NCBI GenBank assembly: GCA_965222575.1
Contig: OZ244958.1
Coordinates: 128,001-192,000 of the forward strand
DNA: 64,000 nucleotides
Reading direction: 5' to 3'
Source of the DNA: Alphaproteobacteria bacterium
GTDB taxonomy: Bacteria > Pseudomonadota > Alphaproteobacteria > G965222575
Shown here: positions 1 to 64,000 of the stretch, one piece after another
Numbering within the stretch: position 1 is the first letter of the stretch
Layout of the letters: every line of letters begins with the position of its first letter
The notes under the pieces: generated by a model
What the model was told of the DNA's origin: nothing
Databases searched by the model: none
What the model saw: only the letters and a program-made list of their open reading frames with translations
Made by a program: the position numbers and the translations under genes

Positions 1-669
1 CGGAATCCCACACGCCCAAAGCGACCCTAGTCCAGAAATAGGCACAAGACACACCTCTTCTCCTAAGGCCTTCTCAAAAATAGACACACTCCTATATAAC
101 CTCGAATCATACCCTACCCTCACCCCCTTCTTCTTCCCGCGTGCCCACGCCTTCAACCCCGACGCAATACGCGATTTGTCCTCAAGTCTATACACCGCCG
201 TATCAACTTCCCTCGAAGCCTGAAGTGCGTAACGACCATCAATCCACAAAATCCTCTCGTCAACCCCCAATAACAATAAACCCGCACTCCCTCTAAATCC
301 CGTAAGCCATAAAATATGACGCTCACATAACGCCGGCCACTCCACCGAAAACTCTCCCCCCATAGACAATAAATACCCCTCCAACCCCTCCGCCTTTAAC
401 CACTCCAAAACACACGCAAGTCGCTCTGCATCCTCACGCCCCCCCTCCAAATCCCCCAACACCTGCTCCCTCTCCTCCTCCAAAAATGCCAACACCGCTT
501 CTTTCTCCTCCCTCCCCTTAAGAGACAATAAACGCTCCAATGCCTCCTCCCTCTTCTGAGGCACTTCACACAACGCGACACTGCGTAAAAAAAGCCACCA
601 GTCTCCACCACCCAAAGGAGGCAAGGACACAAGCTTCTTCTCAAGCAACTGCTTGCCAAAACTTGACAT
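1..669 (-). CDS. Xaa-Pro aminopeptidase (aminopeptidase P, M24B), N-terminal part; runs off window start
   Basis: Manual minus-strand translation from ATG at 669 (TAATG overlap with rmuC stop) gives ...RHILWLTGFRGSAGLLLLGVDERILWIDGRYALQASREVD, the creatinase-N motif of aminopeptidase P. Not in the ORF track because it is open-ended. Confidence 0.8.
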   Translation of the reverse strand, partial: MSSFGKQLLEKKLVSLPPLGGGDWWLFLRSVALCEVPQKREEALERLLSLKGREEKEAVLAFLEEEREQVLGDLEGGREDAERLACVLEWLKAEGLEGYLLSMGGEFSVEWPALCERHILWLTGFRGSAGLLLLGVDERILWIDGRYALQASREVDTAVYRLEDKSRIASGLKAWARGKKKGVRVGYDSRLYRSVSIFEKALGEEVCLVPISGLGSLWACGIP

Positions 670-1697
670 TAAGAAACCTTCTCCCGTACAGGGAATTCCT
701 TAGACGTTTTCACCCCCATAGCCCGTAGCTTATCCGCCTTCACTAACACATTGTCCTTCCCCTCAGCAAGATTCTTTAGCCCTTTCTCATAGGCTTCCTG
801 CGCCCCCTTCAAAGAACGACCCAACCCCCCATAATACTCCAAAAAGATACAAATCTTATCATACAGCTTGCCGCCTTCCTCTGTAATCTTAAGACTATAA
901 GCAACCCCTTGCGCCTGTTGCCACATTCTGCTCAACAACCCAAGCATAGCCATCAAAGAAAAGGGAGTCGCTAGAAAAACCTTATGCTTGCGCGCAAAAT
1001 CCAACAAAGAGTGATCCGTTTCTAACGCTAAACGCAACCCATGCTCTAACGGGAAAAATAGAATGGTTTCCCTCAAACTTGAAGAAGAAGAAGCCCCATA
1101 ATCCTTGCTCCCCAATGACCGAATATGAGACCTAAGAGACCCAACAAAACTCTCCAAAAACGCCCGCCGCTCGCTCTTATCTTTAGCATTGCTAAACCCA
1201 TAAAAAGATTTTAACGACACTTTCGAATCAATATAAACCCTCCCCTCCTCCGGTAAAAATAACACAACATCAGGCTTCAAATGACGCCCATCAGGCCCTT
1301 TCAGAGACAATCCCTCCCCTTGTAAAGCATAGTGCCTCCCCCTCACCAACCCAGCAGCTTGAAGAAGACCCTCTAACTGATATTCCCCCCACTGCCCCTG
1401 TACCAACCTATCTCCTTTAAGCGTCGTCAATAAAGACAGACTCCTCTCCTCAACCTTTAGTAACTGCTCTCTAATCATGGTTTGCTCACGCGTGGTATTG
1501 AGCGCAAAATCCTGAACCGTCCCACGAACAGACTCAAGTTGTGCCTGTAATGGCCCTAAAGCCTCTTTCACCTCCCGCCCTCTGTTATGCCTTGATGTCA
1601 CTTCTCCTTCCTTGCGCCACCTCAACTCTTGGTGCACAGCATTCACAACCAAAACCCCTAGTACCACCACCACCACTAAAAGCAACATCTCATTCAT
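669..1697 (-). CDS. rmuC: DNA recombination protein RmuC
   Basis: N-terminal TM helix, QGQWGEYQLE, KPDVVLFLP..IDSKVSL, HIRSLGSKDY motifs. Confidence 0.9.
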   Translation of the reverse strand: MNEMLLLVVVVVLGVLVVNAVHQELRWRKEGEVTSRHNRGREVKEALGPLQAQLESVRGTVQDFALNTTREQTMIREQLLKVEERSLSLLTTLKGDRLVQGQWGEYQLEGLLQAAGLVRGRHYALQGEGLSLKGPDGRHLKPDVVLFLPEEGRVYIDSKVSLKSFYGFSNAKDKSERRAFLESFVGSLRSHIRSLGSKDYGASSSSSLRETILFFPLEHGLRLALETDHSLLDFARKHKVFLATPFSLMAMLGLLSRMWQQAQGVAYSLKITEEGGKLYDKICIFLEYYGGLGRSLKGAQEAYEKGLKNLAEGKDNVLVKADKLRAMGVKTSKEFPVREKVS

Positions 1698-1710
1698 AGA
1701 AGAACCTCAA

Positions 1711-2763
<1,053 letters not shown>

Positions 2764-2887
2764 TCACCCGCCATCATCTCACTCGCATAAGTGACATTGC
2801 ACTCAGCACTCTCCTATACTAGTATAGTCATATCCTCCATCCAAGCCTCTATTTATTTATTCGCCACAGACTAATCACCCGCCTCAC

Positions 2888-3208
2888 ATGACCAATCAGA
2901 TAAAATCTCTCACAAAACTCCTCAAAGATAACCAGGGCCAAGACTTAATCCTCTTAAAACCCAGTAACGGTCTTTGCAAGTATATGCTCATTGCTTGTGG
3001 TACCTCTTCTACCCATGTCAAGTCCATTGCGGAAAAACTGATTCACTGGGCAAAACAGCACAACCATACCTCTCCTACTACTGAAGGATTACAACAGGGA
3101 CTTTGGGTCGTTGTGGATGTAGGGGAAACCTTGGTGCATGTTTTCCAAAGTGATGTGAGGGATTATTATCAATTAGACTCATTGTGGGACAAAGCCCCGT
3201 TGCCATGA
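2888..3208 (+). CDS. rsfS: Ribosome silencing factor RsfS (Iojap)
   Basis: IACGTSSTHVKSIAE, WVVVDVGETLVHVF..VRDYYQLDSLW. Confidence 0.92.
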   Translation: MTNQIKSLTKLLKDNQGQDLILLKPSNGLCKYMLIACGTSSTHVKSIAEKLIHWAKQHNHTSPTTEGLQQGLWVVVDVGETLVHVFQSDVRDYYQLDSLWDKAPLP

Positions 3209-4671
3209 AGCCTTGTATCCTGTGTATCTTAGATGGATGGGGCTGTGCAGAAGACTCCCCTCAGAATGCTATTCTCCGTGCTAAAACCCCTGCTTTCTCA
3301 CAATTCCAAGACCGCTATCCCTCCGCGACTTTGCTAACCCATGGGGAACATGTTGGACTCCCTAAAGGACAAGCCGGCAATTCTGAAGTCGGTCATATGA
3401 CCATAGGGGCCGGACGACTCATCATCCAAGACTTAACAAGAATCTCTTCAACTCTTAGTAACGTCAAAAAAGACCGGCACGCTCTCCCCTTTTTACAGCG
3501 CTTTCGCAATGCTCCCTGTCATATCATTGGACTCCTTTCCCGCGGCGGGGTGCATGCACACATAGACCATATCCTTGCACTTTGCCACCTCCTCAATGCC
3601 TGTGGTACCAAAGTACTATTACACGGCATACTCGATGGACGGGATACACAACCTTGCGTCTCAAAAGAGGACATCCCTGCTTTTCTCAAGCAACTGCCAG
3701 CAAACACAAGCCTAGTCACTCTCTCAGGACGATTCTTCGCCATGGATAGAGACAACCGCTGGGAACGAACACAGAAAGCCTTTGAAGCCATGGCTTACGG
3801 AATAGGCCAACACTGTTCCTTAGAAATTGCCCTTAAGCAAGCCCAGAACACAGGAGATGAGTTCCTCCACCCTTGTGTCCTCAATCCACTTTATCAGGGC
3901 ATTCTTGACCATGAGGGACTCCTCATGGCCAACTTCAGAACCGATCGAATCAAACAACTGCTAAAACCTCTCTATCAAAGCAACTTTCAACACTTTAAGA
4001 GAAAACACCAGCCTCTTCTTTCTCGCGCCTGCTCCCTTTCTCCTCTGGACGACCCTAACCTCACTGCAATCACCCCTCTTTTCCCCTTTCAACCCCCAAA
4101 AAATACCTTAGGGCATCTCTTAAGCCAACAGAACACTCAACAGCTACGACTCGCCGAAACAGAAAAATTTCCCCATGTTACATTCTTCTTCAATGGACGA
4201 CAACAAGACCCTTTCAAAGGAGAACACCGACTGATCATCCCTTCCCCTTCTGTCCCTACTTACGACTTAGCCCCTAAAATGTCCGCCATGGCTATCGCTA
4301 CTGCCGCTCAAAAAGCCCTCAACAAAAAATCCTTCTCTTTCCTCCTCATCAATTTCGCCAACCCAGACATGGTCGGGCATACGCAAAACCTCAACGCTAC
4401 CATCCAAGCCGTTCAAGCCGTGGACCAAGCCCTCAACAAAATCATCTCCGCTGCACATCAACACCACGCAAGTCTCATCGTCACCGCTGACCACGGTAAC
4501 GCCGAAGACCTCTCTACACCCGCTCACTCTTGCTCCCCAGTCCCCATCATTATCAAACATAACCTCATCTCATCCCTTAAAAATGGTTCCCTGCAAGACA
4601 TCGCTCCTACTGTGCTCAAAATCATGAATCTCAACACACCACAAGAAATGACCGGAACCCCTTTGTTCTAA
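3205..4671 (+). CDS. gpmI: 2,3-bisphosphoglycerate-independent phosphoglycerate mutase
   Basis: ILDGWG, GNSEVGH, DGRD, NFANPDMVGH, TADHGNAE; ATG at 3205 overlaps rsfS stop. Confidence 0.96.
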   Translation: MKPCILCILDGWGCAEDSPQNAILRAKTPAFSQFQDRYPSATLLTHGEHVGLPKGQAGNSEVGHMTIGAGRLIIQDLTRISSTLSNVKKDRHALPFLQRFRNAPCHIIGLLSRGGVHAHIDHILALCHLLNACGTKVLLHGILDGRDTQPCVSKEDIPAFLKQLPANTSLVTLSGRFFAMDRDNRWERTQKAFEAMAYGIGQHCSLEIALKQAQNTGDEFLHPCVLNPLYQGILDHEGLLMANFRTDRIKQLLKPLYQSNFQHFKRKHQPLLSRACSLSPLDDPNLTAITPLFPFQPPKNTLGHLLSQQNTQQLRLAETEKFPHVTFFFNGRQQDPFKGEHRLIIPSPSVPTYDLAPKMSAMAIATAAQKALNKKSFSFLLINFANPDMVGHTQNLNATIQAVQAVDQALNKIISAAHQHHASLIVTADHGNAEDLSTPAHSCSPVPIIIKHNLISSLKNGSLQDIAPTVLKIMNLNTPQEMTGTPLF

Positions 4672-4765
4672 AAAAATACTTGCTTATCTCCGCATTCTCT
4701 ATACAATACACAATACTTAAGACAAGAAAAAAAACCCTCCTAACCCACAGCACTCATAAGCTTTC

Positions 4766-6064
4766 ATGAACAAGACTTTCCTCTCTCAAGGCCTCCTTTT
4801 TCTTCTCCCCCTCTTCTTGCTCTCCTCTCCCTCTTTCGGAGAAGAACGCGAACTCGACCTCAGTGCAGAAGACAAAACCTTGATACAAAAAACAATCAAC
4901 ATCGCTGAAGAATTCTACCACCTCTCCGTCAACAAAAATCATATGATTAAAAAGGGCGCTATCAGAGTCGTCGAACATATCGATACCCATAACCTTTTTC
5001 TAGAAAACGCCCTACAAAAGGAAATCAAACGAAACAAAGGCATTGGCATCGTTTTCGCCTTTGAGAAAGGCAATTCCTATCTTGAAGTCCTGACCGTTTA
5101 TCCCGGCTCTTCCGCTCACGAAGCCGGACTTAAAGCCGGCAACATTATCTGGCGTATACAAGGACTCTCCATCTCATCATACACCTCCAGACAACACATC
5201 TTAAAAGCCCTCACAGGACAAAATAAACAGGTCATTTCCCTTGCCATCTACGAAGACAGAAACTTCCTCACCCGTAAACAAGTAAAAGTCACTGTAGGAA
5301 AATTAGGCATTCCCATCTCCATCTGTAAACCTATACAGGATAATGTCTTGTACATTAAATACCAAACATTCCAAAAAGGGGATGCAGACCTTCTCACGAA
5401 ATGTCTTCAAAAACATTCCTATAAAGGGATTCTCTTTGACCTCAGAGAAACCGCAGGCGGACAAACAGAGGAAACCTTAAAAATAACAGACCTCTTTCTC
5501 AACAAAGGGCAACAACTGCTCACCCTAGAATTCAATGATGGCGAAACAAAATCCTACCGCTCTCAAACCGCCGCCGCTGCCCCCCAAGTGCCCCTCGTAT
5601 TGCTCATCTCTCACACCACCGCCTTCTCAGGAGAACTCATAGCAGGTATCCTCAAACACCAAAACCGCGCCACCCTCATGGGGAGCAAAACCATGGGACA
5701 AGGAAGCTTCCAACAAAGCTTCCCCCTAGACCAAAACTATACCCTCCTCCTCACAACCGCTTGGTTCCAACTCCCAAATAAACAATGGATAAAAGATGGC
5801 ATCCTCCCCCATATCTCCATTAAGCCGCATGATGAAACCCTCATTATCAAAGATTTCCTACCAGATAAACCAGATGACGATACCCTCCTCGCTAGAAAAC
5901 ACGCCATAGACAAAACACATCTTCCACACACAGAAGACTCAATAAGCCAAAATAAACTACAAGAACACATCCTTCAACAAAAAACCCTCAAAATCGGAGG
6001 GAAAATTGACAATACCCTACAAAGAGCCTTAGACCTCATCAACTCTTTAGCAACCCTAAACTAA
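4766..6064 (+). CDS. S41 family (CtpA-like) PDZ protease paralogue, predicted catalytically inactive
   Basis: Signal peptide, PDZ (GIGIV..YPGSSAHEAGLKAG), S41 motifs altered to TAFSGE and TMGQG. Confidence 0.8.
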   Translation: MNKTFLSQGLLFLLPLFLLSSPSFGEERELDLSAEDKTLIQKTINIAEEFYHLSVNKNHMIKKGAIRVVEHIDTHNLFLENALQKEIKRNKGIGIVFAFEKGNSYLEVLTVYPGSSAHEAGLKAGNIIWRIQGLSISSYTSRQHILKALTGQNKQVISLAIYEDRNFLTRKQVKVTVGKLGIPISICKPIQDNVLYIKYQTFQKGDADLLTKCLQKHSYKGILFDLRETAGGQTEETLKITDLFLNKGQQLLTLEFNDGETKSYRSQTAAAAPQVPLVLLISHTTAFSGELIAGILKHQNRATLMGSKTMGQGSFQQSFPLDQNYTLLLTTAWFQLPNKQWIKDGILPHISIKPHDETLIIKDFLPDKPDDDTLLARKHAIDKTHLPHTEDSISQNKLQEHILQQKTLKIGGKIDNTLQRALDLINSLATLN

Positions 6065-6067
6065 ATA

Positions 6068-7429
6068 ATGCCCCCCATGAAACCACTGCTTCAACTCCTC
6101 GTACTAGCACCCCTTATCCTCTCTGTGTCATCCCTCACGGCAGAAACCTTCGATTCTCCCCTTGACTTACAAAAAGTCATGTCCATTGTACAAAAACATT
6201 ACGTTCAGCCTCAAAAAAGCCATGAAATCACCGTCATCGCCCTCAATGGCATGCTGTCTTCTCTGGATAGATACTCCACCTATTTAGAAAAAATGGACTT
6301 GGAAAATAAAAATATTCGCACCTTTGGACAATTCGGCGGTATCGGGTCAACAGTACGGCACATCGGGGGCTTTGTACACCTAGAGAAAATCTATGAAAAC
6401 GCCCCAGCAGATAAAGCTAACCTGAAAAATGGAGACTTCATCACCGCCATTGACGGCAACACTCTCCTTAAGTTGTCCTTTGAAGAGGCCTTAAATCTTA
6501 TTCGCGGTAAACCGGGCTCAACTATCACCCTTTCTATCTTTCGTCCCTCTGAAATCGACCCCGAAAAACAAAACTTTAATGTGGATATCACACGAGAACT
6601 TGTCAAAATTTCCGCTATTAATAAATACTACAGCCTAGATAATGATGTGCTGTATATCAAAGTCAACAGCTTTAGTGCACGCGTCACACAAGACCTAAAA
6701 AACGCCCTTGAAGCCTTAATCACTTCTCATCCTCTCTACAAAGGATTAATCCTAGACCTGCGAGGCAACCCGGGCGGACTCTTAAATGAAGCCGTTGCCC
6801 TAGCCGATCTCTTCATACAACAGGGACTCATCGTAAGCGCTGTTTATAAACCTAGGGGGCGTACCCAGACACGCGAGTACACCGCAACTTACGGCGACCT
6901 TATTAAGGGAAAACCCCTTGTCGTACTCATTGACAACAGAAGTGCTAGTGCTTCTGAGCTTATCAGCGCGGCTTTCAAAGACAATAAACGCGCCATCATC
7001 ATGGGTACCCCCTCCTTTGGAAAAGGACTCATCCAACAAGCTATCCCCGTGGGAAAAAATCAATCCATCTCCATCACCGTAGGAGAATACTTTTCTCTCC
7101 AACGCTACTCTCTCAACAAAAAAGGCATTGTGCCTGACATCTTAGTGGATATCAATAAAACAATTCTTGATAACAACAACAAGCCTATTACCTTAGTCAA
7201 AGACAAAATGGAGGAAATTCCTCTGGAGTTGCGCAAAACTCTCTCTCCTGACAAACTTTCCTCCTACGAAACAAACATCAAAACCCTCATTTTGAAAGAA
7301 GAAGACTATAAGGCAAAACTTGAACAAGGCGAAGATGCACAAATCCTCGTAGAGGATTATCTCCTGCACAGAGCCGCAAACCTCGTTGAAAGTCTCAGAG
7401 CTCTTCAACTCCAAGAACAAACTCCTTAA
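6068..7429 (+). CDS. ctpA: Carboxyl-terminal processing protease (S41)
   Basis: FGGIG PDZ, LDLRGNPGG, SASASE, SFGKG. Confidence 0.92.
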   Translation: MPPMKPLLQLLVLAPLILSVSSLTAETFDSPLDLQKVMSIVQKHYVQPQKSHEITVIALNGMLSSLDRYSTYLEKMDLENKNIRTFGQFGGIGSTVRHIGGFVHLEKIYENAPADKANLKNGDFITAIDGNTLLKLSFEEALNLIRGKPGSTITLSIFRPSEIDPEKQNFNVDITRELVKISAINKYYSLDNDVLYIKVNSFSARVTQDLKNALEALITSHPLYKGLILDLRGNPGGLLNEAVALADLFIQQGLIVSAVYKPRGRTQTREYTATYGDLIKGKPLVVLIDNRSASASELISAAFKDNKRAIIMGTPSFGKGLIQQAIPVGKNQSISITVGEYFSLQRYSLNKKGIVPDILVDINKTILDNNNKPITLVKDKMEEIPLELRKTLSPDKLSSYETNIKTLILKEEDYKAKLEQGEDAQILVEDYLLHRAANLVESLRALQLQEQTP

Positions 7430-7628
7430 GACCCCACAGCACCCCCCCCTTCCCCCTTCCCCCTTCCTGCCTCCCCTTCCTTTTTATTGGCTTTATTGGC
7501 AGGGCTTATCACAGGACACTTGCAAAATCCCATACTATGAGACCCCCCCTTCAGTTGGTGAGACTTACAGCACCAACAAAGAGGAGTGTGTATGAGAGAG
7601 AGACCCCTTCAATTGAGGGCTTGTCGGC

Positions 7629-9389
7629 TTACGGCACCAACTCTTTATAATGCCCAGAGGAGCGTGTAAAGGACACAACGATATCTTGCGTCACAGGAAT
7701 AGAAACGCCTCCTAATGTCCATGGCTTAACAATTTCTTTCTCCTGCTTAAGGGTCGCAAAGAGTGTTTGCAATCCTTCATGGGCAATGAGATTTTCGACT
7801 TTAACCCCTCTAGGGAAAATAGCAAACCGCCTTGTTAGTGCTGCAAGCTCCCCAAATAATTCACAAACCCACAAGGCATTTTCTTCTCCTTTTCTGCCCC
7901 CAACCCATAGAAGTCCCGCTTTATCGGCAGTAGCCGTAGTAATCTCATGGGGACAGTCCACCACATCAGGGTGTGCAATTTTCTCCTCCCCTCCTCTGAG
8001 AAAAATGTCCCAAGAGGCTTTATAGGTCGTATGATCCTCTGTGGTAAGCTTCACAATTTGTCCGTTAGGAGGAGAAAAAAGAGGATTGAGATGTTGATTA
8101 TGAAGCGGCGTCTGCGGGTGAGCAAACACAATAATCAGTTCGTTCTCAAGGGGGTCTACCACGAGAGAATGAATGCGGTTTAGGGGGGTAGCCCCTACAA
8201 GATCCGCTGCCCGGCGCGCCTCAATCAGAACATCAACTTGAGATGAAAACCCTGCCTCTTTTGTAAGAGAAGGGTGACCAAAGGCAAGAGGCTCCCAAAT
8301 AAGTGACCCTTCCTCCTCCCACTTTGCCACAAAAAGCTCTCCTTCATTCAAGAATCCTTCCCTATAGTCATACATTTTCGCATCGATTTGCGAAACATCA
8401 GCCATCATAAGGTGACGTGAGATAAATTTATAGAAGTATTCCCCCCCATCATAATCAGCCATATAGATAACAATCTTGCCAACCACTATTGAGGAGGAAA
8501 ACTCCATAGGCTCAAAGACAACACAGCTCGCCCCATGGTTAAATCGCCCTAAAGAAGTAAGTTTTTCAGGCATTGTGCCTCTTTTCTGCGGGTCAAGATG
8601 GAGCATCCATCCATATAAGTTAGGCCCTCTAGGGAAAGCTTTAAGACGAAACTCCGCCTCTCTTTCAGAGCCTTTCACCAAGGGATGCTGTCCTATGCCC
8701 ATGCGTTGATAGTTGGCTTTTTCCTCTTCAGGTATTTGGTCTGTGTCGTGAAAATAGCGCCCTATCTGGTTCTCTCCAACTAAGAGCGTATGCCAAGGCG
8801 TAGAGGTCATGAGTTTCTCTCCAACAAGTCCCTTAGCATAGTATTTCATCCGCCCATCGGAACGGCGTAGCCTCCTGGAGGCTTGACACTCACCCGTGAT
8901 AAGGTATCGATTCAGTCCTTCATACTCAGAGGTGATGGTATTATCAACTTCAAATACCCACTTCACACTTTCCTTTTCTTTAAGAAAGACTTTGTCTCTC
9001 TGTCCCATCCGCATGACAATCCCATGATTGTCCCAATGCTCTGTGTGATACGCCACAGCAAACACGCCAAATTCCGCTAGCTGAGCGGAATGGCTGTAGA
9101 TATCCTGTAAATAGAGAAAGGCACTACTACTGATAGTTGTCCCTTTCAAGAGGTCTGTATTAGGCTTAAGGGAGTCAATCCACTGAGCAGCGATATCTTT
9201 AGGCAACACTAAAGTTGTGGAATCAATGTTCGCGGGAAATTGAAAGACGAGTCGGTCTAAGGGTGCTGCTAGGGCTTTCTCTGGCAGAAAGAGTCTAGGG
9301 GCAAGAAAAACAGCAGAAGTCGCTGCCGTCGTTTTCAGACAAAGATGAAGAAACTGGCGCCTTGAAATAGGACGTGCAAGCCACCTCAT
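7629..9389 (-). CDS. PhoX/DUF839-family Tat-exported protein, degenerate metal ligands
   Basis: SRRQFL Tat motif; PNLYGW..LDP..PEKLTSLGRFNH, YFYKF, ARRAADLVGAT match PhoX; ATG at 9389 overlaps holC stop. Confidence 0.75.
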   Translation of the reverse strand: MRWLARPISRRQFLHLCLKTTAATSAVFLAPRLFLPEKALAAPLDRLVFQFPANIDSTTLVLPKDIAAQWIDSLKPNTDLLKGTTISSSAFLYLQDIYSHSAQLAEFGVFAVAYHTEHWDNHGIVMRMGQRDKVFLKEKESVKWVFEVDNTITSEYEGLNRYLITGECQASRRLRRSDGRMKYYAKGLVGEKLMTSTPWHTLLVGENQIGRYFHDTDQIPEEEKANYQRMGIGQHPLVKGSEREAEFRLKAFPRGPNLYGWMLHLDPQKRGTMPEKLTSLGRFNHGASCVVFEPMEFSSSIVVGKIVIYMADYDGGEYFYKFISRHLMMADVSQIDAKMYDYREGFLNEGELFVAKWEEEGSLIWEPLAFGHPSLTKEAGFSSQVDVLIEARRAADLVGATPLNRIHSLVVDPLENELIIVFAHPQTPLHNQHLNPLFSPPNGQIVKLTTEDHTTYKASWDIFLRGGEEKIAHPDVVDCPHEITTATADKAGLLWVGGRKGEENALWVCELFGELAALTRRFAIFPRGVKVENLIAHEGLQTLFATLKQEKEIVKPWTLGGVSIPVTQDIVVSFTRSSGHYKELVP

Positions 9390-9844
9390 GAGGAAACCCT
9401 CTCTTGCCATTGCATATGCTGCCACACTAAAAAAGAGACATAAAGAAAAGACTTCTTAGCGATTTGCCAGCATTGACGCGCTCTTTGTAGGGTTTCCTGA
9501 TTATCAAAGCAACACCACACATCAAGTCCTAAAAGGGTAGCAGCCGTAAAATCCTCTTGAGAAGAAGGGGATATCAACACCAATTCCCGTGATTTTGTCA
9601 GTTGCTGAAAGTCCGTTATCAGAAGGCACGGGTGCCTATCTGAGGCGTTGTGATAAGTCCCATGGGGCAAAAAGACAGATTTTGAGAACGTCCAAAGGGC
9701 TTTATCTAAAACCATGAGCTCTTCATCTGTTTGTAGCTTAATAGCAAAGGGTGTTTTTTGTTTGAAGGCCCGCAACGCCAAGTTCGTCCAAATGTTGACA
9801 GGTTCTTCCTGATGGTACAGATAAAACGTGCAAGTTTTCTTCAC
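9386..9844 (-). CDS. holC: DNA polymerase III chi subunit
   Basis: LDKALWTF...FLPHG, ARQCW; directly downstream of pepA as is usual. Confidence 0.85.
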   Translation of the reverse strand: MKKTCTFYLYHQEEPVNIWTNLALRAFKQKTPFAIKLQTDEELMVLDKALWTFSKSVFLPHGTYHNASDRHPCLLITDFQQLTKSRELVLISPSSQEDFTAATLLGLDVWCCFDNQETLQRARQCWQIAKKSFLYVSFLVWQHMQWQERVSS

Positions 9845-9851
9845 GGCTCCC

Positions 9852-11342
9852 CTATTTTTTCTCCCAACATGTTGAGATATAGTGGTGTAATAAACGCACC
9901 CCCCACCCCGTAGCAGTCTTAGGAGGCGTCAAAGGCCCACCGGGCGTTCCAAAGGCTACACCCGCAATATCTAAATGGCACCACTTTGTACTGCTTTTAA
10001 TAAAGCGCTTGAGAAAATGAGCCGCAGTGCTACTACCCCCCCACCGTATAGTAGAGGTGTTCGTCATATCGGCAATAGGGTCGTTAATGGCTTTTTCAAA
10101 ATACGCATCCATAGGCATAAGCCAAAGCTTCTCACCAACGATTTTACCGGAGTCAATCAGTCGTTTCCCCACTGCCTGATTATTGGTAAAGAGGCCGCCA
10201 AATTCATGGCCGAGAGGGACTAAAATCGCCCCCGTAAGGGTCGCTAAGTTAATCAGCACATCAGGGGTATGGTGTTCTTGCATGTAATGCAGCACATCGG
10301 CTAGGACTAATCGTCCTTCAGCATCGGTATTATTGACTGCAATGGTTTGTCCGGACAAGGAGGTGACAATATCTCCCGGTCTTTGCGCCCGCCCAGAGGG
10401 CATATTTTCCACAAGTCCAAGGGCACCGGAGACATTAAGAGGCGCCTTGCGTTTCGCCAAAGCCATAAAAGTCCCTACCACAGCAGCCGCACCCCCCATA
10501 TCATATTTCATGTCCTGCATGCCAGCAGAAGGTTTCAAGGAAATCCCTCCCGTATCAAAAGTCACCCCTTTTCCCACAAGACAAAGCGGCGCCTGTTTCT
10601 CTTTCTTATCCCCCCCCCTCCACTGTAAAGTTACCATATAACTTTCATTAACAGAGCCTCTCCCAACAGCTAAAAGCGCCTGCATTCCAAGTTTTTTCAG
10701 AGCAGCTTCTTTATAAATCGTCACCGCAACGCCTAAAGGCTTAAGGGCTTTTTCCGTACGGTGCGCTACTTCCGCAGGCGTCATCACATTGCCCGGTTCT
10801 TCCTGCAACTCTCTAGCAAAGAAGACCCCCTCCCGCACAGCAGACAAAATGCTTAAGCTAGCTTTTGTTCCTGCTATTTTCCCCTTGCCAACAGCAACGG
10901 AAAGCTTTTGTAAGGAGCGCGGCTTTGGTTTTGGCTTCGTTTTATAGCCCTCAAAGACGTAACGTGCGAAAAAAGCCCCATTGGCAAGAAAAGCCCCCGG
11001 CGTTGATACTTTCTCACTGAGCCCTTTCCCTAAAAAAGAGACACTCGCCTCCTCCACCTTACAACTATCTAACCACTTGACTAAGGCTGCCCCTGCTTTC
11101 TCTAAAGCTAGTGCGCTCAGATGCGGTTTTTTTCCTAACCCCAAAGCAACAACAGTCTCCTTACCTTTAAGCCCTAACAAAGGCACAATTTTGCCTACTT
11201 CCCCCTTGAACTTCATAGTACTAAGCAAGGCATTGATTGTAGCACTTTGTACCGACTCCGTGGAAACGCCCCCTAAGACTGGAATCACTAAAACAGACGA
11301 AGGGGAAAGAGAGGTGGAAAAGCGAATTTTTAAGGAGGACAT
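9852..11342 (-). CDS. pepA: Leucyl aminopeptidase (M17)
   Basis: VGKGVTFDTGG, MKYDMGG, NTDAEGRLVLAD, HLDIAG. Confidence 0.96.
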   Translation of the reverse strand: MSSLKIRFSTSLSPSSVLVIPVLGGVSTESVQSATINALLSTMKFKGEVGKIVPLLGLKGKETVVALGLGKKPHLSALALEKAGAALVKWLDSCKVEEASVSFLGKGLSEKVSTPGAFLANGAFFARYVFEGYKTKPKPKPRSLQKLSVAVGKGKIAGTKASLSILSAVREGVFFARELQEEPGNVMTPAEVAHRTEKALKPLGVAVTIYKEAALKKLGMQALLAVGRGSVNESYMVTLQWRGGDKKEKQAPLCLVGKGVTFDTGGISLKPSAGMQDMKYDMGGAAAVVGTFMALAKRKAPLNVSGALGLVENMPSGRAQRPGDIVTSLSGQTIAVNNTDAEGRLVLADVLHYMQEHHTPDVLINLATLTGAILVPLGHEFGGLFTNNQAVGKRLIDSGKIVGEKLWLMPMDAYFEKAINDPIADMTNTSTIRWGGSSTAAHFLKRFIKSSTKWCHLDIAGVAFGTPGGPLTPPKTATGWGVRLLHHYISTCWEKK

Positions 11343-11503
11343 GAGGAATTTTTAAGTGTGTCTTGCGTTGGAAAAATACTGCTACTGCCTTACAGTAGCC
11401 TTAAGAATAGTATAACAAGAGGGCAGGGGAAAGGAAAATTTTTTCGTGCATGTTAATAGGATTGGTGATATGCTCCTAAGTTAAGATAAGGGTGAGACAG
11501 GTT

Positions 11504-11812
11504 ATGGAAACGCTAGCCTTAATTTTTCATGTGATGATAAGTATCACGATGATTATTGCAATTATTTTGCAAAATCTAGACGTTTCTGGTGCCTTAGGCA
11601 TAGGGAACACGAATATAGGGTCAGGTGGGGTACGCGTTGATATGCCAACGAAGTTAACGGCATGGTTAGGGGTGCTGTTTTTTTGTACCTCTTTAGGCAT
11701 AGCGATGTTATCGGGAGGAAATCAAAGTTTGATACCGCCCGCACCGCCTAGTGTTCCGCAAGTCCCTCTTCCGGGTATTTCCTCTTCTGGTGAGGAAGGG
11801 TCTAGTTCGTGA
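11504..11812 (+). CDS. secG: Preprotein translocase subunit SecG
   Basis: Two TM helices, IILQ, KLTAWLGVLFF; upstream of pyrG. Confidence 0.85.
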   Translation: METLALIFHVMISITMIIAIILQNLDVSGALGIGNTNIGSGGVRVDMPTKLTAWLGVLFFCTSLGIAMLSGGNQSLIPPAPPSVPQVPLPGISSSGEEGSSS

Positions 11813-11846
11813 GGCAGGGAAGACTTGTCACCAACACTTCTGTGTA

Positions 11847-13490
11847 ATGCGAAAGTACATTTTTATTACAGGAGGGGTTATGTCATCCTTAGGGAAAGGG
11901 GTAGCCTGTGCTTCCATGGGTGCCCTTTTACAAGGATGTGGTTATCAGGTACGGTTGAGGAAGTTAGACCCGTATTTTAACATAGACCCCGGCACTATGA
12001 ATCCCTATCAGCATGGGGAAGTCTTTGTAACGGAAGATGGACAAGAAACAGACTTAGATTTGGGACATTATGAGCGTTTTACCAATGTGAATACCTCTGC
12101 TAATAGCAATATCACCTCTGGGAGGATTTACCAAGAAGTCCTGGAGAAGGAGCGGCGCGGCGAGTACTTGGGAAAGACCATACAGGTTGTCCCCCACATA
12201 ACGGAGGTTTTGAAGAAGTTTATTTTTTCAGGCTCTAAGAAGGAGGAGATTAACATTTTGGAGATAGGGGGGACGGTAGGCGATATTGAGTCACAGCCTT
12301 TTCTAGAAACCATACGTCAAATTGGCCAGCAGTTACCACGGAAAGATGTTTTGTATCTGCACCTGACTTACGTTCCTTACCTAAAGGCACCGGGAGAGCT
12401 TAAAACGAAGCCAACGCAGCACTCGGTAAAGGAGCTCAGAGCCATGGGGATACAGCCTGATATTTTGTTATGCCGCTGTGATAGAAGGTTGCCCTCAAAG
12501 GAACGAGAGAAGATATCGCTGTTTTGCCAACTCCCTAAGAGTTGCGTCATAGAAGCCATTGATACGGATAATATTTATAAAGTGCCGTTATTATTAGATG
12601 AGCAGGGGTTACCGGAGCAGGTATTGTCTCACTTTGAATTGCCGTCTAAGAAGAAAAACTTAGGGAAGTGGGAGAGGATAGAGAAGGCATTAGCAGCTCA
12701 GTCTCGTTCAAAGAAGAAAGTAACAATTGGTGTGATAGGGAAATATACAGGGCTTAGGGATTCCTATCGTTCAATTGAAGAGGCGCTTTTTCATGGCGCT
12801 CTTCATCATGGAGTAGACCTAACGGTACGATTACTGGATTCCTCGCGTCTTGAGAAGTCATTAGAGCCGTTAACCTCCTGTGATGGGCTATTGATTCCGG
12901 GAGGCTTTGGCACGCGGGGGTTAGAAGGGAAAATCAAAACGGCAGGGTATGCACGCGAGCAGCGCATTCCCTTTTTTGGTATCTGTTTAGGGTTACAGGT
13001 CTCCGTAATTTCCTTTGCGCGCGATGTCTGTTCTCTCAAGGGAGCAAGCACTATGGAAGAGGCAAAGACTCCGCCGGTAGACCCTGTGATTTGTACTTTA
13101 CACCAGTGGTTATCGGCTGGACTCGTAGAGAAACGTTCCGGGAAGGAATCCAAAGGGGGAACCATGCGTCTAGGATGTTATCCCTGCCATCTGAAACACA
13201 ATAGTCTGATTCAGAAAATTTACCAAAAGAAAAAGGTATTGGAAAGACACCGTCACCGTTATGAACTCAATGGGAAGTACAAATCTCTCTTTGAAGCCAA
13301 CGGTCTCATTGCCAGTGGTCTATCAAAGGACAATCAGTTGATAGAAGCTATGGAATACACCCCTCACCCGTGGTACATAGGGGTTCAATTTCACCCGGAA
13401 TTCGCTTCACGCCCCTTTGAGCCACACCCTCTTTTTGTTTCGTTCATAGAAGCGACTCTTATGAAGCATGAGAGCAGCAGTAAGGGGTAG
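11847..13490 (+). CDS. pyrG: CTP synthase
   Basis: MRKYIFITGGVMSSLGKG, GICLG, ERHRHRYE, QFHPE. Confidence 0.98.
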   Translation: MRKYIFITGGVMSSLGKGVACASMGALLQGCGYQVRLRKLDPYFNIDPGTMNPYQHGEVFVTEDGQETDLDLGHYERFTNVNTSANSNITSGRIYQEVLEKERRGEYLGKTIQVVPHITEVLKKFIFSGSKKEEINILEIGGTVGDIESQPFLETIRQIGQQLPRKDVLYLHLTYVPYLKAPGELKTKPTQHSVKELRAMGIQPDILLCRCDRRLPSKEREKISLFCQLPKSCVIEAIDTDNIYKVPLLLDEQGLPEQVLSHFELPSKKKNLGKWERIEKALAAQSRSKKKVTIGVIGKYTGLRDSYRSIEEALFHGALHHGVDLTVRLLDSSRLEKSLEPLTSCDGLLIPGGFGTRGLEGKIKTAGYAREQRIPFFGICLGLQVSVISFARDVCSLKGASTMEEAKTPPVDPVICTLHQWLSAGLVEKRSGKESKGGTMRLGCYPCHLKHNSLIQKIYQKKKVLERHRHRYELNGKYKSLFEANGLIASGLSKDNQLIEAMEYTPHPWYIGVQFHPEFASRPFEPHPLFVSFIEATLMKHESSSKG

Positions 13491-13500
13491 AGGAGATTTT

Positions 13501-14193
13501 TTACAGTGGGATGGTCTGAAGTGTTAAGGTTGTAGACCAACGATTGGTTTCCTCTTGGATAAGAGGTGTCATGTGTCCTTTGACACAGCGCCATACATAT
13601 TGATTGTGTTCGACAGCACCGAGAAAGAAAGGCTTTGTTGCAAAGTCAGTGACATGGGCAAACTCCTCCCAATGAGAGAGAGTATCAGGGGTGATAAAAG
13701 CGAAGGTTAAGGTTCCTTGTGTGAGGATATTGCGCAGGGAGGTGTGCAAAGCCCCTGTGTAGAGTTTTTCAAGTTGGAGTTCCGCCTGTTCTGTGAAACG
13801 ATAGGGGAGGAGTGGAGGGAAGACATTGAGTTGTTTCCCTGCTATCACATGAGAGGCATAGAGGGGGGTTTTGAGTCGTAAAGCGCCGTAAAAAGGTTGT
13901 GAAAATTCCAATGTGATGACGAAACGCTGAGGGGTCGAGAGTTTGGGGGGGTAGGGGGGGGTATAGTGAAACTGGATGGTGGGGGTTTGAGGAGGAATAG
14001 GGGCATGATGGTGGGGGTTTTCCTCTGATAGGAGGAGTGTGTGTGGGGTGTGGTTATGTTGTGTTGTGAGTCCTATGAGGGCTATATGTGTGGCATTTTG
14101 TAGTAGCGGTGTTGGGGTATTGCGGTCTAGTGGATATCCCAAAGGCGTGTGTTGTCCGAAGAGGAGTTTGAAATGGAAGGGTTCTGTTGTCAT
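13501..14193 (-). CDS. Phage-derived hypothetical protein (putative distal tail/hub)
   Basis: Directly follows the tape-measure-like gene; C-terminal RWSTTLTLQTI resembles distal-tail proteins; positional inference. Confidence 0.45.
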   Translation of the reverse strand: MTTEPFHFKLLFGQHTPLGYPLDRNTPTPLLQNATHIALIGLTTQHNHTPHTLLLSEENPHHHAPIPPQTPTIQFHYTPPYPPKLSTPQRFVITLEFSQPFYGALRLKTPLYASHVIAGKQLNVFPPLLPYRFTEQAELQLEKLYTGALHTSLRNILTQGTLTFAFITPDTLSHWEEFAHVTDFATKPFFLGAVEHNQYVWRCVKGHMTPLIQEETNRWSTTLTLQTIPL

Positions 14194-14871
14194 TTACAGT
14201 CCGTTATCTATGACAAGTGTTTTCAGATGAGCCCGTTTACGGTTTTGAGCGATTTCCATGAGGTCATCTAAGAGGCGTTCAGGGTCGTGTTGTTTTTGTA
14301 GAGAAACGTTAATAGTGATGTGTTGTTGTGTGTGTTGTGGTATTGGGGTTGGGCGCTCATCAGAAAGTAACCCTCCTTTTTTAAGCTGTGGAATTTTGTG
14401 TTCATTGATTTGTTTGAGGAGTGGATAAAAAGCTCTTGTAGCGCGTGCATTGACAATGAATTCCCCGTCTGAGAGGGCAATAATATTGGCATCATTTGTT
14501 GGAGAGCCTTTTCCTTTGAAGAGGCCGCCTTTTGAGAAAGAAGGGAAGGAGGGAGAGGAGGAGGAAGGGCTTTGTGAAGAGAGGGAGGTTTTGAGGCTTC
14601 GAAAGGATTGAGCAAGGTTTCTGTTTTGTTGTGAGAGGATAGAGACGGCTTTAGCGGCAGAGGAGAGGGATTGGGTATAGGCTTTACTATTGTTTTTCAG
14701 TATGTTGAAGGATTGGGAAAGGGTGAAGGTATATTTGAGGGTTTCCATGAAGGAGGCGGCAACGTTACTAGCGTGTTGCTTGAGGGTTTTGAGGGAGGAA
14801 GAGAGGGTATTAACTTGCTGTGAAGCGTTTTGAGTAGAAGCGGTGACTTCGAGTTCAACAGAAAGCGTCAT
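14194..14871 (-). CDS. Miniature tape-measure-like protein
   Basis: N-terminal Ser/Ala-rich helical region, then FSKGGLFKGKGSPTNDANIIALSDGEFIVNARATR (C-terminal tape-measure motif F-x-x-GG...LS-x-GEF-V). Confidence 0.7.
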   Translation of the reverse strand: MTLSVELEVTASTQNASQQVNTLSSSLKTLKQHASNVAASFMETLKYTFTLSQSFNILKNNSKAYTQSLSSAAKAVSILSQQNRNLAQSFRSLKTSLSSQSPSSSSPSFPSFSKGGLFKGKGSPTNDANIIALSDGEFIVNARATRAFYPLLKQINEHKIPQLKKGGLLSDERPTPIPQHTQQHITINVSLQKQHDPERLLDDLMEIAQNRKRAHLKTLVIDNGL

Positions 14872-14877
14872 GGGGAA

Positions 14878-15291
14878 TCAGGAGAGATGTTCAATGGAGA
14901 ATCTATCCATCCAGAAGAGTCCACTTTCTATGATATCCATGAGGGTACCCAGTGAGAAGAAGACTTTGAAGGGAAAGGGATGTGTGAGGAGAGCGTTTCT
15001 AACGGTGCGGCGTTGTTTTTCCAGTGTGATGATAGCACGCGAAGTATTGACGCGGGAGGAGTGTTGTGTTGTGGTGCCTTGGATACCGAAGATGACGCCA
15101 ACGGTAGTGGTCATATGAGCTGTATTGGTATTGCCTAGAGGTTCATTAGCTTTTTGTTGCAGGGGTGTCATGAGGAGGCAAGGGATGGTATAGTTTTCTA
15201 TATTTTGCGTTTGCAGGAGCCACTGAATATCGTGCTTACGGGCAAGAACTTCAAAGACCTCTTGAAATGGTGAGGTGATGAGGGGTGTCAT
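14878..15291 (-). CDS. Putative phage tail terminator/neck protein
   Basis: Position after gpG-like gene; 137 aa; C-terminal GLFWMDRFS resembles Gp37-like terminators. Confidence 0.5.
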   Translation of the reverse strand: MTPLITSPFQEVFEVLARKHDIQWLLQTQNIENYTIPCLLMTPLQQKANEPLGNTNTAHMTTTVGVIFGIQGTTTQHSSRVNTSRAIITLEKQRRTVRNALLTHPFPFKVFFSLGTLMDIIESGLFWMDRFSIEHLS

Positions 15292-15695
15292 GAGGAGCGT
15301 GTGGGGTTAAGGTCTGAGAGGATATCCTTTATGAGGGTTTGGATATGGTCGTGATGGAGTCCGAGGAAAGGTCTTGCGGGCACAGTTTTTGTTCCGAATT
15401 GATGGAGTGGTGCATAGTGGAGGGGTGAGCCAACGGAGAAAGCGTTGTGTCGGAGATGTATGAGGAAGGAATTTTTGAGTTGGCCGGTTTTGACGAGGGC
15501 TTTACGTTTGGGGCGTTGATTTTTAAGAGGGGCCCAATGTTTGCCGTCTGGGGTGCGTTGAGAGAAGAATCGATGACGGGTTTCTTCAAGAGCATGGTGT
15601 GCATTTTTTCGCAGAGCCCCTTGGATATTCATCTCCGCCATTCTTTCAATAGCATGAAGAACAGAAGAGAAATTGCGAAGCGCAAAACGCATCAC
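15288..15695 (-). CDS. Phage virion morphogenesis protein (Mu gpG-like)
   Basis: RFFSQRTPDGKHWAPL, LVKTGQLKNS, VGSPLHYAPLHQFG, VPARPFLG. Confidence 0.9.
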   Translation of the reverse strand: MMRFALRNFSSVLHAIERMAEMNIQGALRKNAHHALEETRHRFFSQRTPDGKHWAPLKNQRPKRKALVKTGQLKNSFLIHLRHNAFSVGSPLHYAPLHQFGTKTVPARPFLGLHHDHIQTLIKDILSDLNPTRSS

Positions 15696-16051
15696 TGATG
15701 AGACACACGTTGTGTTTGTACGCCCGCCATGAGAGGTTTTTTGTGTTCGGTATCGCCTAGAGAAATTTTTCGTTGTGCAACATTTTGTAGGAACGAAATA
15801 GCATCCTCATATCGTTTCGCAATGGAAGGCGGCACATCAAAGACAAACAACCGAAAGCAAACGATATCAAAGACAGCCGTTGCAATAGCTCTGATAGCCC
15901 ACTGATTAGTCCCTTTAGGCATAACGCTTGCGGTATAACCGAAGGCAAGGGCATTGCTATCACTGAGGACTTCTCTTAGGAGAGAATCCTGCCAAGAGAT
16001 ATCGCTAGCAGTTAGTCGGTCTTTACAAGCCTTGAGGTCAAGATATTCCAT
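15692..16051 (-). CDS. Mu gp36-like head-tail adaptor (DUF1320)
   Basis: DIVCFRL...KRYEDAISFLQNVAQRKISLG. Confidence 0.85.
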   Translation of the reverse strand: MEYLDLKACKDRLTASDISWQDSLLREVLSDSNALAFGYTASVMPKGTNQWAIRAIATAVFDIVCFRLFVFDVPPSIAKRYEDAISFLQNVAQRKISLGDTEHKKPLMAGVQTQRVSHQ

Positions 16052-16052
16052 A

Positions 16053-16928
16053 CTAACTCATCCATGGTGTAACAAGGAGAGAAGCAGAATCCTTCCAGAT
16101 ATTAGACGCATTAGAAGATACTGTGTCAGCATAGAGAATTTTTCGTGCATCCTCTTCTAGTGCAGGCGGTACAACAAGGAGATTCGGCATGATTCCTAAA
16201 GAGATGTTGTCTTTTCCTTTGAGGTTTTGGAGAGCCTGCCTAGCAGTTTTATAAGTCGCAGCAGAAAGTGCGGCCTTAGAGCCATAAGCGAGTTGCCAAA
16301 GCCCGAACCCTGCTGCTACGCGCGCCGTAACACCAAAGAGCAGTTCATCTCTACGATAAACAGTATCAGAGTCCATAGTATCAAGGGAATCGAAACGATA
16401 ATCCTTTCTGACTTGCCAAATGAGGGGTTTCAAAGCCTGAGAGGTATCCATTAACACCCAGGGAGTGTCTGATCCACCAGCAGTATTACTATTATCCGTC
16501 CCGCGCTCTGTTGAAAAGAAGGGCTTCCCATCGTAAGCTTTTGCTGTCCACCCTTCTTTGAGAAGTGAGAAGAGAACGGCATTAGGGTGCTGGGCTGCTT
16601 GTCGTCCGAGGATACGGGCTCGAGTGGCGTAGAGTCCATATTTATCGTCGTCTATATCATCCTTTTTGACAGAGATAGTCTTTTCGTACTTCTTATTCTT
16701 GATAGCAAAGGAGTGACCAGAGAGTTCAGACACAGCACGTTCGCCTATCCATTCTTTGAGGCTATGGTCATCGGAAAGCCAAGCATAATCTTCCGTATCA
16801 GAAGTCGAGTTCACAATAAGGGCAATCTTTTTATAGTCACCAGCTGCCGGAGAGACAGAAAGTCCTTCTTGGAAAGCGGTTTTGTATCCTGTGTTAAGCC
16901 GTAAGGTAAAATTGGTATCAAAAGTCAT
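16053..16928 (-). CDS. Mu-like major head subunit gpT
   Basis: EDYAWL, EWIGER, IKNKKYEKTISV, YDGKPFF, LKPLIWQ, GFGLWQLAYGS, LLVVPPALE. Confidence 0.95.
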   Translation of the reverse strand: MTFDTNFTLRLNTGYKTAFQEGLSVSPAAGDYKKIALIVNSTSDTEDYAWLSDDHSLKEWIGERAVSELSGHSFAIKNKKYEKTISVKKDDIDDDKYGLYATRARILGRQAAQHPNAVLFSLLKEGWTAKAYDGKPFFSTERGTDNSNTAGGSDTPWVLMDTSQALKPLIWQVRKDYRFDSLDTMDSDTVYRRDELLFGVTARVAAGFGLWQLAYGSKAALSAATYKTARQALQNLKGKDNISLGIMPNLLVVPPALEEDARKILYADTVSSNASNIWKDSASLLVTPWMS

Positions 16929-16972
16929 GGTCTGTATAGGGGATTGTGTGTTGAGGTTAAGGGAGGAAATTC

Positions 16973-17365
16973 TTAAGTAACAAAGACCCAAACTTTGCCA
17001 TCATCAAGCCCGATGACTTTGCCAAGTTCGGTAGAACCACTAGAGGTTTTAGTAACGGTATAGCTGTCGTGAATATGGACCTTTTTACCAACTTCAGTGA
17101 TTCCAACAGCAGCATTACTTGCGGCGTTCGTAAAAAGATAGGCTTCATTGCGCCTAATGACAATCTCTTTGTCACCATTCTCTCCTAATTGATTGTCCAC
17201 GGAATGGTCAGCAATACCAATAACAATAAGATTTTCTGCTTTTGTGGCTTCTTTAGCATATCCACCGTCTAAGATAACAATATGGCCTTTATCAATTTTT
17301 GTTTCGCCCTTGACAGGGACTTTACAAAGAGTTCCAGTAGTTCTTAAGGTATTAATAGCAGTCAT
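16973..17365 (-). CDS. Putative capsid decoration/cement protein
   Basis: Between protease and capsid; IGIADHSVDN..GENGD, VGKKVHIHDSYTV, GKVIGLDDGKVWV. Confidence 0.7.
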   Translation of the reverse strand: MTAINTLRTTGTLCKVPVKGETKIDKGHIVILDGGYAKEATKAENLIVIGIADHSVDNQLGENGDKEIVIRRNEAYLFTNAASNAAVGITEVGKKVHIHDSYTVTKTSSGSTELGKVIGLDDGKVWVFVT

Positions 17366-17374
17366 AATGTCTCC

Positions 17375-18253
17375 TTATGATGTAGTGTTCTGTTGATTAG
17401 CCATGAAAAGTGGGTAAGAAATGCCCATTTTTTGGCAAAATTCTTTATCGGATTCCGGCGCGGGTTTGAGGGAGCTTTTAGCGGTGTGAATAGGAAGGGA
17501 AGGCTCAAAGAGAGGTTTCAGAGCAGAAAGGATTTCTTCGCACTCTTTAGGGTTCTTTACAGCGAAACAGTTGATAGCAGGCCTTAAGGCTGGCATGAGG
17601 GCGCCGGATTGGATGGTTTGGTCAATGAGTTGCGTGAGTGGCGCTGAAGGCTGTTGTAGAGTCTCGTCTTTATGTTTTAGGACTTGCGTTGAAGCTACAG
17701 GGTTTTTCTTTTCCTGTTCTTTCTCATTATGGAAGAGAGAGGTCATATTGAGGTTAGGGATATTGGTTAAGGAAACGCGTTTGAGAGCAAGCACAATGAA
17801 GGCGTCGGTTTTTTTGTTATCGATTAAAAGGCGTTGTTTTTCGACTTTGAGGACAGGAGAGAGGGAGCGGTATTCTTTATTTTGGATAGCGTTTTTACCG
17901 ATTTCTGTCCATAGAATGCGGGCTTTGAGGGTATTGTTTTCTTGGAAGAGTTCTTGTATCCATCCAGCAGCTTTAGAACTAGCCCCTTTATCTGTGGAAT
18001 GGTCAAAGTCCACGGCAATGGGGAGGTCTGTGCTAAGGATAATGTCTTCAAGGCTTTTGATGATAAAGGGTCCACGTCCATCCTTTCCATAGAAGGGAGA
18101 TTGCGCGGGCAGGATTTGTATGATATGAGGAATACTGCTTTGGTGCGTTGAGGAGTCCTGTGGCACAATGAAGACAGATTCAGGAAGAGGCATAGTGGAA
18201 GTTGTCATAGTTTTGCTATTATGGAAGAAAGAGGAAAAGAAGTTCAGAGGCAC
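17375..18253 (-). CDS. Mu-like prohead protease/scaffold (gpI)
   Basis: IQILP, GKDGRGP, VDFDH, AAGWI, WTEIG..AIQNKEYRSLSPV, SLTNIPNL; alternative start at 18208. Confidence 0.9.
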   Translation of the reverse strand: MPLNFFSSFFHNSKTMTTSTMPLPESVFIVPQDSSTHQSSIPHIIQILPAQSPFYGKDGRGPFIIKSLEDIILSTDLPIAVDFDHSTDKGASSKAAGWIQELFQENNTLKARILWTEIGKNAIQNKEYRSLSPVLKVEKQRLLIDNKKTDAFIVLALKRVSLTNIPNLNMTSLFHNEKEQEKKNPVASTQVLKHKDETLQQPSAPLTQLIDQTIQSGALMPALRPAINCFAVKNPKECEEILSALKPLFEPSLPIHTAKSSLKPAPESDKEFCQKMGISYPLFMANQQNTTS

Positions 18254-18280
18254 TTTTTTTTTGACCGGGAGGATTCTGTT

Positions 18281-18613
18281 TTAGAGAGCTTTATGTACAG
18301 TAATACTGAGAGAGGCAGGGTTATTAGGAGTGATATGTAGAGAGCCTGCGAGGTCTCTGAAAGAGATACTGATACGCCACTGTCCGATTTGGTTAAAGGT
18401 CTCTTCGTAGAAAGAGAGTTTGATGATTCCTTTTTGTGCATTGTGTACGGAGGCCTGTGGAGATTTCAGGGCGGGGGATTTTTCAAGGGCGGCACGTGCT
18501 CTTATGTCCCAGATATCTGAGAGGTCAAGAGGCTGGTGTGTGTTCGTGTTGAGCAGTTGCAGAAGGAGAGGTGCAGACGAAAACTGAACGAGATGAAAAT
18601 GTAAAAGCGTCAC
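18281..18613 (-). CDS. Phage protein, BppU-N-like (baseplate/tail-fibre associated)
   Basis: PLDLS..., NAQKGIIKL, IGQWRISI, SITV pattern; by-eye resemblance only. Confidence 0.45.
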   Translation of the reverse strand: MTLLHFHLVQFSSAPLLLQLLNTNTHQPLDLSDIWDIRARAALEKSPALKSPQASVHNAQKGIIKLSFYEETFNQIGQWRISISFRDLAGSLHITPNNPASLSITVHKAL

Positions 18614-18622
18614 GATGGGTAT

Positions 18623-18826
18623 TTAGCTAACGAAGACAATGTAATGGTGAGCGGAGAGGTATTGATTTGGCGTGACAAAAGCCCCGGCAGTGAGACTGAT
18701 ATTTTTCTTCAGGGAAAAGAAGGCATTAGCAACATACACATTTCGACCATTAACTTCGAAGGTAAGGAGTGTAGAAAGGTTTTCGAGTGCTGTTTCCTGT
18801 GGAGTACTTAGTTGTGGGAGTGTCAT
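18623..18826 (-). CDS. Phage-cluster hypothetical protein
   Basis: ATG overlaps the upstream stop (ATGA); fills the operon. Confidence 0.45.
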   Translation of the reverse strand: MTLPQLSTPQETALENLSTLLTFEVNGRNVYVANAFFSLKKNISLTAGAFVTPNQYLSAHHYIVFVS

Positions 18827-19116
18827 GAGTTTTGTAAGAGGGTTTGCATAATGAGATTGGCTTCAGAGATTTTCGCAATGAGTTGTTGGTTCCATTTAAT
18901 AGTTGAGGCTTTAGCGAGGAAGAAAAGGTCTTGAATAGAGAAGCCGCCCCATGCGTTCTCATGATGTGTGCAGGCGTAAGGGTTTTGAGAGAGCAGTGTG
19001 AAGAGGGGGGTATTTTCTTTCATAATCCAGAATTTATTGTCATAACGGAAAAGAGGGTGTTGTGGAGTTTCGATGAGCAAGGAGTGGTTAGGGCTTCTGT
19101 CCTCTAGTTGATACAA
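18823..19116 (-). CDS. DUF1799-like tail chaperone extension (GT part), probably made by -1 frameshift
   Basis: WIMKEN..LF...GFSIQ pattern; lies in the -1 frame of the upstream chaperone. Confidence 0.55.
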   Translation of the reverse strand: MYQLEDRSPNHSLLIETPQHPLFRYDNKFWIMKENTPLFTLLSQNPYACTHHENAWGGFSIQDLFFLAKASTIKWNQQLIAKISEANLIMQTLLQNS

Positions 19117-19490
19117 AGAGGCCAGAGCCCTTGTGAGTTTTTTCGTTCTAGGGAGGTTGCGTAGTGTTTTTGAGTCTCTTCTATTCCGAAAAGGATAGAA
19201 AGGTAAGCGGTGACAAGAGCGCTTAAAACAGCAGGCATATTGAGAAGTGCGTGCTTGACTTGTTGAGAGAAAGCTAGTGGTTTATTGTTACGATTGACAA
19301 GGTCTGAAGCGTTGATGAAGGCTTTTTCCATGAGGAGTTTATCGGCATTTTTGCTATTGATGAGGCTTTTGATTTCGTGAGCAGAGAAGGTGAGAAACGT
19401 TGCAATGAAGGACTGGTTTTTTTCTTGTAGGGTGATGAGAGCGTTGAAGGGCACGGGACGTTGAGAAAGGATAAACATGCTGAGTTTCAA
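19104..19490 (-). CDS. Phage tail assembly chaperone
   Basis: Follows the tail-tube-like gene; NRNNKPLAFS..LL..PAVLSALVTAY..ERKN. Confidence 0.65.
   Translation of the reverse strand: MKLSMFILSQRPVPFNALITLQEKNQSFIATFLTFSAHEIKSLINSKNADKLLMEKAFINASDLVNRNNKPLAFSQQVKHALLNMPAVLSALVTAYLSILFGIEETQKHYATSLERKNSQGLWPLCIN
19137..19143 (-). promoter_or_regulatory. Programmed -1 frameshift slippery heptamer A AAA AAC
   Basis: In-frame CGA AAA AAC; the -1 frame reads KLTRALASLYQLEDR into ORF 18823-19116. Confidence 0.7.
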
Positions 19491-20419
19491 GTAGTGGTAG
19501 TGAAGGTAATGGAGATAGTTTCTGTATCAAGGTTAGTAGGCAAGGCTTGGAATTGGGTATTGAGCATGGAGATTTCTTGGAGTGTCTCTTTTTGACATTG
19601 TAGGAGGTGTGCTTTAGGGAGTTCTAAGGTAAGGGTTGAGTGCAGGAAGTTTGTGGTATCAGAAGTTGTCATGGCAAGACTGAAACTAATTTTTTTCTTT
19701 TGGAGGGGTTTTTGGAGGTCTTGAAGGAATTTTTGTGAGAGCTGGTTATGAGGAATGAGGATTTGAGTATAGGGTGTTTGGAACTGTTGAGTGATAGTGT
19801 TTTTCGAAGCGAGAGGGAGGGAGGAATTTTGGACATTGGTGTGGAGAGTAGCATCATAGAAAGAGAAGAGAGCATCGTTGATTTTACAGGAGAGGGTTTT
19901 AGAGAAAGGAGGAAGTGCGGGTAAGTCGGGCGTGGGTTTTTTTGAGGCTAGGATTTTTGGCAGACCAAGAGCTGAGAAGGAGATGAAGGGGAAAGGGTTT
20001 TGAAAATGGAAGGAGGCACTGATTTTGAGTTGAGAAATTTGGTATTGCGTTTGTGCATGTTGGAAGAAGAGAGAAACATCAGGTGTTGAGGCTTGTGAGA
20101 AGAGAAATTGGGTTGGGTCTCCCGGTTTTTTAGAAAAGCCACAAGCTGTGAGAAGTTGGAGATATGAAGGAAGTGGACTTAAGGAGTCTTTTTTTTGGGG
20201 AGAGAGGAGGCACTTGAAATCAACTTCTTGAGAAACGAAGGTGTTAAGAGTGAGTTGAGAAGAAGCCTTTGTTGCAAACGCCATTGTTGTGTTATCACTG
20301 TAGATTAGCTGTGTTCTAAAATCGAAGACCTGTAGTGGGATGATGGTTTCTATACTGTTTTGCGTAAAAGTACAGAATATAGTATGCGGGCGCTCTTGGA
20401 AGAAAGTATCTTGGGTCAT
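19487..20419 (-). CDS. Putative major tail (tube) protein, highly diverged
   Basis: 310 aa, LLTACGF motif, immediately upstream of the chaperone pair. Confidence 0.55.
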   Translation of the reverse strand: MTQDTFFQERPHTIFCTFTQNSIETIIPLQVFDFRTQLIYSDNTTMAFATKASSQLTLNTFVSQEVDFKCLLSPQKKDSLSPLPSYLQLLTACGFSKKPGDPTQFLFSQASTPDVSLFFQHAQTQYQISQLKISASFHFQNPFPFISFSALGLPKILASKKPTPDLPALPPFSKTLSCKINDALFSFYDATLHTNVQNSSLPLASKNTITQQFQTPYTQILIPHNQLSQKFLQDLQKPLQKKKISFSLAMTTSDTTNFLHSTLTLELPKAHLLQCQKETLQEISMLNTQFQALPTNLDTETISITFTTTT

Positions 20420-20443
20420 GTGCTTATAAGAAGAAAGGTTGAG

Positions 20444-20776
20444 CTAGTGAGAAAGGAATCGTTTTTTCCATCGCATGATGGTCTGCCTATTGACTTTAAG
20501 GACTTGAGCAGCTTTATAAGTGGAAAGAGCATGAATGACTTGCAAGTACTCTGGCTTCCATTTTCCTGCGCCCCTAGAGCTTTGTTTGATAGGGAGATAC
20601 AAGAAATCGCCGCCAAAGATATGAATAAGAGCCTTGGCTTTTTCATCCCCGACAGCAGAGCGGATTTTGCTATTTTTGTGTTTGGGAATATAAAGCCTTC
20701 CGCCCCCCGTGGATTGAATAAGACCCTGAAAAGCTTTTTCCCCTATTAAGTCTTTTACCCATTGAATAACTGTCAT
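20444..20776 (-). CDS. Mor/C-like transcription activator
   Basis: Duplicated GG-x-x-(L/F)Y(I/L)P motifs and a C-terminal HTH (AAQVLKVNRQTIMRW). Confidence 0.75.
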   Translation of the reverse strand: MTVIQWVKDLIGEKAFQGLIQSTGGGRLYIPKHKNSKIRSAVGDEKAKALIHIFGGDFLYLPIKQSSRGAGKWKPEYLQVIHALSTYKAAQVLKVNRQTIMRWKKRFLSH

Positions 20777-21104
20777 CAGAAAAAGAAAATCATTTGTAAT
20801 AAAATTACTGTAATAAGCTTTTTCCTGAAATTTTAGAGCAACTATAAAAAGGGGAAATATACCGATAATTGGTTAGTATGAAAAGATTTTTGGGGTCTCT
20901 TTCAGAAAATTGAAAGGAAAAAAATACAAAAAAATTCATAGAAAATTAATCTTCTCAGGAAAGATAAAACTCTAAGAGAGGAAACATGAAAAATGAACAA
21001 GGTGGTGCGTTAGCATTGCGGGTATTTTAGTATATATTACTTTACGCAAAAGGGTAATATAAATTATATTTTTTCTTTCTTAGCAAAAATACTCAAGAGG
21101 TGTA

Positions 21105-21713
21105 ATGAAAGGGGCAAAGAAGTTGAAGAGATTCCATAAGAAGTTACGCGATTTAGTGGAGGAGTGCTACAAGGGGAATTGGTCTTCTATGGGTCGTGCG
21201 TGCGGAATTAGTCCGACAAGTTTACAACGTCTAAAAGAAGGAGGGTTTCCACGCTTAGAGACACTATTGAAGCTCAGTCACGGGTTAAAGATAGATATAG
21301 ACAGTTTATGCACTGAAGAGGCACTCGGGGAAGGAGGAGAGACAGTACGCATTAAAAGGTTTGGTTCTAAAGAGCAGTTTTATGGCTTCAGTCGCTCGTG
21401 GTTAATTGCACGCGGGTTACTGGATTGTCCGCTTTGCGTAGCAGAAATAGGGGAAGATGATAGTCTATTGCCTGAGTTTCAGCGCGGGGATTTGTGCTTA
21501 CTACAAGTTGGAGATAAGGATTTGAAGAGTGGAAGTCTATACGGTTTATTCATTGAAGGAGAAGTGTTATTGCGTTATGGGTCTCATTTTCCGGACGGGT
21601 ATCTTTTTCACGGAAGTAGAATAGAGAAGGGGTACTATAAGTTAGGGGAGCAAGGATTTTCTCAGCAATCCATTATAGGGAGACTAGTTGGATGTCTGAA
21701 AACCTACAATTAA
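21105..21713 (+). CDS. CI-like repressor (XRE HTH + S24-like domain)
   Basis: CGISPTSLQRL..GGFPRLETLLKL, DDSLLPEFQRGDL, IIGRLV; divergent from the phage operon. Confidence 0.8.
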   Translation: MKGAKKLKRFHKKLRDLVEECYKGNWSSMGRACGISPTSLQRLKEGGFPRLETLLKLSHGLKIDIDSLCTEEALGEGGETVRIKRFGSKEQFYGFSRSWLIARGLLDCPLCVAEIGEDDSLLPEFQRGDLCLLQVGDKDLKSGSLYGLFIEGEVLLRYGSHFPDGYLFHGSRIEKGYYKLGEQGFSQQSIIGRLVGCLKTYN

Positions 21714-21738
21714 AATTGACAATTGAAATTGTTGAGAA

Positions 21739-22090
21739 GGGCTAGCCCTAGGGGGCAACCCCCTTGGGAAAATCCCTTGTGAGTCCTTATGTGAGTCGCT
21801 TCTGTGAAACCCCCTTGGGGGAAAGCCCCTTGGGGCAACCCCCTTGGGGGGAAATCCCTTGTGAGTCCTTATGTGAGTCGCTTCTGTGAAAGCCCCTAGG
21901 GGCAACCCCCTTGGGGGAAAGCCCCTTGGGGCAACCCCCTTGGGAAAATCCCTTGTGAGTCCTTATGTGAGTCGCTTCTGTGAAAGCCCCTAGGGGCAAC
22001 CCCCTTGGGGGGAAATCCCTTGTGAGTCCTTATGTGAGTCGCTTCTGTGAAAGCCCCTAGGGGCAACCCCCTAAGGGGTTCCCCTAGCCA
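21739..22090. repeat. Array of 4 copies of a ~39-bp core (aatcccttgtgagtccttatgtgagtcgcttctgtgaaa) separated by palindromic ccccttgggg/cccctagggg linkers
   Basis: Read directly; a fifth core copy is at ~23190. Confidence 0.95.
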
Positions 22091-22095
22091 ATCCC

Positions 22096-22845
22096 TTACG
22101 GATTATGAGGAATGGTGCCGTAAAAGCCTCCTCCTGAGCGAGGTGTTTGGATATCACCTACCTCATAGACAAGAAAGTTCAGGGTGCCTAGTAATTTCGA
22201 GACATCTGTAATATTATGCTTTGTTCTGTAAGCAAAAAACTTCACCGGGTCCTCCACTATTAACTTCCCATAAACTGTGATTGTCCTTGGTGCTGCAGCA
22301 AGGAGCCTGTTGTTGCGATGGAAATGAGAATCGTCAAATAGCAAATAGCTCACTGGTGACTCACGGGGCTTAAACACCTCCAGGTCAGCAACATCATTAA
22401 GCGTATTCCCAGTGGACTTCTTCAGAGTGCCATCGCCGGCGGTTTTTTTAAAAGTTAACTCTAACGCCACTCCCGCCTCTTCCAAATCAAGAGACCCCTC
22501 AATATATGAAACCTTTATAAATGCATGAGCGGCATAATCGGTGTCGGTGCGCCCTAAAAAGTAGGATTTCACATACGGGTCAAGAGTGAATTCCCCTACC
22601 TGTGCCCAGTTACCAACAGGAGTGGCATTCTCACATTCTGTGATTCCATTCTCGTCTAACGCACACTCAATATTTTCCCCTTGATTCAGTTGTATCGGGG
22701 TCACAGTATAAGCCCCAAAGTTTAGGTGTGTATCTACTGTAATGTCAGGCGCTGCTAAAAGGAGTTGCCCTCCTAAGAGGAAACCTCCTAGGAGGAAACC
22801 TCCTATGGCAAGGTAACTGACAGAGATTTTGAAAGTCTTCTTCAT
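22096..22845 (-). CDS. Orphan secreted hypothetical protein
   Basis: 249-aa ORF, signal-peptide-like N-terminus, SD aaggag. Confidence 0.7.
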   Translation of the reverse strand: MKKTFKISVSYLAIGGFLLGGFLLGGQLLLAAPDITVDTHLNFGAYTVTPIQLNQGENIECALDENGITECENATPVGNWAQVGEFTLDPYVKSYFLGRTDTDYAAHAFIKVSYIEGSLDLEEAGVALELTFKKTAGDGTLKKSTGNTLNDVADLEVFKPRESPVSYLLFDDSHFHRNNRLLAAAPRTITVYGKLIVEDPVKFFAYRTKHNITDVSKLLGTLNFLVYEVGDIQTPRSGGGFYGTIPHNP

Positions 22846-22869
22846 GGTCTATAGGCTCCTTTGTTGATG

Positions 22870-23103
22870 TTGCCTATAGACGGATTGCCTATAGACGGAT
22901 TGCCTATAGACGGATTGCCTATAGACGGATTGCCTATAGACGGATTGCCTATAGACGGATTGCCTATAGACGGATTGCCTATAGACGGATTGCCTATAGA
23001 CGGATTGCCTATAGACGGATTGCCTATAGACGGATTGCCTATAGACGGATTGCCTATAGACGGATTGCCTATAGACGGATTGCCTATAGACGGATTGCCT
23101 ATA
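22870..23103. repeat. Perfect tandem repeat, 15 x ttgcctatagacgga plus a partial copy
   Basis: Read directly. Confidence 0.98.
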
Positions 23104-23132
23104 TAATAGGACGATTCCAAGCCCCTTGTCAA
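23103..23132 (-). promoter_or_regulatory. Sigma70-type promoter for gene 22096-22845
   Basis: Minus strand TTGACA-N18-TATTAT. Confidence 0.55.
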
Positions 23133-23133
23133 G

Positions 23134-23162
23134 AAAAAAAACTCCTAATCCTTAGGAGTTTT
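23134..23162 (-). terminator. Rho-independent terminator downstream of lolD
   Basis: aaaactccta/taggagtttt inverted repeat followed by a T-run on the minus strand. Confidence 0.65.
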
Positions 23163-23167
23163 ATTGG

Positions 23168-23296
23168 GGGGGGGAACCCCTTGGGGGGAAATCCCTTGTG
23201 AGTCCTTATGTGAGTCGCTTCTGTGAAACCCCCTAGGGGCAACCCCTTAAGGGGAAACCCCCTTTTTCTCCATGCCCAGGGCTAGCCCTAGGGGCT
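23168..23296. repeat. Single copy of the 21.7-kb repeat unit next to the lolD stop
   Basis: Same core; gggctagccctagggg also matches 21739. Confidence 0.9.
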
Positions 23297-23947
23297 AGTG
23301 CCTCCTAAGGTTAAAGCTCCCTGATGATAATTGAGCCATCGACGGTCATGGGTTGCTACAATTGCTATAAGAGAGGTTTTGTGTACCAGTTGACACAAAT
23401 ACTCAATGAGAGCTGTAGCGGCAATGCTATCTAAGTTTCCTGTTGGTTCATCGGCTAAAAGAAGTGTTGGGGTTTTAATCACTGCCCGACTAACGGCAAT
23501 ACGCATCGCTTCACCGCCTGATAACTCTGCTGGATACTGGGAGGCTTTTTCTTTAAGACCTATTTTCTTTAAGGCTTCGTAGGCCTTTTCTTGTGCAAGC
23601 TTTTTATGATATCCTTGAAGACGCAAAGGAAGGGCGACATTCTCCAAAGCTGTAAAATCTCTTAACAAGCCATGAAACTGGTATACAAAGCCTATGTTTT
23701 CTCTTCTTAAAAGCGTTCTTTCTTTATTGGAGAGTCTTGAAAAGGGGTGGTTTTTGAGTATGATTTCTCCTTCTTGCATTCTCTCAAGCAATCCTAAGAG
23801 CTGTAGCAAGGTTGTTTTCCCGGACCCAGAGGGGCCAAGTACCACAAACACTTCCCCTGCTCCAGCTGTAAAATTCACCTCTTTGAGAATCTTTTCTTTT
23901 CCTAGCCCGTAGGAAAATGAGAGGGCACGCACTTTGAGTTTACACAT
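23288..23947 (-). CDS. lolD: Lipoprotein-releasing ABC transporter ATPase LolD
   Basis: GPSGSGKTT, GFVYQFHGLL, LSGGE, LADEPTGNLD. Confidence 0.92.
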   Translation of the reverse strand: MCKLKVRALSFSYGLGKEKILKEVNFTAGAGEVFVVLGPSGSGKTTLLQLLGLLERMQEGEIILKNHPFSRLSNKERTLLRRENIGFVYQFHGLLRDFTALENVALPLRLQGYHKKLAQEKAYEALKKIGLKEKASQYPAELSGGEAMRIAVSRAVIKTPTLLLADEPTGNLDSIAATALIEYLCQLVHKTSLIAIVATHDRRWLNYHQGALTLGGTSP

Positions 23948-25157
23948 GTCTTAATCCTTCTGCGGGGGATAAGCAAGACGCTTTCCATGCTGGATACAGA
24001 CTTGCCAAAAAGCATACAAATTGACCTAACAGACAGGTATAAAGTGCTTTCCACGGTGCATAAATCATTGGCAATTCCTTCAAAAATCTAATTTCCTCGT
24101 CCCAAATTGAGAAGCCTAGCAACGACTCCAAAAAAGTTTGTACTTGGTCACTATAAATACAAATCAACGACCCCACAACGCCTCCTAATAAACTGCCTGC
24201 CAAGCCTATTAAGGCTCCGCAAATCAAGAAAATTGACACAATTTCTCCTTTTCCTGCCCCTAAGCCTCTGAGTATGGCAATCTCTGAGCGCTTATCCTGT
24301 ACCAACATCACCAAAGACGATATCACATTAAAGGCTGCCACAAAAATCATGAGGAACAAAATCAATTTCATGACGCGTCTTTCTATCTCAAGGGTTTGGA
24401 AAAAGGAGGCATTCACCTCTTGCCATGTAAAGGCTTCATAGTGTGGTGGTAAGGACTCTTTGATAAAAGACACCATCTCTTTTACTTGTGAGGGCGTATT
24501 TACAAACACTTCTAGTGCGACAAACCCACTGCCACTGAGTATCTTACCTGTCTCAAGGGGTAGCAGGGCAAATTGCGCATCATATTCATACATACCCACA
24601 TCAAAAATGCCTGCAATAGACAACACCAGTATCTTAGGCACAAACCCAAAGGCTGTGTGGTATCCTTCTCCTAGTATTAGACTCACCTTATCTCCTACCT
24701 CTACTTGTAGCTGTAGTGCTAAAAGACGACCAATGAGAATCCCGCCCTTGTCAAACCTGTCAATCTCTGCGGCTTCCAAAGACAACAAGGAGACCTTTTT
24801 TAAGTCTTCCCCTCTTGCAGCTTTCAAAAATACTCCTCTTGACACACCGTCCGCCATAATAAACCCTTCGGAACGAATGGTAGGCATTACCAACTCGACT
24901 TCTTCATGCGCTTCAAGCAGTTTTCTGAAGGCTGTATCCTCCGCTATTCCGCTGCCTCTGACAACCACATGACCATTAAACCCTAAAATCCTAGACAAAA
25001 GCTCTTGGTGAAAGCCTTCCATCACGCCCATGACGACAATGAGTGTGCCAACGCCAATGGCTAAGCCTAGAAGTGAAAAAATGGTGATAACCGATAAAAA
25101 CTTCTCACGCTTTCGCGCTAAAAGATAGCGTAACGCTATAGCAAAAGCTATCCGCAT
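23940..25157 (-). CDS. Lipoprotein-releasing ABC permease LolC/E
   Basis: IALRYL, LIVVMGVMEGF, AAFNVISSLVMLV, ASLYPAWKAS. Confidence 0.93.
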   Translation of the reverse strand: MRIAFAIALRYLLARKREKFLSVITIFSLLGLAIGVGTLIVVMGVMEGFHQELLSRILGFNGHVVVRGSGIAEDTAFRKLLEAHEEVELVMPTIRSEGFIMADGVSRGVFLKAARGEDLKKVSLLSLEAAEIDRFDKGGILIGRLLALQLQVEVGDKVSLILGEGYHTAFGFVPKILVLSIAGIFDVGMYEYDAQFALLPLETGKILSGSGFVALEVFVNTPSQVKEMVSFIKESLPPHYEAFTWQEVNASFFQTLEIERRVMKLILFLMIFVAAFNVISSLVMLVQDKRSEIAILRGLGAGKGEIVSIFLICGALIGLAGSLLGGVVGSLICIYSDQVQTFLESLLGFSIWDEEIRFLKELPMIYAPWKALYTCLLGQFVCFLASLYPAWKASCLSPAEGLRHV

Positions 25158-25160
25158 CTC

Positions 25161-25649
25161 CTACGCCTCTTGAAGAAGTTCGTACCCAAGGGTTAAGGCT
25201 TTCTCTACGGCCTTCATTCTCACGGCATGGCGAGACATTGTAGCAGACCCTTCTACACACTCAAGCTTACTCTGCTTCTGTAACATCCCGCCACAATAGA
25301 CAAGGGGAAGAGAAGACACAGAGGAGGCCTCCGCAAATCCTGTGATAGCAAGAACAAAATGCACTTGTAACACCTTTGAAGCACCCCTCATAAGGGCTAA
25401 CGCAAGCTCTTCAGAAGCACTACCGCACGCAAGAACTTTCTCATCAATCCCAAGAAGGCGTGCTTTTAACCCATCATTGTACGCAATAATACCTCCTACA
25501 AAAACCTTAGAGCTGCCAGATAAGGCTGTGAGTGTCCCCCCAAGCAATCCTCCGGTACAAGATTCCGCTACACCCATGGTGAGACCTAGGTGCTCACACT
25601 GAGAGAATACGGCTTGTGCACGCCTTAAAATGCCTTGAGAAAATTCCAT
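25161..25649 (-). CDS. CinA-C / nicotinamide mononucleotide deamidase (PncC) family
   Basis: AESCTGGLL, SGSSKVF, AITG. Confidence 0.85.
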   Translation of the reverse strand: MEFSQGILRRAQAVFSQCEHLGLTMGVAESCTGGLLGGTLTALSGSSKVFVGGIIAYNDGLKARLLGIDEKVLACGSASEELALALMRGASKVLQVHFVLAITGFAEASSVSSLPLVYCGGMLQKQSKLECVEGSATMSRHAVRMKAVEKALTLGYELLQEA

Positions 25650-25650
25650 G

Positions 25651-26124
25651 TCATATCCACAATTTACTCGCCACCACCACCACAATGCCTGCGATAACTC
25701 CAGCAACCACATCATCGGCAAATACGCCAATAATACTACGCCACTTCAAAGACCCCCACTCTTCTACCCATCTTATAGGAAATGGCTTCACAATATCAAA
25801 AAATCGAAAAGCAAGTCCCGTCACTAAAATCATCTCCACCGATACCGCCTGCCCCATCACCGACTCCACAACAAAAAGAGAAACCCAAAATCCTAGCACT
25901 TCATCTAACACAATCCAACTGGGATCAACTGATACAGTCCGTAGCTTCACCCTAGCCCAAAGACCCAAAACACCAACCACAAGACAAAGCCCCACCATCA
26001 CCCCCCCCTCACCCCTCAATAACCACCATATCACTCCCCCCACCACAGTCCCCCAAGTGCCTGCCGCATAAGGGATAAACCCAACACCTCCAACACTCAA
26101 GAGACACTGATAAAACCTTCTCAT
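25651..26124 (-). CDS. pgpA: Phosphatidylglycerophosphatase A
   Basis: AGTWGT, DPSWIVLDEVLG, FRFFDIVKPFPI, DDVVAG. Confidence 0.92.
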   Translation of the reverse strand: MRRFYQCLLSVGGVGFIPYAAGTWGTVVGGVIWWLLRGEGGVMVGLCLVVGVLGLWARVKLRTVSVDPSWIVLDEVLGFWVSLFVVESVMGQAVSVEMILVTGLAFRFFDIVKPFPIRWVEEWGSLKWRSIIGVFADDVVAGVIAGIVVVVASKLWI

Positions 26125-26133
26125 CAGAACCCT

Positions 26134-27303
26134 CTAACAGGCACAATGCCCTCGAAGCGTTGCAATCACCACAGCCATCACTCCTTCCTTTCGTCCTGTA
26201 AAGCCTAAGCCCTCTGTGGTCGTCGCCTTCACATTCACCTTATCAACAGATAACTGACACAATAGCCCTACCCTCTTACACACCTCTTCCCTAAAAGACC
26301 TTGATAGCTTAGGATGCTCACACACCACCGTCATATCCAAAGAAGAAAGCCTAAAGCCTCTTTCCGCTGCCATCTTAAGGGCAAAGGTCACAAACAAAGA
26401 GGAGTCTTGATTTTTCCACCTGCTATCAGAAGGGGGGAAATGTGTCCCTATATCCCCAGCCCCTGCAGCTCCTAACACACTATCCACCACGGCATGGAGT
26501 AAAACATCTGCATCTGAGTGTCCTTGTAGAGAAAATCTGTGGGGTATCTTACAGCCTCCAAGAATAAGGTGACCCTCCCCTTCCGTTGCGTGAAAGGGAT
26601 GCACATCAATGCCTATCCCTGTACGGACTTCACCTAAGAGAGGAGAGAAGAGGTCTTGGGGAGTGGTAAGTTTTCTATTGCCCGCACAACCTTGCACAAC
26701 GCGTATCCGCCCCCCGGCTCTTTGGAAAACATCGCCATCATCCCGTAACGCTTTCGAGGGAGAAATCTTCTCATAGGAGGCAAGAATGTCCTGATAAAGA
26801 AACACTTGCGGGGTTTGGGCACAGAGTAGAGTCCCTTTCAGACTTTCTCCTACTTCTTTGCCCTTCAGTAGCTTCAACGCATCCCAAACAGGCAGCACAG
26901 GCACAACACCCTTCTCAGTCTTCAAGGCTTCCAACAGGCGCCTTAAAAGCTTGTGACAGACAAAAGGCCTCACCGCATCATGAATCAACACAGCCTCCGG
27001 CTTATAAGCTCCAAGCCCCTTCAACCCTTGCCAACAAGACGCCCCTCTCGTGGCGCCTCCTTCTACGGGAGGAAGGCATTTTGCCCTTACTTCCGTAGGC
27101 AAAATAGACAACACCTCATCAAAACGCTCCCTGTAAGAGCGGTGTAACACCACTAATAAAAACCTAATGGACTCACAAGCCCCTAGCGTCTTAAGAGAAG
27201 AGACAATAATAGGCTCTCCTTCCGGTAAAAGATGAAAAATTTTATTGCCCCCCCATCTTTCTCCTGTTCCTCCCGCAAGGATGAGGGCATCAGTCAACAT
27301 CAA
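26134..27303 (-). CDS. ispDF: Bifunctional IspD/IspF
   Basis: LIHDAVRPF, AQTPQ; GIDVH, GHSDADVLLHA, KATTTEGLGFTGR. Confidence 0.95.
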   Translation of the reverse strand: MMLTDALILAGGTGERWGGNKIFHLLPEGEPIIVSSLKTLGACESIRFLLVVLHRSYRERFDEVLSILPTEVRAKCLPPVEGGATRGASCWQGLKGLGAYKPEAVLIHDAVRPFVCHKLLRRLLEALKTEKGVVPVLPVWDALKLLKGKEVGESLKGTLLCAQTPQVFLYQDILASYEKISPSKALRDDGDVFQRAGGRIRVVQGCAGNRKLTTPQDLFSPLLGEVRTGIGIDVHPFHATEGEGHLILGGCKIPHRFSLQGHSDADVLLHAVVDSVLGAAGAGDIGTHFPPSDSRWKNQDSSLFVTFALKMAAERGFRLSSLDMTVVCEHPKLSRSFREEVCKRVGLLCQLSVDKVNVKATTTEGLGFTGRKEGVMAVVIATLRGHCAC

Positions 27304-27311
27304 AGATTCCT

Positions 27312-28340
27312 CTATAAAGGATAATTATTCAATAACCAGCCAATCAAAAGCACTTGAGGCAATAAAATCAACATATAAAAAACCACCACGCCCCACTGCT
27401 TTGTCATCTCACGCAGAATCAGAATTTCCGTGATATCCGTTGCCACGCCAGCTAGCAGGAAAACAAAAACATTCCCTTGAGCGCGCGCATAGGTGTAAAT
27501 GTCAAGAGCAAAAGGCACCATGCCTTCAGAACACACTTCAATCACCGTAGCAAGCCCTAAGGTCGCCAACATGCCAATTAAAGACGGAGCAAAAAACTTC
27601 ATCATACTCACGTCAGAAAGGAATAACCGCAACACAGCCGCAATCAAAATTCCTAACAATAACCATCGAACCAGACTTTTAATGGCTATTATCTGTTGGC
27701 CGATATGGACAAATATGCCCTTGAGTGACCAATCCTGCCAATGAAAACTCTCCGCTAAACGTTGACTGATAAGAGAGGAAGCCGTTGTAGGTCTTGTGTC
27801 CTTATTGTATTGAGGCACTCTGTCCCCTAAGAGTTCAAAACAGACCCCTGTGCTATAAGCCAACACCATGGATAACCCTGTAAATACGAGCGTAAGAGAA
27901 ACCCCTATGTTGTTCATGAGAATCACCATGACAGAAAAAGAATTCCAAGGAGTGGAAATTAAAAATGCTATCACATGCCCAAGTCGTACCCCTTTCTTAT
28001 AAAGTGCCACCGCTATCAGGAGAACACCATGGCTACAAACATCAAACAGGAACCCAGCGATGATACACTTCATCAGGCTGTTTTTTCCCTTGAAAAAGAA
28101 ATTGATAAATTTATTAGGCAAAAAGGAAAAGCTAATGGCAATGATGACGCCAATCACCGTGCCAACCCAAATCATCTCAGTAAATCTTGTAACATGGTGA
28201 GCAAACTCTCCGATTTTTCCCGCCATATCAGGCCACAGGAGCCTCCCCCCAACACTCAGCCCAATGACCATAAATGTTCCCCAAAAAAGATAATCAATCT
28301 TCTTATTAGAACTTTCTTTCGAGGGACAACAGGAGGTCAT
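27312..28340 (-). CDS. Predicted permease (DUF318/ArsP-like)
   Basis: N-terminal SCC, two repeats DVCSHG / EVCSEG, multiple TM helices. Confidence 0.7.
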   Translation of the reverse strand: MTSCCPSKESSNKKIDYLFWGTFMVIGLSVGGRLLWPDMAGKIGEFAHHVTRFTEMIWVGTVIGVIIAISFSFLPNKFINFFFKGKNSLMKCIIAGFLFDVCSHGVLLIAVALYKKGVRLGHVIAFLISTPWNSFSVMVILMNNIGVSLTLVFTGLSMVLAYSTGVCFELLGDRVPQYNKDTRPTTASSLISQRLAESFHWQDWSLKGIFVHIGQQIIAIKSLVRWLLLGILIAAVLRLFLSDVSMMKFFAPSLIGMLATLGLATVIEVCSEGMVPFALDIYTYARAQGNVFVFLLAGVATDITEILILREMTKQWGVVVFYMLILLPQVLLIGWLLNNYPL

Positions 28341-28468
28341 ACAGTCAACATTATAATCTCTTTCACTCTAGCACATTCCGTCCTTGTTTGACAAGATAAC
28401 AAGTCTCTTTCACGCCTTAAAGTTGCTTCTTGAGGCTAATAAAGCTATTCTTTGAAAAAAGTTACACA

Positions 28469-28555
28469 GGATGGGTGGCTGAGCGGTCGAAAGCACTGGT
28501 CTTGAAAACCAGCAGGTACGCAAGTGTCTCGTGGGTTCGAATCCCACCCCATCCG
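28469..28555 (+). tRNA. tRNA-Ser(TGA)
   Basis: ctggt-cttgaaa-accag anticodon arm, long variable arm, GTTCGAATC; CCA not encoded. Confidence 0.95.
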
Positions 28556-28577
28556 TAAAAAGAACAAAATAGAAAAA

Positions 28578-30377
28578 ATGACAACAGGTCTCCTTTCTCT
28601 CAATCAAGAGCAAGTTCTCATCCTTGCCTTACTACTCGTGATGCTTGGTCTGTTTCTATACAGTCCATGGCGCCATGATGTGGTGGCTTTGTTTACGTTG
28701 TTGATAGCCTCTATTTTAGGGCTGGTGCCAACTGATAAAATTTTTACAGGGTTCGGACACCCAGCCGTCATGCTCGTGGTGATTGTCCTGATTATTAGCT
28801 ATATTCTCACCAGAGTCGGCACACTGGATTTTTTGATAACCCTAGCAGATAAAGTCTCCTCTTACCGCTCCTTGCACACAGCCTCACTGGTTATCTCCAC
28901 AGCAGTCCTGTCTATGTTCGTGAACAACATAGCAGCCCTAACCCTAATGATGCCCATAGCACTACAATCCGTAAAAGACACCGGTCGTTCTCCCAGCACA
29001 ATCCTAATGCCCCTGTCATTTGGCTCCCTTCTAGGAGGACTCGCAACCCTCATCGGAACACCGCCGAATATTATCATAGCAACCTATAGAGCAGAAATAA
29101 CAGGCACCCCCTTCTCCATGTTCGACTTCATGCCCGTAGGAGGGCTTGTAGCCCTAGTAGGCGTTCTGTTTATCTCCTTCATAGGATGGAGACTAGTGCG
29201 TGACAGAAAGCCCTCCTCTGGAAGCCTGTCCTTGTTCAAAATCGAGTCCTATCTTTTCGAGGTGGAAATCTCTAAACAGTCACAGATTACCGGCAAAACT
29301 ATTGAAGAAGTAGAGGGCATGCTCAAACCCTACGATGTCCTATTAGCCTCCTTAATTCACCGTCGTCACTCTTACCCTATTCCGTATCGCGGGTATATCC
29401 TAGAAGATAAAGATGTTCTCGTACTAGAAGGCAATCAGGAAAATATAGACAAATTTTCTTCGCGCTTTGGGTTGACACTCCTAGAAGCAGACAGAAGCAA
29501 AGCAGTACTCACCTCCAAAGACGCTGTCATGATGGAAACAGTGGTGAAACAGGGAAGCCCCATAGAAGGATGGAAAGTAGGACAGATTGGGTTCGGTAGA
29601 AGTTATGGCATCAATGTCTTAGCGGTTTCACGCGAAGGTCAATCTCACTGTGGTCCGTTGAGAGAGTGGCGTATTCGTGCTGGAGATGTGCTACTGATAA
29701 CAGGACGAGAGGAGAGAATCAAGTCTGTGTTTCACTCCATTGGCTGCTTACCCTTAGCGAAAAGATGGGTCACCTTCGGCAAACGCAAGCGCGGACTGCT
29801 AGGGCTAGTCACCCTCGGCATAGCCGTGAGTGCCACCACTTTTGGGCTCTTTCCAATACAGGTGTGCTTACTAGCGGCTTTGTTGGTGATTTTATTCCTA
29901 CAGCTCATTCCTCTGAGTGAGTTATACGATGGAGTAGATTGGTCTGTGATTATCTTGCTAGGCTCCATGATTCCTCTAGCCACTGCTTTAGACCACTTAG
30001 GCGTCACAACACTGATTGCAAAAGAGCTTGTAGAAGGTCTACAGGGTCTGTCTCCAACGGTGATGATAGCAGGCGTCTTAATTTTCACGATGCTACTATC
30101 AGATATCTTAAATAATGCCGCCACAGCAATTTTGATGGCGCCCGTGGCAAAAGAAATAGCAGTCACAGCAGGGTTTAATGTAGACCCCTTTTTAATGGCC
30201 GTCGCCATTGGGGCCTCGTGTACATTTCTCACCCCAATAGGTCACCAGAATAATGCCCTGATATTAGGCCCCGGCGGGTATAAATTTTCTGATTACTGGC
30301 CCTTTGGTCTTCCGTTGGATATTGTGATAGTGCTAACGGCAGTGCCTATGATTTTGTGGGTTTGGCCAATCTCATGA
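28578..30377 (+). CDS. SLC13-family permease with TrkA-C domains
   Basis: FVNNIA, TLIGTPPNII, FLTPIGHQNN..GPGGYKFSDY. Confidence 0.9.
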   Translation: MTTGLLSLNQEQVLILALLLVMLGLFLYSPWRHDVVALFTLLIASILGLVPTDKIFTGFGHPAVMLVVIVLIISYILTRVGTLDFLITLADKVSSYRSLHTASLVISTAVLSMFVNNIAALTLMMPIALQSVKDTGRSPSTILMPLSFGSLLGGLATLIGTPPNIIIATYRAEITGTPFSMFDFMPVGGLVALVGVLFISFIGWRLVRDRKPSSGSLSLFKIESYLFEVEISKQSQITGKTIEEVEGMLKPYDVLLASLIHRRHSYPIPYRGYILEDKDVLVLEGNQENIDKFSSRFGLTLLEADRSKAVLTSKDAVMMETVVKQGSPIEGWKVGQIGFGRSYGINVLAVSREGQSHCGPLREWRIRAGDVLLITGREERIKSVFHSIGCLPLAKRWVTFGKRKRGLLGLVTLGIAVSATTFGLFPIQVCLLAALLVILFLQLIPLSELYDGVDWSVIILLGSMIPLATALDHLGVTTLIAKELVEGLQGLSPTVMIAGVLIFTMLLSDILNNAATAILMAPVAKEIAVTAGFNVDPFLMAVAIGASCTFLTPIGHQNNALILGPGGYKFSDYWPFGLPLDIVIVLTAVPMILWVWPIS

Positions 30378-30401
30378 AAAGGACGAGGAGAGCGCCGTGT
30401 G

Positions 30402-30473
30402 CTGGGGCGGTAGGATTCGAACCTACGCATGCCGGGACCAAAACCCGGTGCCTTACCGCTTGGCTACGCCCCA
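30402..30473 (-). tRNA. tRNA-Gln(TTG)
   Basis: tggggcgtagccaagcggtaaggca-ccggg-ttttggt-cccgg...ggttcgaatcc. Confidence 0.95.
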
Positions 30474-30520
30474 CCAAGTGACACCCTAAACTATCACACC
30501 CTTACGCTTTTTTTCAAGGA

Positions 30521-32755
30521 CTACAGCGACGATAAGGCTAAGAGTAGCAAAATGGCCACAATGTTCGTAATTTTTATCATAGGATTGATAGCGGGACCAG
30601 CGGTATCCTTATAAGGGTCTCCCACCGTATCGCCAATGACTGCTGCTTTATGGGCAGCACTACCTACCCCTCCAAAGGCGCCGTCTTCAATGAGCTTTTT
30701 CGCATTATCCCAAGCCCCCCCTCCAGCCGTCATGGCAATGGCTAAGAAGAAACCTGTCACAATAACACCTAAGAGCAGGGCACCTAAGGTCATCAACGCT
30801 TCCTCTTTTCCTACTACCCCCCACAGGATAAAGAAAACCAACAACGGAGACAGAACTGGCAACAAAGACGGCACAATCATTTGCCTAATGGCAGACCTCG
30901 TAAGAAAATCCACCGCCTTTTTATAATCCGGCGCAACACGCCCTTCCATGAGACCTTTTATGTCTCGAAATTGCCGCCGCACCTCTTTCACAATAGCACT
31001 AGCACAACGCCCCACCGCTTTCATGGCCATAGAGGCAAACAAAAAGGGCAATAACCCACCTAAAATAAGCCCCACAATGACATAAGGACTTGAGAGATTA
31101 AAGGTAATCTCCGGCAATCCTTGAAAAAAAGAACCCTCTGCAGTGCCCCTATAGAGGCGAATATCCTCTACAAACATGCCAAATAACACTAAGGCGCCAA
31201 GTCCCGCAGACCCAATAGCATACCCTTTCGTAATAGCCTTTGTCGTATTGCCTACCGCATCAAGAGTATCGGTAATTTGACGCACCTCTTTCTTCAAAGC
31301 CGCCATTTTCGCAATCCCCCCCGCATTGTCCGTCACAGGACCATAGGCATCCAACGCGACAATCACTCCGCACAAAGACAACATAGAAGAAACAGCCAAC
31401 GCAATCCCATACAATCCCGCCACATGATACGCCACAATAATCCCAACACATATCACAATAGCAGGCACAACTGTCGCTTCAAACCCTATAGCCAAGCCTT
31501 GAATAACATTAGTAGCCCCTCCAGTCTCAGAACTTTTAGCAATCTCACGTACCGGTTTCCACTTCGTGCCCGTATAGTACTCCGTCACCAACACTAACAA
31601 CAAAGAAACCACCAGCCCCACAGCAGAACAAGCCAGCAAGTCATTCCCATCAATACCACCACCACCACCATTCGTCCTTTGAAAGCCTATGACAAAATAG
31701 ACTAAAGCCATCTGCGCTAGAAAGGATAAGAAAATTGTGACAAAAAACCCTCGATATAACGCAGTCATAAGAGACTCGTTCTTCCCCAAACGCACAAAGA
31801 AAACCCCAATCACAGCAGCAATCACACTAACCGCTCCTAACAGCAACGGATATAACATCAGAAAATAGTCAGCCACCTCAAGGGTCACCAAAGCAATCAC
31901 AACCGCTGCTCCTAAAGTCACAACATAAGTTTCAAACAAATCTGCCGCCATACCAGCGCAATCGCCAACATTATCCCCAACATTATCGGCAATCACAGCA
32001 GGATTACGCGGATCATCTTCAGGAATACCAGCTTCTATCTTCCCAACCAAATCTGCCCCGACATCAGCACCCTTAGTAAAAATCCCTCCGCCTAAACGCG
32101 CAAAAATAGAAATGAGTGAGCCTCCAAACCCAAGGGCTATCAAACTCTTCATCAAGGCATCAAAAAAGTCTCTCCCCACCACATCAGGAGGAAACAGAAC
32201 ATAACAAAACAAAAAACAGCTCGAAAGAGAGAGAAGTCCCAGTCCCGTCACCAAAAAGCCCGTCACAGACCCACTGAAAAAGGAAGTAGAGAAAGCCTTA
32301 TGCAACCCCCCGTCAATGGCGGCAGCGGCTGTGCGCACATTGGCTCTTACTGAAACATTCATGCCAATATATCCCGCTGCTGCTGACGAAATAGCGCCAA
32401 CCAAAAACCCAAAAGTTACAGAAATGCCCCCTACTGCTTGCAAAACCACCACTAAAATTACCCCAACAAACCCTATGGTGAGATATTGACGATTCAAATA
32501 CGCCGTTGCACCCTCTTGAATGGCCGTAGCAATACACACCATCGCCTTATTCCCAGTAGGTAAACGCAATAACACACAAGTCGTCACAAGACCATAACCA
32601 CAACTCAATACTCCGCACGCCGCAACCACATACAGCCAAGTAGACACTTCTCCTATTCCGCCCCTAATCACCCCCCCATAAACCAGTACATAATAAAGAG
32701 CAATACCTGTCACTGCAATCAACAGGCAGGAGAACATGATAATCCATAGTCTCAT
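30521..32755 (-). CDS. hppA: Membrane H+-translocating pyrophosphatase (K+-independent signature)
   Basis: GGGIFTKGADVGADLVGK, EDDPRN, DNVGDNVGD, GNTTKA, GDTVGDPYKDT. Confidence 0.95.
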   Translation of the reverse strand: MRLWIIMFSCLLIAVTGIALYYVLVYGGVIRGGIGEVSTWLYVVAACGVLSCGYGLVTTCVLLRLPTGNKAMVCIATAIQEGATAYLNRQYLTIGFVGVILVVVLQAVGGISVTFGFLVGAISSAAAGYIGMNVSVRANVRTAAAAIDGGLHKAFSTSFFSGSVTGFLVTGLGLLSLSSCFLFCYVLFPPDVVGRDFFDALMKSLIALGFGGSLISIFARLGGGIFTKGADVGADLVGKIEAGIPEDDPRNPAVIADNVGDNVGDCAGMAADLFETYVVTLGAAVVIALVTLEVADYFLMLYPLLLGAVSVIAAVIGVFFVRLGKNESLMTALYRGFFVTIFLSFLAQMALVYFVIGFQRTNGGGGGIDGNDLLACSAVGLVVSLLLVLVTEYYTGTKWKPVREIAKSSETGGATNVIQGLAIGFEATVVPAIVICVGIIVAYHVAGLYGIALAVSSMLSLCGVIVALDAYGPVTDNAGGIAKMAALKKEVRQITDTLDAVGNTTKAITKGYAIGSAGLGALVLFGMFVEDIRLYRGTAEGSFFQGLPEITFNLSSPYVIVGLILGGLLPFLFASMAMKAVGRCASAIVKEVRRQFRDIKGLMEGRVAPDYKKAVDFLTRSAIRQMIVPSLLPVLSPLLVFFILWGVVGKEEALMTLGALLLGVIVTGFFLAIAMTAGGGAWDNAKKLIEDGAFGGVGSAAHKAAVIGDTVGDPYKDTAGPAINPMIKITNIVAILLLLALSSL

Positions 32756-32882
32756 AACGTATCCTTTTTTGATAATCCTAATTCCTATATAATATATAAT
32801 ACCTATCAGCAAGGCTTATACAGCACAACACTATCATAGTAAAGATAGAGAAACAATTTTTTCTTCCAACCCCCTTGAAATC

Positions 32883-33467
32883 ATGGGAAAAAAGCACAAA
32901 ATTTTTCACAGTTTAGCCTTTGGTTTTATTCTCGCCATAGGATTTTCTGCCACAGCAGTTCTCGTCATTGGCGGCCTTCCCCCTTTTTCTCACTGGCTTG
33001 TACATGTCCCCCTGCTCATAGCCATAGCAGGAGTCAGCTTCTTTTATCTCTCCTTTCGCCCTTACACTTGTATACATACGACCTGTGTCCTGTGTTTGTT
33101 ATTGTTAGTGGAGAGTCTACTCAATCCTCATACACTACAAGGGTGGCGCTATCTCTTCGGTAGTTTTTATCTCACCGTCATTGGGTTTTTGGATGCCATG
33201 GTGTTTGGGTTACTCTGGTTTCTAGGGTTTCTTATGGCCAAAAAATACTTCCCCCTAGGGATCAGAGCATGGCAAGTCATCGGTGCCTTTTTTCTTTTAT
33301 CTCTTGTAGATATTGGTCCCGGTGTGCGCTTAGCCAACCCTATGCACAATAATGTTCTAAGCACTCTTATCACCCTCTTTCTCTCCCCAACTCTTTACAA
33401 TTTGTGGGTTTCTCCAGCAAGTGTTTTTGCCTTGTTATTTTTAGTCGTCTGGTTTACTAAGCCTTAG
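32883..33467 (+). CDS. Hypothetical membrane protein
   Basis: 194-aa hydrophobic ORF. Confidence 0.6.
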   Translation: MGKKHKIFHSLAFGFILAIGFSATAVLVIGGLPPFSHWLVHVPLLIAIAGVSFFYLSFRPYTCIHTTCVLCLLLLVESLLNPHTLQGWRYLFGSFYLTVIGFLDAMVFGLLWFLGFLMAKKYFPLGIRAWQVIGAFFLLSLVDIGPGVRLANPMHNNVLSTLITLFLSPTLYNLWVSPASVFALLFLVVWFTKP

Positions 33468-33618
33468 GAGGCGAAAATCCTACTTGAACACGCTCTTCGA
33501 ATCTATTACGCTGAAGGCATCAGGGGGAGGGGAGTATTCATCCCACAAGAGGGCGCAAGATTGAAGTCAGTTGCCATAAGATAGAGTGCGGTGATAAGGA
33601 TTAAGAAAGAAGGTTGTA

Positions 33619-34431
33619 GTGGCGTATTTAGAGCTTTTGGGTATTTCAAAAAATTTTTCAAGCATTCGAGCCTTAGAGGATATCACTTTTTCTGTCAGCA
33701 AGGGTGAGGTGTTAGGGTTTTTAGGTCCTAACGGGGCGGGGAAATCCACAGCCATGAAGATTATTACGGGGTGTGTTCCTGCGACGCGCGGGGTGGTGAA
33801 AGTGTTTGGGACTCCTCTTACGAAAGGCCGCTTAAAGAGCAAACACGCCATGGGGTATCTTCCAGAAGGTAGTCCTGTTTATGGGGAAATGACGCCGTCT
33901 GTTTTTCTCTCTTTTATAGGCAAAGCCCGGCGCATGGCCAAAGAACAATACAAAAGGCGCTTGAATTATGTGGTGGAAAAATTGTCTTTGTGGAGTGTGA
34001 TGCACCGCCCTATTGAAACCTTATCTAAGGGGTACAGACGCCGAGTTGGGATAGCCCAAGCCATTTTACATGACCCGCCAATTTTAATATTGGATGAACC
34101 TACGGATGGATTAGACCCTAATCAAAGGACACAAGTCTTTGAGTTAATCAAGTCCATTGCACCACAAAAGGCGGTGATTATCTCCACACATATTTTAGAG
34201 GAGGTGGAAGCCATCTGTACACGTGGTCTCCTTCTCAATGCCGGCAAAATTGTGAAAGATGTACCGCAGAAGGAAGTGAATCGCCAGTCGTTACAACATT
34301 TATTCGCAAGCTTCACCACCCCCGATGTACAACAAGACAGGACAAACGCCTCTTCTTCTTCTCGCAAAGCCTTCAAGAGAAAAGAGGCATCCCAACACGA
34401 AAAAGAAGGCCCCCCTTCAAATCACCAGTAG
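33619..34431 (+). CDS. ABC transporter ATP-binding protein (GldA-like)
   Basis: GPNGAGKST, LSKGYRRRVG, LDEPTDGLDP. Confidence 0.9.
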   Translation: MAYLELLGISKNFSSIRALEDITFSVSKGEVLGFLGPNGAGKSTAMKIITGCVPATRGVVKVFGTPLTKGRLKSKHAMGYLPEGSPVYGEMTPSVFLSFIGKARRMAKEQYKRRLNYVVEKLSLWSVMHRPIETLSKGYRRRVGIAQAILHDPPILILDEPTDGLDPNQRTQVFELIKSIAPQKAVIISTHILEEVEAICTRGLLLNAGKIVKDVPQKEVNRQSLQHLFASFTTPDVQQDRTNASSSSRKAFKRKEASQHEKEGPPSNHQ

Positions 34432-34442
34432 AATCTTTAGAG

Positions 34443-35177
34443 ATGTTTATAAGATTATACGCACTGATTTATAAGGAACTACAGCATTACTTTACAACGC
34501 CGCTTGCCTATGTATTCATAGCGGTCTTTTTAGGAGTTTGCGGGGCGTTGACCTTTTACGCCGGCGGATTTTTTGCCCGTAATACAGCGGATATGCTGTC
34601 ACTTTTCGCGTTTTTTCCATGGATTTACATTTTCTTTTTATCAGCCATAGGCATGCGTCTGTGGTCAGAAGAATTCAAATTTGGGACTTTTGAACTGTTA
34701 TTTTCTTTGCCTCTTCACCCTCTAGACATGGTACTAGGCAAGTATCTCGCAGCCTTGCTTGTGGTCATCATAGCCCTTTTGCCTACAGTTATGTTGTGGG
34801 CTACGATTTCCTATCTCGGAAACCCAGACCATCAGGTGGTCATCTCAGGGTATATCGGGGCTATTCTTATAGCAGCGGGATATCTTTCCCTTGCCTCTTT
34901 TGCCTCTGCTCTTTCCTACAATCAGGTCATTTCCTTTATTATCAGTGCAACCTTATGTCTGATTTTCACAGTATTTGGGTCTTCGTTTGTGATGGGGATT
35001 TTTCAACAGTGGGTTCCACTCCCTATTTTAGAGGTGTTGAGAACATTTAGTTTTTTGACGCGCTTTGATATGATGATGAAAGGGGTTATTCGCCTGAGTG
35101 ATGTGTTCTATATTCTGTCTATTATCGCTGTCTTCTTAGGGGGCACGACAATACTTATCACCAACAAAAAAGGGTAA
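34443..35177 (+). CDS. ABC transporter permease (GldF-like)
   Basis: YFTTPLAYVFI, MRLWSEE..GTFELL. Confidence 0.88.
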   Translation: MFIRLYALIYKELQHYFTTPLAYVFIAVFLGVCGALTFYAGGFFARNTADMLSLFAFFPWIYIFFLSAIGMRLWSEEFKFGTFELLFSLPLHPLDMVLGKYLAALLVVIIALLPTVMLWATISYLGNPDHQVVISGYIGAILIAAGYLSLASFASALSYNQVISFIISATLCLIFTVFGSSFVMGIFQQWVPLPILEVLRTFSFLTRFDMMMKGVIRLSDVFYILSIIAVFLGGTTILITNKKG

Positions 35178-35181
35178 CAAC

Positions 35182-37047
35182 ATGGTAGGGGTGGTGAGAG
35201 TGGCATTGTTTGTATTAGCTCTTGGGGTTGGGGTGGTGGCTTTTAATGTGGTAACTGAGATTCTCTTGCGCCCTTTTCGCTTAGATTTCACGGAACAAAA
35301 AGTCTATACTTTGTCCTCCAACACAAAAGCGCTTTTACAGAATCTTTCTTCCCCGGTGTACTTGAAGTTGTTTGTTTCAGAGAAACTCAGTTACAAGACA
35401 GGGTTTGAGGACTATGGCAAGCGTGTGAAAGACCTCTTAAAAGAATATGTACGCTTAGGGAAAGGGAAGGTTCAATTGGAAATCATTGACCCTATACCCT
35501 TTTCGGAAGCGGAAGAAGAGGCCTTATCGTACAAGATTCAGGGGATACCTGTATCCCAAAGGCGCGGGGATTTTTTCTATTTTGGGTTAGCGGGAGAAAA
35601 TGCCCTCTCTGGAGTTGAGTTGATTCCCCTCTTTGCACCGCAACGTGAGATGTTTTTAGAGCAGGACATTTCCTCGTTGATTGACAAGCTTTCCGCCTTA
35701 AAACGTCCTAGAATAGGCATTTTAACCTCACTGCCTTTTGTGTTTAATACCGGGGAACCATTCAATCAAGGCAAGTCTACTTATCTGTACGAGGTCATCA
35801 AGGAACGCTTTGAGGTAGAGTATATTCCGCTAGCAGGCCCATACCATTTTGAACGCTATGATGTCATTATGGTTGTGCAACCCGGGGAACAGGTGCAGAT
35901 AGAAGCACTACAAGCCCTAAATCGATATGTGGTAGAAGGCGGGCGGCTGTTGGTGATGGTAGACCCGTATGTGGAACTTCAAAGTAGGAGAGAGCAGGTT
36001 TCTTATGCTCTGTCTCAGGACTTCTTAGAGATGCTATCCAAGTGGGGCATTGTCTTTGATGCGGAGACCATTATCGGCGATGGCACTCTAGGGGCAAGGG
36101 TATCGTGGCCTAATGAACGAGGGGGTGCTGATGAGGCGACTTATCCTTTATGGCTTTTTGCCCAACAAGAGGCTCTTTCGCGAGAGGACATTACCACAGG
36201 AGAGTTAAGGCATATGATTTTCAAAACAGTAGGAACCGTAAGTCTTGCTCAAGGGTCGTCTTTAAGGCTGTTTCCTCTTGTTCAAACATCGCGTACAGTA
36301 GGATATTATGACAAAGAGTCGCTGAAAAAATCCCCCTTTGAACTGAGTCAAGACCTCGTCACCATTGACACCCCCCTTTCTATAGTAGCGCGTGTTTCCG
36401 GTCTTATTCCCTCTGCTTTTAAGCCCCTTCCAGCTTCTTCTTCTTCCCCTTCAGAAAAAGGATTACAAAAGACACAACCCGACCCGACCCAAAAGACCTC
36501 TCATATCGTTTTAGTAGGCGATGTGAACTTTCTGGAAGATGAGAGTTGGGTTGTCATTCAGGAAGTGTTTGGACAAAAACTCGTCTATCCCCAGGCCCAA
36601 AACGGACAGTTTATTCTCAATGTCCTAGATCACCTCTGTGGAGATGACTCCATGATTGCTCTACGAAGCCGTAAATCTTCAGCTAGACCTTTCACAAAGG
36701 TGGAAAAAATGCTCAAAGCGGCTCAAGAACAATATATGCAGGAAGAACAACGACTACAAGAGAAACTCGTGGAAATCCGTCAGAAAATTAACGCCCTTTA
36801 TCAGCAAACAGAGGACTCAATTAAAGCTCAAAATATTGACCAGATAACGGCTTTGCAAACGGAACGCATTGCCCTCAATAGAGCCTTGAGAACTGTACAG
36901 CTACACTTTAGAAAAGACATTGAAACCTTAGAAAATAGAATAAAAATCCTCAATATTGCCCTCGTTCCTGTGGGAATTTTGCTCATGGGTCTTTTGATTG
37001 TCTTTATAAGATGGAGGAAAAGAAAAGATGTTTATACCCGTCTCTAA
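35182..37047 (+). CDS. GldG-like ABC-transporter auxiliary protein
   Basis: RLDFTEQKVYTLS, IDPIPFSEAEE, NGQFILNVLDHL, C-terminal coiled coil and TM. Confidence 0.85.
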   Translation: MVGVVRVALFVLALGVGVVAFNVVTEILLRPFRLDFTEQKVYTLSSNTKALLQNLSSPVYLKLFVSEKLSYKTGFEDYGKRVKDLLKEYVRLGKGKVQLEIIDPIPFSEAEEEALSYKIQGIPVSQRRGDFFYFGLAGENALSGVELIPLFAPQREMFLEQDISSLIDKLSALKRPRIGILTSLPFVFNTGEPFNQGKSTYLYEVIKERFEVEYIPLAGPYHFERYDVIMVVQPGEQVQIEALQALNRYVVEGGRLLVMVDPYVELQSRREQVSYALSQDFLEMLSKWGIVFDAETIIGDGTLGARVSWPNERGGADEATYPLWLFAQQEALSREDITTGELRHMIFKTVGTVSLAQGSSLRLFPLVQTSRTVGYYDKESLKKSPFELSQDLVTIDTPLSIVARVSGLIPSAFKPLPASSSSPSEKGLQKTQPDPTQKTSHIVLVGDVNFLEDESWVVIQEVFGQKLVYPQAQNGQFILNVLDHLCGDDSMIALRSRKSSARPFTKVEKMLKAAQEQYMQEEQRLQEKLVEIRQKINALYQQTEDSIKAQNIDQITALQTERIALNRALRTVQLHFRKDIETLENRIKILNIALVPVGILLMGLLIVFIRWRKRKDVYTRL

Positions 37048-38065
37048 GAAGCTTGTTATTTTTTACCTAGCCCTTGCAGGTCTCTGTGTTTTAGCAGCTG
37101 TGGTAGGGGTTTGGGATTATCAACGGACGACGGGGGGACGGAAAGGCATGAAATTTTTCGCACCAGAACTCAAAGACGTGATGGCCTCCATTGATGAGAT
37201 TCACTTAAAGACAAAAGAGAGCACGGACATCTTGCGTAAAGAGCAAGGGCAATGGGTCATAGAAAATAAAGAGGACTATCCCGCTTCCATTAGTCAGGTT
37301 CACCATTTTATTATAGGGTATAGCAATGCTTCAATTGTGCAGGTGAAGCAAAAGGTTGCGTCTTTTTCAAAGGAGTACGGTTTTGAGGAAGAGAAAGAAG
37401 TTGTTTTATTGGTGAAAGGGTCTTCTGTTCTCAGGGTTAGGCTTGGTGGTACCCCTAAGGATCGCGTAGCAAAGGAGAATAATCGTTATCTTTATGTGTT
37501 AAAAAATGAGGAAGAGGTGGTTTATATGATTAAAGGTCAGATTCCCCACCATGGAGAAGGTTTTCCGATTTATAATCCTGTACTTTTCAACATGTCGTCT
37601 GCGCGTCTTCAGAGGGTTCATGTTACCAACCACCATGGTCAGAGTCTGTATCTTGAGCGCAAACAACAGCAACAACAGGATTCTCAGGCCTTCACTATTG
37701 TTCATCCGAAAGAGAAAAAGGAAAGTTTTGACTCTGAAAAATTACAGGGGCTTTGGAATTCTTTGAGCTATCTTTTTTTTCGTGAGGTGTTTGTAGCCCA
37801 AAACAGCGCCGTTCTAGAGAATCAAGCACTCTACTCCTTAAAGTACGAAACGCTGGAGGGATTACAAATTGTGCTGCGTCTGTATGAAGAGAAAGAAGAG
37901 GAGCAGGAGGCGCGTTATTATATTGTGCTCGGAGCATCTACTACCAAAGCCGCCGCTCAGACCATACGCCAAGAAGCCGCCAACATAGAGTCGCGTCATG
38001 AGAAATGGGTGTACGAAATTGACCCTAATAAGGCACTTGAATGGATGATTCTCCCCAACCAGTGA
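37028..38065 (+). CDS. DUF4340-like protein
   Basis: Position after the GldG-like gene; N-terminal TM, WVI..DYPA, WVYEI. Confidence 0.7.
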   Translation: MFIPVSKKLVIFYLALAGLCVLAAVVGVWDYQRTTGGRKGMKFFAPELKDVMASIDEIHLKTKESTDILRKEQGQWVIENKEDYPASISQVHHFIIGYSNASIVQVKQKVASFSKEYGFEEEKEVVLLVKGSSVLRVRLGGTPKDRVAKENNRYLYVLKNEEEVVYMIKGQIPHHGEGFPIYNPVLFNMSSARLQRVHVTNHHGQSLYLERKQQQQQDSQAFTIVHPKEKKESFDSEKLQGLWNSLSYLFFREVFVAQNSAVLENQALYSLKYETLEGLQIVLRLYEEKEEEQEARYYIVLGASTTKAAAQTIRQEAANIESRHEKWVYEIDPNKALEWMILPNQ

Positions 38066-38352
38066 AACAGCAAGTTCATAGGAAAAAAGAGATAGCACTA
38101 GAGATAGCGCAAAGAACAGGTCTCCCTTACGTCCAATGTACCTTGCTTATCAATAGTCTGATAAAACATATCAAAGACGCACTCTCTCAACAACAGCCGG
38201 TGAAAATATCAAATTTCGGGGTTTTCACACCACGTGATAAAGCACAACGCATAGGCAGGAATCCCAAAACAGGCAAACTCTACCCCATACCAGCCATGAG
38301 AACAGTGCTATTTCGCCCTGCTAACGGCTTTAAGAAAAAGCTACACCCTTAA
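38041..38352 (+). CDS. ihfA: Integration host factor alpha subunit
   Basis: VKISNFGVF..RIGRNPKTG; followed by a MerR gene. Confidence 0.85.
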   Translation: MDDSPQPVKQQVHRKKEIALEIAQRTGLPYVQCTLLINSLIKHIKDALSQQQPVKISNFGVFTPRDKAQRIGRNPKTGKLYPIPAMRTVLFRPANGFKKKLHP

Positions 38353-38353
38353 A

Positions 38354-38692
38354 ATGACAGCTCCTCTTTATAAAATAGGCAACGTGGTAACCCTATTAGG
38401 CATAAGCCACCATATGCTAAGAAATTGGGAAAAAGCACTCTCACCCCTTAAGCCTGTGAAACACAAAGGAGGCAGGCGTTATTACACAGAAGAGCATTTA
38501 ATTTTGTTGCGACAGATAAAACAAATGTTATCAGAAGGCTATACTTTATCAGGCATTTCAAAAGCACTCAAAACCCAAAAGGAAGAAGAGCCTGTAGGCA
38601 CTAGTCTTTTTCAAGTCGCACGCACAGTACTCAAAGGACTGGAATCTCTTCAGGAAGACTTAAAAAATTCCGTCCGCAACCCTCCCTCATAA
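38354..38692 (+). CDS. MerR-family transcriptional regulator
   Basis: YKIG.V..LGISHHMLRNWE..KP..GGRRYY. Confidence 0.88.
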   Translation: MTAPLYKIGNVVTLLGISHHMLRNWEKALSPLKPVKHKGGRRYYTEEHLILLRQIKQMLSEGYTLSGISKALKTQKEEEPVGTSLFQVARTVLKGLESLQEDLKNSVRNPPS

Positions 38693-38919
38693 GGCTCAAT
38701 AAGCAACAAAAGCGCGGCAGTGTTGTTCAAAAAGAAACCGCAGAGGCTCTGTTCGTATCCCCTCCCCTTCTTCACAAAAAAGTGTAAAAGCATGTAGAAT
38801 AAAGAGAAGAGGATTTTCTATCAATCCCTGCCAAGATACTGTGCATGGCGAAAACCCTCTTGATTTTTGATAAAAATGTAATTTTATTACAAATAAAAGC
38901 TTTTTTTTATTTTTTTCTA

Positions 38920-38947
38920 TTGACAAACAGAAAAAATATGTTATTAT
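38920..38947 (+). promoter_or_regulatory. Sigma70-type promoter
   Basis: TTGACA-N16-TATTAT with extended -10 TG and an AT-rich upstream element. Confidence 0.6.
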
Positions 38948-38952
38948 TGAAT

Positions 38953-39147
38953 AAATAATATCAAAACGGAGGAAATAATATGGTTTTGGCTTTTCCAACT
39001 TCTGGTTTTGTTTAGTGATAGAAAGAACAGGCCTTAAATTCAGGTCGTATTTTAAAAGGTATGACTGTATTTACTCAAGATTGGAGGGCTTATCAGTTCT
39101 CCTTAAGTCACCCGCCTCCCACAGGACTTCGGGTGACTTGTTTTTTT
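38953..39147 (+). ncRNA. Structured small RNA candidate (possibly 6S-like or a peptide-coding sRNA)
   Basis: Promoter, long closing stem 38968-39003/39075-39102, internal hairpin, terminator. Confidence 0.45.
39105..39147 (+). terminator. Rho-independent terminator
   Basis: aagtcacccg...cgggtgactt followed by gttttttt. Confidence 0.75.
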
Positions 39148-39164
39148 GAACCCTACTCCATCCC

Positions 39165-40480
39165 ACAAGGGGCATCACCCCCAGTCACTTTGAGGGAAAG
39201 AGGCGTTGGGGCATCACTCCTTTGTTGAGATTGTGAACTTTCAGCCACCCCCCTCCATCATCAGCTATCTTGTTGAGGAAAAGAGGCGTTGTTTGCCACC
39301 CACTCCATTAGGGGCATCACTCTTTTGTTGAGATTGTGAACCTTCAGCCACCCCCCTCCATCAGGGGCATCACTTCTTTGTTGAGATTGTGAACTTTCCG
39401 CCACCCCACTCCATCATCAGCTATCTTGTTGAGGAAAAGAGGCGTTGTTTGCCACCCACTCCATTAGGGGCATCACTCTTTTGTTGAGATTGTGAACTTT
39501 CAGCCACCCCCCCTCCATCAGGGGCATCACTCTTTTGTTGAGATTGTGAACCTTCAGCCACCCCCCTCCATCAGGGGCATCACTCTTTTGTTGAGATTGT
39601 GAACCTTCAGCCACCCCCCTCCATCAGGGGCATTACTCCTTTGTTGAGATTGTGAACTTTCAGCCACCCCCCTCCATCATCAGCTATCTTGTTGAGGAAA
39701 AGAGGCGTTGTTTGCCACCCACTCCATTAGGGGCATCACTCTTTTGTTGAGATTGTGAACTTTCAGCCACCCCCCTCCATCATCAGCTATCTTGTTGAGG
39801 AAAAGAGGCGTTGTTTGCCACCCACTCCATTAGGGGCATCACTCTTTTGTTGAGATTGTAAACTTTCAGCCACCCCACTCCATCAGGGGCATCACCCTTT
39901 TGTTGAGATTGTGAACTTTCAGCCACCCCCCCCCTCCATCAAGGGCATCACCTTTTTGTTGAGATTGTGAACTTTCAGTCACCCCCCCTCCATCAGGGGC
40001 ATCACTCCTTTGTTGAGATTGTGAACTTTCAGCCACCCCCCCTCCATCAGGGGCATTACTCCTTTGTTGAGATTGTGAACTTTCAGCCACCCCCCTCCAT
40101 CAGGGGCATCACTCCTTTGTTGAGATTGTGAACTTTCAGCCACCCCCCTCCATAGGGGCATCCTCCTTTGTTGAGATTGTGAACTTTCCGCCACCCCACT
40201 CCATCAGGGGCATCCTCCTTTGTTGAGATTGTGAACCTTCAGCCACCCCCCCCTCCATCAGGGGCATCACTCCTTTGTTGAGATTGTGAACCTTCAGCCA
40301 CCCGCCCCTCCATAAGGGGGCATAATTCCTTTGTTGAGATTGTGAACTTTCAGCCACCCCCTCCATCAGGGGCATCACTCCTTTGTTGAGATTGTGAACT
40401 TTCAGCCACCCCCCCTCCATCAGGGGTATCACCCTTTTATTGAGATTGTGAACCTTCAGCTATCTTGAGGAAAAGAGGCT
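39165..40480. repeat. Composite tandem array: ~20 copies of a ~53-bp unit plus 4 copies of a ~50-bp unit
   Basis: Unit A ggggcatcactcctttgttgagattgtgaactttcagccacccccctccatca; unit B tcagctatcttgttgaggaaaagaggcgttgtttgccacccactccatta. Confidence 0.97.
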
Positions 40481-40749
40481 TTGAAGTTATCGGCATAACA
40501 TTTTGTATCTATTGCTTGCTCTTGTTCATCAAGAACATGGTAGGCTATGTTCTGAGATTGAGCGTATGCTATGGCGTCTTCTTTTGTTTGAAAGACGAGT
40601 CTCATCCCTTCTCCTTTGCCACCGCTCCATCCCATCAGGGGCATCACTCCTTTGTCTAAAGAAGGGCTCTCTAAAACCCATTGTGCCGTTTTATATCGTC
40701 CTGCCTGTACAGCAGTTTTTCGAGGGCGATAAATCCAAGCTTTTGTCAT
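40456..40749 (-). CDS. ETC complex I subunit (NDUFS4-like)
   Basis: IYRPRKTAVQAG, PLMGWS, LVFQTKEDAIAYA, YADNF. Confidence 0.88.
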   Translation of the reverse strand: MTKAWIYRPRKTAVQAGRYKTAQWVLESPSLDKGVMPLMGWSGGKGEGMRLVFQTKEDAIAYAQSQNIAYHVLDEQEQAIDTKCYADNFKASFPQDS

Positions 40750-40752
40750 AGG

Positions 40753-42078
40753 TTATAAAATAAATTTTGACAAATCTGACTTAGTATCTAAGTCTTTGAG
40801 CTGTTCTGCTACATAAGCCTTATCAACCTTGACTTTTTTCAACGAATCATCAGGGGCTTGAAAGCTAATGTTTTCCAGCACGCGCTCCATGATGGTGTGC
40901 AGTCGTCTTGCGCCGATATCTTCTACAGACGTGTTCATATCTTCTGCGAGTTGGCATAAATAGTCTATACCATCAGGGAGGAATTTAAGAGAGACTCCTT
41001 CAGTTTTCATGAGAGCGGTGTATTGTTTAATAAGGCTAAACTCTGTATTTTCCAGTATTTTTTTGAAGTCTTCTTTGCCTAAAGAAGAGAGCTTAACTCT
41101 GATGGGGAGTCGTCCTTGTAGTTCTGGTAAGAGGTCTGAAGGTTTCGCCACATGGAAAGCACCAGAGGAGATAAACAGAATATGATCGGTTTTCAGTGTA
41201 CCGTGTTTTGTGGAAACGGTACAGCCTTCAATAAGTGGGAGTAAGTCGCGTTGAACGCCTTCCCTTGAGACATCAGCCCCGCCAATTTTGTCAGAACGTC
41301 CACAGATTTTATCCATTTCATCCAAAAAGACAATGCCATCCTCCGCCGCTAATTTCAGCGCTTCTGAGACAACTTCTGCATTATCTATCATCTGATTTTG
41401 TTCTTCAGCCTCTAAAATCTCTAAGGCCTTAGGCACGGGAATCTCTCTCGCTTTTTTAGCCCCTTTCCCAAGAGTTTTTCCCATAATTTCTCCAATGTTC
41501 AGCATCCCCATCTGTCCCCCCGGAACGCCCGGAATATCCGTCAAAGGCAGATTTACCTCAGGAGTATACGGCACATCCATCTCTACCATTTTATCTTTCA
41601 AAAGACCTTTATGTAAAAGAGAACGTAAATGCTCAATGGTCTCCTCCGTTGCGTCTTTCCCCGCAAGCTTTTCCAACAATTTCTGTTCAGCATTAGCCTT
41701 AGAAAACTTCGACAAAGTCGCAATCTTCCTATTACGCACCATCTGAATAGCAACTTCAACAAGGTCACGGATAATATGCTCCACATCACGCCCTACATAC
41801 CCAACTTCCGTAAACTTCGTAGCATCCACCTTTGTAAAAGGCGTACGCGCTAGCTTGGAAAGACGTCTTGAAATTTCCGTCTTGCCTACTCCCGTAGGCC
41901 CTATCATCAGAATATTCTTAGGCATAATTTCCTCTTTCAAGCTATCCTTCTTCAATTGCCTGCACCGCCACCGGTTGCGCAACGCAATAGCCACCGCCCT
42001 CTTAGCATCCTTCTGCCCAATAATATGCTTATCTAGCTCCTGAACAATTTCTCTAGGGGTTTGTTCTTTCATTGTCAT
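40753..42078 (-). CDS. hslU: ATP-dependent protease ATPase HslU
   Basis: [42 protein letters not shown]; start corrected from the ORF track. Confidence 0.97.
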
Positions 42079-42643
42079 TGTCTTTTTCCAAAATTTCAAA
42101 AGTAAAGGAATCATTGGTATAAATACAAATATCAGCCGCAATGCCCAAAGAGCGTTTCGCAATCTCCACAGGGTCATCAAGATACTCCAGTAAAGCCAAC
42201 GCGGCCGCACGAGCATACCCGCCTCCAGACCCAATAGCCATAGCATCATCATCCGGGGCAAGAACATCTCCAACTCCCGTAAGTAACAGAATTTCTTCCC
42301 GGTCAGCCACAATCATCATGGCTTCCAGCCTCCTTAAATACTTGTTGGTTCTCCAGTCTTTGGCCATCTCCACACAAGCACGCCTCAATTGTCCCGGGTG
42401 CCGCGCTATTTTATCCTCTAAACGCTCAAATAACGTCAACGCATCCGCCGTAGACCCTGCAAACCCTCCTATAATCTTGCCCTTATCGCCAAGACGGCGT
42501 ACCTTCACAGCCTTGCCCTTTAACACCGTGTTGCCTAAAGAGACTTGACCGTCTCCCGCAATCACCACTTTCCCTCCTTTCTTCACACACACAATGGTTG
42601 TTCCATAAAGAGAAGGAGACAGGATATGAGAACTTGTTGTCAT
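42053..42643 (-). CDS. hslV: ATP-dependent protease subunit HslV
   Basis: [28 protein letters not shown]. Confidence 0.97.
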
Positions 42644-42772
42644 GAGACTTTATCTTTGTTATGCTTCTATTATAGAGATAAGCACTTTTTACAGGATTTC
42701 CATAAACATTATAAAATAAATTCATAACAACTCTTAAAAGGAGTTGAGATTATTGAAAATAAGGGTATAGAG

Positions 42773-43282
42773 ATGAAAAGGAAAGGAGTTGGAGTGCTAG
42801 GGTTAGCCCTAGGGATTATTCTTGGACAAACAGTGGAAGCTAAAGAAATGTTATATATGGAATTACAGTATGGGGTTGTTGAGATTGAGTTATTAGATAA
42901 AGTAGCCCCGAAACATATAGCAAGGATTAAAGAGCTAGTGAAAAAAGGGTTTTACGATGGGTTAGCGTTTCATCGTGTTATTGAGGGGTTTATGGCACAA
43001 GGGGGTGATCCGCAAGGGGACGGCAGGGGCGGTAGCGGAGAGACAATTAGCGCAGAGTTTAATAAGACGCCTTTTTTGGAAGGGACTTTAGGCATGGCGC
43101 GCACGCAAGACCCGAACAGCGGCGACAGTCAATTTTTTATTTGTTTAGCGCCCGCACGTTTTCTGGATGAGAAATACACCGCTTGGGGGAAAGTGATCAA
43201 GGGCATGGAGTATGTGCATAAGCTTCAGAAAGGAGAGCCGCCGCAAAATCCAGATAAAATTACGAAAATGTATATAAAATAA
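42773..43282 (+). CDS. Cyclophilin-type peptidyl-prolyl isomerase
   Basis: FYDGLAFHRVIEGFMAQGGDP, SQFFI. Confidence 0.93.
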   Translation: MKRKGVGVLGLALGIILGQTVEAKEMLYMELQYGVVEIELLDKVAPKHIARIKELVKKGFYDGLAFHRVIEGFMAQGGDPQGDGRGGSGETISAEFNKTPFLEGTLGMARTQDPNSGDSQFFICLAPARFLDEKYTAWGKVIKGMEYVHKLQKGEPPQNPDKITKMYIK

Positions 43283-43292
43283 AGCAAGAGGC

Positions 43293-43931
43293 ATGTCTTT
43301 TGATGTGGAAGCCTTTTTTGGTATCTTATCCTCGCGTACGCCGAATCCCCGCACAGAGCTTCAATACAAAAATCCCTACACCTTACTTGTAGCGGTTGTT
43401 CTATCAGCTCAGTCCACAGATAAAGGCGTCAACAAAGCCACAAAAGCCCTCTTCAAGCACGTACAGACTCCAGAAGATATGCTGCATTTAGGGGAGAAGG
43501 AACTAATACAGTATATCAAAACACTTGGTCTATATCGTCATAAAGCCCGGTATATTTTAGGTCTCTCCAAGATTTTAGTGGAGGAGTTTCACAGCACTCT
43601 TCCCAATAAACGTTCCGACTTAGAACGATTACCCGGCGTCGGGCGCAAAACAGCAAATGTCATCTTAAATGTCGTCTTTGGTCACCCTACAATGGCAGTA
43701 GATACACACATTTTCAGAGTCTCCAACCGCACAGGATTAGCAAAAGGAAAAACCCCTCTTGCAGTAGAACAAGGATTGCTCAAACACCTTGCCCACTTAC
43801 CGCTCTCTGTACAAAAACACGCCCACCATTGGCTCGTTTTACACGGTCGTTATACCTGTACTGCCCGCAATCCCGCCTGTAAGCAATGCCCAGTCTTCAA
43901 CCATTGTCAATGGCACAACAAAATATTATAA
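43293..43931 (+). CDS. nth: Endonuclease III
   Basis: LSAQSTD, LPGVGRKTANV, VDTH, C-x6-C-x2-C-x5-C. Confidence 0.96.
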   Translation: MSFDVEAFFGILSSRTPNPRTELQYKNPYTLLVAVVLSAQSTDKGVNKATKALFKHVQTPEDMLHLGEKELIQYIKTLGLYRHKARYILGLSKILVEEFHSTLPNKRSDLERLPGVGRKTANVILNVVFGHPTMAVDTHIFRVSNRTGLAKGKTPLAVEQGLLKHLAHLPLSVQKHAHHWLVLHGRYTCTARNPACKQCPVFNHCQWHNKIL

Positions 43932-43987
43932 AATTTCCCCAAAAATTTTTGATAAGATACAAAGACAAAATAATTAAAATGCACTAA

Positions 43988-44464
43988 ATGATTTTCTCAC
44001 GCTATCCCTTTCTGTGTTGTCTCCTTATACTCAGCACAAGCATTCTGTCCTCCTGTTACAGCACAACCTCAATTCATGGTATCGCCTCCCTCACCCACCA
44101 ACTAACCATACTAGAGGAAACACAAGCCTCCCAAACAACACCACTAACACAGAACGATGTTTCCGCACTCATGGGGCCCCCTTCCTTTGTGGAAACACTC
44201 TCTCACAAGCAATACTCTGTATGGTACTACTACTACATTAGACGGGAACAAGTGGCCTTCTTCAGACCTCAAACGAAAGACTCTCAATTGATAGCCTTGA
44301 CATTTGATACCAACAAAAACTTGACAGACTCCTCTCTAGCACCACTGGGGCGCAAGATTGTCATGCGCAAAGAAACTACCCCAACACAAGGCAAAGAGCT
44401 AAATTTATGGGAAACCCTCTTTGGCAACATCGGTCGTTTTAATCAAAGCCGCACCATAGAGTAA
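43988..44464 (+). CDS. bamE: Outer membrane assembly lipoprotein BamE
   Basis: Lipobox LSSC, V..LMGPPS, WYY, LFGNIGRF. Confidence 0.85.
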   Translation: MIFSRYPFLCCLLILSTSILSSCYSTTSIHGIASLTHQLTILEETQASQTTPLTQNDVSALMGPPSFVETLSHKQYSVWYYYYIRREQVAFFRPQTKDSQLIALTFDTNKNLTDSSLAPLGRKIVMRKETTPTQGKELNLWETLFGNIGRFNQSRTIE

Positions 44465-44657
44465 CCCCTTCCTATCGTCCGTTCACCTGTGCCTAAAAAC
44501 TCCCCAAACCCCCCTACCCCCCTACCCTTCTCTTCATGGGGTTTGCCTTACCCATCCTAAAAAAAGGGAAGTTTCCCCTGAAAGAAGAGAGAGGTCTCGA
44601 CTCACTGAGTCCTTTGCCACCCTCCATTTTCTCGTAAGAAAAAGACAAACACTTTGC

Positions 44658-45407
44658 CTAAAAGCGTTTCCCTATACCAAAAGCCATAGTATAACGCCAT
44701 TTACTCTGGAGCTCAATTGATTCCCCCTGCACAGTTTGTGCTATTTCTTGTCCTCTTTTACTTTTCGCCATTCCTATCCCTAGACCTATAATCAGAGATT
44801 CGTTATACCACTCCCCTCCAACAGTAAAACTGAATGTTCCATCTCCTGTCTCTTGCTTTTTCCCATCGAGCTTAGAGCTTAGAGGCATACTAAAAGAAAT
44901 CCCAGCCGTTACAAAGAATGTCTCTGATGTAGCAATACTTACCTCCCCACTAAAATCAAGACCCCAGCCTACTGCAGTGACAGTTCTCTCTCGAATTGTG
45001 ACTGTCTTGCTGTACCTATCAACCCCCATTCCTAGAAGTATTGTCAGTGTTTCTGATGTAGGAATAGCAAATTCAACGTTAATTCCTGTGGAATAGCCCT
45101 TTTCTTTGGTATGAAGAGTAACTGAAACGTCACTTCCTTCAGTAGAAAAGGTATAGTCATTCTGATATTCAAAGAGCCCCGAAAAACTTATGGAGCCTCG
45201 TATCCTATTGCTAATAGGCTCACTATACACTATACCCAAGGCGAATGCCTGAGGGTCAAAAGCCAGTGCGCCACCAATTGCTATAGTGCGCCCCTGATAA
45301 GCTGGGTGATGAAACTCATCTTTCACCTCACCTAGCACCTCACCTAGGGAAGAAAAAGGAATCAAAACAAGGGCTAGTAAAAAAGCGTTTATCTGTCTAT
45401 TGCGCAT
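44658..45407 (-). CDS. Orphan outer-membrane beta-barrel protein
   Basis: Signal peptide, alternating beta-strands, C-terminal FGIGKRF. Confidence 0.6.
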   Translation of the reverse strand: MRNRQINAFLLALVLIPFSSLGEVLGEVKDEFHHPAYQGRTIAIGGALAFDPQAFALGIVYSEPISNRIRGSISFSGLFEYQNDYTFSTEGSDVSVTLHTKEKGYSTGINVEFAIPTSETLTILLGMGVDRYSKTVTIRERTVTAVGWGLDFSGEVSIATSETFFVTAGISFSMPLSSKLDGKKQETGDGTFSFTVGGEWYNESLIIGLGIGMAKSKRGQEIAQTVQGESIELQSKWRYTMAFGIGKRF

Positions 45408-45556
45408 GGGAATCTCTCCTTAACTTAAAATCAACACGTTATTAAGAAGATATCTTACCCCCCCCCGCGATTTCAAGGGGTTTTTTAAGCTTTTCAAGTA
45501 AAACCCTTCCAAAATGATTTCCGCCTCTAAAAGGCCGCCTTAAAAGCAGGAGAGGG

Positions 45557-45967
45557 TTACTGAGCTTTTTGGCAAGCTTTGCTTATGACATGAAAGGGGA
45601 GACAAAAACTCTCAAAAGCCTCTTTCGGCACGAGTTGTTTCAAGGTGAGCAACTCATCCTTCCATTGTTGTGGCGGGTGTGTGTGTGTGGAGGAGGTGAA
45701 CAAGCACTCAAGAGCGGTCTTAATATCGAGTTGTGTCCATCCGCAAGCGTTTTTTTCTAGGAAAGCAGCAGCAGCTTGTCCAAAAACAGAAGCTTCTATA
45801 TGTTGTTGATAGCTCTTAATACGCCCTTGCTCAAGGGTAATATGCGCCCAAGCTTGCGCACCGCAGGTGTGACTTTTCCCATAAGCAAGCGCTGTGTTTT
45901 TCTTTGCCCCTCCTACCATTAAAGACGCCATCTCAAGAATTTTCAGCGGATAAAGTTCTTGTTCCAT
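45557..45967 (-). CDS. IscU/NifU-N-like scaffold homologue (degenerate)
   Basis: Y..KILE.A, SHTCG, EASVFGQAAA. Confidence 0.6.
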   Translation of the reverse strand: MEQELYPLKILEMASLMVGGAKKNTALAYGKSHTCGAQAWAHITLEQGRIKSYQQHIEASVFGQAAAAFLEKNACGWTQLDIKTALECLFTSSTHTHPPQQWKDELLTLKQLVPKEAFESFCLPFHVISKACQKAQ

Positions 45968-45984
45968 AAAATAACAGAGGATTC

Positions 45985-47469
45985 TTACTCCTTAGACTCT
46001 GTACTGTCATAATTAGGAGCAGATTGCATCATAGAAACGGAATGCACATGACTTTCTCTCAATGCTGCTTGCGTAAGACGCAAAAAGGAAGCCTTTTCTC
46101 TCATTTCCTTGAGATTTCTACAGCCTGTATACCCCATAGCCGCCTTTAATCCGCCTACCAATTGATAGAGAATATCAGCAGTCTCTCCTCTATAAGGAAT
46201 GCGTCCTTCAACGCCTTCTGGCACAAGTTTCACAGTGTTCTCTTGGAAGTAACGATTGACGCCCCCTTTCCGCATGGAAGCAAGAGACCCCATTCCTCTA
46301 TAGGCTTTATAGGTTCTACCTTGATACAAAATTGTTTCCCCCGGCGCCTGCTTTGTCCCGGCAAGAAGAGACCCTAACATGACGCAATTCGCACCAGCCG
46401 CTATGGCTTTAGGCACATCGCCTGAGTACCGTATGCCACCATCCGCAATGAGAGGAACACAATGCTGCGCACAAATACTCGCGCACTCTTCAATAGCGGT
46501 AAGTTGAGGCACTCCAACGCCTGAAACAATTCTAGTGGTACAAATAGACCCCGGCCCCATCCCGACTTTCACCGCATGAACTCCCGCTTCAATCAGCGCA
46601 CGCGCCCCAGCTGCTGTTGCTACATTCCCTCCCACAATCGGCAGATTCTTATAGGCTTTTCTCAGGGCTTTCACAGTTTCCAAAACACTCATCGAGTGAC
46701 CATGAGCCGTATCTAAAACAATAAAATCCACTTCCATCTCCACAAGCTTTTGCGCTCTCACAACGGAAGCCGTCCCATTCTCCACCGCCGCCCCAACACA
46801 AAGCCTCCCTTTCTTATCCTTTGTGGAAAGAGGGTAAGACTCCTCCTTTTCCATATCTTTCACAGTAATAAGACCCCGACAGCGGTATTCCTTATCCACA
46901 ACAATGAGCTTTTCAATCCTGTGTTGATGAAAAAGCTGTCGGGCTTTCTTCTTAGAGGGATTCTCTTCAATGGTAATAAGACCGTTCGCTGTCATCAATC
47001 GGCGAACCAACACCTTCCTATCGTCAACAAAACGGACATCTCTATTGGTGATAATCCCCTCTAAACGGTGCGTTCGTGGCGCTACTACAGGGATACCTGA
47101 TATATTATGCTCCCGCATGAGAGTAAGTGCTTTATCTAAGGTATCATCAGGATTTATAACAACAGGATTAATCACCATGCCGGCTTCAAACTTCTTGACC
47201 TTTCGCACTTCCTTCGCCTGTAGGGTAGACGAAAAGTTTTTATGGACAACCCCTAATCCACCAGCTTGGGCCATGGCAATAGCCATATCCGCTTCCGTCA
47301 CAGTATCCATAGCTGAAGATAAAAAAGGAATATGAAGCGTCAAGTCTCCAAAGAGACTCAAAGAGGTAGACGCTTCTTGCGGCAAAACAGAAGAAGCTGC
47401 AGGCAAAAGAAGGACATCATCAAAGGCAAAACCTAAGGGACACTCTGCTATACTAGGCTTTTTCCCCAT
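45985..47469 (-). CDS. guaB: IMP dehydrogenase
   Basis: FDDVLLLP, CBS pair, GPGSICTTR, YRGMGS. Confidence 0.97.
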   Translation of the reverse strand: MGKKPSIAECPLGFAFDDVLLLPAASSVLPQEASTSLSLFGDLTLHIPFLSSAMDTVTEADMAIAMAQAGGLGVVHKNFSSTLQAKEVRKVKKFEAGMVINPVVINPDDTLDKALTLMREHNISGIPVVAPRTHRLEGIITNRDVRFVDDRKVLVRRLMTANGLITIEENPSKKKARQLFHQHRIEKLIVVDKEYRCRGLITVKDMEKEESYPLSTKDKKGRLCVGAAVENGTASVVRAQKLVEMEVDFIVLDTAHGHSMSVLETVKALRKAYKNLPIVGGNVATAAGARALIEAGVHAVKVGMGPGSICTTRIVSGVGVPQLTAIEECASICAQHCVPLIADGGIRYSGDVPKAIAAGANCVMLGSLLAGTKQAPGETILYQGRTYKAYRGMGSLASMRKGGVNRYFQENTVKLVPEGVEGRIPYRGETADILYQLVGGLKAAMGYTGCRNLKEMREKASFLRLTQAALRESHVHSVSMMQSAPNYDSTESKE

Positions 47470-47562
47470 AGGACTGCGGGTCTCTTCAAATCCTGTATTG
47501 TAAGGTCTGTGTAATAACACTATGATAGTATGTTAGTTTTAGGAATGTCAAAACATTATCAC

Positions 47563-48783
47563 ATGGCTATCCGCGTCAAGAACCCTATTGTAGAAATTGA
47601 TGGTGATGAAATGGCGCGTGTGATATGGGGGGATATTAAGAAGCGTTTGATTTTGCCATATTTAGAGATACCGCTTGTGTATTTTGATTTAAGCATGACC
47701 TCACGGGATAACACAAACAATGAAATTGTACAAGAGGCGGCACAGGCGCTTTTGAAGCACAATGTTGGGGTGAAATGCGCAACAATTACAGCAGATGAGG
47801 GGCGCGTACAGGAATTTGGCTTAAAGGAAATGTGGCCGTCTCCTAACGGCATACTGCGTAATGTGCTAGATGGTACGATTTTTCGTGAGCCGATTATCAT
47901 TGAGAACATTCCGCGCCTGATAAGCCATTGGAAAAAGCCAATTGTCATTGGGCGCCATGGTCTCGGTGACCAGTATCAGAGTCAGAGTCTCAGCATACCG
48001 GGGGCAGGTACATTGAGTTTACGGTTTAAGCCCGCAAAAGGAGGAGCCATCATTGAAAAGGAGATTGTTCAGTTTTCCTCCCCCGGCGTAGCCATGGGCA
48101 TGTACAATATTGATAAGTCCATTATGAATTTTGCACGTTCCTGTTTTCGTTATGGTCTTACCCGCAAGTGGCCGGTGTACTTATCCACAAAGAATACCAT
48201 TCTTCAGTCCTATGATGGGAGATTCAAAAACATTTTTTCAAGGATTTACAAGGAAGAGTTCAAAGACCAATTTGAAGCCTTAGGGTTATCTTATGAACAC
48301 CGTTTGATAGATGACATGGTCGCTTGCGCTTTACGCTGGGAAGGAGGGTTTATATGGGCTTGTAAGAATTACGATGGAGATGTACAGTCAGATTTTATAG
48401 CACAAGGATTTGGAAGTTTAGGCTTAATGACCTCTTGTCTTCTCTCTTCAGATGGCAAGACACTAGAATCAGAAGCAGCACATGGCACAGTAACGAGGCA
48501 TTTTCGTCAGTATCAAAAGGGAAAAGAAACCTCAACCAATCCCATAGCCTCAATTTTCGCATGGACAAGAGCATTGAAACACCGCGCCCTCTTAGATGAA
48601 ACAAAAGCAGTCTCCACCTTCGCAACCTGCCTTGAGAAGGCCTGTATTAGAACGGTGAAAGAAGGAAACATGACAAAAGATTTAGCTCTTTTAGTAGGCA
48701 CTAAGTGGCTGACAACCCACCAGTACATGGAAAAAATTGAAGAGGCGCTCAAGGAAAACTTACAAGCCGCACAACTAGCTTAA
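47563..48783 (+). CDS. icd: NADP-dependent isocitrate dehydrogenase
   Basis: DGDEMAR, KCATIT, SPNG, NYDGDVQSD, EAAHGTVTRH. Confidence 0.96.
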   Translation: MAIRVKNPIVEIDGDEMARVIWGDIKKRLILPYLEIPLVYFDLSMTSRDNTNNEIVQEAAQALLKHNVGVKCATITADEGRVQEFGLKEMWPSPNGILRNVLDGTIFREPIIIENIPRLISHWKKPIVIGRHGLGDQYQSQSLSIPGAGTLSLRFKPAKGGAIIEKEIVQFSSPGVAMGMYNIDKSIMNFARSCFRYGLTRKWPVYLSTKNTILQSYDGRFKNIFSRIYKEEFKDQFEALGLSYEHRLIDDMVACALRWEGGFIWACKNYDGDVQSDFIAQGFGSLGLMTSCLLSSDGKTLESEAAHGTVTRHFRQYQKGKETSTNPIASIFAWTRALKHRALLDETKAVSTFATCLEKACIRTVKEGNMTKDLALLVGTKWLTTHQYMEKIEEALKENLQAAQLA

Positions 48784-48872
48784 CAGGCGCACATACACTA
48801 GCACAGCCCTATTCTTTCTTTAGAAGCTTAATTTTGGACATCTTCATCCGTCTCTCCACACCCAAAACGCGG

Positions 48873-48947
48873 GGCGGTGAATGGGACTTGAACCCACGAC
48901 CCCCTGAGCCACAGTCAGGTGCTCTAACCAACTGAGCTACCACCGCC
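48873..48947 (-). tRNA. tRNA-His(GTG)
   Basis: ggcggtggtagctcagttggttagagca-cctga-ctgtggc-tcagg; encoded G-1 and C73. Confidence 0.95.
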
Positions 48948-49023
48948 ACTAGACATTATCACCGCTCTACACTAGCATGAACTTGATGCTCACAATACTA
49001 CTAATCTGTTATTTTCTTCAACC

Positions 49024-49743
49024 ATGTCCCTCTTCAGAACTTTTCTTGCCTTCTCCATCATTGTCCCTCAGAGTGCATTAGGAAATCCTCCTGTAGCGAT
49101 TATCCTAGATGACCTAAGCACAAGTGCTGTGCATCTACAAAGAGCTTTTAGCCTTCCTTCCTCTGTTACCCTATCCTTCCTTCCTTATACCAATAAGCTA
49201 CAATCAGCCCTAGATGAGTCCCTCGCTCGCGGGTATGAAGTGCTTCTTCATATTCCCATGGAGGCCCAAGCCCCTTACCTTAATAAAAGTATTGAACGTC
49301 CCCTCACAACGAATATGTCCATTCAACTCTTACGAAAAACCTTTCTGTGGCATTTATCTCAAGGACGCGGCTACATAGGGATTAACAATCACATGGGGAG
49401 TCAACTAACGCAAGATTCCATCTTAATGAGTGAAATTTTGTTCTATATGAGAGACAGCGGTCTGTACTTTCTTGATTCCCGTACCAACAGCGCCTCGACA
49501 GCTAATAGGATTAGGGAGAGTCTAGGGATGAAGGGAGGCGTGCGGGATATCTTTTTAGATACCAGTACCTCGAATCAGGACGATGTCAAACAGCGCCTGA
49601 TGGAGCTTGAACGAATAGCCTTAAAAAACGGCAAAGCCATTGGCATATGCCACCCCTATGACTCCACAATAGCAGCCATTACATTCTGGGTTCAGTCTCA
49701 ATCAAAAGTCTCATTAGTGCCCTTATCTCAGTTACTGCAGTAA
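49024..49743 (+). CDS. Divergent polysaccharide deacetylase family protein
   Basis: AIILDDL, EVLLHIPME, GINNHMGS, FLDSRT, AIGICHP. Confidence 0.9.
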   Translation: MSLFRTFLAFSIIVPQSALGNPPVAIILDDLSTSAVHLQRAFSLPSSVTLSFLPYTNKLQSALDESLARGYEVLLHIPMEAQAPYLNKSIERPLTTNMSIQLLRKTFLWHLSQGRGYIGINNHMGSQLTQDSILMSEILFYMRDSGLYFLDSRTNSASTANRIRESLGMKGGVRDIFLDTSTSNQDDVKQRLMELERIALKNGKAIGICHPYDSTIAAITFWVQSQSKVSLVPLSQLLQ

Positions 49744-51615
49744 AGGTGTTGTTCTTAAAGACTGTAAAGCCGCCCTATTGGGTCTTATTTTCGCCTCCGA
49801 GACAAGATTGCGGAGATAAAGTGCAACAACAGCCCGTTGGAGTGAAGTAGAGAGACGATTTTGTATCTCTGTTAAGAGATTGTCCTCCGGTTGTTTCGGC
49901 ACACGTTTTTGCTGGTATAAGCCGAGAATCACCTGTTTCTTTTCGGGATGCTCTACAACAAAGAGGTCACCTGGATTTTTAGCATTGAATAATTGGGTAA
50001 CAACAACGTAAGGAAGGTCTTCCTCTTCTTCTAAGAGATAGCGCTCCTTAAAAGGGCGGTTTTTTACTGTCAGGTTGTGCCTTAAAGCGCAATTTTCAAG
50101 GGAAAATCCCTCCTTTTCAATGCGTTCTCTACAAGCGGTCGCTTTCTTTACAGCCTGTTGTTGTTGGCTTGTTTCTGTCCAAAGTGTTTGCACTTGCTGT
50201 TGTACCTCTTTGAAGTCCGGAAGGAAAGAGGGCTGTACCGTTGTAAGATAAATGACAGCAATATCCTGATTGAGTTGTTGAATGACTGTGGTGTTCTCCA
50301 CTTGGGCGAACCCATTAGAGAGAAGATACTGCCGCATACTTTCTACCTCTAACTCCTCTTCTGCTTCTGAAAGCGTTTGCTCTTTTGTCAAAGAGAGAAC
50401 TTGAATCTCCTGCTTAAAGAGCGCCGCAAGAGATTGGAAGTCTTCTCCTTTCGCATCTCTATCCTGTAAATCAGCAACGATGTTCTCAATTTCCAGTTGC
50501 GCGCGTTCGTATTTTGCGTCTCGAAGTAGAGAATCTCGCGCTCTGTGGAAAGGCAATATGCCTTCTGGAATAATAGAGAGGATTTTCACGAGATACCATC
50601 CAAGCTCTGTTTTCACAGGGCCAACAACTTGCCCCTCTATTGCATGGAAAACCTCCTGTGTAATGTTTCTTGGCAAGTCATGCTCCGTGATACCCTCTAA
50701 GACCTCAGCATTCTCCTCCACGCCTTCAGTCATGACTAATGTGGCAAGGGATAATTGTTGTTGCGCCTTATTCTTCATAGAGAGGGCTTGCTCTTTCGTT
50801 TGTAAAACAAGACGTTCTATATCTCTTGTTTCTTCTTGAAAGAAGAGGTCTTTCTGCTGTTCATAGAGTGCTTTGAGGGATTCCTCTGTAATGACAAGTC
50901 TTTGTTGGATAAGCGTCTGTGGAATGGTGAAAAATGAAAAAGTGCGACTCTCAGGCTCTTGGAATTGTTCTGGGTTGTCCTGATAATAGGATAAGAGGTC
51001 TTCATGAGCAGGCAACTTACCAAGAGGCAAATGCTGAAAGGCAATATACTTAAGGCTTCTTTCTTGAGCTTGATAATCATAGAAATCTTGCGCAAGGGGA
51101 GAAGGAACACTTTTCATCCCCCCGACCAATAACTGCAAGAAGGTTTGTTGTTGCATCTCATCTCTAAGACTTTGGAGGATTTTTTTCTCCGTTAACCCAC
51201 TGGCTTTAAGAACGCGTTGTAACAAAGCAGGAGAAAAACGTCCATTTTCATGAAATTCCTTCATCTGGTGAACAAGTGCAATCACTTCCTCTGTGGAGAC
51301 AACAAATCCCATCTTAATAAGCTTTTGACGCAAAACTTCCTGTTGGATAAGCAAATTTAGCGTTTCTTGTTGTAGACGCAAGAGCTCTTGAGGCGGTACC
51401 TCTGCCCCGATTTTGTCATAAAGCTCCTTCTTTCGCCTCAGAGCCTCCTCAAACTGCCGCTCAAAAACCTGTAACCCAACCTTTTGCTTGTTGACAGAAA
51501 CAATCCATACCTCCTTCCCCCCAATGAGATAATCCGCTATCCCCCAAGTCGCAAAACTCACAATCAAAAGCACTAACAAAAGTTTAGCAGCCCACTGAAC
51601 AAAAAAATTCTTCAT
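49732..51615 (-). CDS. ppiD: PpiD/SurA-family periplasmic folding chaperone
   Basis: N-terminal TM with SFATWGI, SurA-N, YYQDN..F..PE.R, GPVKTELGWYL. Confidence 0.8.
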   Translation of the reverse strand: MKNFFVQWAAKLLLVLLIVSFATWGIADYLIGGKEVWIVSVNKQKVGLQVFERQFEEALRRKKELYDKIGAEVPPQELLRLQQETLNLLIQQEVLRQKLIKMGFVVSTEEVIALVHQMKEFHENGRFSPALLQRVLKASGLTEKKILQSLRDEMQQQTFLQLLVGGMKSVPSPLAQDFYDYQAQERSLKYIAFQHLPLGKLPAHEDLLSYYQDNPEQFQEPESRTFSFFTIPQTLIQQRLVITEESLKALYEQQKDLFFQEETRDIERLVLQTKEQALSMKNKAQQQLSLATLVMTEGVEENAEVLEGITEHDLPRNITQEVFHAIEGQVVGPVKTELGWYLVKILSIIPEGILPFHRARDSLLRDAKYERAQLEIENIVADLQDRDAKGEDFQSLAALFKQEIQVLSLTKEQTLSEAEEELEVESMRQYLLSNGFAQVENTTVIQQLNQDIAVIYLTTVQPSFLPDFKEVQQQVQTLWTETSQQQQAVKKATACRERIEKEGFSLENCALRHNLTVKNRPFKERYLLEEEEDLPYVVVTQLFNAKNPGDLFVVEHPEKKQVILGLYQQKRVPKQPEDNLLTEIQNRLSTSLQRAVVALYLRNLVSEAKIRPNRAALQSLRTTPLLQ

Positions 51616-51731
51616 CTCAGAAAAACCCTATCTTATGGCGACTCTGTCCTCGGGAAAGTCCCGCACGAAGTCTATCACTCCTCTCTGTCCGTTGCGCGCG
51701 CGTAAGAAGAACCTGGTAGCCCTCTCTCTTA

Positions 51732-54700
51732 CTATTCTTCTTCTGCAAAGAAATCAAAGTTTGAAATTCTGCTTTTTAAGTACAACAACACAGGAATTCC
51801 ATCACCAAGAGAGATAACATCCCTAGGACTTACCCCGCTCCCGCGCCCGCTCAGCCAAAATTTTAACACTCCTTCCTCTGTAACAGTAAAGATAGCCGCT
51901 ACTTCCTCATCATTAGTATCGCCACTCTCAAGGAAATTCTGCCCCCGCAAAGTCACACTATTCCACCCTCTTGATAGAGAAACAGTAGTAGTAGCCACTC
52001 TAGGCAACGCCATGCGCACTTCTTTCACGCCTGTCAAAACGGACGACGGCTCTTTTCCTAAATTCAAAAGAAAAGCCCCAGCATTTCTCAACTGTCCATA
52101 GACCACATTCCCCACTGTCACTTTACCGCTAGTACTCTGATACTTATAGGCCTCATAAGTTCTATTGCCCCAAACATAGGCAGCCTTAGGGTTCTCAAAG
52201 GATTGCCACAAGGAATGGAAACCTCCTCCTTGGGGATTCACGCCAAAGATGAACCGTTCCCAATCAATACGAGCAGACCCAATTCCACTGTTTAAGAATC
52301 CGGGCAACCCTACCACCTGTACGCCTTTATCCATAAGACGCACTTTATAAGTGAGCAAGGCCTCTAAATCAAAATTGAGCTGTTCTGCCCTATCAAAAGC
52401 CGCCGTAAAGGAATTTTTAAAAGGCACATAGTTAGCAGCAGATTGAACAGCGGAAGTGAGCATCTGATACTGCCCATTCCTATTAATAGCCATCATGATA
52501 AAGGCATCTTTATAAGAAGGAAAGTCTGTAGCAACCAACAGCTCATAGTTGCCGTCGGTGGTGGTATGTGCGTGAGAAAAAGCCCCTTGCGCCCCTATAT
52601 TCTTAATGCCTTCTTCCATATAAGCCGTTCCTCTCAGATACCAGTTGCCAGCACTACTCAGGGTGAGTCTCATGCCCTCAATTCTCACATCCACAGGCCA
52701 AGAAATTTTACCGGGGGAATCAGATAGCATGTATTTCGCAGTCATTGAGCCATCAGTCTTTTTGTTGACATACAGTTTGATGGTCTTCACACTTCTTCCC
52801 CCAGCACTATCAATGCGTTCTTGAGCACTAGTCTCGAACTCTAAGGTTGACCCTCTTTCCTCTCTACTAGTGGTAATCTCTCCTCTTAAGGTTGAGACAT
52901 CAGGCTTCTTGATAAACACACCCGCCTTTATTAAAGAGTGTTCAGACACCGCGTCGCCCCCCATCATGACCGCTCCTTTCATAAACTGCACATTCAACCC
53001 CATCATTGTAGAGGACTCGCTCTCCACAAAAACATTAGTAGAAATCATCCCATGGGCGCCATAAGGATGGTAGACCTTATCTCCAACCATCAGACTCGCT
53101 CCACCTTGGTGATACTTTTGAACATACTTATCCCAAGCAGATACGGCACTTGTGTCAAATGACGTCACTATAGCACCTACAGCAACACCATACTTAAAAA
53201 AGCCGCTGTCATCAGAAGTAGCGAGAGGGGTATCGTCCTCACTTATCAGCACGTTCCCGTTATAGCTTACCAAAACATAGTCTTCTGGATTGACGGGGGC
53301 AGTGAGACTTAACTTAATCAATTGTGGATTCAGCAAAATCGCTTCGGAAGGACTATAATCATAGTAGACCCCTTCTTTATTAAAGATTCGGACTTTGAAG
53401 TAACCTGCCAGCTCCCTTTTGGTTACGGTGAGGTCGGCTATCTCGATATTATCGCTATATTGAATAATGAGTTTTTCCAGACGCACTCCATCTTTAATGC
53501 CTAAGAGTCTGATGGGGGAAGGAATACGCTGTTCGAGTACCACCAAAGAAGGAACAGACGCTAGGGTATTTCCGCTAAAATCACTAATCTGAATGGCGTG
53601 GGCCGCACCATCAACATGGATAGTCAACCCAGCATTCTCCTTGTACTTATTCAAGCCTTTTATCTCAAACACATTTTTACCTCCCCCCCTGTCGGCAGCA
53701 AGATCTATCTTATTATCTATGCTATCAAGCTTGCCTCTAATTTTTACGGAAGAAGAGAAGAAGCGCCCATAATACATGGATAACGGAATACTCCTTGAAT
53801 CTCGTTCTTTAATAGAGATGTAACCGGGGGGTGGTATTTTATCAGTAAGACCCTTCACAGGCTCAGAAAACACAAACACTAGTGTATTCTCATGGCTTAC
53901 CGTCCCTTCTGACACAGAGGGGTCCGGCTTATAGGACGCTCTTAGCAGAACAGGTTTTACGCCATCAATAATCTCCTCTGTTCTCTCAATGCGCGGTACC
54001 GGTAACTCGTCTATCTTCATTCGCGAGTCACTATTGATAACAGTAAAGGCACTCAAATCGTATGCGAGAGCGTCCTCAGATTGAACCATAAAAGGTAATT
54101 TTTCGCCCTTGGCATGCCCTGCTAAGGACTCACCATTAGTAAGAGAAGCATAGGGCATACTAATCTGAGCTCCACTTCTATACTCCTTATAGTCATCACC
54201 GAAACCACCCACAGGGGCATTAATGCTATCGAGGTCGAAGTTGAGACGGACTTGGGTAGGGCTGGTAATCTCTTGCATAATAGTAATGTAAATCTCTTCG
54301 CCATCTGTGCCTTTACGGGGAATTGAAGCAATATCCAAGTTGTTGAGCGAAGCTTGAGAGAAGAAACCAACAATATTGTGTTTATAATCTATCAGTACCC
54401 CATCAACAAACCCATCCTCATTGTTATCAGCGGTGGAGACAGACGGTTTTTCTATGAGGGCGCCGACAACAATTTCAGAAACCCCCACAACAGAAGAGGT
54501 GTACTCTTGCTCCAAGTCGGCCGCCGTCGCATCGTCTCCCACTCCAACATGGACAGGAATACTTGTCCCTGCCACATCTCTTATGGTGTCACTAGCATGA
54601 CCCGGTATGAAGACCTCAAGAAAATACCACCGCTCTTGCATCAGGCTATTAGCCGACTTCTTTGCCCTAAGTTGCAAACCGTCCTCATGGATTCTGGCTC

Positions 54701-56408
54701 TATCAAATTCAGTATCAACAACCTTCCAACCCACATCCACGTAATGATTGACATACGCACTCCCACTTGTTAGGTCTACACTACTGCCTACCTTTGTCTC
54801 TTGATTGTCAGTCGCAAGTTGGATATTCGCTGAAACGGCATTAATGCCTTCTAAATTAATTTTCGGCTTAAACTTCAGTTGGAAGGCATGCGACAAAAAA
54901 TCCGCTATAGCCGTCGGCACACTATCAGCTACGAAAGTAGCGCCGCTGGGCTTTACAGGGTGATTAAAGTATATTCTCACCACAAGCTCATCATTATTGT
55001 TTGCAGTGATGTCGACGCCCTCAAGTGAATAGGGGTCTCCTTCCGCCTCCTTAAAGAGATTGTGATTGTCTCCCATTTTTGGACTGCCGACAAGGAGGAC
55101 ATTAGGGACGATATTCCCACCAGTAGCTAATTTCAAAGGAGCTGATTCCCTTACAGGGATAAAAGCTGTTGCCGAATTGTAATAGGCACCACCAGCCATA
55201 ATACTAATACCAGTTTTCGAATCCATAAAATTGCCCGCTTCATCTTTAATGCTATTCACACTAGCATCATCCACCCTGATAGCCATGTAATCCACAGATG
55301 CGGTAAAGGGATCATTATCTCCATGAGCAAGAGACAATGTGACAATATTCGTACCAGCAGCAACTGCCGCATTTTGCAGTGTTGCGGTACTTGTCGTAGC
55401 TGTTACCGACGCGGCATAAGTCGGGGGCGTCCCTGACAACAAGGCTAATCCTGTAGAAGCAGTATTAAGTGGGGCGCCTGCTCCTAGTGGGTCACCGATA
55501 TTCCCAGCAGTAATTGCCTCCAGCAAGGTACTGAACACCAAAAAGACTTCTCCTGTTCTTGCCGTCCCATCAGTATGTGGACTCACAACGGCATCTATGA
55601 GGGCTGGTCCTTTATAGGACGACTTGATAGGAATGAGATACTGATTGAGTACGGCACTTTGTTCAATAAGGGAGGCAAGCACCTCTCCATCCACCTTGAT
55701 AGTCACATCCCCGCTATCCGTAGTCACCACTTTATCAACTTTTCCAAACAATGCCTTTGTAGCGGTTGTTACACTACCATTATGAAAAGAAATAATCGCA
55801 GAAGAATCCCCAGCAATGACACGTATAGCAGGCCCTACTGAATCTTCCTCCCCTTTAAGGTTAGGGTTTATGTTAAGGGGCATCAACCAACGTCCCTTCG
55901 TCTCAGGCGTTTCACTGGTATCACTTCCAATACGTTGCGGATCCACAGGGAGGGCACCACCGCCATTACTTTCGTAAGGGGCAATAAATAACAGCACATG
56001 GGTGTAAATCAAAGTATCATCTAGTGCAACATCAGAGGGCATTGCAACTTTGTCGGCAAATGTTATGGATGTTGCTGACTTTTCTACCCCCACAACTTCC
56101 CCTGACTCTATTGCGCCGTCTCCATCATCATTAACATACACAGCAATGAGGCCAACTTTATCCCTACTTTGCCCTGCAACAGCATCAGAAGCGGCTACAC
56201 CATCACCCGGATGAAACCAAACTTTTATCTTCTTGCCCGGAGAAGCAAAAAACCTCTCCCCGGAATCTCTTGGCGCCCATTTTTCAAGCTTGGTAGACTC
56301 GTGACCATAACCGCGATACGCTGCTTGAGCACTTGTAAAAACTGATACAGAAAAGAACGCTAACAACAAGATAACAAAACGTTCGAAAACTCTTCTTTGC
56401 TTTTTCAT
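51732..56408 (-). CDS. Large secreted surface protein (S-layer/adhesin-like), 1558 aa
   Basis: Signal peptide ending AQA, Cys-free, Ig-like motifs (FNHPV, FSEPV, DFSGN), DNNEDGFVD, LSRGWN. Confidence 0.6.
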   Translation of the reverse strand: MKKQRRVFERFVILLLAFFSVSVFTSAQAAYRGYGHESTKLEKWAPRDSGERFFASPGKKIKVWFHPGDGVAASDAVAGQSRDKVGLIAVYVNDDGDGAIESGEVVGVEKSATSITFADKVAMPSDVALDDTLIYTHVLLFIAPYESNGGGALPVDPQRIGSDTSETPETKGRWLMPLNINPNLKGEEDSVGPAIRVIAGDSSAIISFHNGSVTTATKALFGKVDKVVTTDSGDVTIKVDGEVLASLIEQSAVLNQYLIPIKSSYKGPALIDAVVSPHTDGTARTGEVFLVFSTLLEAITAGNIGDPLGAGAPLNTASTGLALLSGTPPTYAASVTATTSTATLQNAAVAAGTNIVTLSLAHGDNDPFTASVDYMAIRVDDASVNSIKDEAGNFMDSKTGISIMAGGAYYNSATAFIPVRESAPLKLATGGNIVPNVLLVGSPKMGDNHNLFKEAEGDPYSLEGVDITANNNDELVVRIYFNHPVKPSGATFVADSVPTAIADFLSHAFQLKFKPKINLEGINAVSANIQLATDNQETKVGSSVDLTSGSAYVNHYVDVGWKVVDTEFDRARIHEDGLQLRAKKSANSLMQERWYFLEVFIPGHASDTIRDVAGTSIPVHVGVGDDATAADLEQEYTSSVVGVSEIVVGALIEKPSVSTADNNEDGFVDGVLIDYKHNIVGFFSQASLNNLDIASIPRKGTDGEEIYITIMQEITSPTQVRLNFDLDSINAPVGGFGDDYKEYRSGAQISMPYASLTNGESLAGHAKGEKLPFMVQSEDALAYDLSAFTVINSDSRMKIDELPVPRIERTEEIIDGVKPVLLRASYKPDPSVSEGTVSHENTLVFVFSEPVKGLTDKIPPPGYISIKERDSRSIPLSMYYGRFFSSSVKIRGKLDSIDNKIDLAADRGGGKNVFEIKGLNKYKENAGLTIHVDGAAHAIQISDFSGNTLASVPSLVVLEQRIPSPIRLLGIKDGVRLEKLIIQYSDNIEIADLTVTKRELAGYFKVRIFNKEGVYYDYSPSEAILLNPQLIKLSLTAPVNPEDYVLVSYNGNVLISEDDTPLATSDDSGFFKYGVAVGAIVTSFDTSAVSAWDKYVQKYHQGGASLMVGDKVYHPYGAHGMISTNVFVESESSTMMGLNVQFMKGAVMMGGDAVSEHSLIKAGVFIKKPDVSTLRGEITTSREERGSTLEFETSAQERIDSAGGRSVKTIKLYVNKKTDGSMTAKYMLSDSPGKISWPVDVRIEGMRLTLSSAGNWYLRGTAYMEEGIKNIGAQGAFSHAHTTTDGNYELLVATDFPSYKDAFIMMAINRNGQYQMLTSAVQSAANYVPFKNSFTAAFDRAEQLNFDLEALLTYKVRLMDKGVQVVGLPGFLNSGIGSARIDWERFIFGVNPQGGGFHSLWQSFENPKAAYVWGNRTYEAYKYQSTSGKVTVGNVVYGQLRNAGAFLLNLGKEPSSVLTGVKEVRMALPRVATTTVSLSRGWNSVTLRGQNFLESGDTNDEEVAAIFTVTEEGVLKFWLSGRGSGVSPRDVISLGDGIPVLLYLKSRISNFDFFAEEE

Positions 56409-56646
56409 AATAAACCCTGACTTATAAATTTTTTATATTCCTTCCTAAACTTTAAACTAGCGTTAAAGTCTTGAGTAGCATAGCATATATCTTATATACA
56501 TCAACAACAAATACTTGGAATGTCAAGGAGATTTTTTGTCTTTTTGGGGGGGGTTGTCTCTTTGAATATGAGGGAAAATTGACAAGTTTGTGAAGAATGC
56601 TTTAGACTTTGGGTTGAGGATGTTAAGAGGAGGTATTGGAAGAGCA

Positions 56647-57582
56647 ATGAAGTTACTTGCGGGTTCATCTTTGACTGATTTTTCTCAACGGGTATCAGAG
56701 TTTTTAGGGGAGGCGTTAACGAAGGTAGAGTTACGGACTTTTTCAGATGGAGAAAGTTGTCCTGAAATTAAGGAAACGATACGTGGGGAGGATATTTTTA
56801 TTCTTCAGTCTACGGCGCCGCCTGTGAATGATCGGTTGATGGAGTTGTTGTTAATGATTGATGCGGCGAAGCGTGCTGGGGGTCGGTGTGTGACAGCGGT
56901 GATACCGTATTTTGGGTATGCGCGCCAAGACAGAAAGCTGTTGCCGAGGACGCCTATATCGGCGCGGTTAGTGGCTAATCTTTTGGAGACGGCCGGTGTC
57001 AATCGTGTCCTCACCATGGACTTACACGCAGTACAAATTCAGGGATTTTTCAACATTCCAGTGGATAATCTCTCGCCTATGCCAACCATGACAAAGCGGA
57101 TAAGAGAAACCTTTGGAGATTGCTCCTGTATGACGGTGGTGAGCCCTGATATAGGGGGAGTAAAACGGGCACGCGACCTAGCAAGCCTGCTCAATGTCCC
57201 CATTGGTATCGCGGATAAAAGGCGGGATATCAAAGGGCAGGCTCATATCATGCATATCATAGGGGATATTAAGGGGCGCGTGTGTCTTCTCACGGACGAT
57301 ATCATAGACAGCGCAAGCACCTTATGCAAAGTTGGAGAACGTCTTATGTCCATGGGGGCAAAGGCCTGTCATGCTTATGTGACGCATGGGTTATTGTCTG
57401 GCGAGGCCTTAGAGAGGATTGAAACTTCTCCCTTGCAATCTGTTGTCATCTCAGACACTATTGCTCAAAGGGAGGTGAGTGCTAAAATCCAGAGTGTCTC
57501 TGTTGCGCCGCTCATAGGAGAAGCGGTGCGGAGAATCTCCAGAGATTGTTCTGTTTCCTCGCTATTTCCGACTATTTCTTAA
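56647..57582 (+). CDS. prs: Ribose-phosphate pyrophosphokinase
   Basis: FSDGE, PYFGYARQDRK, DLHA.QIQGFF, VSPDIGG. Confidence 0.97.
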   Translation: MKLLAGSSLTDFSQRVSEFLGEALTKVELRTFSDGESCPEIKETIRGEDIFILQSTAPPVNDRLMELLLMIDAAKRAGGRCVTAVIPYFGYARQDRKLLPRTPISARLVANLLETAGVNRVLTMDLHAVQIQGFFNIPVDNLSPMPTMTKRIRETFGDCSCMTVVSPDIGGVKRARDLASLLNVPIGIADKRRDIKGQAHIMHIIGDIKGRVCLLTDDIIDSASTLCKVGERLMSMGAKACHAYVTHGLLSGEALERIETSPLQSVVISDTIAQREVSAKIQSVSVAPLIGEAVRRISRDCSVSSLFPTIS

Positions 57583-57593
57583 GGGTTAAAGTT

Positions 57594-58250
57594 ATGTCAC
57601 TCCTTACATTGACACTCAAGGCTCTTCCCAGAGAGCAAACAGGCAAGCGTGCCACAAAAGAGATACGCAACCGCGCTCTAGTGCCTGCTATCATCTACAG
57701 CAAAGGAGAAACCCCTTTACATATTTGTATAGAAGAAGGGCATTTAGGGAGCTATCTACGGACACCCGGCGTTGCGAGCAAGGTCTGTCATCTTGGCTAT
57801 CAGGACAAAACCATTACAGTTCTTCCTAAAGAGTTACAACGTCATGTGGTCACGGACAAGCCGTTACATTGTGATTTTATCCGCGTTGGGAAAGACACGA
57901 TGATAACCACTGCTGTGTCTGTGGTGTTTGAAAATGAAGACCAATCCATAGGATTAAAACGTGGGGGCGTCTTAAACATTGTGCGTCATACCATAGACCT
58001 TGTCTGTCCTGTGTATGAGATACCGCAAAACATTGCTGTGGATTTAACAGGGGCTGATATAGGATTTTCTGTTCATATGTCTCACCTAACCTTGCCCGAG
58101 GGGATACGACCTTCCATTACAGACAGAGACTTCACCATTGCTACCATTTCAGCACCTTCCGTTATCGAAGAGGAAGAAGAGGCACCAGAGGAGGAAGAAG
58201 AGGAGGGTGCTACTGACGATAAGGTGGAAGACAAAAAAGAGACCCCCTAG
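57594..58250 (+). CDS. rplY: 50S ribosomal protein L25/Ctc
   Basis: VPAIIY, LHCDF, GLKRGGVLN, acidic tail. Confidence 0.95.
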   Translation: MSLLTLTLKALPREQTGKRATKEIRNRALVPAIIYSKGETPLHICIEEGHLGSYLRTPGVASKVCHLGYQDKTITVLPKELQRHVVTDKPLHCDFIRVGKDTMITTAVSVVFENEDQSIGLKRGGVLNIVRHTIDLVCPVYEIPQNIAVDLTGADIGFSVHMSHLTLPEGIRPSITDRDFTIATISAPSVIEEEEEAPEEEEEEGATDDKVEDKKETP

Positions 58251-58255
58251 GTAAG

Positions 58256-58885
58256 ATGTCAACGGCGTATAGTCTTTGGGTAGGGCTTGGGAATCCCATA
58301 CCGCAATATATAGGGCAACGTCATAACATTGGGCAGCATCTCATTTCATCGTTTGCTTACCGACAGGGGAATCCGTCATTCAAGGAGAGTTTTTCGTCAT
58401 TAACCTGTACTATTGCGGTTCAATCTTTGCAGTCTATGAAGCTAATTTTGTTGTTGCCGCAGACACAGATGAATTTATCTGGTTACGCGGTGTTACAGGT
58501 GGTACATTTTTTCAAGATTCCCTTAGGTCGGGTGATTGTGTTTCATGATGATATAGATTTGCCGTTTGGCAAGGTGCGTCTGAAGCGTGGCGGAGAGGCC
58601 GGGGGACATAACGGTCTTTTGTCACTAGATGGGGCGTTATCCTCCTCTTCATATGCCCGTGTACGGTTAGGGATTGGTCGTGGGAGGGGAGAGATAGCCT
58701 CTTATGTTTTAAGTCCGTTTTCTCCTAAGGAGAAAGGACACCTAATAGCATGGACATCGGCTCTTTTGGAGTGTCTTCCGTCCCTTTTGTTTTTGTCAGG
58801 AGACCGTAGGGATATGGACATTTTCAGTTATTTTATGTCCACGATATCCCTTCGGTGTCCGCCGCCCTCTTGTTCTGTGGGATGA
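58256..58885 (+). CDS. pth: Peptidyl-tRNA hydrolase
   Basis: VGLGNP, RHNIG, MNLSG, HDDID, GGHNG. Confidence 0.95.
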   Translation: MSTAYSLWVGLGNPIPQYIGQRHNIGQHLISSFAYRQGNPSFKESFSSLTCTIAVQSLQSMKLILLLPQTQMNLSGYAVLQVVHFFKIPLGRVIVFHDDIDLPFGKVRLKRGGEAGGHNGLLSLDGALSSSSYARVRLGIGRGRGEIASYVLSPFSPKEKGHLIAWTSALLECLPSLLFLSGDRRDMDIFSYFMSTISLRCPPPSCSVG

Positions 58886-59949
58886 CAAGTTTGAGTTGCG
58901 CTCTTGTGGGGTTGCCGAATGTTGGCAAGTCTACCTTGTTCAACGCCCTCACGCAAAGCGCACTAGCCCAAACAGGCAACTATCCTTTTTGCACCATAAC
59001 CCCTCAAGAAGGGTCTGTCTTTGTGCAGGATGAGCGTCTTGAACAGATAGCAGTACACGCTGCCTCTGAGCGGGTTGTTCCAGCTACTCTACGATTTTGT
59101 GACATTGCTGGGCTTGTAAAAGGGGCGGCTTCAGGAGAAGGGCTAGGCAACCAGTTTTTAAGCCATATACGCGCATCGCAAGCCATACTACATGTGGTAC
59201 GATGTTTTACCGACCCAAACATTCCGCACATCCACGACAAAATTGACCCCCTAAGAGACATTGATATAGTGGAAACGGAACTGCTGCTATCAGATATGGA
59301 AAGTGCGGAAAAACACCTGAAGAAGGAAGCAAAGGGCAAGGAAGCACTACGGCAGGGATTAGAGAAATGTCTTGAGCAGCTTTCTCAAGGCATAGGGTTA
59401 GCGTCTCTCTCAATAGAGGAAAAAGCCCTTATCAAGCCTTTCGGGTTTTTGACAGTGAAGCCAGTTTTGTATGTGTGTAATGTAGCGGGAATGGCAGAGT
59501 CTGTAAGGATGAGGTGCGAGGTGGAATCTCTAGCGAAAAAAATAGGGGGCAGTGTTTTCGTCATTGCAGCAGAACTAGAAACGCAAATACTCCAGTTGCC
59601 TCCCTCAGAGCAAAAAGCCTTTTTACAAGATGAAGGGTTTCAAGAAAGCGGACTTAACCGCCTGATTAAGGCAGCCTACAGCCTGCTCTCTTTGCGCACA
59701 TTTTTCACCATAGACTCCAAAGAAACAAGAGCATGGACTATTAAAGACGGCCTAAGGGCAGAAGAAGCCGCTGGAAAAATACACACCGATTTTAAGTGCG
59801 GATTCATTAAAGCAGAAGTCATCTCCTATGAGCATTTCATCAAACACAATGGCCTGAAAGGTGCGAAATCCGCAGGACACTTAAGACAAGAAGGCAAAGA
59901 CTATCGCCTCCAAGAGGGAGACATTATACGCTTTCTCTTTAATGTCTAA
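58882..59949 (+). CDS. ychF: Redox-regulated ATPase YchF
   Basis: VGLPNVGKSTLFNALT, NYPFCTI, DIAGLV, FLFNV. Confidence 0.96.
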   Translation: MTSLSCALVGLPNVGKSTLFNALTQSALAQTGNYPFCTITPQEGSVFVQDERLEQIAVHAASERVVPATLRFCDIAGLVKGAASGEGLGNQFLSHIRASQAILHVVRCFTDPNIPHIHDKIDPLRDIDIVETELLLSDMESAEKHLKKEAKGKEALRQGLEKCLEQLSQGIGLASLSIEEKALIKPFGFLTVKPVLYVCNVAGMAESVRMRCEVESLAKKIGGSVFVIAAELETQILQLPPSEQKAFLQDEGFQESGLNRLIKAAYSLLSLRTFFTIDSKETRAWTIKDGLRAEEAAGKIHTDFKCGFIKAEVISYEHFIKHNGLKGAKSAGHLRQEGKDYRLQEGDIIRFLFNV

Positions 59950-59952
59950 CAC

Positions 59953-61075
59953 CTCCCCCCTGCCCTCTTTTCTCCCTCTAAAGCCTTCCCTCCTGCTCTC
60001 TTTTCTCCTCTAAAGTCCTCCCCCCTGCTCTCCTCCTCTGCTCTCTTTTCTCCTCTAAAGTCCTGCTTCCTCCTGCTCTCTTTTCTCCTCTAAAGTCCTC
60101 CCCCCTGCTCTCTGCCCTTTTTTCTCCCTCTAAAGCCTTCCCTCCTGCTCTCTTTTCTCCTCTAAAGCCTTCCCCCTGCTCTCTTTTCTCCTCTAAAGCC
60201 TTCCCTCCTGCTCTCTTTTCTCCTCTAAAGCCTTCCCCCCTGCCCTTTTTCTCCCCTAAAGTCCTGCTTCCTCCTTCTTTGAAGGCTTTGAGGGTTGTAG
60301 CCACCAGTAATTAATCAGACAAAGCGTTATCAAAAAGCCTCCCCTCCTGCCCTTTTTTCTCCCCTAAAGTCCTTCCCCCCTGCTCTCTTTTCTCCTCTAA
60401 AGCCCTCCCCCTGCTCTCTTTTCTCCTCTAAAGCCTTCCCTCCTGCTCTCTTTTCTCCTCTAAAGCCCTCCCTCCTGCTCTCTTTTCTCCCCTAAAGCCC
60501 TCCCCCTTGCTCTCTTTTCTCCTCTAAAGCCTTCCCCCCTGCCCTCTTTTCTCCTCTAAAGTCCTCCCCCCTGCCCTCTTTTCTCCTCTAAAGTCCTCCC
60601 CCCTGCTCTCTTTTCTCCTCTAAAGTCCTCCCCCCTGCCCTCTTTTCTCCTCTAAAGTCCTCCCCCCTGCTCTTTTTTCTCCTCTAAAGCCTTCCCCCCT
60701 GCCCTCTTTTCTCCTCTAAAGTCCTCCCCCCTGCCCTCTTTTCTCCTCTAAAGTCCTCCCCCCTGCTCTTTTTTCTCCCCTAAAGTCCTCCCCCCCTGCT
60801 CTCTTTTCTCCTCTAAAGCCTTCCCCCCTGCCCTTTTTTCTCCTCTAAAGCCTTCCCCCCTGCCCTTTTTTCTCCTCTAAAGCCTTCCCCCCTGCCCTTT
60901 TTTCTCCCCTAAAGTCCTCCCCCCTGCTCTCTTTTCTCCCCTAAAGTCCTCCCCCCTGCCCTTTTTTCTCCCCTAAAGCCTTCCCTCCTGCTCTCTTTTC
61001 TCCTCTAAAGCCTTCCCTCCTGCTCTCTTTTCTCCTCTAAAGCCTTCCCTCCTGCTCTCTTTTCTCCCCTAAAGT
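59953..61075. repeat. Pyrimidine-rich tandem array, ~32 copies of a ~30-bp unit (cctgctctcttttctcctctaaagccttcc) with an embedded 97-bp gene-end copy
   Basis: Read directly; 60248-60344 equals 61061-61157. Confidence 0.97.
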
Positions 61076-61605
61076 CCTGCTTCCTCCTTCTTTGAAGGCT
61101 TTGAGGGTTGTAGCCACCAGTAATTAATCAGACAAAGCGTTATCAAAAAGCCTCCCCCTGCTCCAAAGAAAAGGGCTTCCAAGAATTTCATCCCTCCTAA
61201 GAAGGCAGGAGGCGCCCATATAAGCCCTAGAAACAAAAAGAAAACAAACAAGAGTAAAAAAAGCGGTAAAGGAAGCATCCACCAAGCAGACCTGCCTACA
61301 TCCCGTAGCCGCTTGATACCAAGCATAATCTGCCAATACAGGATAAAGGGCGATAAACTAGAGACGCCTATAAAAGGCAAGTCATTCAATAAAATGTGAA
61401 AGAAAGCAATAAGAGGTGATAAAAACGTGAGATTCAGAGCGGCTGCATTGGTCTCAACCATTCCTAAAAACCCGAGGAATAAGTATCCGCCTATTATAAG
61501 AAAGGTTAAAATCCAAAAAGGGGTGCGCTTTAATCGTCCTTTACACCACCAAAGCTGCCCGAAATACCATGGAGCGGTTTCAAGAAAGGTCTTGAGAAAG
61601 TTCAT
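61069..61605 (-). CDS. DUF805 family inner membrane protein
   Basis: KGRLKRTPFW, IKRLRDVGRSAWW. Confidence 0.85.
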   Translation of the reverse strand: MNFLKTFLETAPWYFGQLWWCKGRLKRTPFWILTFLIIGGYLFLGFLGMVETNAAALNLTFLSPLIAFFHILLNDLPFIGVSSLSPFILYWQIMLGIKRLRDVGRSAWWMLPLPLFLLLFVFFLFLGLIWAPPAFLGGMKFLEALFFGAGGGFLITLCLINYWWLQPSKPSKKEEAGL

Positions 61606-61761
61606 GGGGTTACTCCTTGAGTGTTTCAGTACCTTAAGTATAGTACTCTCCTTGTTAGTGTTTGACCAGTCAAGGGGGCTTTTTTTTTAGCAATCCATTC
61701 TAAGGGCTCTGTCTGGTATATGACTAAAGAGCTTATGATGACCTTAGAGGCGTCTGTTCTG

Positions 61762-63606
61762 TTAATCCACTGTGACGGATTTCGCGAGGTTTCTGGGTTT
61801 ATCCACATTTAGTCCTTTGTGCAAGGCAGTGTGGTATGCTAGGAGTTGCAGGAAGGGTGCCATAATGAGGGGTTGTGTCAAGAGATTGCCTTTTGGGAGA
61901 GGAAAGAGAGAGAGATTAGAGAGGTCATGCTGAAAGGTTTCAGGTTGGTCGGAGACGAGGAGGATTTTGCCGCCTCTTGCTTGTGCTTCTTTGAGGTTAG
62001 CGCGAATTTTTTCGCTACTGCCTGTTCCTTCTAGGACAATGACGGGATAGTTTTTTTGCAGGAGTGCGATGGGGCCGTGTTTCATTTCGCCGGCGGGCAG
62101 GCCTTCTGCGTGGATATAAGAGAGTTCTTTGAGTTTTAGGGCACCTTCTAGGGCTAGGGGGTAAAAGATGCCCCGCCCCAAGAATAAGGTATGTTGGGCT
62201 TTATGCAGGAAGGTTTCGGCAAGTGTTTTGATACGATGTTGTTGTGAGATGACGGCTTTGATGTGCGCTGTGCTTTTTTTAATGGAGTTGAGGTAAGTTT
62301 GGAGTTGTGTGCGGGATATTGTTCCTATGGAGTAGGCGTACCAGCACGTGAAGACAGCTAGAGCGGTTAATTGCGCGGTAAAAGACTTGGTACTAGCGAC
62401 AGCGATTTCTTGTCCGGCTTCTGTGAGGATGAGTCCATGGGCTTCGTTGGCCATTTGGCTTTGTGGCACATTGGTGATGACGATACAGGTTTGTCCAGCG
62501 GCTTTACACAGGCGTAAGGAGTGGAGGGTATCGGCTGTTTCGCCGGATTGTGAGACAAAGACTGTCCAGCCATTTTTGAGGAGGGGGGTAGGGGTGAAGC
62601 GGAATTCGCTAGCCATTTCCACGGCTATTTCCCTATGAGCTAGGTGAGCGAACCAGTATTTTGCGCACAAAAGGGCATGATAGGAGCTACCGCATCCTAC
62701 CATGGTGAGGGTAGCGGGGATGGAGGAAGGGGGAGCGGGGGGTTTTAAGAGGGTATTGAGCAGGGGGAGGAAGGGAGGGGGGTGGAGGGTATGGAGTGTA
62801 CGTTTTATAATTGTTGGTTGTTGGAAAATTTCTTTGAGCATGTAGTGCTTGAATCCCTTTTTTTGGGAGCTTTTCATTGTTATAACCGTAAGAGGGGGTA
62901 TCGTTCTTGGTCCTTTTTCTCCCATGATATCCACATGGTTTGGGGATAAAATAGCCATATCTGATGGCTTGAGGACGCGGACGCTTTCATGGAGGGTTGC
63001 AGCAGTATAAGGGTCGGAAGCGAGGAGGGATTTTTTGTCATGACAAGCGACAACTAGAGGGCATCCTTTTTGTAAGCCAAAGATTGTGTCTGGCATATTA
63101 GCAAAGAGTACCGCAATGGCAAAGTCTCCTTTTATGGTTTTTCTGAGATTAGAGATAGCCTCTTGTGGGGTCATACCTTCTTGTAAAGAAAGGTCTAGAA
63201 GGTGTGCAATAATTTCTGTATCGGCTTGGGTATGGAAGGAGTAGTGGTGGTTTTGCAAGTGTTGTTTGAGGTCTTGATAGTTATCCACAATGCCGTTATG
63301 CACGACGGCACAAGAAGGGGTTTTAAGATTTCGTCCACCGAAGTGAGGATGGGCATTACGAACAAAAGGTTTGCCATGAGTAGCCCATCTGGTGTGTCCA
63401 AGACCGATCTGTCCTTTCAGTGGTCGTGTTTTGAGAAGAGCCACGAGTTTATCAACTTTTCCCACGGCGCGACGACGTTGTAAAACGCCCGCATTTAAGA
63501 CAGCAAGTCCAGCGGAGTCATAGCCTCTATACTCCAAACATTTCATACCCTTAAGAATGGTTGGCACAACATTGCCCTGCCCTAGTATTGCGAAGATGCC
63601 ACACAT
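61762..63606 (-). CDS. glmS: Glutamine--fructose-6-phosphate aminotransferase
   Basis: MCGIF, EYRGYDSAG, GHTRWATHG, SQSGET, PRNLAKSVTV. Confidence 0.98.
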   Translation of the reverse strand: MCGIFAILGQGNVVPTILKGMKCLEYRGYDSAGLAVLNAGVLQRRRAVGKVDKLVALLKTRPLKGQIGLGHTRWATHGKPFVRNAHPHFGGRNLKTPSCAVVHNGIVDNYQDLKQHLQNHHYSFHTQADTEIIAHLLDLSLQEGMTPQEAISNLRKTIKGDFAIAVLFANMPDTIFGLQKGCPLVVACHDKKSLLASDPYTAATLHESVRVLKPSDMAILSPNHVDIMGEKGPRTIPPLTVITMKSSQKKGFKHYMLKEIFQQPTIIKRTLHTLHPPPFLPLLNTLLKPPAPPSSIPATLTMVGCGSSYHALLCAKYWFAHLAHREIAVEMASEFRFTPTPLLKNGWTVFVSQSGETADTLHSLRLCKAAGQTCIVITNVPQSQMANEAHGLILTEAGQEIAVASTKSFTAQLTALAVFTCWYAYSIGTISRTQLQTYLNSIKKSTAHIKAVISQQHRIKTLAETFLHKAQHTLFLGRGIFYPLALEGALKLKELSYIHAEGLPAGEMKHGPIALLQKNYPVIVLEGTGSSEKIRANLKEAQARGGKILLVSDQPETFQHDLSNLSLFPLPKGNLLTQPLIMAPFLQLLAYHTALHKGLNVDKPRNLAKSVTVD

Positions 63607-63609
63607 AGC

Positions 63610-64000
63610 TTATGGTTTTTTTGAGGGCTTCAAATATTTTTTCGCTGCCCCTTTCAGGGTTTTTTGTTCTGTGCGCCCAACGGCTAAGGCATTTTCAGGA
63701 ACATTCTTAGTGAGGACGCTACCCGCTGCCGTAAGCGCCCCGCGCCCTATCCGTAAAGGGGCTAAGAGCGTTGAAGAAGCCCCAATAAAAGCACCCGCTC
63801 CAATATGCGTCTGATGCTTATGCCGCCCATCATAATTACAAGTAATCACGCCCGCACCAACGTTGACATTCCCTTCTATTGTTGCATCGCCTAAATAGGA
63901 CAAATGAGACACCTTAGTATTAGCACCTAAGACAGTGTTTTTCACCTCGACAAAATTTCCAATGCGCCCCTGTTTTTTGATTCTACTATCAGGTCTCACG
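63610..64000 (-). CDS. glmU: Bifunctional GlmU, C-terminal acetyltransferase part (partial)
   Basis: IGNFVEVK, HLSYLGDA, ITCNYDG; upstream of glmS. Confidence 0.95.
   Translation of the reverse strand, partial: VRPDSRIKKQGRIGNFVEVKNTVLGANTKVSHLSYLGDATIEGNVNVGAGVITCNYDGRHKHQTHIGAGAFIGASSTLLAPLRIGRGALTAAGSVLTKNVPENALAVGRTEQKTLKGAAKKYLKPSKKP

What the first reader, a model, noticed from the sequence alone, without database searches (positions are those of the whole stretch)
1..64000. Saw-tooth G/C skew that resets every few kb, independent of coding strand
Seen: the + strand alternates between extreme C-rich and extreme G-rich stretches. Two minus-strand genes show opposite extremes: 13921-13980 has 31 G/4 C, and 25981-26040 has 33 C/2 G. 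Plus-strand genes do the same (gpmI 3' part is C-rich, prs 5' part is G-rich). Abrupt C-to-G jumps occur near 11400, 13490, 33500, 35180, 42740, 47525, 56550, 58255 and 61620, each followed by a gradual drift back to C-rich. In coding terms, transcription units start G-rich and end C-rich, strongly enough to bias proteins (Gly/Val-rich PgpA; Pro/His/Thr-rich ORF 13501). Established: single-origin bacterial chromosomes keep one skew sign per replichore, and saw-tooth profiles are associated with dispersed initiation or local strand-specific mutation. Inference: an unusual local strand-asymmetric process operates here, such as many priming/restart sites, R-loop-initiated replication, or positioned nicking/resection.
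Basis: partly seen in the sequence, partly recalled or inferred. Interest (0 to 1): 0.7.

Follow-up and report, generated by a model that had tools for sequence, protein, structure and literature searches.

The report
Patchwork of extreme DNA strand bias
This small bacterial genome carries an unusually strong mutation-driven imbalance between its two DNA strands, broken into kilobase patches whose edges sometimes fall inside intact essential genes, which ordinary replication and inversion models do not fully explain.

Summary
The skew is stronger at silent sites than overall. Per-gene 4-fold GC skew reaches ±0.8-0.9, and 253 of 743 genes exceed 0.5, against 1/81, 1/10 and 3/219 in three same-class control genomes. 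It is therefore mutational, not an amino-acid effect.

Genome-wide there are two ordinary replichores, switching near 575 kb and 1,145 kb. dnaA, rnhA and priA are all present.

On top of this lies a step mosaic of strong, neutral and reversed patches. At silent sites, up and down steps are equally frequent and equally sharp, with no systematic drift. This is not an origin-type saw-tooth.

The saw-tooth look comes from coding-strand G excess plus a weak 5'→3' decline. Four of the nine named jumps sit at divergent gene pairs.

One reversed block is a Mu-like prophage remnant. However, 31 of 300 long genes hold an internal switch, against 1 of 273 in the controls. These include infB, sdhA and truB-pnp.

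Best guess: DNA movement and allelic replacement scrambled a very strong replication bias. Positioned in-situ mutagenesis is not excluded. This scan noted similar mosaics in other genomes.

The parts
1..7653 (.). Block A: + strand strongly C-rich at silent sites (4-fold GC skew -0.68), in genes of both strands (rmuC, mreB on -; rsfS, gpmI and two S41 peptidases on +). Concordant with this replichore.
7659..13415 (.). Block B: near-neutral silent-site skew (-0.14 to -0.03). Holds a 598-aa ORF, holC, pepA and pyrG. The left edge is the convergent gap 7429-7629, which is also a polymorphic indel spot where read contigs break.
13442..20702 (-). Block C: reversed skew (+0.64); coding strand C/A-rich; proteins shifted towards Pro/His/Thr. 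It is a truncated Mu-like prophage: late activator, head protease, virion protein, major head protein, adaptor, Neck1/tail completion and a tape-measure fragment. No terminase, portal or transposase was found.
   Evidence: The left edge at the pyrG/ORF13501 junction is bridged colinearly by contigs of 3 runs from 2 studies.
20705..23834 (.). Transition block (+0.20): a repressor-like ORF (21105-21713, +) and two ORFs of a multi-copy family (22096-23132). Partial copies lie at genome 272-273 kb and 388-389 kb.
23843..61351 (.). Block D: weakly C-rich on average (-0.20, then +0.05), but a fine patchwork of 1-4 kb runs at third codon positions. Adjacent same-strand genes differ by up to 1.0 in 4-fold skew (ppiase +0.46 then nth -0.56; prs +0.38, rplY -0.19, pth +0.41, ychF -0.12).
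11342..11751 (.). Divergent gene pair pepA(-)/pyrG(+). All-site C-to-G jump of 0.74, with no jump at 4-fold sites (+0.10).
42725..42773 (.). Divergent gene pair. All-site jump 0.84; 4-fold jump +0.70.
47520..47530 (.). Divergent pair guaB(-)/icd(+). All-site jump 0.36; 4-fold jump +0.03.
56408..56590 (.). Divergent pair, 1558-aa ORF(-)/prs(+). All-site jump 0.76; 4-fold jump +0.57. The prs 5' part holds a 200-bp run with K3 +0.74.
59952..61149 (+). Two arrays of a 32-nt pyrimidine-rich repeat (about 10 and 23 copies), each followed by an identical 80-nt tail. They cause the -0.66/-0.77 skew dip and lie just left of the block E edge.
61363..63391 (-). Block E: glmS with reversed skew (+0.71; coding strand C-rich). 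It is the first part of a mostly positive stretch that runs on to genome 224.5 kb (+0.20, then +0.57).
25651..26124 (-). pgpA-like ORF. Holds the 33 C/2 G stretch on the + strand; the protein is Gly/Val/Trp-rich.

Best explanation

(1) Shown: a very strong mutation pressure of the single-strand deamination type. At silent sites one strand loses C (to 4-11%) and A, and gains G (40-53%) and T. Over the whole chromosome this pressure follows replication direction. The + strand is C-rich from about 1,145 kb through 0 to about 575 kb, where the window lies, and G-rich from 575 to 1,145 kb.

(2) The pattern is shown; its cause is inferred. The record is cut into kilobase patches that are strong, neutral or reversed, with sharp edges in both directions. 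I infer that most patches carry a bias acquired in another place or orientation and were brought in by DNA movement:
- insertion, as with the Mu-like prophage remnant at 13.4-20.7 kb;
- rearrangement of blocks, as with the 35-kb reversed stretch starting at glmS;
- replacement of part of a gene by a differently biased allele through homologous recombination, for the many edges inside intact genes.

(3) Shown: the usual G excess of coding strands (first codon position +0.23) plus a weak 5'→3' fall of coding-strand G/T at silent sites. These add C-to-G jumps at gene starts, largest at divergent gene pairs. This gives the saw-tooth look in raw sequence.
For: Layer 1:
- All eight 4-fold codon families shift together with the regional skew; for GCN the G share runs from 0.16 to 0.75.
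- Composition of the G-rich strand is given. In infB codons 151-525, third positions are almost only G or T.
- Intergenic skew follows the flanking 4-fold skew (r=0.60).
- Cumulative skew has its minimum at 573-577 kb and its maximum at 1,145 kb.
- 504 of 860 genes, plus rpoB, rpsJ and the 23S rRNA gene, are co-directional with that layout.
- Local 4-fold skew explains 53% (window) and 66% (genome) of the variance of 500-bp all-site skew. Gene strand alone explains 0% and 8%.

Layer 2:
- Segmentation gives 56 coarse segments against 0 change points in 3 shuffles, and 101 change points at the finer setting.
- Steps are symmetric and sharp.
- Third-position state totals: left replichore 265 kb concordant, 303 kb neutral, 65 kb reversed; right replichore 283, 277 and 15 kb.
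- Block C is phage-derived.
- Step support intervals contain a gene boundary hardly more often than chance (64 of 101 v 56±4). That fits recombination end-points better than inversion breakpoints.
- A second sample of the same organism differs at 9 sites within 387 bp (10845-11231), against about 1 per kb elsewhere. That looks like an imported tract, and its left end is 3 bp from a patch edge.
- Two tuf-sized copies are kept 99.6% identical.

Layer 3.
Against: - No relative closer than the same class is held, so no donor, inversion or shared gene order could be shown.
- Alleles with opposite saturated silent-site bias would be very divergent, which makes homologous exchange hard.
- The infB patch edges lie in poorly conserved linkers, not in conserved motifs.
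- The best DNA match to the infB patch among 400 sampled genomes of the class is 73% over 263 nt.
- None of the 13 long-range repeat pairs brackets a reversed block as an inverted pair.
- The three largest reversed blocks of the left replichore hold mostly minus-strand genes (1+/16-, 5+/20-, 7+/18-). On the inversion reading, these blocks would earlier have been about 80% head-on, which is unusual.
- About half of each replichore is neutral, which demands very many events.
- The single 16S gene is head-on to the inferred fork direction.
- Differences between the two samples in block C are A/G on the + strand (4 isolated plus 2 clustered, and no T/C). This fits either decay or active upkeep of the reversed bias.
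Confidence: 0.42

Rival explanations
1. In-situ, position-specific strand exposure. In each patch one particular strand is persistently more single-stranded, through stable R-loops from sense or antisense transcripts, recurrent gaps or re-priming zones, or positioned resection. Deamination then keeps that patch biased where it lies. Neutral patches would be those where both strands are exposed equally.
For: - Patches are saturated and have sharp edges inside intact genes: 31 of 300 long genes here, against 0/89, 1/97 and 0/87 in the controls.
- Amino-acid composition has followed the local bias, so the patches are old.
- A G/T-rich non-template strand, as in the infB and truB-pnp patches, favours R-loops and could reinforce itself (inference).
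- Coding-strand G/T falls with distance from the gene start.
- Third-position up-steps are enriched within 60 bp of gene boundaries (68 of 231 v 15% expected by chance), while down-steps are not (33 of 245).
- AT-rich, -10-like words carry small positive steps.
Against: - About as many patches have the template strand G/T-rich (prophage block, glmS, mutS, the 3' part of sdhA) as the coding strand. Averaged over genes the coding strand is slightly C-rich (coefficient -0.07), so sense transcription cannot be the general cause.
- rnhA is present.
- No sequence word marks the switch points.
- No physical cause for edges fixed to within about 50 bp is known.
- No RNA data exist to test for antisense transcripts.
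Confidence: 0.3
2. Dispersed or multiple replication initiation. Each C-to-G jump is an initiation site and each decline a zone of random termination, as in the N-shaped skew domains of mammalian genomes.
For: - In all-site data abrupt up-jumps outnumber down-jumps 45 to 25.
Against: - At 4-fold sites up and down steps are equal in number, size and sharpness, and segments have no consistent slope.
- A clear two-replichore pattern exists.
- dnaA, priA and rnhA are present.
- Patch sizes of 1-3 kb and switches inside genes do not fit replication units.
- 13 of the 45 up-jumps sit at divergent gene pairs, where coding-strand effects explain them.
Confidence: 0.04
3. Selection on codons or amino acids (translational selection, purine loading of mRNA) produces the local skew.
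For: - There is a coding-strand preference for G/T at third positions of about +0.1.
- Some K3 runs also appear in two controls, at 16-20 per 100 kb.
Against: - The sign follows the region, not the coding strand.
- All eight 4-fold families shift together.
- Intergenic DNA shares the skew.
- Highly expressed genes disagree with each other: tuf +0.4 to +0.75, rplKAJL -0.2 to -0.55.
- Switches occur inside genes.
Confidence: 0.03
4. Assembly artefact: a chimeric or mis-joined assembly of two strains or organisms.
For: The genome comes from an uncultured source, and read contigs break at 7.56-7.63 kb and 21.8-22.8 kb, which are repeat or indel spots.
Against: - Independent contigs run colinearly across the 13.49 kb jump. 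One of 12,630 bp (0 differences) and one of 12,785 bp (23 differences) come from two runs. A 799-bp contig with 0 differences comes from a second study.
- The switches lie inside intact open reading frames of conserved proteins.
Confidence: 0.02

Closest known systems
Replication-associated strand compositional asymmetry (Lobry-type GC/AT skew; G+T-rich leading strand, ascribed to deamination of single-stranded DNA)
   Same: Two skew switches about half a chromosome apart. The bias sits at silent and intergenic sites. G>C and T>A fall on the same strand. The majority of genes and rpoB, rpsJ and 23S are co-directional.
   Different: The amplitude is far larger: 4-fold skew reaches 0.9 here. Passages of PMC9836097 that I read give about ±0.03 in 10-kb windows for typical Alphaproteobacteria. 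Only about half of each replichore carries the bias, in kb patches, some reversed, with edges inside genes.
Local skew reversal read as a record of gene inversion (Merrikh and Merrikh 2018, PMC6220195; abstract read)
   Same: Segments whose skew disagrees with their replichore, for example block C and the glmS block.
   Different: Here 31 of 300 long genes switch internally, within conserved operons (infB-truB-pnp; rplKAJL-rpoB) that are intact. An inversion cannot do this without breaking the gene.
Whole-chromosome G/C disparity of the Microgenomates bacterium Ch65 (PMC7143001; passages read)
   Same: A small genome with a very large G v C difference between strands (29.8% C v 15.0% G), independent of gene strand.
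   Different: In Ch65 one sign runs along the whole chromosome, and unidirectional replication was proposed. Here there are two replichores plus a fine mosaic.
Strand asymmetry of vertebrate mitochondrial DNA (G+T-rich heavy strand from C-to-T and A-to-G deamination while single-stranded; abstract listing of PMC3269015 seen, the rest recalled)
   Same: The same chemical signature and similar saturation at silent sites.
   Different: In mitochondria the bias grades smoothly with time spent single-stranded. Here it changes in steps.
N-shaped skew domains of mammalian genomes (recalled, not read here)
   Same: The raw-sequence impression of abrupt upward jumps followed by declines.
   Different: Not seen at silent sites here.

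Membership tests
Replication-associated strand asymmetry | Skew changes sign at two points roughly opposite on the chromosome | tested here: met
   Cumulative skew minimum at 573-577 kb and maximum at 1,145 kb, in both 4-fold and all-site data
Replication-associated strand asymmetry | Bias present at silent and non-coding sites, independent of gene strand | tested here: met
Replication-associated strand asymmetry | One skew sign throughout each replichore | tested here: not met
   47% of codons are in the neutral state; 65 kb (left) and 15 kb (right) are reversed; 56-102 segments
Inversion record (local skew reversal) | Edges of the reversed segment lie between genes, and gene order or orientation differs from relatives | tested here: inconclusive
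   Some edges are at gene junctions (13.49 kb, 61.4 kb). Many are inside intact genes. Gene order in relatives is not testable because none is closer than class level.
Multi-origin saw-tooth (N-domain) skew | Abrupt upward jumps and gradual linear declines at neutral sites | tested here: not met
   Up 54 v down 47, equal size and sharpness; slopes 35 negative v 21 positive, none of the negative ones significant
Origin-independent (R-loop primed) replication through loss of rnhA or dnaA | Absence of RNase HI, DnaA or PriA | tested here: not met
   All three found above the family cut-off
Transcription-associated strand asymmetry | Sign of the bias follows the coding strand | tested here: not met
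   Opposite-strand neighbours share the + strand skew (r=+0.56); gene-strand coefficient -0.07
Transcription-associated strand asymmetry | Bias decays with distance from the start of the transcription unit | tested here: met
   K3 0.137 to 0.046 (p=5e-16); 4-fold skew 0.029 to -0.060. Weaker in two controls (falls of 0.044 and 0.032) and slightly reversed in the third (-0.019).
Prophage or island compositional anomaly | The anomalous block holds phage or mobile genes | tested here: met
   True for block C only: major head protein 2.5e-93, head protease, Neck1, late activator. Not true for blocks A, D and E, or for the infB, sdhA and pnp patches.
   Mean step at GGCC is -0.032; no 4-6-mer exceeds 0.06

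The most novel reading that the evidence does not exclude
A so far undescribed, position-specific and strand-specific mutational process keeps kilobase patches of the chromosome, including parts of single essential genes, in one of three stable states: one strand exposed, the other strand exposed, or both. The mosaic would then be maintained where it lies rather than inherited from past rearrangements. Other agents of this scan noted similar keto/amino patchworks in unrelated archaea, a planctomycete and another small symbiont genome, so it could be a general but overlooked feature of prokaryotic mutagenesis.
Probability: 0.3. Interest if true: 0.85.

Novelty: new variant of a known kind. Interest (0 to 1): 0.62.

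Why it matters
Strand bias is the standard tool for locating origins, inferring inversions and modelling bacterial mutation.

Here the bias is strong enough to rewrite codon choice and amino-acid content. It also switches inside intact genes, which an inversion alone cannot produce without breaking the gene.

- If the patches are imported alleles, this genome records very extensive exchange between lineages with different chromosome layouts.
- If they are maintained in place, they point to an unknown local source of single-strand damage.

Either way, per-gene skew cannot be read here as an inversion record. The organism would be a good natural system for studying deamination-driven genome evolution.

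Tried and rejected
- Exact optimal segmentation timed out. I used binary segmentation instead.
- Long-range repeats as inversion mediators: 13 pairs of at least 200 bp, at least 85% identity and more than 20 kb apart. None brackets a reversed block.
- DnaA-box clusters (consensus recalled from memory): the best cluster, 5 boxes, is at 121 kb. None lies at the skew minimum, so this is uninformative.
- Close relatives for gene order or divergence: 30 relatives, all only same class. Of 48 metagenome loci, all have at most 56% PyrG identity. An earlier-findings look-up on this genome and on look-alikes returned nothing.
- Direction of recent mutation from seven 90-96% identical modules: only 40 singleton changes (C>T 8 v G>A 6; A>G 6 v T>C 7), so no power.
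- Direction from the second sample (X2) with X3 as a third lineage: 9 sites are covered, but the root is unknown, so polarity is ambiguous.
- No RNA holder was listed among the public runs.
- Word scan of all 4-6-mers for a step in third-position bias: nothing above 0.06, and GGCC gives -0.032.
- Donor search for the infB patch in 400 sampled genomes of the class: best match 73% over 263 nt.
- Endonuclease V was not found. It also gave no match in 7 of the 14 control genomes, including Caulobacter, so this is not diagnostic.
- UDG, MutS and MutL are present, so no obvious repair loss explains the strength of the bias.
- Literature: four text searches found no description of intragenic strand-bias mosaics in bacteria. 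This covers only the open-access library that was searched.

Full report
**Setting.** The window is bases 128,001-192,000 of a single-contig genome of 1,215,846 bp with 46% G+C.
- The gene content is proteobacterial (IHF, holC, lolCDE, fused ispDF).
- The 16S and 23S rRNA genes are unlinked.
- Among about 200,000 species genomes, nothing closer than the same class is held.
- A metagenome scan with PyrG found only hits of at most 56% identity (48 loci).
- I called 1,057 ORFs crudely (longest non-overlapping ORFs, 91% coverage). All silent-site statistics use these calls.

**Checking the observation.**
- Both 60-nt counts are exact: 31 G/4 C and 33 C/2 G. The maximum G-C excess in 60 nt is ±36, against +15..26 and -19..-27 in 200 shuffles.
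- All-site skew in 500-bp windows spans -0.77 to +0.66.
There it is stronger, not flatter.
- Window genes 1-7429 have + strand 4-fold skew of -0.39 to -0.83 on either strand. Genes 13501-20776 have +0.22 to +0.78. glmS has +0.68.
- Genome-wide, 253 of 743 genes exceed |0.5|. The figures for 400-kb samples of three same-class genomes are 1 of 81, 1 of 10 and 3 of 219.
- All eight 4-fold codon families shift in parallel.
- Intergenic DNA follows the flanking silent-site skew (r=0.60, n=286).
- Neighbouring genes on opposite strands share the + strand skew (r=+0.56), so their coding-strand skews are opposite (r=-0.61).
- The bias is therefore mutational and regional, and it does distort proteins.

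**Chemistry.**
- On the G-rich strand of strongly skewed segments, the 4-fold sites hold G 0.40-0.53, T 0.27-0.34, A 0.15-0.20 and C 0.04-0.11.
- Neutral segments hold about 0.2-0.3 of each base.
- In infB codons 151-525, third positions are almost only G or T.
- This G+T versus A+C pattern is what C-to-T and A-to-G deamination of one exposed strand would give. That reading rests on established knowledge and is not tested here.
- UDG, MutS, MutL and RNase HI are present. Endonuclease V was not found, but half of the control genomes lack it too.

**Global layer.**
- Cumulative skew has one minimum (573-577 kb) and one maximum (1,145 kb).
- 504 of 860 genes are co-directional with an origin at the minimum, as are rpoB, rpsJ and 23S. 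The single 16S gene is not.
- dnaA (at 69.7 kb) and priA are present.
- The chromosome thus looks like a normal two-replichore one. The window lies in the half whose + strand is C-rich.

**Mosaic layer.**
- Replichore identity explains only 25% of the variance in gene skew.
- Binary segmentation of the 82,910 G/C 4-fold sites gives 56 segments (median 10.6 kb), against no change point in three shuffles.
- A laxer penalty gives 101 change points, against 54 when sites are shuffled within the coarse segments.
- In the window the blocks are: -0.68 (to 7.65 kb), about 0 (7.66-13.4 kb), +0.64 (13.44-20.7 kb), +0.20 (to 23.8 kb), -0.20 and +0.05 (to 61.35 kb), +0.71 (glmS), then +0.20.
- A five-state model on G/T versus A/C at all third positions (K3) finds 477 runs, against 1 in shuffled data, and about 33 in the window.
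- K3 totals are 265/303/65 kb concordant/neutral/reversed in the left replichore and 283/277/15 kb in the right.
- Two controls also show runs, at 16-20 per 100 kb against 39 here, presumably following gene strand. The run count alone is therefore not special.

**Is it a saw-tooth?**
- At silent sites it is not. Up and down steps number 54 and 47, with median sizes 0.56 and 0.60. Averaged profiles are flat on both sides and change within one 15-site bin.
- Of 56 long segments, 35 slope down and 21 up. None of the downward slopes reaches p<0.01.
- Increment counts are symmetric (124 v 118; 52 v 49).
- In all-site data, abrupt up-jumps do outnumber down-jumps (45 v 25 at Δ>0.6).
- 13 of those 45 are at divergent gene pairs. 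Such pairs are 144 of 1,056 gene junctions.
- The cause is ordinary. Coding strands carry a G excess at first codon positions (+0.23).
- In addition, coding-strand G/T at silent sites falls along genes and operons. K3 goes from 0.137 to 0.046 (p=5e-16), and 4-fold skew from 0.029 to -0.060.
- Two controls show a weaker fall (0.044 and 0.032), and the third shows none.
- Read on the + strand, this gives a decline through genes of either orientation and a jump at the next start.
- Of his nine jump points, four are divergent pairs. Six also show a 4-fold rise of +0.47 to +0.73, and three show none.
- The dip at 60-61 kb is a pair of 32-nt repeat arrays.

**What are the patches?**
- Block C is a truncated Mu-like prophage: major head protein 2.5e-93, head protease, Neck1, late activator and a tape-measure fragment. 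Its left edge is the 10-bp gap after pyrG.
- The glmS edge follows the repeat arrays and opens a 35-kb mostly positive stretch.
- Such blocks fit insertion or rearrangement of DNA that acquired its bias elsewhere.
- Many of the sharpest steps, however, lie inside single intact genes. Their support intervals are 18-200 bp wide.
- These genes are infB (a 1.1-kb patch at +0.82 between flanks at about -0.2), truB through pnp, sdhA, and lepA next to mutS. All were confirmed by Pfam.
- rpoB drifts from -0.15 to +0.35.
- An internal K3 switch (LLR>12, Δ≥0.5) occurs in 31 of 300 genes of at least 400 codons. There are 0 after shuffling codons within genes, and 0/89, 1/97 and 0/87 in the controls.
- Step intervals contain a gene boundary barely more often than chance (64 of 101 v 56±4).
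- Inversions cannot place edges inside working genes. Homologous replacement by differently biased alleles can.
- There is a sign of such exchange. A second sample of the organism (X2) differs at 9 sites within 387 bp, against roughly 1 per kb elsewhere, and the cluster starts 3 bp from a K3 edge.

**Difficulties with that reading.**
- No donor is known. The best DNA match to the infB patch among 400 sampled class genomes is 73% over 263 nt.
- Oppositely saturated alleles would be too divergent for easy recombination.
- The infB patch edges lie in poorly conserved linkers.
- No inverted repeats bracket the blocks.
- The big reversed blocks are about 80% minus-strand genes.
- Half of each replichore is neutral.
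- The alternative is that each patch is kept in its state where it lies, by some positioned exposure of one strand. This cannot be excluded.
- Differences between samples in block C are all A/G on the + strand. That fits either upkeep or decay, because the root is unknown.
- Sense transcription cannot be the general cause, because the template strand is the G/T-rich one in about as many patches as the coding strand.

**Artefact check.**
- Contigs assembled independently from public runs cross the 13.49 kb jump colinearly. They are 12,630 bp with 0 differences, 12,785 bp with 23 differences, and 799 bp from a second study.
- The first two runs share a study, and one may be the source sample.

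**Comparison and novelty.**
- The global layer is classical replication-associated asymmetry at an exceptional amplitude.
- Passages of PMC9836097 give about ±0.03 for typical Alphaproteobacteria.
- A published unusual case, Ch65, has a whole-strand skew of 0.33 but a single sign (passages of PMC7143001).
- Reading local reversals as inversions (abstract of PMC6220195) fails here for the intragenic switches.
- Four text searches found no description of such intragenic mosaics.
- Other agents of this scan noted similar patchworks in unrelated genomes. These notes are unchecked and are not independent evidence.
- I class the finding as a new variant of a known kind.

**Verdict.**
- My best explanation has confidence 0.42, and the in-situ rival 0.30.

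Noticed in passing
window 59952-61149: Two arrays of a 32-nt pyrimidine-rich unit (about 10 and 23 copies), each followed by an identical 80-nt tail. They are found nowhere else in the genome. There are no spacers, so this is not CRISPR-like. Function unknown.
   Followed up: partly
whole genome (G000): GATC is strongly avoided: 640 copies, observed/expected 0.17. GGCC (0.40) and ACGT (0.51) are also low. This may reflect restriction avoidance.
   Followed up: no
G000 587119-588622 and 426721-429471: The 16S and 23S rRNA genes are single-copy and 160 kb apart. The 16S gene is head-on to the replication direction inferred from skew.
   Followed up: no
G000 41.7-61.8 kb: Seven copies of a 1.2-2.9 kb module, 90-96% identical, inside long + strand ORFs in a neutral-skew block.
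   Followed up: partly
window 10845-11231: Nine differences between the window and a second sample (X2) within 387 bp of pepA, against about one per kb elsewhere. This is probably a recombination tract, and it begins 3 bp from a third-position patch edge.
   Followed up: partly
window 7429-7629: This convergent intergenic gap at the block A/B edge is polymorphic between samples, with 9- and 12-nt deletions and a 64-nt skip carrying 4 replacement letters. Read contigs break there.
   Followed up: no
window 22096-23132; G000 272.0-273.5 kb and 388.5-389.3 kb: Two small ORFs of a multi-copy family (85-94% identical pieces elsewhere) lie next to the prophage remnant. No family match was found.
   Followed up: no
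G000 241100-242395 (L081:7100-8395): A YscD-like type III secretion inner-membrane component in this 1.2-Mb genome.
   Followed up: no
window 51732-56408: A 1558-aa minus-strand ORF with no NCBIfam match.
   Followed up: no

What the first reader, a model, noticed from the sequence alone, without database searches (positions are those of the whole stretch)
13501..21713. Streamlined Mu-like head / short-tail operon: candidate new gene transfer agent or domesticated phage particle
Seen: one minus-strand operon of 14 abutting or overlapping ORFs with no visible frameshifts or IS scars. Order: Mor-like activator, tail tube, chaperone pair, two small ORFs, Mu-type protease/scaffold, decoration protein, gpT capsid, gp36, gpG, terminator, 225-aa tape measure, distal-tail-like gene. 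A divergent CI-like gene sits upstream, and the cluster lies among housekeeping genes. Absent here: transposase A/B, terminase, portal, gpF, sheath, lysis. Tail genes precede head genes, unlike the normal phage order. Most genes carry the strong local compositional bias, suggesting long residence, while the capsid remains highly recognisable. Established: GTAs are host-domesticated phage structural clusters, often split across loci, and RcGTA-type elements have an HK97-type head module rather than Mu gpI/gpT/gp36/gpG. Inference: an independent domestication of a transposable (Mu/D3112-like) siphovirus, as a GTA with packaging genes elsewhere or as a portal-less protein shell.
Basis: partly seen in the sequence, partly recalled or inferred. 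Interest (0 to 1): 0.85.

Follow-up and report, generated by a model that had tools for sequence, protein, structure and literature searches.

The report
Old immobilised Mu-like phage operon
A small bacterial genome carries the head and tail-shaft genes of a Mu-like phage that can no longer move, has taken on the host's own mutational signature yet kept every reading frame open, so it may be a domesticated particle-maker, though no function has been shown.

Summary
Window 13501-20776 (minus strand) is one run of 14 tightly packed ORFs. They are a Mor-like activator, a tail tube, a chaperone pair, two small ORFs, gpI protease/scaffold, a decoration protein, gpT capsid, gp36, gpG, a terminator, a 225-aa tape measure and a 230-aa orphan. 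A weak CI-like gene lies divergently upstream, and housekeeping genes flank the cluster.

The genome is 1.2 Mb, alphaproteobacterial by its pyrG. New findings:
- A Mu portal and the genome's only large terminase found lie 20 kb away.
- No Mu-type transposase was found.
- A second Mu-head cluster with a contractile tail has a frameshifted baseplate J.
- A third phage region carries tail-tip, fibre and lysozyme genes.

Eight of the 14 cluster genes sit at the host's extreme strand-specific composition at four-fold sites, outside the range of 429 homologous phage genes. Even so, 160 codons that are one transition from a stop remain open, and there are no frameshifts. This points to long residence under purifying selection, not a recent split prophage.

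Against a working machine: the tail genes are strongly drifted, the gene order is rearranged, the tail tip is missing, and two ORFs may be one gene broken by a TAA. GTA function is possible but untested.

The parts
21105..21713 (+). CI-like regulator, divergent from the operon (202 aa)
   Evidence: HTH_3 3.5e-4, 21 bits, below cut-off. phrog_8 6.2e-5 and phrog_4 repressor 6.4e-4. Its coding GC3 skew is +0.36. The same chromosome strand is G-rich here as over the operon.
20777..21104 (.). Divergent intergenic control region
   Evidence: Lies in the window's lowest-GC kilobase, 0.38. Promoter-like sites face both ways (minus 20884-20856; plus 21010-21038 and 21041-21070). The regional count equals chance: 11 found against 10.5 expected.
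20444..20776 (-). Mor-like late activator (110 aa)
   Evidence: phrog_836 late transcriptional activator 6.7e-14. Pfam Mor 2.6e-4, below cut-off.
19487..20419 (-). Probable major tail tube (310 aa), strongly drifted
   Evidence: Atlas 0.97, 29 of 30 hits in Phage_tube_2 clusters. phmmer E 9.8e-5, colinear, to the L025 tube of 309 aa, which hits PF18906 at 2.4e-5. hhalign to that tube family: probability 13.5%, E 0.002. No Pfam or PHROG hit. No real relative among 1.84 billion representatives. Codon position 1+2 GC skew of -0.54 is the lowest of 1000 ORFs.
19104..19490 (-). Tail assembly chaperone, G-like (128 aa)
   Evidence: phmmer E 1.7e-5 to the 109-aa ORF just after the tube in L048. hhalign best hit is a family 4.1 kb downstream of capsids. 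Weak phrog_569 hit.
19137..19143 (-). In-phase slippery heptamer A_AAA_AAC, 31 nt before the G-like stop
   Evidence: Read from the sequence. The next ORF is in the -1 frame, which is open from at least 19200. Such in-phase heptamers occur at 0.0044 per codon genome-wide, so this is suggestive only.
18823..19116 (-). T-like ORF in the -1 frame of the chaperone (97 aa)
   Evidence: Frame and 13-nt overlap. No family hit.
18623..18826 (-). 67-aa ORF of unknown role
   Evidence: No hit. Shares a frame with the next ORF across one TAA.
18281..18613 (-). 110-aa ORF of unknown role, possibly the second half of a 181-codon gene broken by a TAA
   Evidence: Read through with X, it still has no PHROG hit.
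17375..18253 (-). Mu gpI-type prohead protease/scaffold (292 aa)
   Evidence: PF10123 4.3e-22, N-terminal half only. Keeps the invariant D82, H85, W98, W115-T116, S132-P133 and N164/P166.
16973..17365 (-). Head decoration / virion structural protein (130 aa)
   Evidence: phrog_1731 5.6e-31 and phrog_122 head decoration 0.0057. Homologues lie just before the capsid in 57 of 80 related loci.
16053..16928 (-). Mu gpT major capsid protein (291 aa from the ATG at 16928; a TTG-started ORF reaches 16991)
   Evidence: PF10124 8.4e-98. The called protein in the public collection is 291 aa. The nearest other proteins are at most 50% identical.
15692..16051 (-). Mu gp36-like head protein (119 aa)
   Evidence: PF07030 1.6e-07.
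15288..15695 (-). gpG / virion morphogenesis protein (135 aa)
   Evidence: PF05069 4.8e-16. Keeps 14 of 14 conserved columns.
14878..15291 (-). Probable tail terminator (137 aa)
   Evidence: PF23840 5.6e-4, 20.2 bits, below the cut-off of 27. 24% identical to the ORF at the same position in element B, E 9e-13.
14194..14871 (-). Very short tape measure protein (225 aa)
   Evidence: phrog_3547 1.2e-12 and 13 further families, mostly TMP. Most match C-terminal parts; one weak match is to an N-terminus. Residues 104-158 match 1060-1116 of 1207-1210-aa TMPs. No relative of 123-394 aa found.
13501..14193 (-). 230-aa orphan in the first post-TMP position; its stop lies 10 nt from the stop of convergent pyrG
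   Evidence: No Pfam, PHROG or phmmer hit. Atlas 0.90 to unnamed viral clusters of 219-243 aa. AlphaFold pLDDT 28.8.
11400..22000 (.). Block (pyrG to CI-like) whose strand skew is opposite to both flanks: a local inversion
   Evidence: Plus-strand GC3 skew is +0.13 to +0.72 inside the block, for genes on either strand. It is -0.16 to -0.83 in genes to the left and turns negative again from about 24 kb.

Best explanation
The cluster is the late operon (head plus tail shaft) of a Mu-like siphovirus that became fixed in this chromosome long ago. It cannot transpose, because no Mu-type transposase was found in the genome. Its parts have been shuffled. The tube and chaperone genes now precede the head genes. 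The matching portal and the only large terminase found sit 20 kb away behind at least ten housekeeping genes. The tail tip is gone. The whole block, together with pyrG, was inverted recently.

While resident, the cluster acquired the host's extreme strand-specific mutation signature. Nonsense and frameshift mutations were nevertheless purged, so selection acting over that residence maintained it. That selection was most plausibly at host level.

Most likely present role (inferred, not shown): under a CI-like/Mor switch it makes a gpT/decoration capsid, matured by a gpI protease that keeps its invariant His and Ser (taken here as catalytic). The capsid would carry a very short tail of roughly 34 nm, taking about 1.5 Angstrom per tape-measure residue (a recalled rule). 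Portal and terminase would be supplied in trans. This would be a defective-phage or GTA-like particle. The head is under tight constraint and the tail under loose constraint.
For: Composition:
- Four-fold-site GC skew of the coding strand is -0.68 to -0.78 in 8 of 14 genes. The 10th percentile of host lagging-strand ORFs is -0.75.
- None of 429 homologous genes in 80 related viral loci falls below -0.60.
- The sign follows the chromosome strand, not the coding strand. The CI-like gene and pyrG on the other strand have the opposite coding sign.

Open frames:
- 160 CAR/CGA codons stay open, although T makes up 0.49 of synonymous pyrimidine sites. Neutral equilibrium would give about 78 stops.
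- There are no frameshifts across 7.3 kb.

Conserved residues:
- gpI keeps its invariant Asp/His/Ser.
- TerL keeps 23 of 27 invariant columns, including Walker A/B, and reads without a stop over 428 residues.
- The capsid keeps 52 of 64 conserved columns, against 48 for element B.

Other points:
- The chaperone ORF has an in-phase A_AAA_AAC, with the next ORF in the -1 frame.
- A second sample's 12.8-kb contig differs at 9 sites in the cluster. Five are isolated changes and all are synonymous. The other four are nonsynonymous and clustered in tube codons 98-105. There are no indels.
- Head proteins have normal amino-acid composition while tail proteins are drifted.
- The portal and terminase exist.
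- Capsid A with capsid B, and the separate portal with portal B, are sister pairs. Support is 99 to 100 with FastTree, and 98 for the capsid under LG+C20 on 37 of the 67 viral rows.
Against: - Missing parts: no tail hub or tip, no fibres, no MuF (the only copy is in element B) and no recognisable small terminase. The 93-aa ORF beside TerL looks like a lysis-region membrane protein.
- The order differs from 18 of 18 related siphoviral loci. Portal-then-terminase is also the reverse of the relatives' order.
- The tube and the 230-aa protein are among the 14 most drifted of 1000 ORFs at codon positions 1+2, and the tube is the most extreme. Tube, T-like, 67-aa, 110-aa and 230-aa ORFs have no profile hit.
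- The 67-aa and 110-aa ORFs may be one gene with a TAA.
- The portal is 400 aa, against 512-627 aa in the 12 relatives listed of 38.
- Portal and TerL four-fold skew is about +0.08, unlike the cluster.
- Other phage loci here are decaying. Baseplate J of element B is split across two frames. The J-like protein of region C covers only positions 214-748 of a 1565-position profile.
- No relative holds an orthologous cluster: 2 of 40 same-class genomes have a gpT. One of them, fetched with flanks, shows the ordinary order. The other sits on a 5.2-kb contig.
- The polymorphism count is too small for a dN/dS estimate.
Confidence: 0.5

Rival explanations
1. It is a functionless cryptic-prophage remnant. 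The operon was kept intact for a long time as part of a working element. It has since lost the tail tip, MuF, the small terminase and linkage to portal and terminase through recent rearrangements. It is now drifting, with too little time elapsed for frameshifts to accumulate.
For: - Missing parts and rearranged order.
- A very recent inversion shows the region is being reshuffled.
- A possible nonsense codon lies between the 67-aa and 110-aa ORFs.
- Tail proteins have extreme amino-acid drift.
- Two other phage loci in the same genome show a frameshifted or truncated essential gene.
- Promoter-like sites are at chance level.
Against: - Thirteen or fourteen frames are open despite about 78 expected stops at neutral equilibrium, and there is no frameshift in 7.3 kb.
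- All five isolated strain differences are synonymous.
- The invariant active-site residues of gpI and the ATPase/nuclease motifs of TerL are retained.
- A 1.2-Mb genome with tightly packed genes is an unlikely place for 7 kb of junk to persist (inference).
Confidence: 0.33
2. Only the head genes are functional. gpI, the decoration protein, gpT and gp36 build a protein shell used by the cell, with or without the portal, while the tail genes are relics.
For: Codon position 1+2 skew is normal for gpT (0.00), gp36 (+0.02) and the decoration protein (+0.31). It is -0.26 to -0.54 for the tube, chaperones, TMP, terminator, gpG and the 230-aa protein. The capsid is by far the best conserved gene.
Against: The tail ORFs are just as free of stops and frameshifts. 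The tube keeps the family's length: 310 aa against a median of 317 for the family, and 309 aa in three of the four loci listed. The slippery site is retained. gpI itself is drifted at -0.27. An intact terminase is retained in the genome.
Confidence: 0.08
3. It is part of a still viable, inducible Mu-like phage whose genome is merely split by assembly or rearrangement.
For: Portal, terminase, tail-tip, fibre and lysozyme genes all exist somewhere in the genome.
Against: - No DDE_2 or rve transposase was found in a genome that is a single contig and 97.6% complete. The rve control rang in 6 of 14 genomes; the DDE_2 control rang nowhere.
- The loci lie 20 kb and about 800 kb apart, separated by housekeeping genes.
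- The loci have different compositional histories.
- A contig from a second sample shows the same cluster with pyrG, pepA and PhoX on its left side.
Confidence: 0.02

Closest known systems
Mu-like siphoviruses (transposable phages with a gpT/gpI head and a Phage_tube_2-type tail; D3112/B3-type by recall), here represented by IMG/VR contigs L025, L048 and L093
   Same: They share gpI, decoration protein, gpT, gp36, gpG, terminator, a tube of about 310 aa, chaperone, TMP, a Mor-type activator, a Mu portal and a Terminase_6 TerL.
   Different: - Here there is no transposase, MuF, small terminase, lysis genes or tail tip in the cluster.
- The tube and chaperones lie upstream of the head genes instead of about 2.5 kb downstream of the capsid.
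- The TMP is 225 aa, against 857, 1527 and 2071 aa in the related siphoviral loci where it was read and 1207-1210 aa in its phmmer matches.
- Portal and TerL are 20 kb away and in reversed order.
- The composition is host-like, not phage-like.
RcGTA-type gene transfer agents of Alphaproteobacteria
   Same: Both are phage-derived structural gene sets without replication or integration genes. Both sit in an alphaproteobacterial chromosome with accessory loci elsewhere. Both have a short tape measure. These RcGTA properties are partly recalled; the review passages seen describe the packaging and terminase features.
   Different: The head is Mu gpT/gpI, not HK97. PF05065 was not found in this genome, while the control rang in Caulobacter. 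No conservation across relatives can be shown. No small terminase was recognised. No particle or transfer data exist.
VSH-1 (Brachyspira) and BaGTA (Bartonella): independently domesticated GTAs, VSH-1 with a 'divided genome'
   Same: They set a precedent for independent domestications and for split loci. This rests on reference titles and passages in PMC11841831.
   Different: The phage ancestry is unrelated (recalled, not checked here). Those agents have experimental proof of particles and transfer. This cluster has none.
Element B of the same genome (G000:C1:284045-302187)
   Same: Its capsid is the sister of this capsid (49% identity; support 99 with FastTree, 98 under LG+C20). It has the same order from gpI to the terminator. 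It too lacks a terminase and a transposase, and it lies among housekeeping and ankyrin genes.
   Different: B has its own portal and a MuF-PBECR2 fusion. It has a P2-like contractile tail with baseplate V/J/I, fibre, sheath, tube and TMP. Its order is canonical and its skew moderate and leading-type (+0.03 to +0.61). Baseplate J is split across two frames.

Membership tests
Mu-like phage morphogenetic (late) module | gpT-family major capsid protein | tested here: met
   PF10124 8.4e-98, 327.7 bits against a cut-off of 20.1.
Mu-like phage morphogenetic (late) module | gpI-family protease/scaffold with conserved active-site residues | tested here: met
   PF10123 4.3e-22. The invariant D82, H85 and S132-P133 are kept. 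Overall it keeps 19 of 28 columns conserved in at least 90% of 20 phage homologues. That these are the catalytic residues is my inference from their invariance.
Mu-like phage morphogenetic (late) module | Mu-type portal and large terminase next to the head genes | tested here: not met
   Both exist but lie 20 kb away at G000:C1:118280-121055, in the order portal, 93-aa ORF, TerL. Relatives have TerL then portal directly upstream of gpI.
Mu-like phage morphogenetic (late) module | MuF (gp30) head protein | tested here: not met
   PF04233 has one match in the genome, in element B.
Transposable (Mu-like) phage as a mobile element | DDE transposase A (and B) | tested here: not met
   PF02914: no match, but that control rang in none of 14 genomes. 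PF00665 rve: no match, with the control ringing in 6 of 14 genomes. MuB was not searched. A Mu-type HTH (PF02316) occurs only on a primase-like protein in region C.
Siphovirus tail module | Tube, G/GT chaperone pair with -1 frameshift, tape measure, terminator | tested here: inconclusive
   The TMP is met. Tube and chaperone are supported only by weak, colinear matches and the atlas. A slippery heptamer is present, with a chance of about 0.1 by my rough estimate from the rate. The terminator hit is below cut-off.
Siphovirus tail module | Distal tail protein, hub/tip and receptor-binding proteins | tested here: not met
   Nothing follows the 230-aa orphan, because pyrG abuts it. J-like, DUF1833, a 158-aa structural protein and three fibre genes exist only in region C near 956-973 kb.
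Gene transfer agent (any type) | Phage-derived structural genes that cannot propagate themselves | tested here: met
   There are no replication, transposition or integration genes in or beside the cluster, and no transposase in the genome.
Gene transfer agent (any type) | Maintained by purifying selection / vertical inheritance in a host lineage | tested here: inconclusive
   Open frames at host-equilibrium composition argue for past selection. All five isolated polymorphisms are synonymous, which is too few to be decisive. No genome closer than the same class is held. Two of 40 relatives have a gpT and none has this arrangement.
Gene transfer agent (any type) | Particles that package random host DNA and deliver it to other cells | not testable with these tools
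   This needs EM, sequencing of DNase-protected DNA and transfer assays.
RcGTA-type GTA | HK97-type capsid (PF05065) head module | tested here: not met
   No PF05065 match in the genome. The control rang in 4 of 14 genomes, including Caulobacter.

The most novel reading that the evidence does not exclude
An independent, Mu-derived gene transfer agent in a reduced alphaproteobacterial genome in which no HK97-type (RcGTA-like) capsid was found. Its 'genome' would be spread over at least three loci:
- portal and terminase at 118-121 kb;
- head, short tail shaft and Mor/CI switch at 141.5-149.7 kb;
- tail tip, fibres and lysozyme near 954-973 kb.

It would package host DNA into small gpT heads.
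Probability: 0.15. Interest if true: 0.8.

Novelty: new variant of a known kind. Interest (0 to 1): 0.55.

Why it matters
Known gene transfer agents come from a handful of independent domestications. In three full-text searches I saw none built on a Mu gpT/gpI head.

If this cluster is active, it would be a new origin of a GTA-like particle, in a small ankyrin-rich genome where gene exchange is otherwise hard to explain.

If it is inactive, it is still a useful case. The host's very strong strand-specific mutation bias acts as a clock and an orientation marker. It separates old from young phage DNA. It dates an inversion. It also shows which phage proteins stay constrained (capsid, decoration, gp36) and which drift (tail) during long residence.

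Tried and rejected
- AlphaFold without an alignment failed for the 310-aa protein (mean pLDDT 34.9) and the 230-aa protein (28.8). I therefore ran no fold search. I did not fold the 310-aa protein with the tube family as its alignment, because that would impose the fold rather than test it.
- phmmer of the 310-aa protein against 1.84 billion representatives gave one hit. It was a 2888-aa protein matched in 22 stretches, which I read as low complexity.
- The search for homologous proteins with the 225-aa TMP found nothing among proteins of 123-394 aa. I did not run the 'longer' search.
- tblastn of 17 cluster and packaging proteins against the 80 related viral loci gave no hit at 1e-4 for the 230-aa protein, terminator, gp36, 110-aa, 67-aa, 97-aa, 128-aa, 310-aa, Mor or 93-aa ORFs.
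- The first hhalign run timed out. In the rerun the 310-aa, 230-aa and 128-aa queries met all 106 families, but the 97-aa query met only 21 of 106. The 93-aa, 110-aa and 67-aa queries met all 106.
- The Shine-Dalgarno test was uninformative. Only the decoration gene of the 14 has a clear AAGGAG, but housekeeping genes on the C-rich strand also mostly lack one.
- Promoter-like and terminator-like sites were at chance level.
- I compared the upstream regions of the packaging locus, cluster A, element B and region C by eye only. I saw no shared motif.
- BLASTP of the cluster's 310-aa protein against the genuine Phage_tube_2 protein of region C gave no similarity.
- Reading the 67-aa and 110-aa ORFs through with X gave no PHROG hit.
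- No flanking inverted repeat that would explain the inversion stood out.
- No RNA holder was listed among the sequencing runs, so expression could not be examined. Parts of the stretch without cover in run X3 are not interpreted.
- Papers: I saw only listings and abstract starts, and passages of PMC11841831. I did not open the 36 papers that hold both 'gene transfer agent' and 'Mu-like', so a Mu-type GTA could be described in one of them. Supplementary files were not consulted.
- Rejected reading: that the skew is a property of the phage. The sign follows the chromosome strand, and none of 429 homologous phage genes is as skewed.

Full report
**What is there.** Window 13501-20776 holds 14 minus-strand ORFs packed end to end. 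Profile searches name most of them:
- Mor-like activator: phrog_836, 6.7e-14.
- gpI protease/scaffold: PF10123, 4.3e-22.
- Decoration/virion protein: phrog_1731, 5.6e-31.
- gpT capsid: PF10124, 8.4e-98.
- gp36: PF07030, 1.6e-07.
- gpG: PF05069, 4.8e-16.
- 225-aa tape measure: phrog_3547, 1.2e-12.
- Terminator: weak, PF23840, 5.6e-4, below cut-off.

- The 310-aa protein scores 0.97 in the protein atlas, with 29 of 30 neighbours in Phage_tube_2 clusters.
- It matches, colinearly, the 309-aa tube of a related Mu-like contig (phmmer E 9.8e-5 in a database of 2,812 ORFs). That tube hits PF18906 at 2.4e-5.
- The 128-aa ORF matches the ORF directly after the tube in another related contig (E 1.7e-5).
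- The 128-aa ORF carries an in-phase A_AAA_AAC 31 nt before its stop, and the 97-aa ORF lies in the open -1 frame. Such heptamers occur at 0.0044 per codon genome-wide, so I rate this as suggestive, with a chance of about 0.1.

The 230-aa last gene remains an orphan. The 67-aa and 110-aa ORFs share one frame across a single TAA, so they may be one broken gene. The divergent 202-aa gene is only weakly CI-like. The flanks are housekeeping genes.

**The rest of the genome.** The window is G000:C1:128001-192000 of a single-contig genome of 1,215,846 bp, 97.6% complete. Its pyrG is at most 56% identical to anything in the protein collection. The named hits among the 120 listed are Alphaproteobacteria.

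- A Mu portal (400 aa), a 93-aa ORF and the only Terminase_6C-type large terminase found (428 aa) lie at 118280-121055. That is 20 kb left of the cluster, beyond ndk, an M24 peptidase, rmuC, mreB, iPGM, two S41 peptidases, PhoX, pepA and pyrG.
- The order, portal then terminase, is the reverse of that in related phage contigs.
- The 93-aa ORF has an N-terminal hydrophobic stretch and a coiled-coil-like remainder (my reading of the sequence). Its best match is a gene family from the region upstream of the terminase in related phages (probability 33%). It does not look like a small terminase.
- MuF occurs once, in another element.
- No DDE_2 and no rve transposase was found. Only the rve control rang.
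- No HK97 capsid was found.

**Two more phage regions.**
- Element B (284045-302187, minus strand) has portal, a MuF-PBECR2 fusion, gpI, decoration, gpT, gp36 and gpG. These are followed by a P2-like contractile tail. It has no terminase, and housekeeping genes lie beyond ankyrin genes on its right. Its baseplate J is split over two frames.
- Region C (about 954-992 kb) was found by blasting all ORFs of the 80 related viral loci against all genome ORFs. It holds a phage lysozyme, a J-like tip protein that covers only part of the J profile, a DUF1833 minor tail protein and three collagen/S74 fibres. It also holds a 158-aa structural protein, a clear Phage_tube_2 tube (9.3e-43) and replication genes.

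**Composition as a clock.**
- The genome has a very strong replication-type GC skew, up to about 0.3-0.5 per 10 kb. The cumulative minimum is near 570 kb and the maximum near 1140 kb.
- At four-fold sites, ORFs on the inferred leading strand have median coding skew +0.21. Those on the lagging strand have -0.33, with a 10th percentile of -0.75.
- Eight of the 14 cluster genes lie between -0.68 and -0.78. gpT is at -0.35 and gp36 at -0.22.
- The homologous genes of 80 related viral loci (429 genes) have median -0.11 and never fall below -0.60.
- The sign follows the chromosome strand. pyrG and the CI-like gene, on the other strand, are G-rich in their coding strand.

I therefore read the bias as acquired in place, over a long residence. 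The block from pyrG to the CI-like gene (about 11.4-22 kb) has the sign opposite to both flanks. It was therefore inverted recently, after the bias had built up.

The portal/terminase locus (about +0.08) and region C (about 0) do not share this history, or are in transit after their own inversions. The skew alone cannot link them to the cluster.

**Selection.**
- The cluster contains 160 CAA/CAG/CGA codons, each one C-to-T change from a stop. T makes up 0.49 of synonymous pyrimidine sites. Neutral equilibrium would therefore give about 78 stops. There are none, or one if the TAA between the 67-aa and 110-aa ORFs counts.
- No frameshift interrupts 7.3 kb.
- gpI keeps its invariant Asp, His and Ser. 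TerL keeps 23 of 27 invariant columns, including the Walker motifs. The capsid keeps 52 of 64 conserved columns, against 48 for element B.
- A 12,785-nt contig from a second sample of the same study differs at 23 sites. Nine are in the cluster: five isolated changes, all synonymous, and four nonsynonymous changes crowded into tube codons 98-105. There are no indels. This fits purifying selection but is far too small a sample.
- A third run, from another study, holds near-identical short pieces.

**Signs of relaxation.**
- At codon positions 1+2 the tube has the most extreme skew of 1000 ORFs (-0.54), and the 230-aa protein is among the lowest 14.
- TMP, chaperones, terminator, gpG and gpI lie between -0.26 and -0.34.
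- gpT (0.00), gp36 (+0.02), the decoration protein (+0.31) and Mor (+0.07) are normal.

The head shell is under tight constraint and the tail under loose constraint.

**Anatomy compared with relatives.**
- In the related contigs the order is TerL, portal, MuF, gpI, decoration, gpT, gp36/gpG, terminator, tube, chaperones, then a TMP of 857-2071 aa and the tip genes.
- Here the tube and chaperones sit between Mor and gpI.
- The TMP is 225 aa. Its significant match is to the C-terminal part of long TMPs, with one weak N-terminal match. No short relatives were found. That pattern fits an internally shortened protein.
- The operon ends 10 nt from pyrG.
- The capsid has no relative above 50% identity among the listed hits from 5.8 billion proteins.
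- In trees, capsid A and capsid B, and likewise the separate portal and portal B, are sisters. Support is 99 and 100 with FastTree. For the capsid it is 98 under LG+C20 on 39 rows, 37 of the 67 viral rows plus the two queries. Long branches and shared host composition could inflate this.
- None of 40 same-class genomes has an orthologous cluster. One of the two with a gpT shows the ordinary phage order.

**Verdict.** The 'recent split prophage' explanation is unlikely.

My best reading, at 0.5, is an old, immobilised Mu-like late operon that selection has kept readable. It may still make a capsid-based, short-tailed particle with portal and terminase supplied in trans.

A functionless remnant that lost its function only recently is the main rival, at 0.33. 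It is favoured by the missing tip, the shuffled order, the drifted tail genes, the possible nonsense codon and the decay seen in the genome's other phage loci.

A true GTA is possible, at about 0.15, but nothing here tests particle formation, packaging or transfer. No RNA run is listed, no close relatives are held, and the structure predictions failed.

Noticed in passing
whole genome G000:C1 (window 1-64000 included): The replication-strand GC skew is exceptionally strong, up to about 0.3-0.5 in 10-kb windows. The cumulative minimum lies near 570 kb and the maximum near 1140 kb. Many short patches of reversed sign suggest frequent local inversions.
   Followed up: partly
window about 11400-22000: The block holding pyrG, the phage operon and the CI-like gene has strand skew opposite to both flanks, so it is a recent inversion of about 10.5 kb. 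No clear flanking inverted repeat was found.
   Followed up: partly
G000:C1:284045-302187 (loci L006, L007): A second Mu-head cluster has a P2-like contractile tail, a MuF-PBECR2 nuclease fusion, a SocA/Panacea gene inside the tail module and a methyltransferase-like 150-aa ORF. Ankyrin genes lie beside it and it has no terminase. Its baseplate J is split across two frames.
   Followed up: partly
G000:C1:954051-990138 (loci L096, L097): A third phage region carries lysozyme, a Fic/DOC-MerR gene, a truncated J-like tip, DUF1833 and three collagen/S74 fibre genes of 832, 1517 and 2110 aa. It also carries a genuine Phage_tube_2 tube, a ClpP/SDH-type protease-like gene, an M78 peptidase, a helicase and a primase-like protein with a Mu-type HTH. 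Four-fold skew is near zero.
   Followed up: partly
G000:C1:110098-118183 (locus L005): Type III restriction (res) and methylase genes and a 192-aa ankyrin-repeat protein lie next to the portal/terminase pair. Two unannotated plus-strand ORFs (115689-116618 and 116770-117162) have very C-rich coding strands, like the drifted tail genes.
   Followed up: no
window 22810-23148: A perfect 15-nt tandem repeat of about 16 units encodes (GNPSI)n in a 96-aa minus-strand ORF, just upstream of a 249-aa ORF with a hydrophobic N-terminus (my reading of the sequence).
   Followed up: no
window 21732-22078 and 23151-23254: Repeats of about 67 nt have a palindromic CCCCTAGGGG core and lie directly right of the CI-like gene. 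The 10-nt core occurs 20 times in the genome. They may mark the right end of the inversion.
   Followed up: partly
window about 59950-61050: A polypyrimidine tandem array of about 33-nt units (CCTGCTCTCTTTTCTCCTCTAAAG...) is interrupted once. It gives GC skew -0.72 and AT skew -0.56 in that kilobase.
   Followed up: no
G000:C1:121056-121275 (upstream of the separate portal): A direct repeat of about 95 nt contains a C9-10 run immediately upstream of the portal gene.
   Followed up: no
window 20324-20521: In the second sample, a low-depth 206-nt contig (depth 13 against 49) carries 14 differences and one inserted base, and has a joint that 'goes back 198' at the Mor/tube junction. It could be a minor variant, a repeat or an assembly artefact.
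   Followed up: no
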